A DNA stretch of 51,734 bases from a virus (taxonomy: Duplodnaviria; Caudoviricetes). The stretch covers positions 1 through 51,734 of IMG/VR virus record IMGVR_UViG_3300046778_000197; one strand, 5' to 3'. This document shows positions 1 through 51,734 of the stretch, piece by piece; the stretch's first letter is position 1; each line of letters starts with the position of its first letter. The notes under the pieces are model-generated. The model had not been told where the DNA came from, did not search any database, and saw nothing but the letters and a program-made list of their open reading frames with translations. Position numbers and translations under genes: made by a program.

Positions 1-2
1 GA

Positions 3-3000
3 ATTATTAATGCTTTTACTGATACGTTACCTGATTTGCAGAGAGAGTTAGAAAAGACAATAGAACTAAATAGAAAAACTAGCGATTCATTTAGCGGCTA
101 TATTACAACGGCAGAGCAATTAGACAGTTTTAAGGGCAATAAGTTACAATTCAATCAATTAAGAACGGCAAACGCTTTGTCTCTGGCTACTCTACCTAGT
201 GACACCCCAAATAGAAAAGCTATTATTGAAGCGACTTCTACTCGCAATTTTAATAAAGCTCGTGAATTAATTGGAAGTAATGAATTTAATCAGGAATTAT
301 TGGAGAAATCAAGAAAAGACAATTTGACTATTTTTGGTGGGGAAAAGAACTTAAATGAAGATGATAAAAAAAGATTAGATAAGGTTTCAAAAAATAGAGC
401 AAGGATTTATGATGAAGACTCTAGTTTAAGAGCAACATTTAGTCCAGATCTGCAAAAAAATATAGAGTCTCAGTATGAGTTAGCAGCAAAAGAATTCTTA
501 GAAAAATCAGATTTTTCTCAAATTATTCAGAATAAATATTCTGGATTGTTAGGGAGCGAGTATGCTAAAGATGGAGGGGCTAAAAAATTGCAAGATTTAT
601 TCATAAAAAGTGGAATAAATGAATCTTCTACAATTTCAGAAACTATATCTAAATTAAATAAAAATGTTTTACCAGAAATTTCTCAGGATAAGATAGCTAC
701 GAAGAATATAGAAGATTATATAAAGTCTTTACAAAAACTTGAAGAAGTCATTGGGGATAAACCTCTAACCGATAAATTTACTCAATCTTTTCAGACTGAA
801 AAACTTAAGGATTATGCCGATGCGATGATAAATATTAATTTAAATGCATCTAAAAATGCTCAAGAAATAGATAATTTAAATGAAAGGTTATTAAAATTTT
901 CTAAAAGTATTATTGATATAAGCTCTTCTTTCGAGAAAAATGCGATTATTCAATCTTACGATCTAGCCGGGAGAGCGTCTAAGAAAGAAATTGAGTTTGC
1001 GGGGCGAAAACAATTATCATTGGCTGCCGATCCAAATAACCTAAAACTAGATAATCAATTAGATACGCAGGAATCTTTATCGAAAATACAGAATAAAAGA
1101 GAAAGAGACCTTCAATCTTCATCTCAATCATTCATTGGTAAAGTTTCCAAAAGTTTTACTTCTTCTTACGAAGAACAACTCAATGAATTATCCAGAAAAT
1201 CATTAGATACCGGAATTAGTCCCGGAGAAAAAGAATTAATAGACAGAAAGATAAATAGTCTATCTGGATTGCTAAATAATGATGATATATATAAACTATT
1301 AAAAGAAAAGTCTGAGAATGGGAATTTAACAGAATCGGATGTTAATGAAATCTCAAGAAAACTAGAGGAACGATCTAAAAATGCTGAACTACTTCTTAAG
1401 GTATCCGACAGTGTAAATACTGCAATTGATAATTATAAAGAATATCTTAAAGATAAATTAAATGATCTATCTAGTGGTAAGATTAGTAAACCGACGCTTT
1501 CTTTTGCAGCTTTTTATCAAAACAAAACCTCTAAGGAAGGGGATTCGTCTACTTCCGATAGATATAGTCCTGTCCCAGACTTTATTTCTTCTCAATTTAA
1601 AAATGTTGGAACTGATGAAAAATCTTTAGAGGCTTTTAAAAATAATTTTTTCAGTCAAGGTATATTGGCCAAATCAGCGTCTAATTCTGTAACTGTTGGA
1701 TACCAGTCACGAAGAGAAAAGGAAATACAGGATACTTCGATTAATAAAGAATTTGAGAATAATGCTGCCGATATAGGTTATCGGTCTAATAATAGAAATA
1801 GTGAAATAAATGACCAATTTCGTCGTGAAGATATTCTAAGGGAATCCGAAAGACAGTTAAACTTTAAAGGATTACAAAGAAATAATGCTTTTGAACTCAA
1901 TAGAATCGGGGCAAATCCTTTTCAACTAAATAAATTAACTGAACAAAATGCAGTATCTAACTTTACAGACTCTTCATTATTAAAATTAAGAAAATCTGGG
2001 GACCAATTCCAAAATATTAAAGACAAAAGTAATATAGATAATCTTATAAGTAATAATAAAAATAAGATTTCAGAACTTGGAAATGTCTTTGGCCCGATAG
2101 ATAAAAATCAAGTAGATAATTTAGAATCTGATAATCGTCAACTATTAAAAGTTAAAGAAGACATAACAGAAGAACAAGATAAATCCAATGAAAGACTTAA
2201 GCACTCTAATGAACTAGAAAAAATATCTTTACAATTTGCTCAAAATCGTCTTCGTGCAATTCGTGACCAGAATCAAGGCTTATCTTCAAAAGGTCAGGGT
2301 TCCAATATTAACCAGTTAGATAACCTAACTTCCGGCCTTCAATTCACTTCCGCTGAATTCTGGGATACAATGAGCCAGAATAATGAAAAATTTGGCGAAG
2401 ACTTTAAAAATACTTTCAAAGAAGCATTCGGGTCGGCTATCCAAAATGGAGAAAGTCTGGGTAAAGCATTGGAAAAATCCTTCCTTAATTTTGCCAATAA
2501 TATCGCGGTCAAGAATGTCAATCTAGCCCTTGATTCAATATTCGGGGCGGTATTTGATGGTTTATCCAAAGTTGGAATTGGCGGCGGCAATAAAGGAAGC
2601 ACCGGAAGCCAAGAGTCTTCTATATTGACTAACTTATTAGGTTCACTATTCAGTTCCGGCAAAGCTAATGGTGGATTGATTCAAAAATTTGCCAGTGGCG
2701 GATTTGTTAATATGGGAAGTGGAACGAAAGATGATGTCCCGGCACTATTAAGTGGTGGCGAATATGTAATTAAAAAATCATCTGTAAATAAACTTGGCCG
2801 GGGCAATTTAGATAGAATTAATAATATTAAAGGTTTCGCGGGCGGAGGTAGTTTCATTAAGAGATTCGATAATGAATTTGCTACAACTGGCGACCCTTTG
2901 CGTCCGACTGACGGAGCATTTAATATTGACCCAAATCTATCTTCTATTGCTTTAACTGACGAAAATAACCCTCAGAATGCATTAAAGTTTGCTAGAGAAA

Positions 3001-3854
3001 ATTATATCTATGATAAGAGAAAATATGACGCAGAAAATGCCAATACATTAAGAAAATACGAAAAAGTTCAAAAACAAAATGCTTATAGAGCATTTGGAAT
3101 CGCGTTATTTAATGCGGGAGTTAGTGCCTATGGAAGTAAGGCTAATACTCCGAAAGCTGGAACTCAATTTGATAATTCTATTGGGGAAGGGTTCTCTGGA
3201 TATGGTACTCAAGCAGCTTATTCGTCACCCGGAACTTATCAAAAGTTTATATCCCCAGCTTATAGAAATGCTTTAGATGCAGCATATCTTAAAAAAGCTA
3301 ATGGAGGTTTAATCCGTGGCTTTACTAATGGCGGAGTATTCGGGGCAGAATCTTCAATGGATAAATACCCAGCAATGTTAATGGGCGGCGAGTATGTTGT
3401 TAAGAAACCCGTCGTAGATACTCTTGGAACTCGATTCTTCGATTCTCTTAATAAAACTGGGCGGCCTCCGCGTGGGTTTGCTGATGGTGGTTATGTAGGT
3501 AATTCTTCTCCTGTAAAGGTGGATGATATGCCTAAATATTTAATGGAGTTAATATCTTTAACTCAAGAAATTAGAGACAATAATACAAAACAATCAGGCG
3601 GCCCGGCCCAATCTGCTGGAGTAAATATAAGTGTTAATACCAACATTACTATTGCTGGAAATGGAGATTCTACTCAATCTACTACTATCGCGTCTAATCA
3701 AGACGAGGGCAAAAAAGATGATAAGAAACCTTCCTTTACGAATGAAGACGCTAAGAGATTATCAGATTCAATTAATGCTCAAATTAATCAAGCTCTAGTC
3801 CGTGAAAGTAAAAATGGCGGAATAATCTATGAAAGATTTAAGACCCGTGCTTAA
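3..3854 (+). CDS. Tail tape measure protein, 5'-truncated (frame open from the window start)
   Basis: Long helical K/E/S/N-rich ORF. Two C-terminal copies of the tape-measure-type motif KANGGLI..F..GG....DDVPA(L/M)L(S/M)GGEYV(I/V)KK. The frame has no stop from position 3. Confidence 0.8.
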   Translation: MINAFTDTLPDLQRELEKTIELNRKTSDSFSGYITTAEQLDSFKGNKLQFNQLRTANALSLATLPSDTPNRKAIIEATSTRNFNKARELIGSNEFNQELLEKSRKDNLTIFGGEKNLNEDDKKRLDKVSKNRARIYDEDSSLRATFSPDLQKNIESQYELAAKEFLEKSDFSQIIQNKYSGLLGSEYAKDGGAKKLQDLFIKSGINESSTISETISKLNKNVLPEISQDKIATKNIEDYIKSLQKLEEVIGDKPLTDKFTQSFQTEKLKDYADAMININLNASKNAQEIDNLNERLLKFSKSIIDISSSFEKNAIIQSYDLAGRASKKEIEFAGRKQLSLAADPNNLKLDNQLDTQESLSKIQNKRERDLQSSSQSFIGKVSKSFTSSYEEQLNELSRKSLDTGISPGEKELIDRKINSLSGLLNNDDIYKLLKEKSENGNLTESDVNEISRKLEERSKNAELLLKVSDSVNTAIDNYKEYLKDKLNDLSSGKISKPTLSFAAFYQNKTSKEGDSSTSDRYSPVPDFISSQFKNVGTDEKSLEAFKNNFFSQGILAKSASNSVTVGYQSRREKEIQDTSINKEFENNAADIGYRSNNRNSEINDQFRREDILRESERQLNFKGLQRNNAFELNRIGANPFQLNKLTEQNAVSNFTDSSLLKLRKSGDQFQNIKDKSNIDNLISNNKNKISELGNVFGPIDKNQVDNLESDNRQLLKVKEDITEEQDKSNERLKHSNELEKISLQFAQNRLRAIRDQNQGLSSKGQGSNINQLDNLTSGLQFTSAEFWDTMSQNNEKFGEDFKNTFKEAFGSAIQNGESLGKALEKSFLNFANNIAVKNVNLALDSIFGAVFDGLSKVGIGGGNKGSTGSQESSILTNLLGSLFSSGKANGGLIQKFASGGFVNMGSGTKDDVPALLSGGEYVIKKSSVNKLGRGNLDRINNIKGFAGGGSFIKRFDNEFATTGDPLRPTDGAFNIDPNLSSIALTDENNPQNALKFARENYIYDKRKYDAENANTLRKYEKVQKQNAYRAFGIALFNAGVSAYGSKANTPKAGTQFDNSIGEGFSGYGTQAAYSSPGTYQKFISPAYRNALDAAYLKKANGGLIRGFTNGGVFGAESSMDKYPAMLMGGEYVVKKPVVDTLGTRFFDSLNKTGRPPRGFADGGYVGNSSPVKVDDMPKYLMELISLTQEIRDNNTKQSGGPAQSAGVNISVNTNITIAGNGDSTQSTTIASNQDEGKKDDKKPSFTNEDAKRLSDSINAQINQALVRESKNGGIIYERFKTRA

Positions 3855-4743
3855 TTAATTTCTTTAATTCATCTATTTCATTTCTTAATTTAGAAATTTC
3901 AGAATCAATTAATTGTACCCCTTTATTATAAACGCTATCGGGAGAAAAGCTATTCTTAGCCATTAAAGGAATTCTAATATTAGGAGTGAAATCTTTGATT
4001 ATTTTGTAACTAACTCCAATTAGTGTTTCTTCCAAATAAATATTTCCTAATTCCATTTCCCATTTTTCAGTAGAAAATTTACCAACTTTGGTTCCGGGCG
4101 GAATTGAATAATCTAATTTAAGAAAAGATTTATTATTTTCTATTCTTATTTCTTTAATTACTCTTTTAAGAACTTTTTTATTATTAATTGTATTATATTT
4201 TAATTCTAAAAGGGAGGCATCTCCAGATTTACTTCCGATTAATTTACATTGTTTGGGCGGGGCCGCCACATAATTTCCATAGTCAACACAAGAAAGTTTC
4301 AAAATTTCGCCCATGAGACCAACCTCTTCAACTTTAAATTTAGTTGGTCGGATCTGTCCATTATTAATATCTAAACTTGTTTCGCCGCCCACCACAGTTA
4401 AAATTTCATTAACTAAATATTGTCGGCCCGTCTCTTTAATGGATTCAATCGCGACCAATTCATATTCATCAATAATAATATCTAAATTATCATTTAATTG
4501 TAAATTAATTCCAATATCTTCTTTAATTAAAATTTCCTTAGAATTATTAACTTCAAAATCTTTAAAGTAAAAAAATCTATTGGTTTTTAATATTGGAAAA
4601 AGAGTGTCTTTATTTCCCAGTTGAATGTAACTTCCAATACCAAAACCACCAAAAGAATCTTCAGAAGAAGAGATAACTTTATTAGTGTTTCGTTTTATTG
4701 ATATATTAAAATTAGAGTTATTATGGGATTGAGAGATCAACAT
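3838..4743 (-). CDS. Hypothetical virion/tail-associated protein (301 aa)
   Basis: Intact ORF directly downstream of the tail fibre, with a C-terminal coiled coil; function from context only. Confidence 0.5.
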   Translation of the reverse strand: MLISQSHNNSNFNISIKRNTNKVISSSEDSFGGFGIGSYIQLGNKDTLFPILKTNRFFYFKDFEVNNSKEILIKEDIGINLQLNDNLDIIIDEYELVAIESIKETGRQYLVNEILTVVGGETSLDINNGQIRPTKFKVEEVGLMGEILKLSCVDYGNYVAAPPKQCKLIGSKSGDASLLELKYNTINNKKVLKRVIKEIRIENNKSFLKLDYSIPPGTKVGKFSTEKWEMELGNIYLEETLIGVSYKIIKDFTPNIRIPLMAKNSFSPDSVYNKGVQLIDSEISKLRNEIDELKKLIKHGS

Positions 4744-4756
4744 ATAATATTATACG

Positions 4757-7700
4757 TTATATTTCATAACCATTAACACTAATATTACTTGAAACGGATC
4801 CGTTAGAGCTACCCTTCCACCAAAATCCCCAACCCGTTAATGGGATAGAGAATGGCGAAGAAGGACCTCTTAACTGAGAGCTTCCCGTTGCCGATATATA
4901 GGTCCCAGCACTAGCAGTAAAGATATTTGCTCCTAATCCACCGCTTGTCGCAGCAATTGCTGTAGCTGAATATCCCCCAATATCCCCGCCAATATTGCCA
5001 TATAGTTTAATAGAATTTCTTGGGATTAATCCTGTAAGATTGACAGAGTTTGCTTCCCATCCAGTCTGATAGAATTGATAAGTATTATCAGATATAACAT
5101 TATTGGAAGAAAATAGTACCGTATCATTAATATAAGTTCTTCTATCCTGAGTCAAGAAAGTGTCAAACGCTGCCGTTTTGTAATATGCGTGGCCAAGTAA
5201 TGACTTATAGGAATAATCGGTCGGCATGAGCGGCCCAAATCCATAGGTAGCATGAGAAGAAAATGTTCCTAAATAATTAAAATTACGTCCATCTGCCCGG
5301 CTTAAAACTCCAGAGGTTAAATTACTTCCAGAATTATAAATGCCCCAAATTCCATACCAAGTATTATTAATCGCCGAACTAGTGTCTAGATTACCCCCAG
5401 CTCCAAAATTAGCAGATATGTTAAGGTTAATAACTGGAGAATTTGCCAAATAAGATTGTCCAGACAGATTTTTCATTACTATTTCGTCGGCGGTAATTAA
5501 AACCTGAGTAGTCGGAGTGGTCGGATTATTCTGTATAATTAATCTTCTAACCGAAGAGGATACTGAGTCACTCGTTAATAACTTTGACAATCCAGAAGGG
5601 ATAGATGAATCTAATTTGGCTAAAGTTATAGCTCCGTTATTAACCTTGTTAGTGGTAATAGCCGAATCTAGGATTTTAGCGGTTGATATTCCATTGTCTG
5701 CAATATTAGACCCAGAAACAGCAAAAGTATCGATTTTACCATAAGTCACCGCCAAATCATTGATTTTGGCCGTAGTGACATTTAAATCAACTATTTTAGA
5801 TGTCGTAATTGAATTGTCTTGAGTCCCAGTTAAGCTATAGCCAACCGAATCAGATGATGGCCCGGCTGCATAGCCCGCGCCACCACTAATGACATGGACC
5901 CTAATTAATCCGCCATTTAGAGAAAATTGTCCACTTGCAAAAGCCGCCGATCCGTTTCCTGCCGTAACTGGAGATATGGTAATGGTCGGAAAAGAAGTAT
6001 ATCCATTCCCAGTTGTAGTTAATACTATGTTAGTTAATTTTCCATTGGTAAATATTGGTTTACCCTGAGCAGACGTTGAAGCTCCGCCCCCAGCAAAAGT
6101 AACTGTCGCGCCCGCATCAAATAATTTAGCTTCCCTATTAGAATTAACAAATAAATGTAAATCCTTTTGTAATAGAGTGGAACCAATAGATTGTGTCCCG
6201 ACTTGATTGGTTTGGCTTCTATCGTGTTGACGAGTTAAATCAACTTCGTGATATTTGGAAGTCGCGGATTCATATGATATTCCGCTTGTTCCTAGAAATA
6301 TTGGAGAAATTAAATTAGATTGATTAGAATAATTTCCATGTGGGGAATTCATTCTTTCTAAATGGATTCTTATCGCGCTAGACTCTGGGAATAGGGGCTG
6401 AAAAGTTTGCAATCCCGTTTCATTAATAAATATATCAAAAAATACCGGATAAGTTGTTCCGCCAGTTCCCCCTACTGGATAACTAGAGTGAAACAATCTA
6501 GCTTTTGTAACTATATTATATCCAGCAGTTCTAGATGATACTGATTTTAAATCTGCAACTTGAGTAACATTATCAGAAAAAACATTTAATTTATGAATTT
6601 CAAAAAAATTAGAAATAGATAAGTTATAATTTAAAGCTTGAGAGTTGCTTAGATTTCCTTCCATCACTCTATACCAACCAGTTCTCCCACTAGGTTCAAA
6701 AGAAACCATTAATTCGTCTGGTTGATTATTTAAGACATAATTAGTAGTTCTATAAGATTCGTTTGTCGGGTATCTAGAATTATGTTGGCCGAAATGAGTT
6801 ACTGGAGAATGCTGTGCTTGATATTGATCTGTCCCGCCAGCTCTTCCAATCGTTGGGTAAACTACGTAAGGCTTTCCTTGGTCATCTTTCAGAATATAAT
6901 CTCTAATTACTTCGTCAACATCAAAAAGAACCATATTCTTAAGATTGACATATACAGAATCTCTCATCCCAGTTGAGGCCGGAGTTATGCAAACAACTGA
7001 CATTGGAGAGATTACTGGATAGCGAATACCGGTTGATTCGGTTTGGTTCCAGTTCAGACCATTAATGTGAATTGAACCATAGGAAGCATCTAAAGTATGT
7101 TGATAATTTACTATCCCGCTTGAATACATCCCTTCTACTTTCGCGTCTTTGATTGTTAAAGTTAAATCCGCTCCTTTATGCACTTTCACCCAAGAATATC
7201 CAGTAACGTTCGTGCCGCGATAATCAGTGGAGCAATTATCAATAGTACACATTCCAGCCCCACCTCCAGTTACCCATGGCCAAGATGGGCCGGGTGATCT
7301 ATAGATTGGAGCTTCAATTGAGATAGCTGCTTCCCCTTGTGAATTAATTGTGGAATTGGTTAATCTTAATCCGGGGCCTTGAGGACCAATAATTCTTATT
7401 GCATGCTTACCACCTTCTAGCCAAACGTCGTTAATCAAATTCGTTTCGCCAGGATAGGTAATAGTAAGAACTGAATTCGTATTATTTTGGAGGGGATAAC
7501 TAGAAGAATATAAATCTCTATGATAAGCTCCACCATAATAGAAAGCCATTTTTTCTATCTTCGGAATATCGTTTGTAATATGCCCCCCAGCAGGATCTGT
7601 TAAATCCGTAGGATTAGCATTGTGAGCTTCCAAGGCCACATAACCTTCAGAAACCAGAAAATCTTTTTGTATTCCAGTATCCATCATTAAGAATGTTCCG

Positions 7701-8293
7701 TTGATACATCCGTCTCCAAATAAACAAGTTTGCTGGGCTGACCAAATTAAAGTATCTGTTATTTTATAAGTCGCTGCCGGAAAATATAATCTAGAGGACC
7801 ATCCATATGTACATCCGCTTAAAGCTCTTTTGATTGATAAAGTATCATCTGGAGAATTTGAAGTAAAAGTATACTGTCCATTTGTTTGGGCCGATCCTTT
7901 CGCTCCGAACATCATGACGTTCGGAACTGCGCCATTTAATAGTCTCTCCCATCTTCCTGCTGACGGACTTCCCGCTGATTTAAAATATCTACCACTATCT
8001 TCAGTTGCCGAAGATCCTAATGCCCAATAAAATTCCCCTCCACCCAAACCTCTATCCGTATAATCTTCATAATAAGATTTAACATATGCTCTAGAATTAT
8101 TAGGGATAGAAGAAACATCCAAGTTTACTAATTCATTAATAGAATTAACATTAACAACCCTATTCTTACTTAATGATTGATCCGCATTGCCCGCTGTCAC
8201 ACGAGTTGATAATCCATCGCTTGCTCTTACAGCATATAAGGTATCGCCACTAGCTAATCTAGTGATACCAGGCAAATCAGTTACTTGAGGCAT
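4757..8293 (-). CDS. Tail fibre/tailspike with pectate-lyase-3-like beta-helix (putative depolymerase)
   Basis: NVMMFGAKG...DDTLSIKRAL...LYFPAATYKITDTL beta-helix entry motif; GNGYTSFPTITIS segment; 10-aa ITTSKIVDLN/VTTAKINDLA/ISTAKILDSA fibre repeats; G/S/T-rich. Confidence 0.8.
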   Translation of the reverse strand: MPQVTDLPGITRLASGDTLYAVRASDGLSTRVTAGNADQSLSKNRVVNVNSINELVNLDVSSIPNNSRAYVKSYYEDYTDRGLGGGEFYWALGSSATEDSGRYFKSAGSPSAGRWERLLNGAVPNVMMFGAKGSAQTNGQYTFTSNSPDDTLSIKRALSGCTYGWSSRLYFPAATYKITDTLIWSAQQTCLFGDGCINGTFLMMDTGIQKDFLVSEGYVALEAHNANPTDLTDPAGGHITNDIPKIEKMAFYYGGAYHRDLYSSSYPLQNNTNSVLTITYPGETNLINDVWLEGGKHAIRIIGPQGPGLRLTNSTINSQGEAAISIEAPIYRSPGPSWPWVTGGGAGMCTIDNCSTDYRGTNVTGYSWVKVHKGADLTLTIKDAKVEGMYSSGIVNYQHTLDASYGSIHINGLNWNQTESTGIRYPVISPMSVVCITPASTGMRDSVYVNLKNMVLFDVDEVIRDYILKDDQGKPYVVYPTIGRAGGTDQYQAQHSPVTHFGQHNSRYPTNESYRTTNYVLNNQPDELMVSFEPSGRTGWYRVMEGNLSNSQALNYNLSISNFFEIHKLNVFSDNVTQVADLKSVSSRTAGYNIVTKARLFHSSYPVGGTGGTTYPVFFDIFINETGLQTFQPLFPESSAIRIHLERMNSPHGNYSNQSNLISPIFLGTSGISYESATSKYHEVDLTRQHDRSQTNQVGTQSIGSTLLQKDLHLFVNSNREAKLFDAGATVTFAGGGASTSAQGKPIFTNGKLTNIVLTTTGNGYTSFPTITISPVTAGNGSAAFASGQFSLNGGLIRVHVISGGAGYAAGPSSDSVGYSLTGTQDNSITTSKIVDLNVTTAKINDLAVTYGKIDTFAVSGSNIADNGISTAKILDSAITTNKVNNGAITLAKLDSSIPSGLSKLLTSDSVSSSVRRLIIQNNPTTPTTQVLITADEIVMKNLSGQSYLANSPVINLNISANFGAGGNLDTSSAINNTWYGIWGIYNSGSNLTSGVLSRADGRNFNYLGTFSSHATYGFGPLMPTDYSYKSLLGHAYYKTAAFDTFLTQDRRTYINDTVLFSSNNVISDNTYQFYQTGWEANSVNLTGLIPRNSIKLYGNIGGDIGGYSATAIAATSGGLGANIFTASAGTYISATGSSQLRGPSSPFSIPLTGWGFWWKGSSNGSVSSNISVNGYEI

Positions 8294-8338
8294 ATTATTT
8301 TATTATTTTTACTTAAATTTACTATATATTTACACGGT

Positions 8339-9697
8339 TTAGTATAATGGGATATACTCCGCTGTTGAAATCTGGATTTGACGACCACTTGAATCTAGAA
8401 TGTATCCAGTTCCACCCTGGCCGCTTAAATAGGTTATTACTCCGGTTCTGGTTGGAATCCCTAGATATCCACTTATAAAAAACCCATTAGTTATGTTATT
8501 AGGTTTCATTTCTACTGAAAAGTTGTAGGTATTGGTTCGGCGGCTAGAAGTTGATAAAGAATCGTTTAATCCATCAAATTTTGCTCCGATAAAATCATAT
8601 TGAATAGCCGTTCCGCTAAAATTTCTAGTATTAGATTGATAATTTAATTTGATAGAAAAATTATATTCATTATCTTGTTTAAATAAATCAATTAAGGATG
8701 AACTCCTTAAATCGCCCGCAATAGCATCGAAAGAAACATTTACTAATGTTGGCAAATTAATCACTCTATCCATTGGATATTTATAACCTATGTTATAGAG
8801 AGGTTCGCGCTGAAGTTGAAAATTAATAGCATAAGATTGTAATTTTATATCATTAAAATCATTAATTAAATTACTAACTGCGCCGCCCGATTGATTAATA
8901 GTGACTGAAATATCCTGTGGCAAAATTACTGTTGGATTGCCAGTTCCTTCATAATCATTTGGAATATAAAATTTAACTCCAGAATTTAAAGTATGATTAC
9001 GAGTCAAGATTGAGGGAATAGAATAACCGCTTGTCCCATCATAAACCATTACATTATTGCAGGTATATTTTAAATTAGCTTGAGGGAGTTGGCCAACTGA
9101 ACAAGAAGTTTCATAAGAATCCAAATAACAATCACCAAAAGCTGTGGTATAAAATTGTGAACTATTCTTAGTTAACGGGACGAAAGAGTTAGAATTTTTA
9201 GCATCGTCATTATCCTTTTTAGAGATAGCGTAAATATTTCTAGAGTCTCTGGATTTAAGAGGCCAATTTAATAATGATTCATTACTTCTGTCAAAATCTC
9301 TTGTAATCATCCCTGAAATTGGACAAACTCTAGAATTTCCATATAAAAATCGCCCAGTATTAGAATGGCCGGACGGAATATTTAAAGAAAAACCGAGCCG
9401 GGCTTCATTGATTAACCCCATTAAATAATATGAAACATTTAAAGATATCAAAGATGGTTCTAAAATTGGGCGGGACAAAAACCCTTCCGTTCCGAGTTCT
9501 TTAATATTAGTCCGGGCCGGTTGCAAATCAAAATTAGTAGATATAACTCTTTTTAAAGGAAAGATGAGGTTATAATTTTCACTACTGGGAACGCCAGAAT
9601 TAAGATAGCCATTATTAGAAATACATGTCATCCCAGAACTAGGAGATGGTCCTGAGAATAAAGCTACTTGATTGTAGATGTATTGATTCCTAGCCAC
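8339..9697 (-). CDS. Putative structural (tail-tube-like) protein, 452 aa
   Basis: Beta-rich S/N/G composition, MARNQYIYN start, GTG initiation, located between portal and fibre. Tube assignment is inference. Confidence 0.45.
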   Translation of the reverse strand: MARNQYIYNQVALFSGPSPSSGMTCISNNGYLNSGVPSSENYNLIFPLKRVISTNFDLQPARTNIKELGTEGFLSRPILEPSLISLNVSYYLMGLINEARLGFSLNIPSGHSNTGRFLYGNSRVCPISGMITRDFDRSNESLLNWPLKSRDSRNIYAISKKDNDDAKNSNSFVPLTKNSSQFYTTAFGDCYLDSYETSCSVGQLPQANLKYTCNNVMVYDGTSGYSIPSILTRNHTLNSGVKFYIPNDYEGTGNPTVILPQDISVTINQSGGAVSNLINDFNDIKLQSYAINFQLQREPLYNIGYKYPMDRVINLPTLVNVSFDAIAGDLRSSSLIDLFKQDNEYNFSIKLNYQSNTRNFSGTAIQYDFIGAKFDGLNDSLSTSSRRTNTYNFSVEMKPNNITNGFFISGYLGIPTRTGVITYLSGQGGTGYILDSSGRQIQISTAEYIPLY

Positions 9698-9699
9698 GA

Positions 9700-11853
9700 T
9701 TAATCTTCCTTGTTTCCTTCAAATATAACTGAGGCCAAAAAGTTATCAACTTGATGTTCGTATGCTAAATTTTGAATTGATTTATAGCGTTCCTCATCAT
9801 TGAATTGGTCGGGATTCTTTAGGTACTTTTCTACCGAATCTTTATTCCAATTTGCAATAGATTCATTCATCATTATCGCTTCGGTTAAACTCTCAGCAAA
9901 ATCAGATTGTTCGGGGGATAATTCTTTAATTTTAAATTTTTCTAATAGTTTAGATTTCGTATCAGTTAACAAGATATTGGCGGTGATTAGGTTATCTTTT
10001 ATTTTAGATAAGCTATATAAACTAGCTTTACCTATTGGGGAAACTTTCTTAGTAGATTGCTTACGTTTTGTTCCAGATGGACGACCAGCCGGGCCGGAAG
10101 TTTGTGGGCCTTTAGGAATATTCGGTGAACCGGGAACTGGTTTAGGAGCTAGTTTAGCCTCTTCTTTCGCCATTTCTTTGTTCATTTCGTGCTGTTTTTC
10201 CTGCATTTTTAACTGTTGTTTATTAGTAACGTCAGCCAATTCCTTTTGGGTTTCCGCCCCGCCCAATAGAGGCTCATAGAATCCTTTCTTTTTAAGGCTA
10301 ATGTAATCAACCTGAGAGAGTTCTGATTCTTCCTTGGTCGGAATGCGTCCGGTTTCAAGGGCGTCAAATGTTTCAGATGGAGTTAAGAATCCAATTTCAC
10401 TTAATCTAATAACAATTCTATTGAATTCTGCCTCATCCTTTAGGTCGAAATCTTGAAAATAAGGAACCGGGCAATTTTTAAAGCCCATATCCTTGCTGAT
10501 TTTTTCCATTTCAGGAATAAGGAATTGGTTAAGAAACACTTCGCGGGCCTGAATCAATCTCTGGACGAATAAATTAACTTGAATATGTTGATTAGCAAAT
10601 TTCTCACCCTTTCCGACTAAAATGTTATTAAGTCCCATTCTAATATCCTCATTTACAATTTCATATTTTTTAGGATCTAATAAGTCGGCGATGGGCGGGA
10701 CAATAAACTCGGCTTTGGTAGTGAAATCCGCGACTAGAACTTTGCCGATTGACTCACTCTCGAATAGAGCTTGCGTGGCAGCGATAGTTTTAGCATCAAC
10801 CATATAATCCCCGGCTTTACTTTCATAACCCATTGTAACCAATAGAATTACGCGATGGGTAGTTCTAGAAATAGCCATGTCTATTTCTTTCATTTCTTCT
10901 TTATAATTAATATCTTTTAAAACGGGGAATCCCATTGGAACAGATAATGGTTCATAATCCTGCTTTTTATAAAATATAGCATATACATTTTTAGCGTCTA
11001 AAGGAATTTGAGGAGCGGAAGTGGAACTTTTCTTAATCGTTTCAATGATATTGGACGGTAGACTGGCCAGAAAATCTTCGTCCTCTTTGGTTTTAGGATT
11101 CTTAAGACGATCAACCTCATATCCATTTAATATTTTATAAAATTGTGAAGAAGAAAAAGAAATATTGCCGCCCGCAACAATATCAACCGGATTTAAAATT
11201 ACATATTTAGCTGGGAGTATTAATTCTTTCGCAACAGATGTATTATAAGCTTTATTTAATTTAGAGATATCTTCTTTCTGTGGTATGGATTCGAAACGAT
11301 ATAAAAATACGTTGCCGGATCTATAATATTCACGAAAGAATTTCTCCTGTAAATCAACTATATTAATTTTTTTGAATATTTGCCCAAAAAAGTCACGAGA
11401 TTTATTATTTCCCTCTCTTAAGAAAATTTTATTGCTAGAAAATTCAGTCATTACATCAATTACTGAGCGAAAAATAGAAAAATTATAATAACATTTTTGC
11501 GTAAGACGTATAGCGTCATTGACATTTATAAAGTCATTTTTATTACCACCTCTACTTCCAGACTGGAATGGATCTATCCCGTTAGAAATATGAAAAAACG
11601 CATCTGTTCGTTCGAGAGTGGCCGCCCTATTACGTCTTGAGGCTATAGACTGTTTAACTTCGCCCGCAAACATAGGCGAAATCGCAGTCAATTCTTTCAT
11701 TTTATCATTGGCTTTGGACTCGACCCAGATTCGATTGGTCTTAGAAACCTTAGTTTTATGAGGAAAAACGCCCGATTTTACTTGTTTCCAAGCGTCCCGG
11801 TACTCAACTTCATTATCCGCCGCCCACTTACTAAGTTTTATAAATTCACTCAT
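9700..11853 (-). CDS. Portal protein with N-terminal HTH-like extension
   Basis: CYYNFSIFRSVIDVMTEFS, FFREYYRSGNVF and FYKKQDYEPLSVPMGFPVL segments, plus a C-terminal GRPSG tail, typical of large-phage portals; near terL. ATG 11853 is preferred over 11874, which sits immediately after the promoter motif. Confidence 0.75.
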   Translation of the reverse strand: MSEFIKLSKWAADNEVEYRDAWKQVKSGVFPHKTKVSKTNRIWVESKANDKMKELTAISPMFAGEVKQSIASRRNRAATLERTDAFFHISNGIDPFQSGSRGGNKNDFINVNDAIRLTQKCYYNFSIFRSVIDVMTEFSSNKIFLREGNNKSRDFFGQIFKKINIVDLQEKFFREYYRSGNVFLYRFESIPQKEDISKLNKAYNTSVAKELILPAKYVILNPVDIVAGGNISFSSSQFYKILNGYEVDRLKNPKTKEDEDFLASLPSNIIETIKKSSTSAPQIPLDAKNVYAIFYKKQDYEPLSVPMGFPVLKDINYKEEMKEIDMAISRTTHRVILLVTMGYESKAGDYMVDAKTIAATQALFESESIGKVLVADFTTKAEFIVPPIADLLDPKKYEIVNEDIRMGLNNILVGKGEKFANQHIQVNLFVQRLIQAREVFLNQFLIPEMEKISKDMGFKNCPVPYFQDFDLKDEAEFNRIVIRLSEIGFLTPSETFDALETGRIPTKEESELSQVDYISLKKKGFYEPLLGGAETQKELADVTNKQQLKMQEKQHEMNKEMAKEEAKLAPKPVPGSPNIPKGPQTSGPAGRPSGTKRKQSTKKVSPIGKASLYSLSKIKDNLITANILLTDTKSKLLEKFKIKELSPEQSDFAESLTEAIMMNESIANWNKDSVEKYLKNPDQFNDEERYKSIQNLAYEHQVDNFLASVIFEGNKED

Positions 11854-11936
11854 AATTTTACTATTTAATACCATATATTACACTTAATTAAGTAATAATA
11901 AGGTATAAAATGGGATAAAATTATTACAGATTGTTA

Positions 11937-11965
11937 TTGACTATAATTCTCTTATAGACTAAACT
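11937..11965 (+). promoter_or_regulatory. Sigma70-type promoter TTGACT-17-TAAACT
   Basis: Read directly; 9 nt before the ATG at 11975. Confidence 0.7.
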
Positions 11966-11974
11966 TTATAAAAT

Positions 11975-12178
11975 ATGCAAGAATATTGGACTATTTTAGA
12001 TATAAATACAGCTTCTATCCCAATGGATTTATTGACATTAGACGAAAAGCTACAGAAGGATTATCTGATTAAAGACTTAATCGCTGCCAATAACAAATTA
12101 TATATTAAAGATGATATTTTATATGCTAATGATAGAGAATTAATTAAGGCCGCGAAAATTATAGAAGGTATAAAATAA
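11975..12178 (+). CDS. Hypothetical protein (67 aa)
   Basis: ORF downstream of a sigma70 promoter, closely followed by the YopX gene. Confidence 0.6.
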   Translation: MQEYWTILDINTASIPMDLLTLDEKLQKDYLIKDLIAANNKLYIKDDILYANDRELIKAAKIIEGIK

Positions 12179-12179
12179 T

Positions 12180-12590
12180 ATGACACAAAATAGACAATTA
12201 AAATTTCGCGTCTGGCATAAAGAATTAAATAGATTTTTAAGCAAAGACGAGTGGTTTGTAGGGCTAGATGGACAATTAAATTTTTATGAATTTGATTACG
12301 AAGACGGTTGCCATTTAAAAATTGTGAATAAAGATTTATGCGTTATAAATCAATGGACAGGATTACTAGATAAACAAGGAAAAGAAATATATGAAGGGGA
12401 TATTGTCAAAGATTTAGACAATGAAAACGGGGTAATAGAATTTAATAATGGAAGTTTTATTGTTAAATCAAAAATCACGATACCGTTCTGGTCAGTTTTA
12501 GAAATCAATGGATTAGTCTTGCCACGAGTTATTAACTCTAAAGCTTTTGAAGTTATAGGTAATATCTTTGAAAACCAAAATTTACTATGA
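12180..12590 (+). CDS. YopX family protein
   Basis: KFRVW...QWTGLLDKQGKEIYEGDIV...EVIGNIFEN signature. Confidence 0.9.
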   Translation: MTQNRQLKFRVWHKELNRFLSKDEWFVGLDGQLNFYEFDYEDGCHLKIVNKDLCVINQWTGLLDKQGKEIYEGDIVKDLDNENGVIEFNNGSFIVKSKITIPFWSVLEINGLVLPRVINSKAFEVIGNIFENQNLL

Positions 12591-12778
12591 TAACACCTAA
12601 AAAATTAGGAGAATCTATTATTATGAATAATATATATGATGTTCCACTTGAAATTATTGGGGCCGTGAATGAAATAGATATATATTTTAGAAAATTAGGA
12701 ATTAATGAGTGGGAATTGGGACATGTTTGTTCTAGGAATTACGCTCATAGATTAAAATATATAGAAAAAATTAATTGA
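12587..12778 (+). CDS. Hypothetical protein (63 aa)
   Basis: Start overlaps the YopX stop codon. Confidence 0.5.
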   Translation: MITPKKLGESIIMNNIYDVPLEIIGAVNEIDIYFRKLGINEWELGHVCSRNYAHRLKYIEKIN

Positions 12779-12787
12779 CCCAAAAGT

Positions 12788-14662
12788 TTACCTAAGCGTA
12801 CTTCCGCCGACAAGACGGGGGACGAATAATTCTAATTTTTCGTGAACTGGTTGAGTCATTAAATCTCTATATGCCTTGAATCCTTCAATGAGAAGTAATA
12901 ATGCAGTATAATTATCTTTCCTCGGCCTCGTGCTCGATTGTGATCTTTTTAAATGTTGTGGGAAATCGAATCGTTGATTTCCATTGGCAGAGATATAAAC
13001 ATCTATTAAATTTGCTTGTTTTTTGACTTGGTTGATTAAATCATCTTGAATATCAATAAAATCCATAATGTTATCTTTGCCTTCAAATTCGTAAGGAATA
13101 CTTTCATTGATAGCGGCTTCTAGTCCGTCTGCATGATTGTTTAATCTAGATCCAAACCATATCTTTTTAGTATTTAACATTGTTTGAAGCTGTTCATTCA
13201 TTCTTCTATTTTCCTCTGTATTAAATACCTGTTTATAACAAATTCTTTTTGCGTCCTGATTGTATTGTTTACGTACTTGCTTTAGCATCTTTACATACTC
13301 TTCCCCTTGAAGAGATCCATCATAATCAATATTTTGAATATTTATTCCTTCGTTTTTCAGTAAATCTGATTCATTGGCGCTGTCAATAAATCTGCCGTCA
13401 GAATTATCTGAAATAATAAATACTGGATCAAAAGCTTTTAATAGATATAAAAAGTATCTAATATGATTTTTAAGTCCGGCTCCGGTACGACCATAATTAT
13501 GCACTAAAGTTACTTCATTTTTTACTTCATCTATTGCTCCGATAGCCATAGCGAAAAAGTCAGAAGTGGGGCTATCTTTAAAATTAGGATCAATAGAAAG
13601 AATATATTTTACTTTTGGATCTCCTTTTAATAAAAGGGTGGGGTAATCGCCGGGTTTAATAGTTTGTTCGTTCAGTTTTTTAGCCGAAAAATAACTTTCT
13701 CCGCCGTCAAAAAATCTTGCACAATATTCTCGTTGAAAACTAGGACTCTCTTCTCCTCCGTTTGCGGCTTCCTCAATGATAGTTTGATCAACCATATATT
13801 TTGGTACAGATTTATAGCCCATTTGTGCAATAAAATATTTTGCATCTCCAACCGGCTTAGACTCATTTAAAATATTATCTAACCATTCTGTATAGGTTGT
13901 AAAAAGATTTTCAAAGGTATAAGACGCGCTAGTTAAAGCGACCATTCTTGATTGATTTGGAAATGTCATCCGTTGATCTTCAGTTATTTTTCCGTCTTTG
14001 ATCATTTGGTCTTCTATTTCTCGAACTTCTAATCTTTCTTTAATATTTGAGGGAGCTACGAGGAAGGGAAGGAGCACGTTCTTGATTATTTCTTCTGATA
14101 GCAATAAATATTCATCTATCAAAAGCAAGTTTGCGCGGAATCCTCTGATCTTGGAGTTGAGCGGCGTGGCGCGAATAGAGCTTATACATGTATTTCCGAT
14201 GATTGGCCATTCTAATAAATCATTTCGGCGCGACGGTTCGCTTCCAAACATTTGCCGCAGCATTGTGGCATTTTTACTATTAGCTATTTTTTCTAAATAT
14301 CCAAAGACATTTCTAGCTCCTCGGAAAGTAGGCGCAGCTATCATTACGTTAGTTCCCGGTTCAAATAGTGGAACTAGATAAGCAAGATGCCCGGCAAGAT
14401 AAGATTTAGAAAGGCCGCGACCCATTAAAAACATTGAGAAATTTCTATTTAAAACACCTTTTAATAATACTTCTTGAAATTCCGCTAATTTACTATCCCC
14501 TCCAGTAATAAGTTCTACGGTGAATCCAATATTTTTTCTCAAAAATTCGGCCAATGTAGTTTTTGCTTGTTTATCAGATAATTCACCCTTCAATTCTTTC
14601 ATGAATTTTAGGTTTATATCTTCACAGTTATTTTTATATTTGTCGGGAGTTATCCATGCCAT
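12788..14662 (-). CDS. terL: Terminase large subunit
   Basis: Walker A-like GRGLSKS, IRGFRANLLLIDE Walker B, LTSA coupling motif, FQREYCARF, RNase-H-like ILSIDP...SDFFA and C-terminal KDNYTAL. Confidence 0.9.
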   Translation of the reverse strand: MAWITPDKYKNNCEDINLKFMKELKGELSDKQAKTTLAEFLRKNIGFTVELITGGDSKLAEFQEVLLKGVLNRNFSMFLMGRGLSKSYLAGHLAYLVPLFEPGTNVMIAAPTFRGARNVFGYLEKIANSKNATMLRQMFGSEPSRRNDLLEWPIIGNTCISSIRATPLNSKIRGFRANLLLIDEYLLLSEEIIKNVLLPFLVAPSNIKERLEVREIEDQMIKDGKITEDQRMTFPNQSRMVALTSASYTFENLFTTYTEWLDNILNESKPVGDAKYFIAQMGYKSVPKYMVDQTIIEEAANGGEESPSFQREYCARFFDGGESYFSAKKLNEQTIKPGDYPTLLLKGDPKVKYILSIDPNFKDSPTSDFFAMAIGAIDEVKNEVTLVHNYGRTGAGLKNHIRYFLYLLKAFDPVFIISDNSDGRFIDSANESDLLKNEGINIQNIDYDGSLQGEEYVKMLKQVRKQYNQDAKRICYKQVFNTEENRRMNEQLQTMLNTKKIWFGSRLNNHADGLEAAINESIPYEFEGKDNIMDFIDIQDDLINQVKKQANLIDVYISANGNQRFDFPQHLKRSQSSTRPRKDNYTALLLLIEGFKAYRDLMTQPVHEKLELFVPRLVGGSTLR

Positions 14663-14665
14663 AAA

Positions 14666-15364
14666 TTAAATATGTTTCCAGGTTTTTCTATGAACAATTT
14701 CCCAAACCCTCGCTCTGGGCATGTTCATAATCTTTCCTATTTCAACCTGAGTTTTACCATTGGAATACAAGTCACGCATTTTTAGTATATCTTCATTCGT
14801 ATATTTACAAGACCCATGTTCTTCTCCAGACGGGTTTTTGAGTAAACCTGTATCTACTGCGTGTTTAACATTTTCAGAATTATTCATCCATTCTAGATTG
14901 TTGATATTATTGTCTGTTTTTATTCCATTTTTATGATTAACAATCGGATGATTTTTATTATTTGGAATGAAAGTCATCGCTATTAAACGATGTACGGAAC
15001 AACTAGTTTGTTCTCCCTTTTTTGATAAGTTTGCCATTAGATATTGGCTATGATGAAAATTTAATGTTAGTATCCTTCCCTTTTTACCGAAAGAAATTTC
15101 TTTGCCAGTTTTTTTATCTATTTTAACTATCGTTCTATCTACCGATCTTAATCTTCCAAGATTTGACGCTTGATAATAATTTTCGAAAGATGGTATGTCT
15201 TTCCATATCTCATCTTTAAAATCACCTTTATCATTAAATTTGTATTTCTTTGCTTCCATTAATTCTATCTGCTTGTCTATGGCTAATTTAATAAAATTAG
15301 ATATATTATCTACGTTTCTTAATTTTATCTCCTGATATTCTGTTAATTCGACGTTAATATTCAT
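14666..15364 (-). CDS. NUMOD4-HNH homing endonuclease with N-terminal RHH-like segment and C-terminal HTH
   Basis: EIWKDIPSFENYYQASNLGRLRS (NUMOD4); VHRLIAMTF...VNHKNGIKTDNNINNLEW (HNH). Confidence 0.9.
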   Translation of the reverse strand: MNINVELTEYQEIKLRNVDNISNFIKLAIDKQIELMEAKKYKFNDKGDFKDEIWKDIPSFENYYQASNLGRLRSVDRTIVKIDKKTGKEISFGKKGRILTLNFHHSQYLMANLSKKGEQTSCSVHRLIAMTFIPNNKNHPIVNHKNGIKTDNNINNLEWMNNSENVKHAVDTGLLKNPSGEEHGSCKYTNEDILKMRDLYSNGKTQVEIGKIMNMPRARVWEIVHRKTWKHI

Positions 15365-15406
15365 ATGTTCGTAATATATTATACGGTATTAGAACAAATA
15401 TATAAT

Positions 15407-16321
15407 TTATTTTAAAATAATTTTCTCCGAATCTAAAACATATTGAAAATCTATAGTTTTGGGGTCATTTTTTAAAGAAAATATTTGTTGAATTAAATTC
15501 GCGGCCTCTTTTTTATTGTTAACGCACACAATTTGACATATTTCTGGATACAATCTCAGTATTTCCCTAGCCCTATGAAGTATAAAATCACTAGTAGCTC
15601 GAATTTTCTTAGTATGTGGTAAATAAGCTAGAGAGGTAATATTACTAAATTTTTCTTCAATTAATATGATTAAATATTGATTGTTTTTCTTGCATCTATC
15701 CAATTCACGGGCAAAGCGATCAAATCCCTTTGAAAGCGTACCACAGAAATCACTTATAGATTTTTTTTCAATTATAATATCACTATTTTCTATTGTGTAG
15801 TCTCCAACATCTAATTTTTGAATTATTTTATTAGGTAGATCTAAAACGCTATTCTCACGAGTATCTATTATAAAATTTAGTTCTTTTTCTTCTAATTCGA
15901 GTATCTGGCTATAGTCATATCTATTAATTAGTCCAGCTTCTTCACAAATTTTTTTATAAGAATCCTTTCCATAAAACTTATGCAAGAATTTAATAGTAGG
16001 GAAACAAAAACTTTTACATTCAAATTCAGATGGCGAATAAATTAAACTTTTGCTTTCTTTCCTTCTTGATACCCAATTCTTTAAATAAGATAACCCATCC
16101 TCTTTGGTTGCTAATTCCAAGTATTTCTTTAAATTTCTCTTATCATTAAAATCTGTTAATTCATAAGAATCTTCTGATTTAAATTTAATAGGTTCTTTGG
16201 TTAATAAGTCAAATCTAGGATAATATTTTTCTATAAAACTAGCATATTTTATTTTATGAGAAGAATATGGATGTTTTTTATCTATATTTTTTAAATTACA
16301 AATCGGACAATCTATTTGCAT
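15407..16321 (-). CDS. ERCC4/XPF-domain nuclease with N-terminal Zn-finger-like motif
   Basis: IIDTRE...LDVGDY...IIEKKSISDF ERCC4 motif; N-terminal CPIC...H...H. Confidence 0.8.
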   Translation of the reverse strand: MQIDCPICNLKNIDKKHPYSSHKIKYASFIEKYYPRFDLLTKEPIKFKSEDSYELTDFNDKRNLKKYLELATKEDGLSYLKNWVSRRKESKSLIYSPSEFECKSFCFPTIKFLHKFYGKDSYKKICEEAGLINRYDYSQILELEEKELNFIIDTRENSVLDLPNKIIQKLDVGDYTIENSDIIIEKKSISDFCGTLSKGFDRFARELDRCKKNNQYLIILIEEKFSNITSLAYLPHTKKIRATSDFILHRAREILRLYPEICQIVCVNNKKEAANLIQQIFSLKNDPKTIDFQYVLDSEKIILK

Positions 16322-16323
16322 TT

Positions 16324-17436
16324 TTAATTATTAAGTATTTCTGACTTGTCCAATCCAAAAATTGTGCCAATAATATCATCTAAAGATTCGAGTCTATCAA
16401 TTTCGATACTAAGTTTTTCTTTTTTAACGTTGGCAATTTTGATCATTTTATTTCTAGTCTCTTCGGCTTTCCAAAGTTCTACTAAATTTAGAATGCTTGA
16501 AGTATCTTTGAGTTTATTATCTAATCTTTCGCTCCTTTGCTGTGTCAATGCCTTATACAAATTCTGCTGTCTTTTCACACAGTCATTGTATTCCGTCCGG
16601 GCCGACTTTAGAGCCTCAACGTGCGTCATGGACATCTTGCCTTCTTCATCTATAATTCTTTGCTGCTCTCTCTGAAGTTGATTAATATTTTTTAATATAT
16701 TGGATGCCATTATTTTTTCGTTACAAAGAATAATGTATTGATCCAAATCTTCTGAGCTTAAATCATATTTATCCCAAGTATACTCAACAAATGCTGACTC
16801 AAATAAAGATCGGTCGCTCTCTGTAAAATAAGAATTAATCTGATGAATAAACCTAAAATTATGTAAGTAAGAAATTAAAGATGAACAATTTTTACGTTCG
16901 GATGCTTTAAGATTTCTAAAGTCTATTTCCGCGCTTTTAACATACTTATTTATTTTCGAACATACCCTGTCAATTGTAGTGGGCGGCGAATAATCTTTTT
17001 CGGGAATAATATCATCAACAATTGCGGGCACAACAATATTTTCAAACTTGCTCTCAGTTTTTTCCCCCTTTAGAGTTTTGACATAATTAAATATTGTCCG
17101 GGCTTCTTGAGAGACTGGAGAAAGATTTTTATTGTTGAATAATTCTTGAGCCATTTCGACCGACTTCATAGTTATATAATTGTTGTTTATATATTCTATT
17201 TGTTCGGGAGATAAAATTAGGTCGCCTTTCTTTTTGTAACCAGAAGTGGGCGGGGCTGCCCCTTTTTCTATAAGGAAAGTTTTAATTACTTTTCCTTCTG
17301 TGCTTCTAGGGTCATGATTGACTAATTCCGGCCAGGCTTTATTGATTAAAGTGGGAATTGAAGGAGGCGGTTGGTCTTCTGTCCAAGATTTCCAGACTTT
17401 TTCTTGCTGTTCGGGAGATAAATAGAGTATTTCCAT
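16324..17436 (-). CDS. Hypothetical protein (370 aa; terminase-small-subunit candidate by position)
   Basis: Intact helical ORF with a C-terminal coiled coil in the operon upstream of terL. Confidence 0.5.
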   Translation of the reverse strand: MEILYLSPEQQEKVWKSWTEDQPPPSIPTLINKAWPELVNHDPRSTEGKVIKTFLIEKGAAPPTSGYKKKGDLILSPEQIEYINNNYITMKSVEMAQELFNNKNLSPVSQEARTIFNYVKTLKGEKTESKFENIVVPAIVDDIIPEKDYSPPTTIDRVCSKINKYVKSAEIDFRNLKASERKNCSSLISYLHNFRFIHQINSYFTESDRSLFESAFVEYTWDKYDLSSEDLDQYIILCNEKIMASNILKNINQLQREQQRIIDEEGKMSMTHVEALKSARTEYNDCVKRQQNLYKALTQQRSERLDNKLKDTSSILNLVELWKAEETRNKMIKIANVKKEKLSIEIDRLESLDDIIGTIFGLDKSEILNN

Positions 17437-17437
17437 A

Positions 17438-17965
17438 TTAAATTTCCATCCATTTATTAAGAAACTCTAATTGAAAACCCTCTGAATGTTTTTCCTCCTC
17501 CGTAAACATTTCAAAAAATTTATCGCCATTCATCTCATCAATTCCGACTATCATATAACTTGAATATTGGCCGCCATTACAATTTAATAATTTAATTAGA
17601 AAATCATTATTATCTAATTTCGTGAGATTTCTTATCTTGGCTACGGATGAACAATAATAACCGCATTTATCGATATTCTTTAATTTATCGTTATAATCAA
17701 ACTCTTCATAATAAGTTTTAATATTTTTGTCTGAATTAGACTTAATATTCTTATTGATTAGAACTCTCGATTTGAACCGTTTTCCCAGTTTTTCTTTAAT
17801 ATAATTTGAAGTTCGATTGCTTGGAGATACAATATTAACTTTATTTTTAATATCGTTTTCTAAAAATTCTATAGCATGTTTCACCAATCTGAATGTTTTT
17901 CCCGCCCCTCTTGGGGATAGTTCAATATAAAGTTTATAAAATTGTTCTTTCTGAAAATTTGTCAT
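17438..17965 (-). CDS. Small P-loop NTPase-like protein
   Basis: SPRGAGKT Walker A; YYEEFD Walker B-like. Confidence 0.55.
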   Translation of the reverse strand: MTNFQKEQFYKLYIELSPRGAGKTFRLVKHAIEFLENDIKNKVNIVSPSNRTSNYIKEKLGKRFKSRVLINKNIKSNSDKNIKTYYEEFDYNDKLKNIDKCGYYCSSVAKIRNLTKLDNNDFLIKLLNCNGGQYSSYMIVGIDEMNGDKFFEMFTEEEKHSEGFQLEFLNKWMEI

Positions 17966-18657
17966 ATTTCTATATTTCCATTCTCCCGCTCCTGTTTAAA
18001 TTTTAATATAATAATCTTTTTGACTTTAGTTATGGTATTGTATCCGGGTTTTCTAAATTTTTCATTGGTGGTATAGCCCATTCTTTTGGCGGTTTCGGCC
18101 TCGTCTAATCCTTCAATAAACATTAAAGTATAAATTTTCAATTCTAAAGGCTTAAGAACTTTTATCATGCATTTATGGACTTTAGTTATATTAATATCAG
18201 ATAAATTAAATTCTGATGGCCGGTCATAGACTTCTTGAGTATGAGATTCTAAAGTAACTGGTAATTTAACATCATGGGCGCGTTTCTTAGTGACCTCCCA
18301 GCGAGCGTACAATGGGCATAGGTTACATTGTTTAGTATAAATACGGCATAAGTCCGTCCCTTCATTTTCGGGGCATTTTAAACAGGGTCTAGAGTGTGAA
18401 TCATATAAATTGCGCCGGATGTTACTAATTTGGCGGCTTATAATTCGATTAGCCCAATGAGAAAAGGGTAAATTTGGATCGTAAAGATGGAATTTCTTAT
18501 AAATATGTAACCGGATTAACTGAGAAACATCATCATAATCTAGCCATGCGATACCCTTTAAAGTCCATTTATGGGCGCGTTTTTGCAATTCCCGATCAAG
18601 GATTGGAAGCAACTCCTCAAAAGTTGGCTTATTCTCCGGTTGGTTCGCCGCCAACAT
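17962..18657 (-). CDS. Phage sigma70-family sigma factor with Cys-rich insert
   Basis: DYDDVSQ...YDPNLPFSHWANRII (region 2); C-terminal HTH EAETAKRMGY; CxxC insert. Confidence 0.75.
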   Translation of the reverse strand: MLAANQPENKPTFEELLPILDRELQKRAHKWTLKGIAWLDYDDVSQLIRLHIYKKFHLYDPNLPFSHWANRIISRQISNIRRNLYDSHSRPCLKCPENEGTDLCRIYTKQCNLCPLYARWEVTKKRAHDVKLPVTLESHTQEVYDRPSEFNLSDINITKVHKCMIKVLKPLELKIYTLMFIEGLDEAETAKRMGYTTNEKFRKPGYNTITKVKKIIILKFKQERENGNIEI

Positions 18658-19033
18658 TATTTGATCCCTTCTTAGTCATTTCTTGTTTCCACTCTTCTGC
18701 AAATTGTTTCTGACTTACTTTCTTGCCTTTTGGCCTATTAAAATTCATCTTGGGGCTGTTGTCTAATCCTAGATTCCCTAGTTTTTCAGTATTCCGCATA
18801 TTAGAAACAGATTCTAATTGGAAAGGAGTAATGGTTGGAATATTCGCCACGACATCTTCGTCTTCATAATCTTCCTCAACTTCAATATATTTTGGATTAA
18901 GTTTTTTCTTAATTAGCGGGATAGGTTGGATGAGAGACGCCTTAGAAAAAGAATAAGAACAGTTCGCACAAAATTTTGGCCTCAACTCCATGTAGTCTGT
19001 TGGCTGTTTACATTCTGGACAGTATATTTTCAT
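18629..19033 (-). CDS. Zinc-ribbon hypothetical protein
   Basis: YCPEC...KFCANC. Confidence 0.65.
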   Translation of the reverse strand: MKIYCPECKQPTDYMELRPKFCANCSYSFSKASLIQPIPLIKKKLNPKYIEVEEDYEDEDVVANIPTITPFQLESVSNMRNTEKLGNLGLDNSPKMNFNRPKGKKVSQKQFAEEWKQEMTKKGSNNVGGEPTGE

Positions 19034-19127
19034 ATATTTACGATATAATACACTTACTTACAGTTAAATAAATAAAAAGTGTAAAATATAATATTCTGCG
19101 GTTAATATATATCATGACTGATAAAAT

Positions 19128-19218
19128 TTCTAACGACCCAAGCTCAGCGACTCCGCAACCTGAGACTCCAATTGCAACTGAGGCGTCAAGCGGAGTTCGC
19201 TGCAGCGCATGGTTAGGT
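19128..19218 (-). repeat. Integron attC site (downstream site of the cassette)
   Basis: Minus strand: R'' ACCTAAC, CATGC spacer, L'' GCTGCAGCGAAC ... GTCGCTGAGC L', R' GTTAGAA. Imperfect palindrome with extra bases in the R''-L'' arm. Confidence 0.85.
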
Positions 19219-19604
19219 GATTTTTTCGCGTGTCAAACATCTGATCCTATGAAGGTAGTCAAAATGATAAATTTCTTTATGGATGAAGAAACTCCTTCAA
19301 GTCAGCCAAAGCGTTCCCGTTCCCAGTAAATTTATTTTCTAATGCTAAAATCCATACTTCATCTTCTGGTTCGATACATTGACTTACTAAAATTTTATGT
19401 ATCTCGTCAGTGTTTTTATCGCTGCGAAAAGCAATCGCATGGTGGTCAATCAGGTCGAAGCAGTTTTCATCCAATCCTTGAATCGCCGTTCCAAATGCCA
19501 ACTGAGTTTTTTCTTGGGCAATCGAATAAACAGCCAACCATTTTTTCATAGGAATTTAATGTGATATAAAACTATAAAGACACTCAAGACGTGAAATCAC
19601 CTAA
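19134..19604 (-). mobile_element. Integron gene cassette (471 bp)
   Basis: Starts after G|TTAGGTGATTT (19605-19594), which is the reverse complement of the AAATCACCTAAC around the R'' of its own attC (19223-19212). Contains one ORF in canonical orientation. Confidence 0.8.
19277..19549 (-). CDS. Cassette-encoded 90-aa protein, possibly Cas2/VapD-like ferredoxin fold
   Basis: Fills the cassette. The pattern MKKWLAVYSI...AIAFRSDKNTDEIHKIL...EDEVWILAL recalls small ferredoxin-fold proteins; the fold is inference. Confidence 0.6.
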   Translation of the reverse strand: MKKWLAVYSIAQEKTQLAFGTAIQGLDENCFDLIDHHAIAFRSDKNTDEIHKILVSQCIEPEDEVWILALENKFTGNGNALADLKEFLHP

Positions 19605-19691
19605 CGACCCAAGCTCAGCGACAGCCGATAAGAAATGCTCAAAATGCTAGCTGAGACGTGGACGGCTGTTCGCTGCAGCGCATGGTTAGAA
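19599..19691 (-). repeat. Integron attC site (upstream/recipient site)
   Basis: Minus strand: TTCTAAC CATGC GCTGCAGCGAACAGCCG ... CGGCTGTCGCTGAGCTTGGGTC GTTAGGT. Outer arms match the other attC; the central part differs. Confidence 0.85.
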
Positions 19692-19751
19692 AAGCAAAAA
19701 ATCCCTATTAAATTAATAATAAGCATTTAAAAGTTAAAATGTAAGATTATT

Positions 19752-20135
19752 TTAGGATAGTTTATCTATAGCGTCTATCCACTGTTCAAGAGTATGCTTC
19801 TCAACGTATACATAAGCTAAAACATCAGCGAGTTTGCCTAACCAATCCGAATCCTGTTTATCTATCCCAAATTTTCTATCTATCATGGACGGATGGATAA
19901 TGCCAGAATTGATTCTTCCATAATAAACATTTCCATTATTTGTTAACGTCATGTAAAGTCTATCATTTTTAAAATCTCCATAAACATTACAGATATTTAA
20001 TTTGTCATCGGAATAACTATCGACCACATATGGATAAAACTCCCCAGAATTAATTAACGATTCTAATTCTAACTTAAGATGCTCGCCGATTACTAAATTA
20101 TGATTATCTATAAAATCTTTGGCTTTTAATTTCAT
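19752..20135 (-). CDS. Hypothetical protein (127 aa)
   Basis: Intact ORF with ATGA overlap to the upstream gene. Confidence 0.6.
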   Translation of the reverse strand: MKLKAKDFIDNHNLVIGEHLKLELESLINSGEFYPYVVDSYSDDKLNICNVYGDFKNDRLYMTLTNNGNVYYGRINSGIIHPSMIDRKFGIDKQDSDWLGKLADVLAYVYVEKHTLEQWIDAIDKLS

Positions 20136-20884
20136 TCGGGTGTCTTTTGTTTAATTCTGCTAATATAATTAAATATAATATCTTTGGGCAAATCATTTAA
20201 GCTTTTCATATTCTCTGCTCCGGGAATATTATCTGGAATCAATCGCGCCTTTTTAAATTGATCAAAAGACATATGTTTTTTATTTAAAAGATTTTGAAGA
20301 ATTTCGACTTGTGGGTTTGGGGCGGAAGTTAAAAAGTCAGAATCATTTTCAGATACACCGGCCAAAATTTCCTCTTTGGACACGATAGATATCCCCAAGC
20401 AATTTCTTACGCACCTGACAAATGATCTATTAGTCGCCATTTCGAGCAAGTATTTTTGACCAAAATTATTGGTATTATTTAAATTCGCGCAGGCATTATC
20501 TTCAAATGGAACTGGCTCTCCTAATGATTGATAATTGCCGCGAAAAACAATACGACAATTAACGGCTGCATAGTTCTCATTAGCTTCTTTTATCGTATAT
20601 TTAATATCTAATGGCATTCTTAGATGAAACAAATATTTGGCCGCCGCAAGAGTTTGAACTAAGTCAATGTCTTCAACGTTATCTTTTATTGGGTCAATTT
20701 GGTCGTATGGTTTTCCATATTTCTTTTCTAATCGCGACCTATTTTTTAAATCATTATTAACATAAAGAAATTTGGCCGGAATCATCTTTCTCCAATCTAT
20801 GCCGCCATGCTCGTTGAAGAAATATTCAACGTTTTTGTGGAGTCCGTTTTCATCTAACTCAATTTTTTTTAATTTATTTTCCAT
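20132..20884 (-). CDS. Rad52/Sak-like single-strand annealing protein (putative)
   Basis: AAVNCRIVF...ACAN...LEMATNRSFVRCVRNCLGISIVSKEE resembles the Rad52-superfamily core. Confidence 0.55.
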   Translation of the reverse strand: MENKLKKIELDENGLHKNVEYFFNEHGGIDWRKMIPAKFLYVNNDLKNRSRLEKKYGKPYDQIDPIKDNVEDIDLVQTLAAAKYLFHLRMPLDIKYTIKEANENYAAVNCRIVFRGNYQSLGEPVPFEDNACANLNNTNNFGQKYLLEMATNRSFVRCVRNCLGISIVSKEEILAGVSENDSDFLTSAPNPQVEILQNLLNKKHMSFDQFKKARLIPDNIPGAENMKSLNDLPKDIIFNYISRIKQKTPE

Positions 20885-20885
20885 A

Positions 20886-21050
20886 TTAAACTTTCACATT
20901 TTTCAACCAATCAAAAATAGTGGCAAGATTTCTTTTGTATGCCATTTGAGGGGTTTCCTTGATAAACATATAATCCAAAAGAATAGTGAGCGTTTGACCG
21001 TTAACTTTCGCGATAGCTTCACTCTCTTGAATGTCTATTTCAATTTTCAT
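20886..21050 (-). CDS. Small hypothetical protein (54 aa, absent from the ORF track)
   Basis: MKIEIDIQES...WLKNVKV; has its own TTGACT-16-TATACT promoter at 21084-21057. Confidence 0.55.
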   Translation of the reverse strand: MKIEIDIQESEAIAKVNGQTLTILLDYMFIKETPQMAYKRNLATIFDWLKNVKV

Positions 21051-21080
21051 ATTAAAAGTATATATGAGATACTAAGAAAG

Positions 21081-22265
21081 TCAATTGTTTTCTATTAGAT
21101 AACTAAAGTCTTTATCTTTCCATAGGATATCAATATTTTCTTCAGTTAAATCTTGAAACTTATTTTCAAAATTATCTAAAGGCTGATTATTAATATAAGA
21201 ATATTCGCTTTGATAAATCTTTTCGCGACCAAGAAAGAATTGATTAGTTTTATATTGGAATTTAGAAATGTCTTTTAATTCAAAATCTTTGGGCGGTAAT
21301 ATATCCTTTTTAAGGATAATGTGGAAATCAATATAGTCTAATTTAAATCTATTAAGTTCTTCATCCGGCAATTCTGAAATTAATTTATATGGAATTCTTA
21401 AATCGTGCAAATATCTAACAAATTCGGGGTTATTGTTCTTGTCGATAAAATATATAACTTCTAATATTCCATCCCGAAATTGTTGAAGTAAATTAGGATT
21501 TATTGGTTGGCGAGTCAAAATGGAACATGGACAAACCTGTAATTGTTTTGCTAGATTTTGTTCATTAAATTCTATGTCCATTCTAACTACTAAGGATTGT
21601 ATGCCTAAATTTGAAACGTTTACAACCTGAGTTGGAATTGATTGAACCATTCTATTATTAAATAAATTTCCAATATAATAAGTTGTATAATTAATATTAT
21701 TGGGGATATTAAGTAATTTTAACACTGACTTTGCTACTAACTCAGGATTTATTAAATCTACTGTTTTAGGATTTTCCTGAGCGGAAAAGGTAGCTTTATT
21801 ACCATTTCTATGAGATTCCAATAGAATAGTTTTATCTTTATTATAAAAATAGGGAGAATGATTAGCTACTGTTGTTGACCCATACAGACTTACTAATGGA
21901 ACATCCTCTGCACCAGCATAATGAGATCCCCAAGAGTCAACCGAAAAATGACACAAGCTTCTTTTGATTAAATAACACGCCTGATGAATAGATGTTTGAT
22001 TAATTAAATGAATGGTATTTTTAATCGCCGGAATATTTTCGCCCAATCCTAAATGCAAAATTTTAATACCTTCTTTTTCTAGAAAAGGGGTGAGTATAGT
22101 TACCACCTCTTCAAAATGACCGTAATCTTTGGCAACCATGCCCGATCTAGTTTGCAGGGTAATATATTTACTAACCGCGCCCAATGGATAGAATTTTTCT
22201 GTGATTTTAGGCTTATGTTTGATGTCTACTGAGGAATTTCGGCTGTATGTTTCTAAAAGTTTCAT
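21081..22265 (-). CDS. Glycosyltransferase family 9-like protein
   Basis: KDYGHFEEVV...TSIHQACYLIKRSLCHFSVDSWGSHYAGAEDVPLVSLYG GT9 motif. Confidence 0.75.
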   Translation of the reverse strand: MKLLETYSRNSSVDIKHKPKITEKFYPLGAVSKYITLQTRSGMVAKDYGHFEEVVTILTPFLEKEGIKILHLGLGENIPAIKNTIHLINQTSIHQACYLIKRSLCHFSVDSWGSHYAGAEDVPLVSLYGSTTVANHSPYFYNKDKTILLESHRNGNKATFSAQENPKTVDLINPELVAKSVLKLLNIPNNINYTTYYIGNLFNNRMVQSIPTQVVNVSNLGIQSLVVRMDIEFNEQNLAKQLQVCPCSILTRQPINPNLLQQFRDGILEVIYFIDKNNNPEFVRYLHDLRIPYKLISELPDEELNRFKLDYIDFHIILKKDILPPKDFELKDISKFQYKTNQFFLGREKIYQSEYSYINNQPLDNFENKFQDLTEENIDILWKDKDFSYLIENN

Positions 22266-22483
22266 AATTGTACTTTGTAATTGAGTATAGAACCTTCGTC
22301 TTTATGCTTGTAATCAAAATCATCAGGATTTAATATAGCCCATCCCTGTCTCGGTACGTATATTTTAATTCCCAATTCTTTGCATCCCAAGAAGAGGCTA
22401 TCAACCATTTCCTTTATTTTTAATTTGTCTGTTTCTACGTGTGGAGGACTTTTTAATATTACTTTATTAATCATATTTTGCAC
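22262..22483 (-). CDS. Hypothetical protein (about 70 aa)
   Basis: Short ORF overlapping both neighbours. Confidence 0.45.
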   Translation of the reverse strand: MQNMINKVILKSPPHVETDKLKIKEMVDSLFLGCKELGIKIYVPRQGWAILNPDDFDYKHKDEGSILNYKVQL

Positions 22484-24372
22484 TTAAATAATTTAATGAA
22501 CGTTGGGATGTTAACCCTACATTATGAAAATAATTAAATAATCCTTTTTGATTCGCGAATCCAGTTACCAACATTTCATTTTCTAATTCTGCCGACCAAG
22601 GAATACATTTGTGTACATTTTCATTTAAATCAAAAACTTCAAAAAACTTTGGATCGGTCGCAATATAAATTGATGCCAATGGATATTTTTTCTTAATTTC
22701 CGGTAATAAGCTGGTTAGAATAATACAATCCCCCAAACTCTCTTTAAGGATCAATAGACATCGTTCTTTATCATTTTTATCTAATATATCTTCTAATAAT
22801 AATTTGGGGGCGTTTTTGTTATTATGTTGAATACCAGCCTCGCGCATGGAGTTAATCATCGAATTTCTTAATTGATTCTGGTCGCCGGGTTGAGACAGGA
22901 AATTTAGCCAATATTTGCGGCCATCATCTTCTTTTGAAGGACTCATTCCTAGTATTTTAGAATAACATTCAGTAATGAATTCATCATTATTATCTTTATG
23001 TTCTATTTGGGCATTAATATTTTTAATTTCAGAACGTTTTTTATGATATTCATCCCAGTCGATAGGTTTGCAAGAATCTAGGAATTCTTCGTATTTCTTA
23101 ACTACGTTCTTTGCATCAAATTGTTCAATGGCCCATTTACGTCCGCGTTCGGTAATATCTTTCCTTTTGTTTTCTGGTAAATCATATATATATTCAAAAA
23201 ACTTGACAATAGAATTAATATCCGGGACGAATTTCTTAAAACTTGTTCCGGCCTCTCTAGTAAAAGTCCCGTTTACTGAATGAACAAATTCCTCATTCGT
23301 AAATTCACTCGTTCCTGAATACGGGACTGTAGAAAGTGGTAATCCCGCCAATAAAGATTCGACATTTGTATATTCTAATCCTGCCGAGTTGCTATAAGAA
23401 ACCGAAGCATCGGCAATGTTATATATTTTATTCAGATCTTTCTCATTGATAGTCGAGCTTACCCCGGCGGTAATCCTACTTTTCTGGGTTTTACAATATG
23501 AGCAATCTAAACCCTCACCTTCAAATTGTTGTATATTCCACTCGTTACATTTTTGACAAAAATAAGTACATAAGATATCTTCTTTGCTCAAACCGTTTTC
23601 ATCTCTTAGCCTATCAATAGGCCATCCACCGGGTTCACTGAAATGACAATGATATAATAATTTAATTTTTTTATTTGGATGATATTTTTTAAATTTTGCT
23701 AAAGCTTCAATATTCGCCCAAAAACCGACTTTCCGGGTTTGATTTCTTCCGAGATAGATTAGAATTTTCTCGTCATCTTTAATATTAAATCTATGTCGCA
23801 GTTGTAGTCGTTCTTGTTTATTGATAGGGAAAAAGTCTTCACTTTTAATTGCTCCGTGCAATGTTTTACAGTGTTTGTAAGTTTCATAATCTTCTTCCTT
23901 CAATGCTTTCTCTGCAAAGCTTGTCCAAAACCACATATTAGGACAATTTTTTGCCCAGTCTTTGAAATCTGGAAGAACCGGAAGGCTATCACATGTGGAA
24001 TGCTGGATAAAATTTTGTTTAACATGTTTGTACCAGTCCGATTGAGAATAATTCTGAAAGTATGACAATATCGAGTTCATTTTTTACAACGAATTCTTCG
24101 ACCGCTGTATTTCCATAACTTACAAATCTTCTATAAGAATCATCTTGATTAAATCTGTTTTGGTCAAAATTCTTAAAAACGCCAAAACATTGAAATGGTA
24201 ACTTCTGAAATTCTGGAGAATTATCTTGCATTCCTTGACAAAGCATAAATAATTCATATTTATTATTTTTAAATAAAAGCGGTAAATAAGCCCCTGTATT
24301 CCGGGCTAGGCCAGTTTTTATGATGGGCGGATTCGAAATTATTCCAATGCGTAGACGCCTTGCTTTATTCAT
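22467..24372 (-). pseudogene. GT-B (GT4-like) glycosyltransferase with GT9-like C-terminal domain, broken by a frameshift near 24045-24080
   Basis: ORF 24019-24372 (IISNPPIIKTGLARN...ELDIVIL) and ORF 22467-24080 (TCDSLP...YLGRNQTRK...AGLEYTNVESLLAGLP...ESLGDCII) are consecutive parts of one GT in different frames. Confidence 0.7.
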
Positions 24373-24436
24373 TATATTTATAATATAAGTATTTTGTCAA
24401 TTATTAAATAAAAATATATAAATTATCAATTATTTC

Positions 24437-24549
24437 GTGTAATATATATTGAAGAACGTAGTTATGACAAGAAATTTTATTATTCTCTATGAACCCCTTG
24501 GAAGGGCAATTCTGTTTTATAACAGCGTTCTTCAGCATAGGGAATAATT
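24437..24549 (+). ncRNA. Structured leader element copy A (GTGTAATATA promoter plus crossed long stems covering the RBS)
   Basis: 24451-24473 pairs with 24510-24533; 24479-24491 pairs with 24536-24548; internal CCCTTGGAAGGG hairpin. Confidence 0.65.
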
Positions 24550-25938
24550 ATGATATTAAATAAACAAATATTCGATCAGTGTGTTTCTATATATGAAACT
24601 GAACGAATTTCAATAGAAGCCGTAGCTAAAAAACTTTCAATAAAATTTAACGATATATTTTTATCGGCAAGATATTATAAATATCAATTAAGAAAATCTG
24701 GAGAAATTAATAGAGTGACAGACAAAATTACTGAGAGTGAAATAGTTCACGAATATTCAAATGGAATGTCTATAAATAAATTATCTAAATTATTTAATAT
24801 AAGTAATGATACCGTCAATAGAGTATTAAGGGAGAATAATATCGACATGAAACCATTGGGGTTTTTTAATAAAACGGCTATTTTTAATGAAGTAGAACTA
24901 ATTTCTTTGTATAGGAAAGGGCTTAATAATCAAAAGATTGCCAAACTTTTAAATATCTCTGCAAATACGGTAAGATTATTTTTGAAGAAAAATGGATTGA
25001 ATTCTAATTTTCCCAAAATTAATTCTCATAATAGAAAACATAAGAATGCCTTAGAAGATAGAATAATCGAATTATACAGCGAAAATAAAAGTTACTCCCA
25101 AATAGCCAAGATTCTTAATACGAATCATTGTTTAGTGTCAAGGATTATAAGAAAAAATAATTTTATATATAAGAGTCGAGGTAACCGTAGATATGCCTTA
25201 GATGAGAATTATTTTGATCAAATTGATAGCCCGGATAAAGCGTTCATTTTAGGAACAATACTAACCGATGGGTGTAATTCTATAAATTGTGGAAGAAGAG
25301 TCATATGTATAGAATTAAAATCTGATGATAAACCTTTGTTGGAATATATAAATACATGTTTTGGAAGTAATCGTCCCTTATATTATAGGAAGTCTAAAGA
25401 TACCTTTCGATTAAATATTAATAGTAGGATAATTTCTGATGACTTATTGAAATTCGGTTGCACCTGCCCTAAAAGCTTGACGTTGGAATATCCATATTTA
25501 CTAGATGATAAATACTTTGAATATTTTCTGTCCGGGTGTATCTTTGGAGATGGCTGGGTATATAATGAAAATAATTTTTCTGTCGGCCTATCTGGGACTA
25601 AAGATTTACTAGAAAAGATTATGAATAAAATTACAATGAAAACTGGGTTAAAAAACTCAATAACTCCAGAATCTAATTGTAAAACTTTGTTTCGAATTAC
25701 TTTTGGTGGTGATAGTGCAGTTAAAATCTGCAATTTTATTTTTAAAAACGCACCATTCATTATGAAACGAAAATACCTGCCATTTAAAGAATATGTTATG
25801 TCAAAATATAATAATATAGAAGAATTAAGTTTTAACAAACATAGAGATACAATTTTAGAGGCTATAGATATTATTCGCTCAATCGAATCCAATCCTAAAT
25901 TTGCTAATTTATTAGAAATGTCTAATATTAATTCTTGA
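24550..25938 (+). CDS. LAGLIDADG homing endonuclease with multiple N-terminal HTH repeats
   Basis: DENYFDQIDSPDKAFILGTILTDGC and FLSGCIFGDGWV motifs; repeated 'Y..G.S...IAK.LNIS..TV...L' HTHs. Confidence 0.85.
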   Translation: MILNKQIFDQCVSIYETERISIEAVAKKLSIKFNDIFLSARYYKYQLRKSGEINRVTDKITESEIVHEYSNGMSINKLSKLFNISNDTVNRVLRENNIDMKPLGFFNKTAIFNEVELISLYRKGLNNQKIAKLLNISANTVRLFLKKNGLNSNFPKINSHNRKHKNALEDRIIELYSENKSYSQIAKILNTNHCLVSRIIRKNNFIYKSRGNRRYALDENYFDQIDSPDKAFILGTILTDGCNSINCGRRVICIELKSDDKPLLEYINTCFGSNRPLYYRKSKDTFRLNINSRIISDDLLKFGCTCPKSLTLEYPYLLDDKYFEYFLSGCIFGDGWVYNENNFSVGLSGTKDLLEKIMNKITMKTGLKNSITPESNCKTLFRITFGGDSAVKICNFIFKNAPFIMKRKYLPFKEYVMSKYNNIEELSFNKHRDTILEAIDIIRSIESNPKFANLLEMSNINS

Positions 25939-25963
25939 CTTTTTCCCTTAATAACGTTAAAAT
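25935..25963 (+). promoter_or_regulatory. Sigma70-type promoter TTGACT-17-TAAAAT
   Basis: Read directly upstream of the ATG at 25985. Confidence 0.7.
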
Positions 25964-25984
25964 ATTACAGTACAAAAATAAAAT

Positions 25985-26440
25985 ATGACAATACTAGAAG
26001 CTCAAATAAAACTATTATCATGGTTCGCTGAAAACGATACCTTTAATATTGATGAAGACTTAAGTAAAGTTAAGGATAATCCAAAAAATAATCAAGAAAA
26101 AACTGAGGCCGCATTCGGTTGCGCTTTAGATATTTTAGATAAACAAGGATTAATTAAGAAATATGAAAAGGAAATTAATAAGAAAAAATCTTCTACTTGG
26201 GTATTAGAGTCTTCTTTGCAATCATTAACTCAAGAAATCCCTTGCTCAATGAATGTAGCTATTAATATTTCTAATGTTATTAATCAGTCATTAGGATTAA
26301 TCGATGGTAATAATGAAAATAAATCTGACCCCGGAAATCTTGGGGAGGCTGACCTAATTGGTTTATTGACTATTATCGAATTAATGGCCAATAGATTAAA
26401 AGAATTAGAGGGCGGCGAAGAAGGAGGTAAAGATGAGTAA
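25985..26440 (+). CDS. Hypothetical protein (151 aa)
   Basis: Intact ORF after the promoter, overlapping the next gene. Confidence 0.65.
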   Translation: MTILEAQIKLLSWFAENDTFNIDEDLSKVKDNPKNNQEKTEAAFGCALDILDKQGLIKKYEKEINKKKSSTWVLESSLQSLTQEIPCSMNVAINISNVINQSLGLIDGNNENKSDPGNLGEADLIGLLTIIELMANRLKELEGGEEGGKDE

Positions 26441-27053
26441 AGAATTTGATTCTATATTTTTAACTTCGGTCGCGACAGCGGGCAAGGATACTTTATTACT
26501 TATTTTAAAGGATATTTTAGCCGAACATGTTGAGGTCGAAAGAATTTCGTTCGCAGACAATCTTAAAATTTCAGTAAATGAGTTTACTAGAAAAATGTTT
26601 GATATTTCAGCCTTTACTAGAAACGCCAAAGATAAAGAAATGATAAGAGGTATCTTTGTTGAGACCGGCCTTATTAAAAGAATCCAATCTAGAGGAACTT
26701 ATTGGTGGAAGCTTATTCAGCCATTAGTTCAAAAATCTATAGATGAGGGATGTCTTCCAATTGTTTCTGACCTTCGTTACTGCAAGTATGCCGAAGATGA
26801 ACATTTCTTTGCTAAAAATGTCTGTAAGGGTATTATTGTTCATATTACTCGTTTTGATGAATTCGGAAATAAGGTTATTCCCCCAAACGCTCAAGAAATG
26901 GAGAATGACCCAAAATTAGAAGAAATGGCCGACTATAAATTACAATGGCCGACTTCCGATAATAAAGAAGTGTTAAGAAATTTAGTAGAAACTCAACTTA
27001 AAGAATTAATTGATTTAATATGCCAAAAATTCCCAAAAAAGTTACAGAATTAA
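26433..27053 (+). CDS. Deoxynucleoside monophosphate kinase-like protein
   Basis: SVATAGKDT P-loop, RISFADNLK, IVSDLRY; GGAGG RBS. Confidence 0.75.
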   Translation: MSKEFDSIFLTSVATAGKDTLLLILKDILAEHVEVERISFADNLKISVNEFTRKMFDISAFTRNAKDKEMIRGIFVETGLIKRIQSRGTYWWKLIQPLVQKSIDEGCLPIVSDLRYCKYAEDEHFFAKNVCKGIIVHITRFDEFGNKVIPPNAQEMENDPKLEEMADYKLQWPTSDNKEVLRNLVETQLKELIDLICQKFPKKLQN

Positions 27054-27619
27054 GTGACCCGGCCCTGTTGAAATTGGTTCGAAATAATAATTCATCAGAC
27101 GCTTTTCAAGAATTGATGAATCGTCACGAGAAATTATTCTTTGATGTATGCTCTAAATATTCTAAAAAATCTCCTTTAATTAAATATGAAGAAATTATTA
27201 AGGAAAAATATTTTGTTATGGGCGAGGTTATTAAAACTTATAAACAAGGCCGTAAAACCAAATTCTCCACTTGGGTCGGCCATTTTACTAGATTCTTCTG
27301 CCTCAAGAGAATCACTTATTTGGCTAAGAATCACTTAGAAACAGGATTGGAATCAAAAGATTTGGACGTTATTAATCTTAATTTAAATAAATTTGATGAA
27401 TCTACTTATGATGACACTAAGGAACATATCAATAAAATCCTATCTACAATTCCAGATAAAAGAATAAAAAAGATATTCAACTTTAGATATTTTAACGGAC
27501 AAAATGAAACATGGACAGAGATTGCTAAGAAATTAAATATTTCAGCTATGCATACTATCAACCTCCATAATAAAGGTTGTCAATTGCTCAAGAGAGAGTT
27601 TAAGTTATTGAATAATTAA
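27020..27619 (+). CDS. Second phage sigma70-family sigma factor
   Basis: DAFQELMNRH, KTKFSTW (region 2); FRYF..NETWTEIAKKLNIS (region 4 HTH). Confidence 0.8.
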   Translation: MPKIPKKVTELSDPALLKLVRNNNSSDAFQELMNRHEKLFFDVCSKYSKKSPLIKYEEIIKEKYFVMGEVIKTYKQGRKTKFSTWVGHFTRFFCLKRITYLAKNHLETGLESKDLDVINLNLNKFDESTYDDTKEHINKILSTIPDKRIKKIFNFRYFNGQNETWTEIAKKLNISAMHTINLHNKGCQLLKREFKLLNN

Positions 27620-27632
27620 TAGTAAGCACGCT

Positions 27633-27662
27633 AAAAAACCCAAGATTTTATAGTCTTGGGTT
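27633..27662. terminator. Intrinsic terminator between convergent genes
   Basis: AACCCAAGA...TCTTGGGTT stem with an A-run on the left (U-tract for the minus strand). Confidence 0.7.
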
Positions 27663-27684
27663 GATTTTGTTTGTATGTTAGATA

Positions 27685-28296
27685 TTAGAAGTCATCTTCG
27701 TCAGATGACACTGGGAGCTCTTGTTTGGGAGAGATAATTTCTTTAGTAGCTTTCTTCTCTGTCCCTCTAGCAATATTTTCAGAATACCAAGCATTAGAAA
27801 TATGAGATAACCCATTAATCAAGTAATTCTTAAGCAATTCCGTTTCCGCCCAAGTGAAACCGATAGCAATAGAGTCTTTATCTGTCTCGTCTTGCTTATT
27901 AGTCTTAGTGGCGCGAAGTAGGAATCCAGCTTGTTGATTAGTCTTTACCCACTCATTCCCCTTCTTTTCGCTCTTGAAATGAGGTTCGAAAGAAATATTG
28001 GTTGAGAATTTATCTCCATCATGATATACATACTTCGTATTCATGGTTTCGGCTAGGGACATATTCTTATTAATGGCCGCGATAATCCCGGCCACTTCAT
28101 GTGGGGCAAATTTAACGATTACTTTTTTGCCGTCCTTAAAAGTGCCATTCCCAGACTTTTCGTCCCAGCCTACCTGGTGTATCATCTGAAAATAAAACGA
28201 TTTATCGCCCTTCTGACCATCCTTATCGGTTTTGGCGGAGAAGTTAATTGAAATGGCGGAGCCTTTTATGTTTCGGTTAGGTTTATATAATTGCAT
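27685..28296 (-). CDS. Putative ssDNA-binding protein (PC4/Whirly-like)
   Basis: Beta-rich protein with acidic C-terminal tail SSDEDDF, in the replication module. Confidence 0.5.
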   Translation of the reverse strand: MQLYKPNRNIKGSAISINFSAKTDKDGQKGDKSFYFQMIHQVGWDEKSGNGTFKDGKKVIVKFAPHEVAGIIAAINKNMSLAETMNTKYVYHDGDKFSTNISFEPHFKSEKKGNEWVKTNQQAGFLLRATKTNKQDETDKDSIAIGFTWAETELLKNYLINGLSHISNAWYSENIARGTEKKATKEIISPKQELPVSSDEDDF

Positions 28297-28297
28297 A

Positions 28298-29317
28298 TTA
28301 TGTTTTAATCTTATTTATATAATACAACAAGTTAGCGTCCCTGTCAATGATATTATTTATTTGTTTATTATGCTTTCTAGCGACTGAATTATAGGCTTTG
28401 GCTGCTTCGATCTCCGAATTAAAGTATCCCAAATATCTGGATTCACCATTCAGCCTTATAACAGCCGCCCAATTCATAGACTTTTTTGACTTATGGAATG
28501 TTACGCCAAGAAATTTAGATGTCTTATTGTTAAAAAACTTTATAACTCTTTGCTTTCTTGATTCCATTCCTTTGACAAATCTTTTAAACTTTCTACTAAG
28601 AAAAATATTCGCATCTTTGTATATCAAGTGAAAGAATTTATATATATTTTTATTCCCACTAATAATTAATACATGAATCTTGTTATTCGACTTCTTATAT
28701 ATACATGAGGATATGTTATAATCATTTTTTAAAAGTGTTTTTAAAGAATCGCAAAACTCAAATGATGAACATATATCTGCTGATAAATATTTAGTTTTCT
28801 TATCTAAGTAAACTCCACCATCTCCATCAAAGTAGCCTCTAAGGAAATGGTGAATTAGATAATATGGAACCTGTTTTGAAGTAGGAAATTTTAAAGTTAA
28901 AGATTTTCTAGGAAAGCATCCTAATAAAGATAGGTCTTTGGAAAATTTAACTCCGCATATAGACATCCCATACATATGTTGGCGATTTTTGGATATCCTC
29001 CTCCTTAAATGTAGTTTTCTAGAAAACCCTATATCTCTTTTTAATTTTATTAGAATACTTTTATCGGGTTCTTGTAAAAATATATCGAACCCTTTTTCAT
29101 GATTACACCCGTCGGCATATAACAATCCAAGAAAGTATGCCTTGTTTTGACTATCTATTTTCTCAAAATAACTATTATCTTTAGTAATAAAACCTAGATA
29201 TCCCCTGGTTTTAATATTGCATTTTTTGAGAATTTTTCTTATAGTATGAGAGCAAACTTTATAAGAGATAGCTATCTTCTTGGCGGATTCGCCGGATAGA
29301 TATCCGCTCACAAACAT
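28298..29317 (-). CDS. LAGLIDADG homing endonuclease with C-terminal AP2 domain
   Basis: AYFLGLLYADGC, HFLRGYFDGDGG; TSKFLGV...WAAVI...YLGYFNSEIEAAKAYN (AP2). The true start may be a frameshifted TTG at 29351. Confidence 0.88.
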   Translation of the reverse strand: MFVSGYLSGESAKKIAISYKVCSHTIRKILKKCNIKTRGYLGFITKDNSYFEKIDSQNKAYFLGLLYADGCNHEKGFDIFLQEPDKSILIKLKRDIGFSRKLHLRRRISKNRQHMYGMSICGVKFSKDLSLLGCFPRKSLTLKFPTSKQVPYYLIHHFLRGYFDGDGGVYLDKKTKYLSADICSSFEFCDSLKTLLKNDYNISSCIYKKSNNKIHVLIISGNKNIYKFFHLIYKDANIFLSRKFKRFVKGMESRKQRVIKFFNNKTSKFLGVTFHKSKKSMNWAAVIRLNGESRYLGYFNSEIEAAKAYNSVARKHNKQINNIIDRDANLLYYINKIKT

Positions 29318-29352
29318 AAGGATAGTTTAATGTCTCTATCTTTTGATTCAAA

Positions 29353-29541
29353 TTATTTTATAATAAAGGTAGATTTATTGATGCATCTGGAGAATTCTCT
29401 AGAATCTATAGTTTTCCATTTCTTAGAGAATTGATTTAATGTTACTAATTGTTGTGCCTTCTTAATCTTTACCTTGTTATCGTCGGTAACAGAAATTTGC
29501 GCCCAATATTGCGAATTTTTATTTAATTTGTTTTGTTTCAT
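29353..29541 (-). CDS. Hypothetical protein (62 aa)
   Basis: ORF with an upstream TTGACA-17-TACTAT promoter (about 29599-29571). Confidence 0.6.
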   Translation of the reverse strand: MKQNKLNKNSQYWAQISVTDDNKVKIKKAQQLVTLNQFSKKWKTIDSREFSRCINKSTFIIK

Positions 29542-29605
29542 AATTTTTTAAATGTTTTATTTACTTATATATAGTAACTTAGGATAGGGGGGATGTCAAG
29601 GAGTT

Positions 29606-32161
29606 TTAGTTAATATTTTTAAGTTGGGCGGGGGTGTGAGCAATTTTAACGTTCTGGTTAACGATTCTATCACAGAAGATAATATCTTTGCTAGTTCTGC
29701 CGATGGCGCAAACGATATCTCCTATTTGTAATTTACGTCCATTATTCATTTCATCATTTTTCTCAAAATATTTTTCCATTAACATGATATCTGTTTCTCC
29801 CGTTGAATCTGATATTTTAGCTTTGATGTATCTATTATTGTTCTTTGATTTCCCTTCCCTATATTCTAACACTTCTCCTCCAACAGTTACTTTTTGCTCT
29901 GGAAGTTCTGTCTTAGCCTCATAAATACTAACCAAATCATAATATTCTTTCTTTAAGATATTGAATAAATTTTGGGAATATGAATATCCTAAGTACGTTT
30001 TTTCTGCCATGTAATTAGCTAATGGTTCATTTTTGATATTTAGTTTATACATATCATTATAAGGTTTAAAATCCTTCCTTAAAGTTTCTAATCTCGATTC
30101 CTTAATAAATGGTTTAAGTTCAACGTTTTCGGTTTTAGATAATGATTTAACTATAGATACCAAATCATAATTAAATTTCTCACCTAATTGATCTATCAAT
30201 ATCTTTTTTCTTTCTCTGGGAGTCAATTCTTTCCACAGTCCTAACTCTAGCACTGTATAACAGCGACCATTTTTGATAAAATCGTCCATACTACCACTTT
30301 GAATTAAAGACGACATAGAAGTAAAATTGAGGCCGGATTCTAATGCTCCGCTAAATATCTCAAATGGATTTTGAAACTCGTCCTTAAATTCCTGAAGTTT
30401 ATTAATAGCTTTCTCCCCCAATCCTTTAAGATTCCCAAGACCAAAACGAATTCCATTTTTTTCAATTGTAAAATCGGTTTCGGATTTAAGGATATTTGGA
30501 CTCAATAATTCTATCCCCATTTGTTTTAACTCTGAGAAAATTTGCCCAATTAATTCATTACTATTAGGTTTTTCTTTCACTTCATTCAAACATGCCCAAT
30601 AAAATTCTAATGGATATTTATATTTTAAATAGACAGTTAAAGCGGTAAGGTAAGAAGTGCTTACGGAATGGGCCAAATTAAATTGATAATTTGCGGAATC
30701 ACCAATTAATTTAAGCAAAAACTTTGTGATGTCTTCTGATAATCCTTTTCTCTTAATATTTGAATTGATTTTATCAACCCACTCTTTAATTTCATCAGTT
30801 TTCTTTTTCGCCGCAACACGTCTAAATTGTTCACTTTCGTCATCTGAAAAACCCAATGCCTTTACCAACATAATTGTTTGTTCTTGGTATAAGGGTAGAT
30901 TTCTTGTCCAGTTTAATGCTGATTCGAAAATCGGGTGAGGGCATTCTGCTGAATTATCAATATAAGGTTTTTCGTAAGCCAAGGCTGTAGGACGAGCAAT
31001 TGCGTTAACATGGCTAAGTTCCAATACATTTTTTGGCTTCAAATGTTTACAAACTTTATAGGCTCAATCAGCGGATATCTGATATAATCCATATGGTAAC
31101 AAATTATCTGATTGTAATTTATCATATATAAACTTGTCATCATGTAAATTTATATCTTCTACTTTTTCTGGAATCCTAGATAAAATATTTTTAATTATTC
31201 TATTAGTATCCAAAGATAATAAATCAAGTTTAAGACATTGAACATCGCCCATGATATATGATGACATTTGCTCTCTTTCTTTATTGAGCATAGCCGGAGT
31301 GTGATTATCTAACTCATCAAAACTAACTAAATATCCAGATGCATGGCATCCAAAAGAGGTATTTAAATGCCTTAATTTTAAGGATATCTCGTAAGTTTCT
31401 TTATGATCCTCTACCCATTTTTCGAATTCTTTATTTTCTTTTTTGACTTCTTCGATATCTTGAACAACACCGAATCTTCTTTCTATTAAATCCGCGACAT
31501 CTTTGGCCTCATCTTCCGAAACCTCTTCTAAGCATTTGTATACATCTTTTATAAGGATTTTGCCGGTTAAGGTGGAAACATTTGCCACCTTGGATATTCT
31601 GTTTGGATATATTTGTTTAAGCCATTCTACTATCTCGTCTCTTCCTTCCGCAAGGTTTATGTCAATATCCGGTGCGAGGTCTATTGAAATCCATGTTTCA
31701 TTATCAATTATTTTTGATTTTGCCCTAGCTTTTGATACGAAACGAGAGAAAAATAGGTTATAATATATGGGATCGCAACCCGTTATATCGGTTAGCCACG
31801 CGACCAAACTCGAACCAACACTACCACGACCAAAATCCATAAACATCCCCATTGATTTAGCCTTATTAATAACCGTCCATACTAATAGTATGTAATCTGT
31901 GAATCCTAACTCCTTAAATGTTGATAATTCTAACTTTAATCTATTTTCATATTCCTCAACTCTATCTTTATTGATTTTTCCAGACTGAATTTTTGAATTT
32001 AATCCTAAAATACATATTTTTTCAAGGAAGACATAATTATTATCATTTTCATTACATCCAAATTTAAGTTTTTCTTCTATAGAAATGGGCGGTTTTGGTA
32101 ATCTTGTGTAACCAAAATTAGGAAGGGTATATTTTTGAAAATTATCGGTAAAGTTAATCAT
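29606..32161 (-). CDS. dnaE: DNA polymerase III alpha (DnaE-type) core, interrupted by one in-frame TGA at 31064-31066
   Basis: GRGSVGSSLV, APDIDIN, GCHASG, KLDLLSL, YQEQ, FNLAHS, YLKYKYPLEF, IRFGL and a C-terminal OB fold. The two track ORFs share a frame: YQISAD*AYKVCKHLKPKNVLEL. Confidence 0.88.
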
Positions 32162-32805
32162 TCTAAATCTATTTTTTTAATCAATTCAAAGAAAATTCTG
32201 GCCGTCACCCTTGAATCAAAAAGCCCCCCATGGAACATTTCCGTTTCCCCGCCCATATCAATGTTAAATTCTTTTGACATATACTGTAAGTTACTTTTTA
32301 AGCCCTTTTGAATTAAGTTATTACATCCAAGTTGGTAGGATAATAGATTGTTATTATCAACTTTACGCCCTAATTTATAGCCCTTGAATAATGCATTTAT
32401 ATCATAACATCTATGTAGCCATTTATAGCCACATTCTATTCCAACTTCCTTACAAGAATTATGTAAAACCATGCAATCATAGTTCAATCCATTAGAAAAC
32501 ACAATCTTGTAGTTATCATCCAATAAATAAGAGAGAATCTCATTAAATGCCTGTTTTGGAGTAGCTACTATCTCATTTATTTTTTTTAAATCATAGTGAG
32601 TGATTTTTGCAATTTCGGGGCGAATCTTATAATTAGGATAGTTAACGAAAATCTGTCTTTCTTTTACTAAATCATATCCATTATAAATAACATAAGAAAT
32701 TTCAAATGGTCGCGTATAATTCAAATGTAAGGAGTTTGATTCAATATCCCAAAAGATTAGTTTTTTATCTTTAAGGTTAAATCTTAATAAATTATCTCCT
32801 AACAT
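32158..32805 (-). CDS. DEDDh 3'-5' exonuclease (DnaQ-like proofreading subunit)
   Basis: WDIES (ExoI), NGLNYD (ExoII), HGGLFD (ExoIII); ATGA overlap with the dnaE core. Confidence 0.85.
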   Translation of the reverse strand: MLGDNLLRFNLKDKKLIFWDIESNSLHLNYTRPFEISYVIYNGYDLVKERQIFVNYPNYKIRPEIAKITHYDLKKINEIVATPKQAFNEILSYLLDDNYKIVFSNGLNYDCMVLHNSCKEVGIECGYKWLHRCYDINALFKGYKLGRKVDNNNLLSYQLGCNNLIQKGLKSNLQYMSKEFNIDMGGETEMFHGGLFDSRVTARIFFELIKKIDLE

Positions 32806-32806
32806 A

Positions 32807-33949
32807 TTATTGAAAATTTAATTTGTTTAAATTACCGTTTATCTCTTTTAATCTTTTGTCGTATGCTTTGGCGGCGTCAGTTTCATTATCAAAATATCCT
32901 AAGAATTCTTTATTTCTATCGTATCCGATTCTGGCACAGAAACGCCCCTGTAGTTTATCGACTCCATTGTATTTCGAACTTTTCTTTTTTCTTTTTTTAT
33001 TAAAACTTACAGATACTCTCATTATTTTTTCTTTTCTTAATAAGAAAAATTTAGCACGACGATATAAATATTTATATAACTCATATATATCATTCTGATT
33101 ATTAATGTTTAATCTAGCAAATAATATACTGTCGCCGGTTTCATATGGGTTAATTATTTTTTTATTTAAAATTTCTTCAATACATTTTTTTACAAAAAAC
33201 ATAGTGGACGTTGTTCCTGTAAAACTCATTTTTAGATATCCGTTATAGATACCAACACTTCCATCTCCCTCAAATAACCCCAATAAAAATCCATCAATAA
33301 ATTCTTTTGGTATGTTAGGAATCGATTGTGAATAGGTCTTATTAAATGCCACGTTAAATTTTAGTAAATCATTTATCAATTTAGGAGAATTAACTGCAAA
33401 TCTTACATAATTAAATCCTTTATTCTCAAAAAAATCTATTTTTCTAGTAGATTGTAAATCCTTTTTGAATTCGTAGAGAACTTGTTTATCTCTTTTTTGA
33501 AGAGAAAATCTTAGGCAGCCATTTCGTGTGATATTTCCATCACTCCATATCCAACCTAACCAGTAAGCCTTCTCAAAAGAATCAATTTCTTTAAAAAAAT
33601 CTTGATTAAAAAAATCCTTTCTATTCTTAACGGATAATAGATATTTATTCATCTTTAGCCCCAATTTATTAGCTTTTCCTATAATGCTTTTCTTTGACTT
33701 TTTAATATTTTTTTGTAAATCAATTATAGTCGAATGTGGATAATTTTCTATTAAGAAATCTAATTCTTCAGTTGTCCAATATTTATTATTTTTTAACGCT
33801 AATGTTCTTGTTGCCCTTATTACTATAGCATTTTTAGTCCTATTTAAAACATTCGAACATTCTTCTAATGTGTTTTTTAAATAATTTTTCTTTAACCAAT
33901 TATCTTCTTCTGATGTCCAGTTTGTGATTCTTTTTTGAATTGTTTTCAT
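32807..33949 (-). CDS. LAGLIDADG homing endonuclease with Myb-like N-terminal repeats and AP2 domain
   Basis: WTSEEDNWL/WTTEELDFL repeats; AYWLGWIWSDG, FLLGLFEGDGS; SSKYNGV...FLGYFDNETDAAKAYD. Confidence 0.88.
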   Translation of the reverse strand: MKTIQKRITNWTSEEDNWLKKNYLKNTLEECSNVLNRTKNAIVIRATRTLALKNNKYWTTEELDFLIENYPHSTIIDLQKNIKKSKKSIIGKANKLGLKMNKYLLSVKNRKDFFNQDFFKEIDSFEKAYWLGWIWSDGNITRNGCLRFSLQKRDKQVLYEFKKDLQSTRKIDFFENKGFNYVRFAVNSPKLINDLLKFNVAFNKTYSQSIPNIPKEFIDGFLLGLFEGDGSVGIYNGYLKMSFTGTTSTMFFVKKCIEEILNKKIINPYETGDSILFARLNINNQNDIYELYKYLYRRAKFFLLRKEKIMRVSVSFNKKRKKKSSKYNGVDKLQGRFCARIGYDRNKEFLGYFDNETDAAKAYDKRLKEINGNLNKLNFQ

Positions 33950-34001
33950 GTATTTATATATATTATGTCTTTGTCATCATTATTTACACTAAAAATCACT
34001 T

Positions 34002-34790
34002 TTATGTAACAATACCATTGGAATATTTTAAATAATCAATATAATTAAACATATTTGAAGATAAAAATGGAATATTCGGACAATTAAATTTATTCCTCGT
34101 GTCAATCGAGCGAAGCACCGAATAGGCTTTGAAGTCATTTGGTGTATAGTAGTACGTGGGCCATACTTGACATAATTCAAATCCACTGCTCTTTGAATAT
34201 TCCTTAATCTTTGGAATTAATATTTGGTCATAAAGTATATCCATACTAGCATATGTCATTATGGGTTTAATTTTCCCGAAATCCGGGACACATGATCCAT
34301 TAAATATAAAATTCTTTTCTAAGAAGTTGTTATACGGTTCTATGAAGACTTGTAAGTTATCAGTGACAAGTTCGTTGATATCGTTCCAATCGCCTCTCGA
34401 TTCATAATAAAACGATTCTTTATTCGCATTTATTCTATTATTCAATTTAATTAAATCGACATATCCATCAGAATTTTTCATTACTACCGCGACTCTACAA
34501 TTAGAAAATAATGATTCTTCATTTTTATTCTTAGAGTTATTACAAATTAAGAAGGAAATGCCAAAAATTAACTGAATATTGTATTTATTACAATTCTTAT
34601 AAAGTTTGGGAAATTCTAAAAATGACCTATCTATGACGAATAATTTATCTAATGAATGTTTTTTGGCTATCGCGAAGATACTTACTGGAGAATTTTCTAG
34701 TATTTCGGTTTCATCATCAGCCGTTAACAAACTCCTACAGATATTTCCCTGTGTCGAAAATATAGGTAAAATTGAATCTTTATCTATCAC
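34002..34790 (-). CDS. Stand-alone PHP-like N-terminal domain of DnaE
   Basis: SIFAIAKKHSLDKLFVID...IQLIFGI...VVMKNSDGYVDLIKL PHP pattern; metal-binding His residues not evident. Confidence 0.7.
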   Translation of the reverse strand: MIDKDSILPIFSTQGNICRSLLTADDETEILENSPVSIFAIAKKHSLDKLFVIDRSFLEFPKLYKNCNKYNIQLIFGISFLICNNSKNKNEESLFSNCRVAVVMKNSDGYVDLIKLNNRINANKESFYYESRGDWNDINELVTDNLQVFIEPYNNFLEKNFIFNGSCVPDFGKIKPIMTYASMDILYDQILIPKIKEYSKSSGFELCQVWPTYYYTPNDFKAYSVLRSIDTRNKFNCPNIPFLSSNMFNYIDYLKYSNGIVT

Positions 34791-34808
34791 TCAAAAACTA
34801 TACCTCGA

Positions 34809-35015
34809 TCACTTACCTTTGTCAATTTTTTTATCCGCTGACGGGGCTTTTTTAAGAAATTTTAGAAGCGCGGACTGCTCTTTCTCATCAAGAGAGGTAA
34901 AAATATGAATGTTTTGTTCGTTATTTTTTTCTTTTTCTATCGTAATGAGATGGTAATTAATATCTTGGGATTCAATTTTCTCTAATAAATCGTATATAAA
35001 ATCATGGGTCGGCAT
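34809..35015 (-). CDS. Hypothetical protein (68 aa)
   Basis: Intact short ORF in the operon. Confidence 0.55.
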   Translation of the reverse strand: MPTHDFIYDLLEKIESQDINYHLITIEKEKNNEQNIHIFTSLDEKEQSALLKFLKKAPSADKKIDKGK

Positions 35016-35045
35016 AATGTATAATACTAATTTAAAATATAAATA

Positions 35046-35843
35046 TCAATAATTCATATATACAGATTCTAATTTAGTCTTAGGTTTAAAATCTGGAGTA
35101 ATAGTTTTAACCTCAAAATCTATCCTTTTAAATCCGGCCATCTCTAATCTTTTATACTCTTCATTAATATAACCAGAAAGCAATATTTTAGATTTCATAT
35201 TTAAAAGTTTGTCTACTAATGCTTTTTGTTGGTCGGGATTGAAATCAACCTTATATCTAGCGGAAGTCCTTGTTTCCCAAGAGTAGGGCGGGTCTAAATA
35301 AAAAAATACATTTTCTTGATTATATTTATCAATTACTTCAAAAGCGTCTTTATTTAATATTAAAACCGAACTTAATCTATCATGCAATTGGGGAAGTCGA
35401 TCAATAACCGAAAGAAAATCAGAAGCAGATTTAGACATTCCGCGCCGAATGCAACAATTTGTTGAAAATCCGCCCATTCCATTATGAGAAGTTCTATTAA
35501 AATAAAAATAATAAAAGGCGCGGTCAAGAATAGACAGTTCAGGATTTTTTAACTGTTCTTTAGCTTCTTCTCTTAATTTTTCACAATATAAAGCCTTATC
35601 ACATTTCTCTTTAAATTCCCAGAATAAATCTTTGTCGGAAATAACTTTATGAATAGAATAAACATTATTATATAAATCATTGTAGACCTCTACTTTTCCG
35701 GGGCGGTCTTGACTTAATAAAACTGAAGCCCCACCACCAAAAGGTTCAACGTAAATATCATAAGACTCAATTGGGGGCATGAATGAATTAATTTGTTTAA
35801 GCATACTAGATTTCGACCCGAAATATTTAATTACCTGTTTCAT
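35046..35843 (-). CDS. Dam-like (D12 class) N6-adenine DNA methyltransferase
   Basis: YFGSK, YVEPFGGGASV, EVYND, FYLDPPY. Confidence 0.9.
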   Translation of the reverse strand: MKQVIKYFGSKSSMLKQINSFMPPIESYDIYVEPFGGGASVLLSQDRPGKVEVYNDLYNNVYSIHKVISDKDLFWEFKEKCDKALYCEKLREEAKEQLKNPELSILDRAFYYFYFNRTSHNGMGGFSTNCCIRRGMSKSASDFLSVIDRLPQLHDRLSSVLILNKDAFEVIDKYNQENVFFYLDPPYSWETRTSARYKVDFNPDQQKALVDKLLNMKSKILLSGYINEEYKRLEMAGFKRIDFEVKTITPDFKPKTKLESVYMNY

Positions 35844-35850
35844 TCTTTAT

Positions 35851-36324
35851 TCATTCTGGATTTTCAAAGATATTACCAATAATCTCACATTGATAATTCT
35901 TAGATATGCCTCCTAAAATCCCAATATTAAATCCAAGCGGCATGGTTTGACAATCATCATATTTATAATTAGACATCCCAAAATACCCACTCTGATAAAT
36001 AACAATGGATTTTTCTATATGACCAGAATCGTCTTTGTCCATAATACTCCTGACTGAATAACTTACGATGTCACCTTCGTAAATTTCGCGCCCATTTTTA
36101 TCTAAGAGGCCGGTGAATTGTTGGAATACATATCCTGATTCATTTCCGTTGTCTCTAATAGAGCACCATCCTATTCCGGTTCCAGCAATAATGGGTTCTT
36201 GTGGATATCCAACAATTCCATTACCATCACACAAAATAGCTATAGCCGACGTATTTAAATACTCTAGCTGTCTTTTATCCCATACTCTAAATTTTATTTC
36301 TCTATTTTGATATTCTCGTTTCAT
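35851..36324 (-). CDS. YopX family protein (second copy)
   Basis: REIKFRVWD...QFTGLLDKNGREIYEGDIV...EIIGNIFENPE. Confidence 0.9.
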   Translation of the reverse strand: MKREYQNREIKFRVWDKRQLEYLNTSAIAILCDGNGIVGYPQEPIIAGTGIGWCSIRDNGNESGYVFQQFTGLLDKNGREIYEGDIVSYSVRSIMDKDDSGHIEKSIVIYQSGYFGMSNYKYDDCQTMPLGFNIGILGGISKNYQCEIIGNIFENPE

Positions 36325-36335
36325 GTTTTTTTATT

Positions 36336-36764
36336 TCACCATTTATAATTTTCCCAGAACCATTTGCTTGTTTTATCTTTAAGATTTATAGTAATAGTCT
36401 TCTTATCATGAAATACCTCTGGATAGAAAGCTAAAATCCTATCTACTTGTGGAACATAAACAAGCAAAATATCTATTGATTCTTTAGTATAGGATTTTTT
36501 ATTTTGAGATTTATTGAATAATTGAAGTTCTAAACAATCTTTTTTAGATTTTCTGTCGCAGTATTTAATTTGGGCGCGAAGAATCGTCCCGTGAATGTCT
36601 AAGACTCCATCATAACGAACTTCTGTTGTGGGAATAGAAAAAATTATCTCTTTGTGCGCGGCAGCGATCTGAACCTTCAATTGGGCAATTTCGCCGCGAG
36701 ATAAGTTAGACAATATTGTTGATTCTAATTCTTGATTCATCGACATAGAGTTGTGAAATATCAA
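36336..36764 (-). CDS. PD-(D/E)XK endonuclease of the group-I-intron-associated type
   Basis: RGEIAQ...RYDGVLD...RAQIKY...YTKESIDILLVY. Start uncertain (possibly 36740). Confidence 0.75.
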   Translation of the reverse strand: MIFHNSMSMNQELESTILSNLSRGEIAQLKVQIAAAHKEIIFSIPTTEVRYDGVLDIHGTILRAQIKYCDRKSKKDCLELQLFNKSQNKKSYTKESIDILLVYVPQVDRILAFYPEVFHDKKTITINLKDKTSKWFWENYKW

Positions 36765-37518
36765 ATCCTAAATACTGCCTATCCAATTGCTTTGCGGCCA
36801 AACAAGTGGATCCCGAACCTGAAAAAATATCGCACACAATGTCTTGGGAGCGACTTGCCCCACTTATAAAATAAGACGGCAACTTCAATGGGAAAATAGC
36901 GCAATGGTTTTCGGATTGCCTTCTTGATTCAGAACCAATTAAAATAAGAGAGCTAGGCAACGCCCCTAGGGGATTTTCAGCCCAGTTTTTATAAATTTTT
37001 GCATCTTGATTTTCTTTATTTCTGTTGAATCTTTTCTTGATAGGAGACTTCATCCTCTTGATACTTTTTTCATCGTAATTAACTCTTAAAGAATCTATAT
37101 CGAAATAAAAATCTTTGCTTTTTACGAACCATAGTAAAAATTCTATCTTGTCACCAAATCGCGACTTATTGGGTAAATATTTTCCCTTGTTCCAGAAGAG
37201 TCTCTCGAACATTTTTAGATTAGTCTGTTTATGAATTTCTGAAACCAAATCAAAAACATAGGGGTGTCTCATTCTGTCGACTACCTTATCTGAGATATTT
37301 ATAATTATGTTACCATCATTCTTTAATGTCCTTTCCATTTCTTTAATAAACGGTATCAAATAATCAACATATTTGTCAGGATGAATTCCGTCGCAGTTAT
37401 CATATTTCTTAGTATCGGCATACATTGGGGATGTAAAATGTAATTGTATGCTATTATCGTCCACCTGTTTAAGTAGGTTTAAAGAATCTCCACAGTAAAT
37501 TTGATTGGTTTCTAACAT
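36706..37518 (-). CDS. Beta-class N4-cytosine/N6-adenine DNA methyltransferase
   Basis: IYCGDSL, FTSPMY (SPPY-like, suggests m4C), HCAIFP, DIFSGSGST. Confidence 0.88.
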   Translation of the reverse strand: MLETNQIYCGDSLNLLKQVDDNSIQLHFTSPMYADTKKYDNCDGIHPDKYVDYLIPFIKEMERTLKNDGNIIINISDKVVDRMRHPYVFDLVSEIHKQTNLKMFERLFWNKGKYLPNKSRFGDKIEFLLWFVKSKDFYFDIDSLRVNYDEKSIKRMKSPIKKRFNRNKENQDAKIYKNWAENPLGALPSSLILIGSESRRQSENHCAIFPLKLPSYFISGASRSQDIVCDIFSGSGSTCLAAKQLDRQYLGFDISQLYVDESRIRINNIV

Positions 37519-37560
37519 CAGATACCAACAATTTTACTATAAAACAATAAATAGTCAAGT

Positions 37561-38283
37561 TTAAAAAGAAAAAGATTCTTTATAATGATTTAACATTTTA
37601 ATTATATCTTCTTGCATATCTGGAATTTTATGAGAATCTATCTGTCTTGTTTCGGGATTTATGTGAAATAAAGTAATTTTTTTCACTTTATAACCATGGT
37701 ACTCTAACATATATTTATATAAATTTAACTGTAATCCATAATTAGACATTTCACAGTCTCCTAAATAATCAACTGGGGGTAATAGCTTCCCACCATACTT
37801 CGGTTTATATAGAATCTCTTTATTCGTCTTCCAGTCCATTAAATTTAGATTCCCTTTGCCCAAATCTTCTATTAAGTCAGCCGTTCCAGCAAGCCAATAA
37901 GGTTCTCGTAAATGCAATGGTATTTCGCAATATAGTTTTCCTTTAATTTTTGGAAGAAATTTTTCCTTAAATATTAAAACTACATCTTCATAATCATCTT
38001 TAAGAATTTCATTATTTTTAAGAAAATGCTCTATTTGTCTATGGAATGATTTGCCACGTTTTAATCCATCGTATTTAGCTTTGTCCCATTTTTCCGTTAC
38101 TTCAGATACGCTTAAATTATTCTTTTCAGCATATTTTCTCTTTATAAATCCCGATGGGTCAAATTTTGATTTAAACAACGATAAAAATACAGATACAGAC
38201 AATAACCCCTGTTCTTTGAAGTGATATGTGTGAGGTTCCTCTTTAAATAGGATTTCTTTGTTGATATCTTCTAGTTTAATCAT
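37561..38283 (-). CDS. PD-(D/E)XK exonuclease (phage exonuclease-like)
   Basis: HTY...SVS...RGKSFH...AGTADL...MDWKT...YGLQLNLYKYML. Confidence 0.8.
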   Translation of the reverse strand: MIKLEDINKEILFKEEPHTYHFKEQGLLSVSVFLSLFKSKFDPSGFIKRKYAEKNNLSVSEVTEKWDKAKYDGLKRGKSFHRQIEHFLKNNEILKDDYEDVVLIFKEKFLPKIKGKLYCEIPLHLREPYWLAGTADLIEDLGKGNLNLMDWKTNKEILYKPKYGGKLLPPVDYLGDCEMSNYGLQLNLYKYMLEYHGYKVKKITLFHINPETRQIDSHKIPDMQEDIIKMLNHYKESFSF

Positions 38284-38295
38284 TTATGGTTTTAT

Positions 38296-38664
38296 TTATG
38301 TCTGGGAATCTCCGGGTAAAATTCTATAGGAATCTTCTTCATAATGAGTTGTCGAAACTTCCAAGATAATAGAATCCTCTAAAGCTTCTAACTGATGCGG
38401 AAATCCAATTGGTATATCTACACAATCGCCAGTTTTTAAATCGGTCGTAAGGTCTTGTCCATTTGATAGATTTTTATATCTTAAAATAAATGACCCAGAT
38501 AAGACCGCCCAAGATTCGTCCTTTAATAAGTGGAAATGATTAGAAAACTTTGCTCCTTTATTAAATTTTAGCAATTTTCCGCAATATCTATCATTATTAA
38601 CTATCCATTCTTCCGATCCCCATTTTTTAGGGTGAATTTCAGTAGTTCTAATTTCAAATTTCAT
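38296..38664 (-). CDS. Cupin-fold protein (sugar isomerase-like)
   Basis: KKWGSEEWIVN..YCGK...SNHFHLLKDE...PHQL...EVST.H. Confidence 0.8.
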   Translation of the reverse strand: MKFEIRTTEIHPKKWGSEEWIVNNDRYCGKLLKFNKGAKFSNHFHLLKDESWAVLSGSFILRYKNLSNGQDLTTDLKTGDCVDIPIGFPHQLEALEDSIILEVSTTHYEEDSYRILPGDSQT

Positions 38665-39097
38665 ATTTTTCTGGACTATTTAAATAATCTATATAGATAT
38701 CACAATGACACCTAACTTCATGGCTAGAGTTTTTACAAAAACATCCTAATACTTTATTTTTTAGACTCTGTATATTTTTCTTAAATTCTACGTCTTTATT
38801 TATTCTATCTTTAAAATAAATAATAAAACTATCTATTGAAGAATCTCTATTATGGACACAATCGCAAATTTTACAGAAACCTATTGGATGTGGATTTCCA
38901 TAATAACCAGATTGTCCTTTTCCGGGTCGTCCACAATAAATATCATATGTTTGGCCAGATTTAATATTTACTACTTTTAGTTTGCATTCTCCATTCCTAT
39001 GTTTATTGATATCTTCTATACTAAAATGATCTGTATAATATTTATTACAGTTTTTACATCTATAAACCTCTGCATTATTCTCGTCATGAACACTCAT
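38654..39097 (-). CDS. DUF4326-family protein
   Basis: YDIYCGR...YGNP...LKNKVLGCFC...CHCD. Confidence 0.75.
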   Translation of the reverse strand: MSVHDENNAEVYRCKNCNKYYTDHFSIEDINKHRNGECKLKVVNIKSGQTYDIYCGRPGKGQSGYYGNPHPIGFCKICDCVHNRDSSIDSFIIYFKDRINKDVEFKKNIQSLKNKVLGCFCKNSSHEVRCHCDIYIDYLNSPEKYEI

Positions 39098-39100
39098 ATT

Positions 39101-40588
39101 TTATAAATCAACGTCTTGATTTCCATGGCCATCTTGTAAATTTCTATTTAATAATTGTTTATTTACTATATCTTTATATGTTCCAACCTCGCGAATCAAA
39201 TAATTTTCGATGTTATAATTGATGAAGTTTTGCTTGCTGACCGTCTTGCCTTTAATATCCTTAACCCTTACGATATTATTCATATTATAGTTATCTTTGC
39301 CTTGACAACGACTTGTTTTAAAGGGTTTTAACATATGCGTCCCAAATTCTGTTCCAAATTCAGTAATTTCTTCGAATGTCTTCTTTCTGAAGACGGCATT
39401 GAAAGCGGCATACTGATTAATTCTATCTGACGCCCCCGCCGTCGTAGAGTCGTCTATCCTTTGACCGTTTTGTTCTGCCGACCTATTTTGTTGACCCGCG
39501 CTCAAGATAGGAATATTTAATTGATAGCCAATTTCATTTAAGTAACAAACCTTATCCCCTAGTTGTTGCCATTCCTGTCTATTTTTTTCAGAGTCGCCAG
39601 TTATCTTTATGTAATCATAGACCACCAAAGCCTTACCGTTGCGACCAACGTTTTTATGATACCATTTTCTTATAACAGATAAAACTTCCCAGATGTCCAT
39701 ATTAGGAACGTACTTATGATAAAATTTGCCAGATAATTCTTTGAATTTAGGGAATGAATCTTGAACTTTCTTGGCCAATTCTTGATTCTTTGTCCAATTA
39801 CCGGTTTCTAAATACCACGCATTAATTCCGGCCTCTGCCGCTGATGCTCTAATCATATTCAAATCTAGCGACATCTCAGTATCCAGATATAGAACCGGAA
39901 CGTTGTTAATTTTAGCTATCCCTTTTGCCATATTAAAAAGAAAACACGATTTTCCTTCCTGACTTCTTGAGATGACGTTCCAAATTCCATTTCTTGAAGT
40001 TATTCCACCAAAATATCTATTGAAATAATCATAAGGAGTTTTCAGTCCAGATTCTTCGACCGGATTCTTCGCAATCTCTAAAATGTATTCTTCAATTTTA
40101 GCAAATAAATCGGTCGGCTCTTCATCTCCAACATATTGTTTAATTTGACTATTATAAATTTTATCCACGCCGCCAATTAAATCGGAAAGAGATTTTGACC
40201 CGTTTTCAAGGACATATTTCTTAACATCTTCCGCGTTTTCGGTCAACTCTCTTCTTACTCTTAATTTAGTTAATTCTTTCGCGGCCTCAATTAATCCTTT
40301 TTCAGTTATCTGAGTAAAAGTAATATCGTCAATATATTGAAAAATAGGAATATCATGGATTTTATCTAAGCCTATTTCTTTAACTTTTTGGGCAACGATA
40401 ATTGGGTCGATTGTTCCTTGATTAGTTAGGATTTGTTTGATTATTGAGAAGATTTTACCGTGAAGCGGCTCTTTGAAATCATTTTCAGTAATAAATCCAT
40501 CTAGTTGATAATAAACATCTGATTTTTTGATTAGACCCCCAATAAAGGCCCTCTCAAGATTTAGAGACCACAATGAGTTTTGATTCAT
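39101..40588 (-). CDS. dnaB: Replicative DnaB-like helicase
   Basis: SRSQEGKS Walker A, VLYLDTEM, VVYDYIK, QQNR, ASDRI. Confidence 0.88.
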   Translation of the reverse strand: MNQNSLWSLNLERAFIGGLIKKSDVYYQLDGFITENDFKEPLHGKIFSIIKQILTNQGTIDPIIVAQKVKEIGLDKIHDIPIFQYIDDITFTQITEKGLIEAAKELTKLRVRRELTENAEDVKKYVLENGSKSLSDLIGGVDKIYNSQIKQYVGDEEPTDLFAKIEEYILEIAKNPVEESGLKTPYDYFNRYFGGITSRNGIWNVISRSQEGKSCFLFNMAKGIAKINNVPVLYLDTEMSLDLNMIRASAAEAGINAWYLETGNWTKNQELAKKVQDSFPKFKELSGKFYHKYVPNMDIWEVLSVIRKWYHKNVGRNGKALVVYDYIKITGDSEKNRQEWQQLGDKVCYLNEIGYQLNIPILSAGQQNRSAEQNGQRIDDSTTAGASDRINQYAAFNAVFRKKTFEEITEFGTEFGTHMLKPFKTSRCQGKDNYNMNNIVRVKDIKGKTVSKQNFINYNIENYLIREVGTYKDIVNKQLLNRNLQDGHGNQDVDL

Positions 40589-40629
40589 GCTTATTACTAT
40601 TACGTACTATACTTTGAAAGTCAATATTT

Positions 40630-40863
40630 TTATAAATATCTAATTTCTAATTCTCCAGAATATTTTAAATTATCCACTGAGAATCCTTTGATGTTGATTC
40701 CAAAACTTATATACTGTGCGGTCGGGAATCTATCTATGAAATTAGGTTCATAAATATCATTATTCTTAGACATGTATAAATTAAATATACCGTGTTGTGT
40801 ATTAAATTCTAAACATCTTTCATTGATTGTGTATCTATATATTTTGGTTTTAAAAGTTTTCAA
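40630..40863 (-). CDS. Hypothetical protein (77 aa)
   Basis: ATGA overlap with the upstream gene. Confidence 0.55.
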   Translation of the reverse strand: MKTFKTKIYRYTINERCLEFNTQHGIFNLYMSKNNDIYEPNFIDRFPTAQYISFGINIKGFSVDNLKYSGELEIRYL

Positions 40864-41279
40864 ATTAAATTGACTCCAAATTTATTATATATATAGTCTA
40901 AAGATAAAAATGGCAAGTCGCATTCTTGAATTTCGATAACTTTAAACCCATTCTGCTCGGCCCACTCAAGTTTATAAATATCTGATTTTATAGATTTTAA
41001 ATATCCGGCGCGGGTTTTGTGAAAAAAGGGATTATAGTTCCCATGATGGGATATGGGGCTATATTCAACTATTGTGCGTGAATTAACATCAACCAAATCG
41101 AAACGCCAGAGTGTTCCTGGGACACGCATTTCTCGAAGTATTAGACGTGTTTTCCAGTAAGGAAACAAAAAGTCTTGCAAAATCTGTTGACCTTTGGACG
41201 GGGCAGAATTCCAGTCAATCTTATACTTTTTTATATCGATTGATATAATTTTATCAGATTTGTATTTTTTGACTTTCAC
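40860..41279 (-). CDS. Vsr/DUF559-like endonuclease-fold protein
   Basis: EMRVPGT.WRFDL...VEY..ISHH...DIYKLEWAEQNGFKVIEI. Confidence 0.65.
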   Translation of the reverse strand: MKVKKYKSDKIISIDIKKYKIDWNSAPSKGQQILQDFLFPYWKTRLILREMRVPGTLWRFDLVDVNSRTIVEYSPISHHGNYNPFFHKTRAGYLKSIKSDIYKLEWAEQNGFKVIEIQECDLPFLSLDYIYNKFGVNLI

Positions 41280-41342
41280 GTATGTATTTTAAGGGATTTT
41301 ATAGTAAAAGTAAAGATTAATTTTAATAATGGAGGGAAATAG

Positions 41343-41461
41343 GTGTAATATATAGTGAATGTTAGATTGTTGCGCGAAATTCACTTTATTGTCCTTTATG
41401 AACGTTTTAGAAACGTCTTCGGAGCAAAACTCTAGCATTCAGCATAAAGGATAATTAATAT
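41343..41461 (+). ncRNA. Structured leader element copy B
   Basis: GTGTAATATA; 41357-41378 pairs with 41418-41440; 41388-41400 pairs with 41443-41455 (contains the AAGGA RBS); internal CGTTT-TAG-AAACG hairpin. Confidence 0.65.
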
Positions 41462-42553
41462 ATGAAGTCTAAAAAGCCCAATAAATTATCAATAGAACAA
41501 GAATTAGAAGTAATTAAAATATATCAGGAGCAAACAATATCGGCTGAAAATGTTGGTAAAATGTATGGAGTTTCAGAGCGTCCAATTCTAGCAATTCTAA
41601 AAAGACATAATATTCATAGGAAAAATACCTATGAACATATGGGTCATAAGTTCAGCAAAGAGGATATTAATATAATTATTGATGATTATAAAAATGGAAT
41701 TACACAAAAAGTTATTGGGGATAGATATGGAGTTTGCAGAAAAGTTATAAGAAAATTATTGACCAAAAATGGAATTAAAGTTAGAAATACCCAAGATAAT
41801 AGAATAATTAAAAAGGAGTATATTCCTGAAATTGTTAGACTTTATGTGGAAGAAGGTTGGTCTTCTGGAAAAATTGCAAAAATGTATAAGGTAACACACG
41901 GCTCTATACTTCCTATTTTATGGGAAAATAATGTTAAAATGCGATTATCTGGCGAGGGAGGAAAACTATTTAATAGAGAAGAGGAATTAAAAATTTGTAA
42001 AATATATACATCTAAAAATATTTCTTTGTTAGAATTAGGTGAATTATTTGGATGCACTCAAGGTCCTATTAAGAGGGTTTTGGTAAGTTACGGGATAGTA
42101 ATACGATATTTATCCTCGTCTATCTATAGATACAATGGCGGCTGGGGAATATCTGGATTTTATAATGGATATCATTTCAGAAGTATTAATGAATTATCTT
42201 TTATTATAAATTATTTAGAAAAAAAAAATATAAAATTTAAAAGCGGCGAATCGAATCTTGGTATAAAGTATTATCACTCTGGAATGCACAAGATTAGAAG
42301 ATATTATCCAGATTTTATTACCGACAAATACATGTTCGAGAATAAGCCAAAGTGTTTTTGGCATACAATTGAAAACGTAGAGAAGTCTAATTCGGCTAAA
42401 GAATATTGTAAATTACATAATTTGATATATCAATTCGTAGATTACCCAGTAATATTGAGTCCGATATTAGAAAGATATTTTTCTGGGCAAATTTCTTTTA
42501 GCAAAAAAAGTTTAGAGAAATTTAGAAGAATTTATAAAAAATATTTAGTCTGA
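41462..42553 (+). CDS. HTH-repeat protein with C-terminal TnsA-like PD-(D/E)XK endonuclease domain
   Basis: Four ~53-aa HTH repeats, then GISGFYNGYHFRSINE...RRYYPDF...ENKP. Antisense to the surrounding operon. Confidence 0.75.
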   Translation: MKSKKPNKLSIEQELEVIKIYQEQTISAENVGKMYGVSERPILAILKRHNIHRKNTYEHMGHKFSKEDINIIIDDYKNGITQKVIGDRYGVCRKVIRKLLTKNGIKVRNTQDNRIIKKEYIPEIVRLYVEEGWSSGKIAKMYKVTHGSILPILWENNVKMRLSGEGGKLFNREEELKICKIYTSKNISLLELGELFGCTQGPIKRVLVSYGIVIRYLSSSIYRYNGGWGISGFYNGYHFRSINELSFIINYLEKKNIKFKSGESNLGIKYYHSGMHKIRRYYPDFITDKYMFENKPKCFWHTIENVEKSNSAKEYCKLHNLIYQFVDYPVILSPILERYFSGQISFSKKSLEKFRRIYKKYLV

Positions 42554-43702
42554 CAATACTGACCTAAATTTGTCAAATAAGAATTTTGTTACTTCGGGTT
42601 TTGATTCTAGATATTCTATCACTCTATCGGAGCTTCTAAATTTTTCTGGAATTTCCGCGTCTATTTTTCTTAAGTCATTTAATAGTGTCGTATCTAAATT
42701 TAAAGACCCTTGAGACGACTCTCTTTTAAGAAACGACCAACCTAATAATTGATCTAATATATCTCTTTCAATAAATATAGAATTTCCTCCCTCGCGCCCA
42801 TATTTGACACTATATTCAAATTTGACATCATATTTTTCATTATCAGATTTTCTTATCATTCCTTTTATGACGTGGCCAATTTTATTATTTTTTTTCGGGT
42901 CATATTTAAGATTTGGATCTTCTAACAGATAGTCTCCTTCATATCTTGTCGCAAAGTCAAGAACTAAAGATGCTTGATATTGAATATTTGTACCGCCACT
43001 CGATCCGCCTTGTCTTAATGGATCCTTACTATATGGATCTATTTTAGGAGCGGCAGACTGTTGAGATATTGCTAAAAATATATGCTGTCCAGCATTAAAT
43101 GGAAGAGCTAATTTCGACCATAGCATCTTAGTTAAATATTGCGCTCCTGCAATTTTTCTAGTTTCTCCAAATTCCTTTGACATGTCAGACTCTAAACAAA
43201 GATAGTCCATGCAGTCAATCATGATAATAAAGTTCTCTCTATCTTCTGGCTTGTGCATTTCATTAGTCTTTACCAGTGTCCAAATAAAATTGGCGATTTT
43301 CTCATAAAGATTCATCGGTAAAATTAGACAACTTTTATTGGTCCAGTTCTCTGGATTTTCAACGAAATTAATACCAGAGCGAGATTTTAATTTTTCTGTA
43401 AGGCGCGCTTCAGTTGGTATTATCAATGCTCTACATTTTGGACGAGATTCTAAGAAATTCTTGATAATTAAAAGACCCTCTGAACTTTTTCCAGAAGTCG
43501 GTGGACCGAGCAGTCTCGCCAAAATCCCCGAAGAAATGCCTCCTTCTAAAATCTGGTCGAGGGAAAATACACCAGTTGAAACCTTAAATGGTTCCGACAC
43601 TTCTGTATAAATATTGTTTTTATTGCTCCTATAAAACGATTCAGCCGCCATCTTTACAGAATCTACGACTTCATCTTCTTTTGTTTTCTTGTCTTTTGCC
43701 AT
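42545..43702 (-). CDS. recA: RecA/UvsX-like recombinase
   Basis: STGVFSLDQILEGG, GPPTSGKSS, IMIDC, AISQ, SSGGTNIQY. Confidence 0.85.
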   Translation of the reverse strand: MAKDKKTKEDEVVDSVKMAAESFYRSNKNNIYTEVSEPFKVSTGVFSLDQILEGGISSGILARLLGPPTSGKSSEGLLIIKNFLESRPKCRALIIPTEARLTEKLKSRSGINFVENPENWTNKSCLILPMNLYEKIANFIWTLVKTNEMHKPEDRENFIIMIDCMDYLCLESDMSKEFGETRKIAGAQYLTKMLWSKLALPFNAGQHIFLAISQQSAAPKIDPYSKDPLRQGGSSGGTNIQYQASLVLDFATRYEGDYLLEDPNLKYDPKKNNKIGHVIKGMIRKSDNEKYDVKFEYSVKYGREGGNSIFIERDILDQLLGWSFLKRESSQGSLNLDTTLLNDLRKIDAEIPEKFRSSDRVIEYLESKPEVTKFLFDKFRSVLSD

Positions 43703-43725
43703 AAATTTTTCTTTGTTATATAATA

Positions 43726-44004
43726 CTAAATTTTTTCTTGTTTTTCGTTATATTCTTTAGTGATTCTATCAAATTCTTCTTTAGATAATTGGCCGGAACA
43801 TATATAAATATCTGGATTATAGTTTTTATAATAATTTCCACTTATAATATTTTGGCTTCTAATCGGAATATCTTTTTGTTCTATAATTTTTATTTTCTTA
43901 TTGTAATTACTCAAATCAGTTTTGCCGTATTTATCTTTAGATAGATTATCTATTTCTCGTTGAGGAGAAAAGAAGGAGTGTATTTTATTTATTAAGTTAT
44001 TCAT
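43726..44004 (-). CDS. Hypothetical protein (92 aa)
   Basis: ORF in the operon. Confidence 0.5.
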   Translation of the reverse strand: MNNLINKIHSFFSPQREIDNLSKDKYGKTDLSNYNKKIKIIEQKDIPIRSQNIISGNYYKNYNPDIYICSGQLSKEEFDRITKEYNEKQEKI

Positions 44005-44090
44005 ATTTTTTGGCGGATAGAGGTATTTTCACAAAACCAATTAAGTATTTAACCCAATCACTAGGATTCCTAGCTTCTATCCATAAAATT

Positions 44091-44459
44091 TCAATTATCC
44101 ACAAATTCTAATATATTCTTTGGTTTTTTCTTTATATTTTTAATCTCTATAATTGGGGCAGAATCTAAAATAAATGTTTCTTTTTTATTCATAGATTTGG
44201 CCGCGAGGTAGAGTTGGTATTCGTCTTGCAATCTTTTATTATGTATTTCATTTAAAAAAACACATAAAGAATCAAATTTCACCACGCCCAATGAAAATTC
44301 GCGCCAGAATTCAATTTCTGGAAACTGTGATAATAATTTACTGGAAATCTTTACCTCCGCGCCCCAATTAATTTTAACATCAGAATTAATAAACATTTTG
44401 ATTAACTCTTTGGCATTCTCAAATTTAATATTAATTTTTCTTGTCTTTACCTCTTTCAT
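44091..44459 (-). CDS. Hypothetical protein (122 aa)
   Basis: ORF at the head of the minus-strand operon. Confidence 0.6.
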   Translation of the reverse strand: MKEVKTRKINIKFENAKELIKMFINSDVKINWGAEVKISSKLLSQFPEIEFWREFSLGVVKFDSLCVFLNEIHNKRLQDEYQLYLAAKSMNKKETFILDSAPIIEIKNIKKKPKNILEFVDN

Positions 44460-44477
44460 AGGTTAATATAGAAGTAT

Positions 44478-44714
44478 ATGTCTAAACCTATCAAAAGTCA
44501 AATTAAAAATAATTACGAATTTCTCTTTGAAATTGGCCAAAAAGTTAAAATTAAGGATTTAAATATTTCTGGGGTAATTTGCGGAATCTATATTAGCAGA
44601 AACGAAATTGAGTATTCGGTAAGATATTTTTATGACGGAAATCCTAAGTCGGTATATTTTGGACAGTCAGAGATAGAATTGGTAGATGATAAGGATGTTT
44701 TGGGCTTTAAATAA
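44478..44714 (+). CDS. Small SH3/KOW-like hypothetical protein (78 aa)
   Basis: FEIGQKVKIK...GVI...EYSVRY pattern; followed by a terminator. Confidence 0.6.
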   Translation: MSKPIKSQIKNNYEFLFEIGQKVKIKDLNISGVICGIYISRNEIEYSVRYFYDGNPKSVYFGQSEIELVDDKDVLGFK

Positions 44715-44737
44715 AGTACATTAATATAATAAATTTG

Positions 44738-44771
44738 ATAGGCTAATCTGTAATAGGGTTAGTCTATTTTT
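44738..44771 (+). terminator. Intrinsic terminator
   Basis: ATAGGCTAATCT-GTAAT-AGGGTTAGTCTAT stem followed by a T-run. Confidence 0.7.
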
Positions 44772-44894
44772 CTGTACCGTGCTTGCAAGAGACGTTTATT
44801 GGAAAGTTTACTAATCTAAATAATTATCATTTATATGTGGATCAAGTTAATGAATAATATTTAATTCTGGCCCGAAATCTTCCTAATTCTACGA

Positions 44895-45070
44895 GATTAA
44901 TCCTACGTTTCACTTCGGATTGTCGCTTCGCTCCTAATAATTCGAAGATTCTTTTAAATCACGACCGAAGAATTTTCGATGATTGAGTGATTATACGAAG
45001 TATTGTCGTACGGAACCGTACGATTCTACGAAGAAATCCTTCACTTCGTTCGGATGAGCTACGCTCAAAA
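44895..45070. other. Cluster of GNA-loop mini-hairpins; candidate replication origin/priming region
   Basis: GCGAAGC (minus, 44925-44931), ATACGAAGTAT (44993-45003), TCGTACGG-AA-CCGTACGA (45006-45023), ACGAAGT (minus, 45043-45049), GAGCGTAGCTC (minus, 45056-45066). Confidence 0.45.
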
Positions 45071-45074
45071 ACGA

Positions 45075-45532
45075 TGTGTTATATGTAATATCCTTAGAAA
45101 TCTATGTACGCATTTCACCCCTATAAAATTAGTATTTTGACATACCAACTTATAGGAGATGAATATACTATGTTTTAATCCTTGAGTCCCTAAATTAATC
45201 CTAAAAGGAAGGAAGAAGGGTATTCCTGCATTATAACTGGTAAGCTATATAGTCATTTAATAGGACTGTTCCTAAACCTATCCAGACCGCTTCTGGACGA
45301 CTAATCACCTTGTATTGCTACAAAACTCCGGGTGGGAATAATATATTTCTATATTATAATTTTATTGCTGTGGTGTTTATAGAGTAGCGACATATTCCTT
45401 CTCGGAATACATTTCCGGCTAAAACTGTTATCAGAATATATTGGAATATATACCCTTTCAAACCACTGTATGATAGCCCGCCCCGCTCTTTTTAAATTTA
45501 ATGTTTCTGTTTACGTCTTGTTCATTTTATTT
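45075..45532 (-). ncRNA. Candidate large structured non-coding RNA
   Basis: No ORF in the track; downstream of a consensus promoter; several stems whose G-U wobbles work on the minus strand; GCAA tetraloop hairpin; one long-range helix. Ends approximate. Confidence 0.5.
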
Positions 45533-45538
45533 AAAATG

Positions 45539-45566
45539 ATTATACTGTACAAATTTTCTTTGTCAA
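45539..45566 (-). promoter_or_regulatory. Sigma70 promoter TTGACA-16-TATAAT
   Basis: Both hexamers are perfect consensus on the minus strand and point into non-coding DNA. Confidence 0.75.
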
Positions 45567-45580
45567 TAAGATTTTAGAGA

Positions 45581-45701
45581 AAACCTCTCTTATGCTGCAA
45601 AACAGCTTACAAAGGCGGGATATCATTCTTCATGACCCATAAGAAAGGTTTAAAATACTTCTTATATTACTATTGTATCTATTTTGCATATTAATTTACT
45701 C
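45581..45701 (-). ncRNA. Structured element copy C (orphan)
   Basis: 45670-45688 pairs with 45596-45614; 45638-45651 pairs with 45581-45594; internal hairpin at 45622-45636. Confidence 0.6.
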
Positions 45702-45758
45702 TATATATTTTATACTGTGATGAAAAATCTTAACTTTCAATTGCTATTTTTATCATAA

Positions 45759-45880
45759 AAACCTTTTTCATGGTACGAAAACAGCTTTTGAGGCAAGAAT
45801 GTCCTTCCAAGGGACTCATGAAAGAGGTTTAAAATCTCTTTATTATACCTAATCGGCTATTTTCGTATAATAATTTACAT
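45759..45880 (-). ncRNA. Structured element copy D (orphan; tandem with C, 178 bp offset)
   Basis: 45843-45867 pairs with 45774-45799; 45817-45830 pairs with 45759-45772; internal hairpin GTCCCTTGGAAGGAC shares CCCTTGGAAGG with copy A. Confidence 0.6.
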
Positions 45881-45909
45881 TTTAATTTTCTTACTGTGAT
45901 AAAAAATAG

Positions 45910-45938
45910 TTGACAAAATAAATTTGTAGATATAGTAT
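45910..45938 (+). promoter_or_regulatory. Sigma70-type promoter TTGACA-17-TAGTAT
   Basis: Read directly upstream of the ATG at 45958. Confidence 0.65.
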
Positions 45939-45957
45939 AGTTATACAATAAAATATT

Positions 45958-46296
45958 ATGAACGAAACCGAAACAAAAACTAGTTATCCCAACAATATCG
46001 AACTTTCTGAGAAAAAAGCTGGTGGATTATGGCTTAAAGAATCTAAGAAAGGCGAAAAGTATCTTAGTCTTCAAGTTGAAATCGGGGGGCAAAAATATAA
46101 TCTAACAGGATTCACTAATAAATTCTTTGCAGAGGATCCGGCCAGACAGCCTAAGTACAAGCTATTTTGGTCCGACGATACATATACAAGCTTAATTAAG
46201 TCAAAATCAGATGCTTCCGAAACTGTCGCGGTTGCAAAACCTAATACCCCCAAGCCTGTCACTCCCAAGGAAGCAGAATCCGACGATATTTTCTAA
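45958..46296 (+). CDS. Putative ssDNA-binding/DUF736-like protein
   Basis: GGLWLKESKKGEKYLS...F.NK....QPKY; acidic tail ESDDIF. Confidence 0.55.
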   Translation: MNETETKTSYPNNIELSEKKAGGLWLKESKKGEKYLSLQVEIGGQKYNLTGFTNKFFAEDPARQPKYKLFWSDDTYTSLIKSKSDASETVAVAKPNTPKPVTPKEAESDDIF

Positions 46297-46321
46297 ATGT
46301 TAGTTAGTTGTTTGTTGCCAT

Positions 46322-46354
46322 CCCGGAGATAATTAAGTTTATTTCCGGGTTTTT
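46322..46354 (+). terminator. Intrinsic terminator
   Basis: CCCGGAGATAA...TTATTTCCGGG followed by TTTTT. Confidence 0.75.
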
Positions 46355-46380
46355 AGTTTGTAATATAGACATAATAAAAT

Positions 46381-47502
46381 ATGAGTGAAAAATTTGCGTT
46401 ACATTTACCTTTAAATTCGACAAGCTTCGGAAACATTGGCATATCTATTTGCCGACAAGCTTATTTAGATGGGCATAATCCATGTATTCTTCCCATAGGA
46501 GGAGTTGATTTATCTGGACAAATAGTAGACATTAAATTTAATGAATGGTTACAAAAAAACATTAATAAGTTTATTAAGGAACATAATCGCAAAACCCCTG
46601 CCATTCGGTTATGGCATTGTAATCAGGACGCCTTACAAAGTATCAGTGATGAAGAACATTTCATAACTTTTATTGAGACAGATTCTATTACAGAATATGA
46701 AAAAAACATATTATCTCAGAAAAAGACAGTATTCGTAACATCTAATTATTTTAAAAGGACGTGTGAAGATTATGGATTAAACAATGTTAAGTATCTCCAA
46801 TTAGGATTCGATTCTTTTAATTTTAAAGTAAAAGATAAAAAATATTGGAATGATGATAGAATAGTTTTTAATTTACTCGGAAAATGGGAACGTAGAAAGG
46901 GACACCAAAAAGTTATACAATCTTGGCTAAAAAGGTTTGGAGCTTCTAGAACTGGAGAGAAAACTAAATACTTTTTGCAGGCCGCCCTTTATAATCCGTT
47001 TTTAGTACAAAATATTAATGGTCAGACTATTGATCATAATGCCAGATTCTTTAAAGAGAGCTTAGGCGGGAAAGAATATGGAAATATTCATTTTTTAAAT
47101 TGGATAAATGGAAATGATTCTTATAGTGACTTTTTGCAATCTTCTCATGCGGTTATTGGAATGGGTGGTGGGGAAAACTTTGGGGCCGGAGAATTTCATT
47201 CGGTTGGACTAGGTAAACATTCGGTAATTTTAAACGCTAATGGATTTAAGGATTGGGCGGACACTAATAATAGCTGTTTAGTCCAACCATCCGGGAAAGA
47301 AGACTCTGCTGATGGAATTTTCTTTAATAAGGGCAATATATTTCAACAGGGTAACTTTTTTACATGGAATGAAGACGACTTTATTAATAAATGCGAGGAA
47401 TGTATAAAAAGAATAGAAAGTAATCCTATTAATAATAATGGACTAGAATTACAAGAAAGAACCTATAAATCTGCATTAAGTGAGATTCTTAAAGAAATTT
47501 GA
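46381..47502 (+). CDS. GT-B (GT4-like) glycosyltransferase
   Basis: NSTSFGNI, FNLLGKWERRKGH, GGGENFGAGEF (E-x7-E). Confidence 0.8.
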   Translation: MSEKFALHLPLNSTSFGNIGISICRQAYLDGHNPCILPIGGVDLSGQIVDIKFNEWLQKNINKFIKEHNRKTPAIRLWHCNQDALQSISDEEHFITFIETDSITEYEKNILSQKKTVFVTSNYFKRTCEDYGLNNVKYLQLGFDSFNFKVKDKKYWNDDRIVFNLLGKWERRKGHQKVIQSWLKRFGASRTGEKTKYFLQAALYNPFLVQNINGQTIDHNARFFKESLGGKEYGNIHFLNWINGNDSYSDFLQSSHAVIGMGGGENFGAGEFHSVGLGKHSVILNANGFKDWADTNNSCLVQPSGKEDSADGIFFNKGNIFQQGNFFTWNEDDFINKCEECIKRIESNPINNNGLELQERTYKSALSEILKEI

Positions 47503-47674
47503 ATATTCAGATGATTATGCATTCAGCCTTGGCAAAGAAATACGTAGAAATATCTGTGAAGATTACAGTGATGGCATTGGTGTCAGAGGATTAATTGAAA
47601 AATATGAAGTCTCCAATTCTATGATTAGAAGAATCCTTATTCATAATAATATATATAAATATGCAAAAAAATAG
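47480..47674 (+). pseudogene. Truncated HTH fragment, probable homing endonuclease remnant
   Basis: ICEDYSDGIGVRGLIEKYEVSNSMIRRIL resembles the HTH repeats of the nucleases at 24550 and 41462; no nuclease domain follows. Confidence 0.5.
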
Positions 47675-47798
47675 ACAAGGGTATAATAAATTCTTTACTA
47701 AGAATAAAGAGGGTATTAAATTACAAGAACAATTTACTTATGATAAAACAGTAGATTATATCCTTGATAAAATTGAAAAAGATTTGATTAAGGAATAA
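47661..47798 (+). pseudogene. Orphan glycosyltransferase C-terminal fragment
   Basis: NKEGIKLQEQFTYDKTVDYIL aligns with NNNGLELQERTYKSALSEIL at the end of 46381-47502. Confidence 0.55.
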
Positions 47799-47800
47799 AA

Positions 47801-48190
47801 ATGCCACTTTACCTTTTTGAATATAAAGGAGAAATTCGAGAAATCCTATTAGGGATGAACGATAAGAAAGAATTTATTGATAAAGATGGAAATTCTTGGA
47901 ATCGTATCTTTGTTTCTCCAAATGCCGCAATAGATTCTGTTAATATAGATCCGTTTTCCGCCGCCGACTTCAACAAGAAGACAAATTCCAAAGGAACGAT
48001 CGGCGACCTTTTTGATAGGTCAAAAGAGATGAGTTTGAAAAGAAAAGACAAAGTGGGTGAAAAAGACCCTATCCAAGAAAAGTACTACCAAAATTATTCC
48101 AAAGAGCGAAATGGCGCCGTACATAATGACGTTCGTAAACGCAATCTCAAAGAGAAAATGAAAAAAAATAAGTGGTTCGATCTAAAATAG
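47801..48190 (+). CDS. FmdB-like hypothetical protein (lacks the Zn-binding Cys)
   Basis: MPLYLFE start; RIFVSPNA..DS..IDPFS. Confidence 0.55.
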   Translation: MPLYLFEYKGEIREILLGMNDKKEFIDKDGNSWNRIFVSPNAAIDSVNIDPFSAADFNKKTNSKGTIGDLFDRSKEMSLKRKDKVGEKDPIQEKYYQNYSKERNGAVHNDVRKRNLKEKMKKNKWFDLK

Positions 48191-48290
48191 AAAATCTTAC
48201 ACTTAATTTCTCCCCTCCTAATCTAAATTAGCTTCTTTCAAAATTTTCTTGCTTTAGAGTAGTTTGTAATGTAAAATATAGTTACAAAAT

Positions 48291-50717
48291 ATGGATAAAA
48301 CTTTCTCTTATAAAGATGCTTTAAAAGTATCTTTAGATTACTTTGATAATGATGATTTAGCGGCTAAAGTATTTGATGAAATATTGGAAGATTCTCCGAT
48401 TAAGATGCATAATAGAATTGCTACTGAATTAGCGAGAATAGAATCTAAGAAATTCAAAAATCCATTATCGAAAGAAGAAATATTCAATCTTTTAGACAAG
48501 TTTAAAAAGATAATTCCCCAGGGTAGCATGATGTTTGGAATAGGGAATTATTATCAATATGCAACATTAAGTAATTGTTATGTAATTAACCCCCCAACCG
48601 ATAGTTATGGTGGAATATGTAAAACAGATGAGCAATTAGTTCAAATAAGTAAAAGAAGGGGTGGAAACGGAGCAGATATTTCCCATATTAGACCATCTGG
48701 AATGATAGTCAAGAATTCATCGAGAACAACGACTGGAATCATTCCGTTTATGAGGAGGTTCTCTAACTCTATTAGAGAGGTCGGACAAGGAGGGAGACGT
48801 GGAGCCTTAATGCTTACAATCTCTATTCACCATCCACAAGTTTTAGATTTTACCTCCATTAAGAAAGATAAGAATGAAGTCACCGGAGCAAATATCTCTA
48901 TAAAGTTAACTGATGAATTTTTAAACGCTGTCGATAAAGATTTAGACTATGAACAAAGATGGCCAGTAGATAGTAAAAATCCCCAAATATCCATCAAGGT
49001 AAAAGCCAAAGATGTTTGGAAGGAAATTATTAAAAATGCTCATAACATGGCCGAACCGGGATTATTATTTTGGGATACGATTATCAAAGAAAGCCCGGCG
49101 GATTGTTATAAAGATTTTGGATTTGAAACTTCAAGTACTAATCCCTGTTCTGAGTTGCCTCTCAGTATTTTAGATTCTTGTCGTTTAATCGTCATTAATC
49201 TTTTATCATATGTAGAAAATCCATTCACAGATAAAGCAAAATTTAACTATGAATCTTTCTTTACTGATTCTAAAATAATGCAAAGATTAATTGATGATGC
49301 TATTGATTTAGAGTTGGAACATATTGATAGGATTATCGAAAAAATAAATAAAGACCCGGAATCAAAAGATGTCAAATCTAGAGAATTAGAACTATGGAAG
49401 ACCATTAGAGAAAATTGCTCTAACGGTCGCAGAACCGGAAGCGGAATCACTGCTCTTGGAGACACATTAGCCGCATTAAATATTAAATATGGATCAGAGG
49501 AATCATTCAAGAAGGTCAATAAAATTTATAAAACATTGAAGTTAGCTTGTTATTGGTCTTCCGTTGAAATGGCTAAAGAATTGGGCGCATTTCCAGTTTG
49601 GAATCATGATTTAGAAAAAAATAATCCGTTCTTGTTAAGAATTAAAGATGAGGATGAAGAATTATGGAAGGAAATGAAAAAATATGGACGAAGAAACATT
49701 TCAATTTTGACCACGGCACCAACCGGAACAGTTTCACTTTTAACGAAAACGACAAGCGGAATTGAGCCGTTATTTCAAGCCGGATATATTAGGAGAAAAA
49801 AAATAACTCACGAGGATAAAAATGTAAAAATTGATTTTATAGATAATGTGGGCGACAAGTGGCAAGAATTTATTGTTTATCACCCCCAAATATCTAATTG
49901 GATGGACATTACGAAGGAAGCTGATATTAAAAAGTCTCCATGGTATAACTGCTGCGCCGAAGATCTAAATTGGCCAGATAGAGTTAAATTACAATCTATA
50001 GCTCAAAAACATATTGATCACGCTATATCTTCAACCTTAAACTTACCAGAAAATGTTTCTATAGATAAAGTTGCGGAAATATATGAATCGGCATGGAAAA
50101 GTGGGTGTAAGGGAATAACTATCTATCGAAAAAATTGTAGAACTGGTGTCTTGGTTGATATAGACAAGAAAAAAGAAGACAAATTCATTAAATATAATGA
50201 TGCTCCAAAACGTCCAAGCGAAATAGATGGTAAATTGCATTTTTTTACAGTGAAAGGCGATAAATATTATGTTGGAATGGGGCTTATTAACGGTCAACCA
50301 TATGAAATATTCACTGGATTCAATAGAGACAAAAATCATGAATTTATCCCTAAAGATGCTAAAGAGGGACTAATTATTAAAAATGGTCGCGGAAATTATA
50401 TATTTAAAGATAAAATAACTCACGATGAATATAAATTAGATAATGGACATTCAGATGAGTCGGCAGAGGCTTTAACGAGATTAATTTCTTGTGCCTTAAG
50501 GCACGGAAGCTCTTTAAATTTCATTGTGCATCAATTGGAAAAGACCAAAGGAGATTTGACATCTTTCGCTAAATGTCTGGCTAGAACAATTAAGATATAT
50601 ATAGAAAATGGAGTCAAAATAACAGGAGAAAATTGCTCAAATTGTGGGGGAGATAATATCCAGAGGGATTCTGGATGTTACATATGTAAAGATTGTGGGA
50701 ATTCAAAATGTCAATGA
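48291..50717 (+). CDS. nrdJ: Class II (adenosylcobalamin-dependent) ribonucleotide reductase
   Basis: LSNCY, GRRGALM, TNPCSE, DSCRL, APTGT, TTSGIEP, GCKGITIYR and a C-terminal Zn-ribbon; no beta-subunit gene adjacent. Confidence 0.9.
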   Translation: MDKTFSYKDALKVSLDYFDNDDLAAKVFDEILEDSPIKMHNRIATELARIESKKFKNPLSKEEIFNLLDKFKKIIPQGSMMFGIGNYYQYATLSNCYVINPPTDSYGGICKTDEQLVQISKRRGGNGADISHIRPSGMIVKNSSRTTTGIIPFMRRFSNSIREVGQGGRRGALMLTISIHHPQVLDFTSIKKDKNEVTGANISIKLTDEFLNAVDKDLDYEQRWPVDSKNPQISIKVKAKDVWKEIIKNAHNMAEPGLLFWDTIIKESPADCYKDFGFETSSTNPCSELPLSILDSCRLIVINLLSYVENPFTDKAKFNYESFFTDSKIMQRLIDDAIDLELEHIDRIIEKINKDPESKDVKSRELELWKTIRENCSNGRRTGSGITALGDTLAALNIKYGSEESFKKVNKIYKTLKLACYWSSVEMAKELGAFPVWNHDLEKNNPFLLRIKDEDEELWKEMKKYGRRNISILTTAPTGTVSLLTKTTSGIEPLFQAGYIRRKKITHEDKNVKIDFIDNVGDKWQEFIVYHPQISNWMDITKEADIKKSPWYNCCAEDLNWPDRVKLQSIAQKHIDHAISSTLNLPENVSIDKVAEIYESAWKSGCKGITIYRKNCRTGVLVDIDKKKEDKFIKYNDAPKRPSEIDGKLHFFTVKGDKYYVGMGLINGQPYEIFTGFNRDKNHEFIPKDAKEGLIIKNGRGNYIFKDKITHDEYKLDNGHSDESAEALTRLISCALRHGSSLNFIVHQLEKTKGDLTSFAKCLARTIKIYIENGVKITGENCSNCGGDNIQRDSGCYICKDCGNSKCQ

Positions 50718-51151
50718 TACTTGGTAAATATTCATCTAAAGAATGGTGTAATAAGCTTAACGAAAGGCATTACTTAAAACCATTTTTGTCAACCTATCAT
50801 AAGCTTGTTCGTGGGGCTAAAAGAAAGTCTATTAAATGTGATTTGACTTATGAACAATTTTTAGCTTTTACTAAAATAAAAAACTGTTTTTATTGCAATA
50901 GAGACATACTATGGATACCGAACGGTAAAACTCATCGGTACAATTTAGATAGGAAAGATAATAAAATTGGATATTTAGAAGATAATCTTGTTGTTTGTTG
51001 CTGGGAATGCAACAATTTGAAGGGGAATAAAGTTAATTTTGAAGATTTTTGCATCTTGGGCAATTTTATACTGAAAGATAAAGACATGCCATATTGGTTA
51101 TGCAATTATTTACCTAATCAATTCATGAATTTAAATGGTTTAGATTATTAA
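50714..51151 (+). CDS. HNH-like (His-Cys) endonuclease
   Basis: CFYC...NLDRKDNKIGYLEDNLVVCCWECNNLKG; ATGA overlap with the nrdJ stop. Confidence 0.75.
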   Translation: MILGKYSSKEWCNKLNERHYLKPFLSTYHKLVRGAKRKSIKCDLTYEQFLAFTKIKNCFYCNRDILWIPNGKTHRYNLDRKDNKIGYLEDNLVVCCWECNNLKGNKVNFEDFCILGNFILKDKDMPYWLCNYLPNQFMNLNGLDY

Positions 51152-51187
51152 TTATTAAGTGTAAATAATAATACAATTTAATATATT

Positions 51188-51487
51188 ATGAATAAATCAG
51201 ATAATGAAAATGGCGATAGGGTCATTATTAGCGAAAGCACCCCGGTTAGAGTAGGACTTGTAGTAGCCTTCCTTAGCATTTTTGCAACTTCTATATGGTG
51301 GGCAAGCTCAATAAATTCAAAACTTGACTCTATATTGTCATTCCAATCTTCAATTAATAGTTCTATTTCAGAACTTAAAGCGTCCGATATAGTTTTTACT
51401 AAGGATTTGGCTGAGTTTAGGCTTAAATTAGCCTTAGACGAAGCCTCTATCAAAATGCTACAGGAAAAAGCTTCTCAGTCTCATTAA
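51188..51487 (+). CDS. Single-TM coiled-coil protein (holin-like candidate)
   Basis: Hydrophobic VGLVVAFLSIFATSIWWA followed by a coiled coil; upstream GTGTAAATA motif. Confidence 0.5.
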   Translation: MNKSDNENGDRVIISESTPVRVGLVVAFLSIFATSIWWASSINSKLDSILSFQSSINSSISELKASDIVFTKDLAEFRLKLALDEASIKMLQEKASQSH

Positions 51488-51524
51488 TCTCGATTTTGTT
51501 CATTTTGTGTAAATCTGTACACTT

Positions 51525-51734
51525 ATGGACTCTTTCAATCGTTTTAAACGCGATATATTCGTCGCTATTCTCTGTTTTGCCGTGCTTTTAGGCGGTTGCG
51601 CGTATTTCTCCCCGTCCGCCAAACAAACTCGCGCAGAAGTTAAGGTAGAGAAAACTAAGGCCGCGATTTTTACTTCAGAAGAAGAAATATTAAAAGAGGG
51701 TCGCGGCTATATTGCGGGAGCGGATTACGCCCTT
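51525..51734 (+). CDS. Lipoprotein (spanin-like candidate), 3'-truncated by the window
   Basis: MDSFNRFKRDIFVAILCFAVLLGG|C signal peptide with lipobox; open to the window end. Confidence 0.55.
   Translation, partial: MDSFNRFKRDIFVAILCFAVLLGGCAYFSPSAKQTRAEVKVEKTKAAIFTSEEEILKEGRGYIAGADYAL

Follow-up and report, generated by a model that had tools for sequence, protein, structure and literature searches.

A small family of crossed-helix leaders at free-standing homing-type nuclease genes of uncultured phages

Four elements of the window and their genes

The window, that is, the whole 51,734-nt stretch of phage DNA analysed here, carries four copies (A-D) of an element of about 100 bases. Element A (24450..24548, plus strand) lies behind a GTGTAA motif (24437..24442, plus strand), predicted to be a phage late promoter with a transcript start at 24451, and comprises P1a (24450-24467), P2a (24479-24491), P3 (24493-24507), P1b (24517-24534) and P2b (24536-24548), which ends 1 nt before the ATG of a 462-aa HTH-repeat LAGLIDADG nuclease (24550..25938, plus strand; PF14528, E 5e-6; phrog_4645, E 7e-46). 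Element B (41356..41455, plus strand; outer P1a 41356-41366, P2a 41388-41400, P3 41402-41416, outer P1b 41431-41441, P2b 41443-41455), with its GTGTAA motif at 41343..41348 (plus strand), heads a gene for a 363-aa HTH-repeat, TnsA-like PD-(D/E)XK nuclease (41462..42553, plus strand). On the minus strand, element C (45581..45688; P2a 45651-45638, P3 45636-45622, P2b 45594-45581) follows a GAGTAA motif (45696..45701) and has no ORF behind it, and element D (45759..45867; P2a 45830-45817, P3 45815-45801, P2b 45772-45759) follows an ATGTAA motif (45875..45880) and is itself followed by an ATG and an 8-codon stub (45730..45756).

The order of parts is P1a, a linker, P2a ending in YATG, a hairpin, P1b, a short joint and P2b starting with CAT, so that P1 and P2 cross. 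P2 has 13-14 bp in the four window copies and 10-14 bp across the family; the outer P1 has 10-12 bp, with 5-7 bp more inside, in the window copies, and P1 extends to 14-20 nt across the family. The third helix, P3, has 4 bp and a 7-nt loop with an RGAA end. Direct inspection of the sequence confirmed the positions and the common architecture that an earlier note on this DNA had given for the four loci, as well as the stretch CCCTTGGAAGG common to A and D; the (G/T)GTAA motif that it had placed before every copy is found before A, B and D, but not before C, where the motif is GAGTAA.

The crossed-helix leader is a real, small family to which the four window copies belong, with nine distinct copies spread over four genome groups of uncultured phages. 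Five of the nine head intact nuclease genes (one LAGLIDADG, one TnsA-like and three GIY-YIG), three head stubs, of which the D and L186 stubs agree with the N-termini of nucleases and the third is unassigned, and one (C) heads nothing. The common factor of the partners is that they are free-standing homing-type nucleases; a link to HTH repeats, proposed earlier from A and B, does not hold, since the three further intact partners are GIY-YIG nucleases, two of them with NUMOD3 repeats. On its own sequence the B nuclease gives only a weak TnsA-like match (PF08722, E 0.013), although PF08722 is found in five of 14 homologues and PD..ExK is invariant. The leader is likely to be a portable unit of such genes in three unrelated families, as judged from the sequences. 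It accompanies one of seven LAGLIDADG_3 matches, none of five HNH_3 matches and three of four GIY-YIG matches, and is absent from the 24 loci examined for distant nucleases of the A and B types. The B cassette is missing from the same flanking-gene gap in all three relatives (G001, G002, G003), and the element forms the left end of the inserted cassette. The flanks of A are non-syntenic in G001 and G003.

An OMEGA-like RNA that guides or partners the nuclease would suit a pseudoknotted element of about 100 nt whose place is always immediately 5' of its nuclease gene. The partners of OMEGA/HEARO guide RNAs are IscB, IsrB, TnpB or Fanzor, unlike the LAGLIDADG, TnsA-like and GIY-YIG partners found here. 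These LAGLIDADG, PD-(D/E)XK and GIY-YIG proteins have DNA-binding repeats of their own and no common domain, neither end of the element holds a variable guide segment, and close relatives of the nucleases manage without the element, all of which makes a guide function very improbable.

In our reading, the nuclease has decayed in the cassettes at D, L165, L186 and C. D is 92% identical to the L001 copy, which heads an intact 290-aa GIY-YIG gene, and the first seven residues of the stub after D equal the start of that ORF. Thus, of the two copies earlier regarded as orphans, C indeed heads no ORF, whereas D is the relic of a GIY-YIG cassette that is intact in the relative L001. With its upstream flank, C is identical to D at 106 of 160 nt, and at 63% identity to D it keeps 14/14 P2 and 10/10 outer P1 pairs. 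Full pairing in C and in L165 without a real ORF behind them would be expected of a stable small RNA with its own job (decoy or scaffold), of which these two copies would be the free-standing form. Such an RNA would have a paired 5' base and then A-(G/C)-C-A, and C together with its downstream junction recurs, with one difference in 151 nt, on one low-depth contig of another study. We nevertheless consider a small RNA unlikely: the pairing of C is explained by recent loss, no terminator-like site was seen after C, eight of the nine copies end right at an ATG and the stubs at D and L186 resemble nuclease N-termini.

Pairing, strand and extent of the family

The earlier observation that pairing is kept through compensatory changes was upheld for P1 and P2 and extends to P3. 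In P2 and P3, 97.8% of 134 cells are paired, with both-side changes in 12 of 15 pairs; none of 500 shuffles reached this level, and slid controls gave 39-63%. The first seven pairs of P1 are formed in all nine copies with four pair types, and RNAalifold, unaided, recovers the same helices. The family for all counts comprises nine copies only, some found through pairing- or promoter-based filters, and copy counts overstate the independent events because D and L001 (92% identical) and L166 and L186 (74%) are related. Model R1, by which L166 and L203 were found, used neither P1 nor promoter spacing, and L186 was found without any use of internal pairing. For P0122, an orthologue whose called N-terminus is the translated element, a change from U-A to C-G at one P2 pair is implied, as deduced from the protein alone. 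An upstream ORF starting at the RTG of P2a was ruled out, as P0122 implies ACG at that place.

Among 189 cells, G-U outnumbers A-C on the sense strand (11 vs 3), which favours an RNA of that strand. This speaks against a DNA hairpin that would form the end of a mobile cassette, comparable with NTS/Ssn repeats, a reading with which the location at the left end of the inserted cassette would agree. As the helices are crossed, the spacing to the promoter-like motif and the ATG is fixed and no matching right-end structure was seen, such a DNA hairpin has hardly any probability.

A two-stem descriptor gave exactly four matches in the window versus one in 20 Markov controls of equal size, a comparison that is partly circular since the descriptor was drawn from the same four copies. 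Of 51 descriptor matches in related phage DNA (1.55 Mb), the best five were the four window copies and the L001 copy. In a first pattern scan none of 24 loci showed both stems. One of four matches of a second pattern scan was true, again on the L001 contig; a metagenome pattern scan gave two true matches in 27, both identical to the L001 copy, and a further scan five in 18 (three distinct), the other 13 arising by chance. The descriptor found no copy at 80 loci of distant members of the phage group, taken around a glycosyltransferase of 42-49% identity. Model R1 gave only three weak matches (E 0.026-0.047, 17-19 bits), which were not accepted, over 34 and 44 whole records, and model R3, which in a separate run recovers all its training copies, gave 0/50 matches among the distant members. 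Searches of GenBank phages returned no match for A and only noise for C and D.

Rfam 15 had no match at gathering score in the window and, with E values up to 5-10 allowed, none over the C, D, L001, L166, L186 and L203 copies, so that the element is uncatalogued there; ARAGORN also gave no match. A tRNA mimic, considered on account of an anticodon-like loop and A-C-C-A after P1 in 3/9 copies, was rejected, the arm order being unlike that of tRNA. No earlier description of the leader was found in the openly searchable literature, subscription journals lying outside this scope; the main text of PMC5737381 contains neither 'endonuclease' nor 'LAGLIDADG', and its supplement might list a related motif. 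The covariation, the lack of an Rfam match, the cover over the initiation region and the nuclease partners together support the earlier proposal of an uncatalogued structured RNA that appears to move with mobile nucleases.

Promoter-like motif, start codon and a possible translational brake

The element starts 8 nt behind the GTGTAA-like motif in each copy, the motif lying 12-13 nt before P1a in 9/9. GTGTAA is 14.5-fold enriched before ORFs in the phage group of the window. In ordinary genes the commonest distance from motif to ATG is 8-9 nt (G003, 12 of 35 motif matches), and it is 8-10 nt in 9/20 in G082; this ordinary distance equals that from the motif to the first covarying P1 base. The motif is likely to be a phage late promoter. 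No internal promoter was seen at a common place within the family copies, and seven of the nine copies are arranged back to back with the gene upstream of them; a longer transcript reading through the element is therefore not expected. At the other end, P2b stops 1-4 nt before an ATG in 8/9 copies; the cover over the initiation region first noticed in A and B is thus common to most of the family. Shine-Dalgarno 4-mers are rare in these phages (3/48 ORFs of the window), and these 4-mers may not be those of the host.

The covarying helices, the fixed spacing to the motif and to the ATG and the nuclease partners suggest a portable translational brake, to which we assign a probability of about 0.6. 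Transcription would begin with the first base of P1 that is paired. The earliest helices to fold would be P1 and P3, which would keep P2a, the anti-initiation strand, within a loop, so that the initiation region (P2b) would be free for a short time on emerging. P2 would then close over it, either atop P1 as a pseudoknot or in place of P1, and its closure would limit each late transcript to a brief burst of toxic nuclease. Computed folding of the nascent RNA forms P1 in all nine copies, and in six of them the computed energies of the folds with P1 only and with P2 only differ by no more than 3 kcal/mol. In D and L001 the computed P1 fold is favoured by 8-10 kcal/mol. The P1 state of D, L001 and A is also compatible with a local hairpin between P2b and the start codon, so that the supposedly open state may in fact be closed; both observations count against this reading. 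Also counting against it are the fully paired C and L165 without an ORF, the many nuclease genes without the element and the rarity of Shine-Dalgarno 4-mers.

Several features that are conserved though unpaired are left unexplained by a plain timer, namely a U run 5' of P2a, the Y-K-N-R-G-A-A loop (Y-U-N-R in 8/9 copies, GAA in 9/9), UUC 3' of P3 and the joint between P1b and P2b, which is 2 nt only, A plus G or C in all nine copies. A CsrA-type motif, a GGA loop, was ruled out by AGA in 4/9 loops. The conserved bases would fit a gated switch, in which the formation of P2 would be decided by a protein, antisense RNA or metabolite of phage or host that binds the P3 loop or the P1/P2/P3 junction; the near-equal energies of the two folds agree with it, and one leader before three unrelated nucleases suits a common outside regulator, self-binding by the nuclease being unlikely because the partners have no common domain. 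However, only 14 of 120 columns are invariant, about half of them in stems or the promoter region, the conserved bases could be tertiary contacts and no Rfam riboswitch matched; we regard the gated switch as possible, with odds well below even. Equally tentative is a new class of gated RNA switch, an interchangeable leader exchanged among three unrelated nuclease families, whose P3 loop would read one common phage or host signal and license all homing nucleases of the phage at one time, ORF-less copies such as C serving as decoys for the factor concerned.

Relation to known systems and significance

Several T-even homing endonuclease genes (I-TevI, I-TevII, I-TevIII, segB and Aeh1 mobE) carry RBS-sequestering hairpins, and the late promoter is placed so that late transcripts lack the single hairpin (PMC2988022). 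The leader resembles them in standing directly before a homing nuclease gene, pairing with the initiation region and being tied to a late promoter (here a promoter-like motif), probably likewise to keep a toxic nuclease in check. Unlike the T4 type, it has three covarying helices, with P1 and P2 crossed, and its motif precedes the whole structure with no common internal promoter, so release must work in another way. The leader would thus work like the RBS-hiding hairpins of T4, but differs from them in its crossed stems and in a promoter-like motif outside the structure.

Another precedent is the 5' UTR of the MS2/Levivirus maturation gene (PMC4615214). There a complementary strand upstream, set apart by folded arms, reaches the initiation region late and pairs with it, giving a kinetic translation window for a protein of which little is wanted. 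That system is a cloverleaf of an RNA phage without sequence or structure homology to the leader; in the leader, the putative delaying helix crosses the repressing one. The T4 gene 32 leader pseudoknot is likewise linked to translational repression in a phage, but is located 67 nt upstream, where it nucleates the binding of gp32 without pairing to the initiation region (PMC3014915), whereas P2 of the leader covers that region.

The HDV ribozyme has a 7-nt L3 and the helix order of the leader. A self-cleaving ribozyme related to HDV-like ribozymes would share the strand order P1a-P2a-P3-P1b-P2b and the 7-nt P3 loop, and HDV-like/theta ribozymes also occur in phages (PMC10879173). However, J4/2 with its catalytic cytosine, as defined there, has no room in the 2-nt P1b/P2b gap of the leader, nor do P1.1 and P4, and the long P1 and a P2 over the start region differ from those ribozymes. 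The predicted transcript start leaves nothing cleavable 5' of P1, and no Rfam ribozyme matched; self-cleavage thus seems highly implausible. For both the ribozyme and the nuclease-partner readings of the earlier note, the features open to testing, J4/2 and the type of partner, appear to be lacking.

Homing nucleases must be made, yet they are toxic to their own phage. To our knowledge one solution has been worked out, that of T4, in which a hairpin is bypassed by a late promoter. In the family described here the brake seems to be present on the entire transcript, so that release would call for a different principle, which could be the kinetics of folding or a further factor. The leader would be a self-contained 100-nt unit reused by three nuclease families, and may mark dead nuclease cassettes in phage genomes; as a timer or switch with crossed helices that occurs in nature, it could be useful in RNA design.

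Copies of the leader and conservation of its helices

The four copies of the crossed-stem leader in the window (A, B, C and D) each carry an outer helix P1 of 10-12 bp, a crossing helix P2 of 13-14 bp and a hairpin, P3, between P2a and P1b, as the earlier note had proposed. The window is a complete virus record of 51.7 kb with 32% G+C, its sequence is best represented in freshwater metagenomes, and its genes include terminase, DnaE, DnaB, RecA-like, ribonucleotide reductase and two phage sigma-like genes (17962-18657 and 27020-27619), along with several free-standing nuclease genes. The glycosyltransferase at 22467-24372 is present as two overlapping ORFs (a single ORF in the related phage G001) and DnaE at 29606-32161 as two ORFs with 22 nt between them; frameshifts, recoding or assembly errors are candidate explanations.

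A descriptor built from A-D retrieved exactly these four copies in the window, with one match in 20 Markov controls; in 1.55 Mb of DNA from related phages, A-D and a copy in L001, a syntenic close relative, ranked as the top five of 51 matches. The L001 copy was found by a hairpin pattern. Two copies, L165 and L166, were identified in G001 using a sequence-free descriptor and R1, a model of P2 and P3 only; L186 was found without any internal pairing by a looser pattern, of which 5 of 18 loci were true, and L203 by running R1 on the record of L186. The nine distinct copies thus obtained have pairwise identities mostly of 43-63% and come from four genome groups: the window, G002, G001/G084 and G082/G083. 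The family seems narrow, since descriptor and model searches found no copy in the remoter members of the phage group or in distant nuclease relatives.

Over the nine copies, 97.8% of 134 P2 and P3 cells are paired, with both sides changed in 12 of 15 pairs, a level reached by none of 500 shuffles (slid controls, 39-63%), although kinship among the copies, and the use of pairing to find some of them, make such statistics lean high. The compensatory pairing noted previously is thus upheld in the larger alignment, and RNAalifold also recovers P2 and P3. The first seven pairs of P1 are kept in all nine copies; P1 and promoter spacing played no part in finding L166 and L203. With L001 omitted as nearly identical to D, the other eight copies allow 40320 partner permutations, of which 1 reached the observed pairing for P1, 2 for P2 and 4 for P3. 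G-U outnumbers A-C by 11 to 3 in 189 cells, pointing to the sense strand. P3 always has 4 bp and its 7-nt loop ends in RGAA, a U run stands before P2a and the P1b-P2b joint is A plus G or C. The called N-terminal extension of P0122, an orthologue of nuclease A, is a translation of the element, and two changes at its paired ATG/CAT positions imply, as read from the protein, a probable U-A to C-G swap.

Rfam searches with the window and with the C, D, L001, L166, L186 and L203 copies returned no family matching the element, a result that the earlier note had named as one on which novelty depends, and a prior description was not found in the literature search. On the sequence evidence, the element is judged to be a real and undescribed RNA family.

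Promoter-like motif and initiation region

The motif GTGTAA is enriched 14.5-fold before ORFs of these phages (window, G001, G003 and G082), many of which encode structural proteins, and is frequently separated from an ATG by 8-9 nt; it probably serves as a phage late promoter, many of whose transcripts would be leaderless. Its distance to the first covarying P1 base equals that to the ATG of ordinary genes, so that the transcript likely begins with P1. As P2b ends 1-4 nt before the ATG in eight of nine copies, the element would fill the whole predicted leader. Purines dominate P2b, and AGG occurs there in 8/9 copies, but Shine-Dalgarno 4-mers are rare (3/48 window ORFs), and initiation region is a safer term for it than the earlier ribosome-binding site. 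In three copies the paired CAT is changed to CAC or CGC along with P2a while the start codon is still ATG; the conserved partner is therefore P2a and not the start codon.

Nuclease partners and history of D and C

A precedes a LAGLIDADG nuclease and B a PD-(D/E)XK nuclease, while L166 (directly) and L203 precede GIY-YIG/NUMOD3 genes, L165 an 8-codon stub and L186 a 44-aa stub that resembles the repeat at the N-terminus of one of the window's LAGLIDADG genes. HTH repeats, formerly proposed as the shared feature, do not account for the GIY-YIG partners; what the partners share is that they are free-standing nucleases of homing type, each with a probable promoter of its own. The leader is optional for such nucleases, being present in 3/4 GIY-YIG, 1/7 LAGLIDADG_3 and 0/5 HNH_3 matches in five records. 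A guide or nuclease-partner RNA, also suggested, fails as an explanation, the partners being three ordinary protein-guided nuclease families.

Cassette B (41280-42544) is absent between the same two genes in all three relatives having both, and in seven of nine copies the element and the upstream gene are arranged back to back. The RecA-like gene beside cassette B (42545-43702) shows 29% identity to that of the close relative G002 and 70% to that of G001, a distant one. Near D, the glycosyltransferase (46381-47502) is 39% identical to that of G002, most neighbours showing 75-82%; allele exchange driven by the nucleases is possible.

D is no orphan as previously supposed: the L001 copy, 92% identical to it, heads an intact GIY-YIG ORF of 290 aa, and the 8-codon stub behind D opens with the same seven residues as this ORF. 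Where the relative has 848 nt of the ORF, the window has 158 nt containing C, and C plus flank matches D at 106 of 160 nt. Together these point to D as a relic of a GIY-YIG cassette and to C as a sister cassette that has diverged and sits in the same place. The minus-strand stretch at 44948-45491, directly downstream of C, lacks any ORF of 60 aa over about 500 nt and follows a sigma70 promoter match of 12/12 at 45566-45539; it is 91% identical in G002, has a folding z of -2.9 and no Rfam match, and is a candidate non-coding RNA or origin.

Another leader, without an Rfam match, precedes distant A-type nucleases of other phages in L144, L145, L146 and L149 (about 5850-5985, just before the LAGLIDADG ORF); there the Shine-Dalgarno sequence is paired with the loop of a hairpin, the same logic in a different architecture. 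L144 also carries five group I intron matches in 3.4 kb (8993-12386).

Possible action on translation

In T-even phages, as outlined in PMC2988022 and PMC3014915, a hairpin conceals the homing nuclease genes' ribosome-binding site and a late promoter gives transcripts lacking that hairpin. Here, in contrast, the promoter-like motif lies ahead of the entire structure and a search for an internal promoter common to the copies found none, so that the brake would be present on every transcript. In 9/9 copies the nascent RNA is predicted to fold into P1, which is finished before synthesis of P2b, and P1-only and P2-only folds differ by at most 3 kcal/mol in six of nine. These features favour a delayed-closure brake on nuclease translation, in which P1 and P3 would fold first on the nascent transcript, the initiation region would be free for a brief interval and P2 would close last over it. 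The initiation region of the MS2 maturation leader is likewise briefly free and then closed, according to PMC4615214. Were P1 and P2 to form together, geometry suggests that they would have to be placed side by side, a coaxial stack being hardly within reach of linkers of 5-9 and 11-21 nt.

Several features do not fit such a timer: in A, D and L001, P2b can form local hairpins that include the ATG, D and L001 prefer P1 by 8-10 kcal/mol, some conserved unpaired bases would be needless, and C and L165, without a nuclease ORF, keep intact pairing. The same features keep alive a switch gated by a factor, which is nevertheless considered unlikely beside delayed closure. An HDV-like ribozyme, among the options of the earlier note, fails, as the element lacks the J4/2 junction described in PMC10879173.

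The window contributes four copies, the LAGLIDADG and PD-(D/E)XK partners, the empty-site comparison and the history of D and C.
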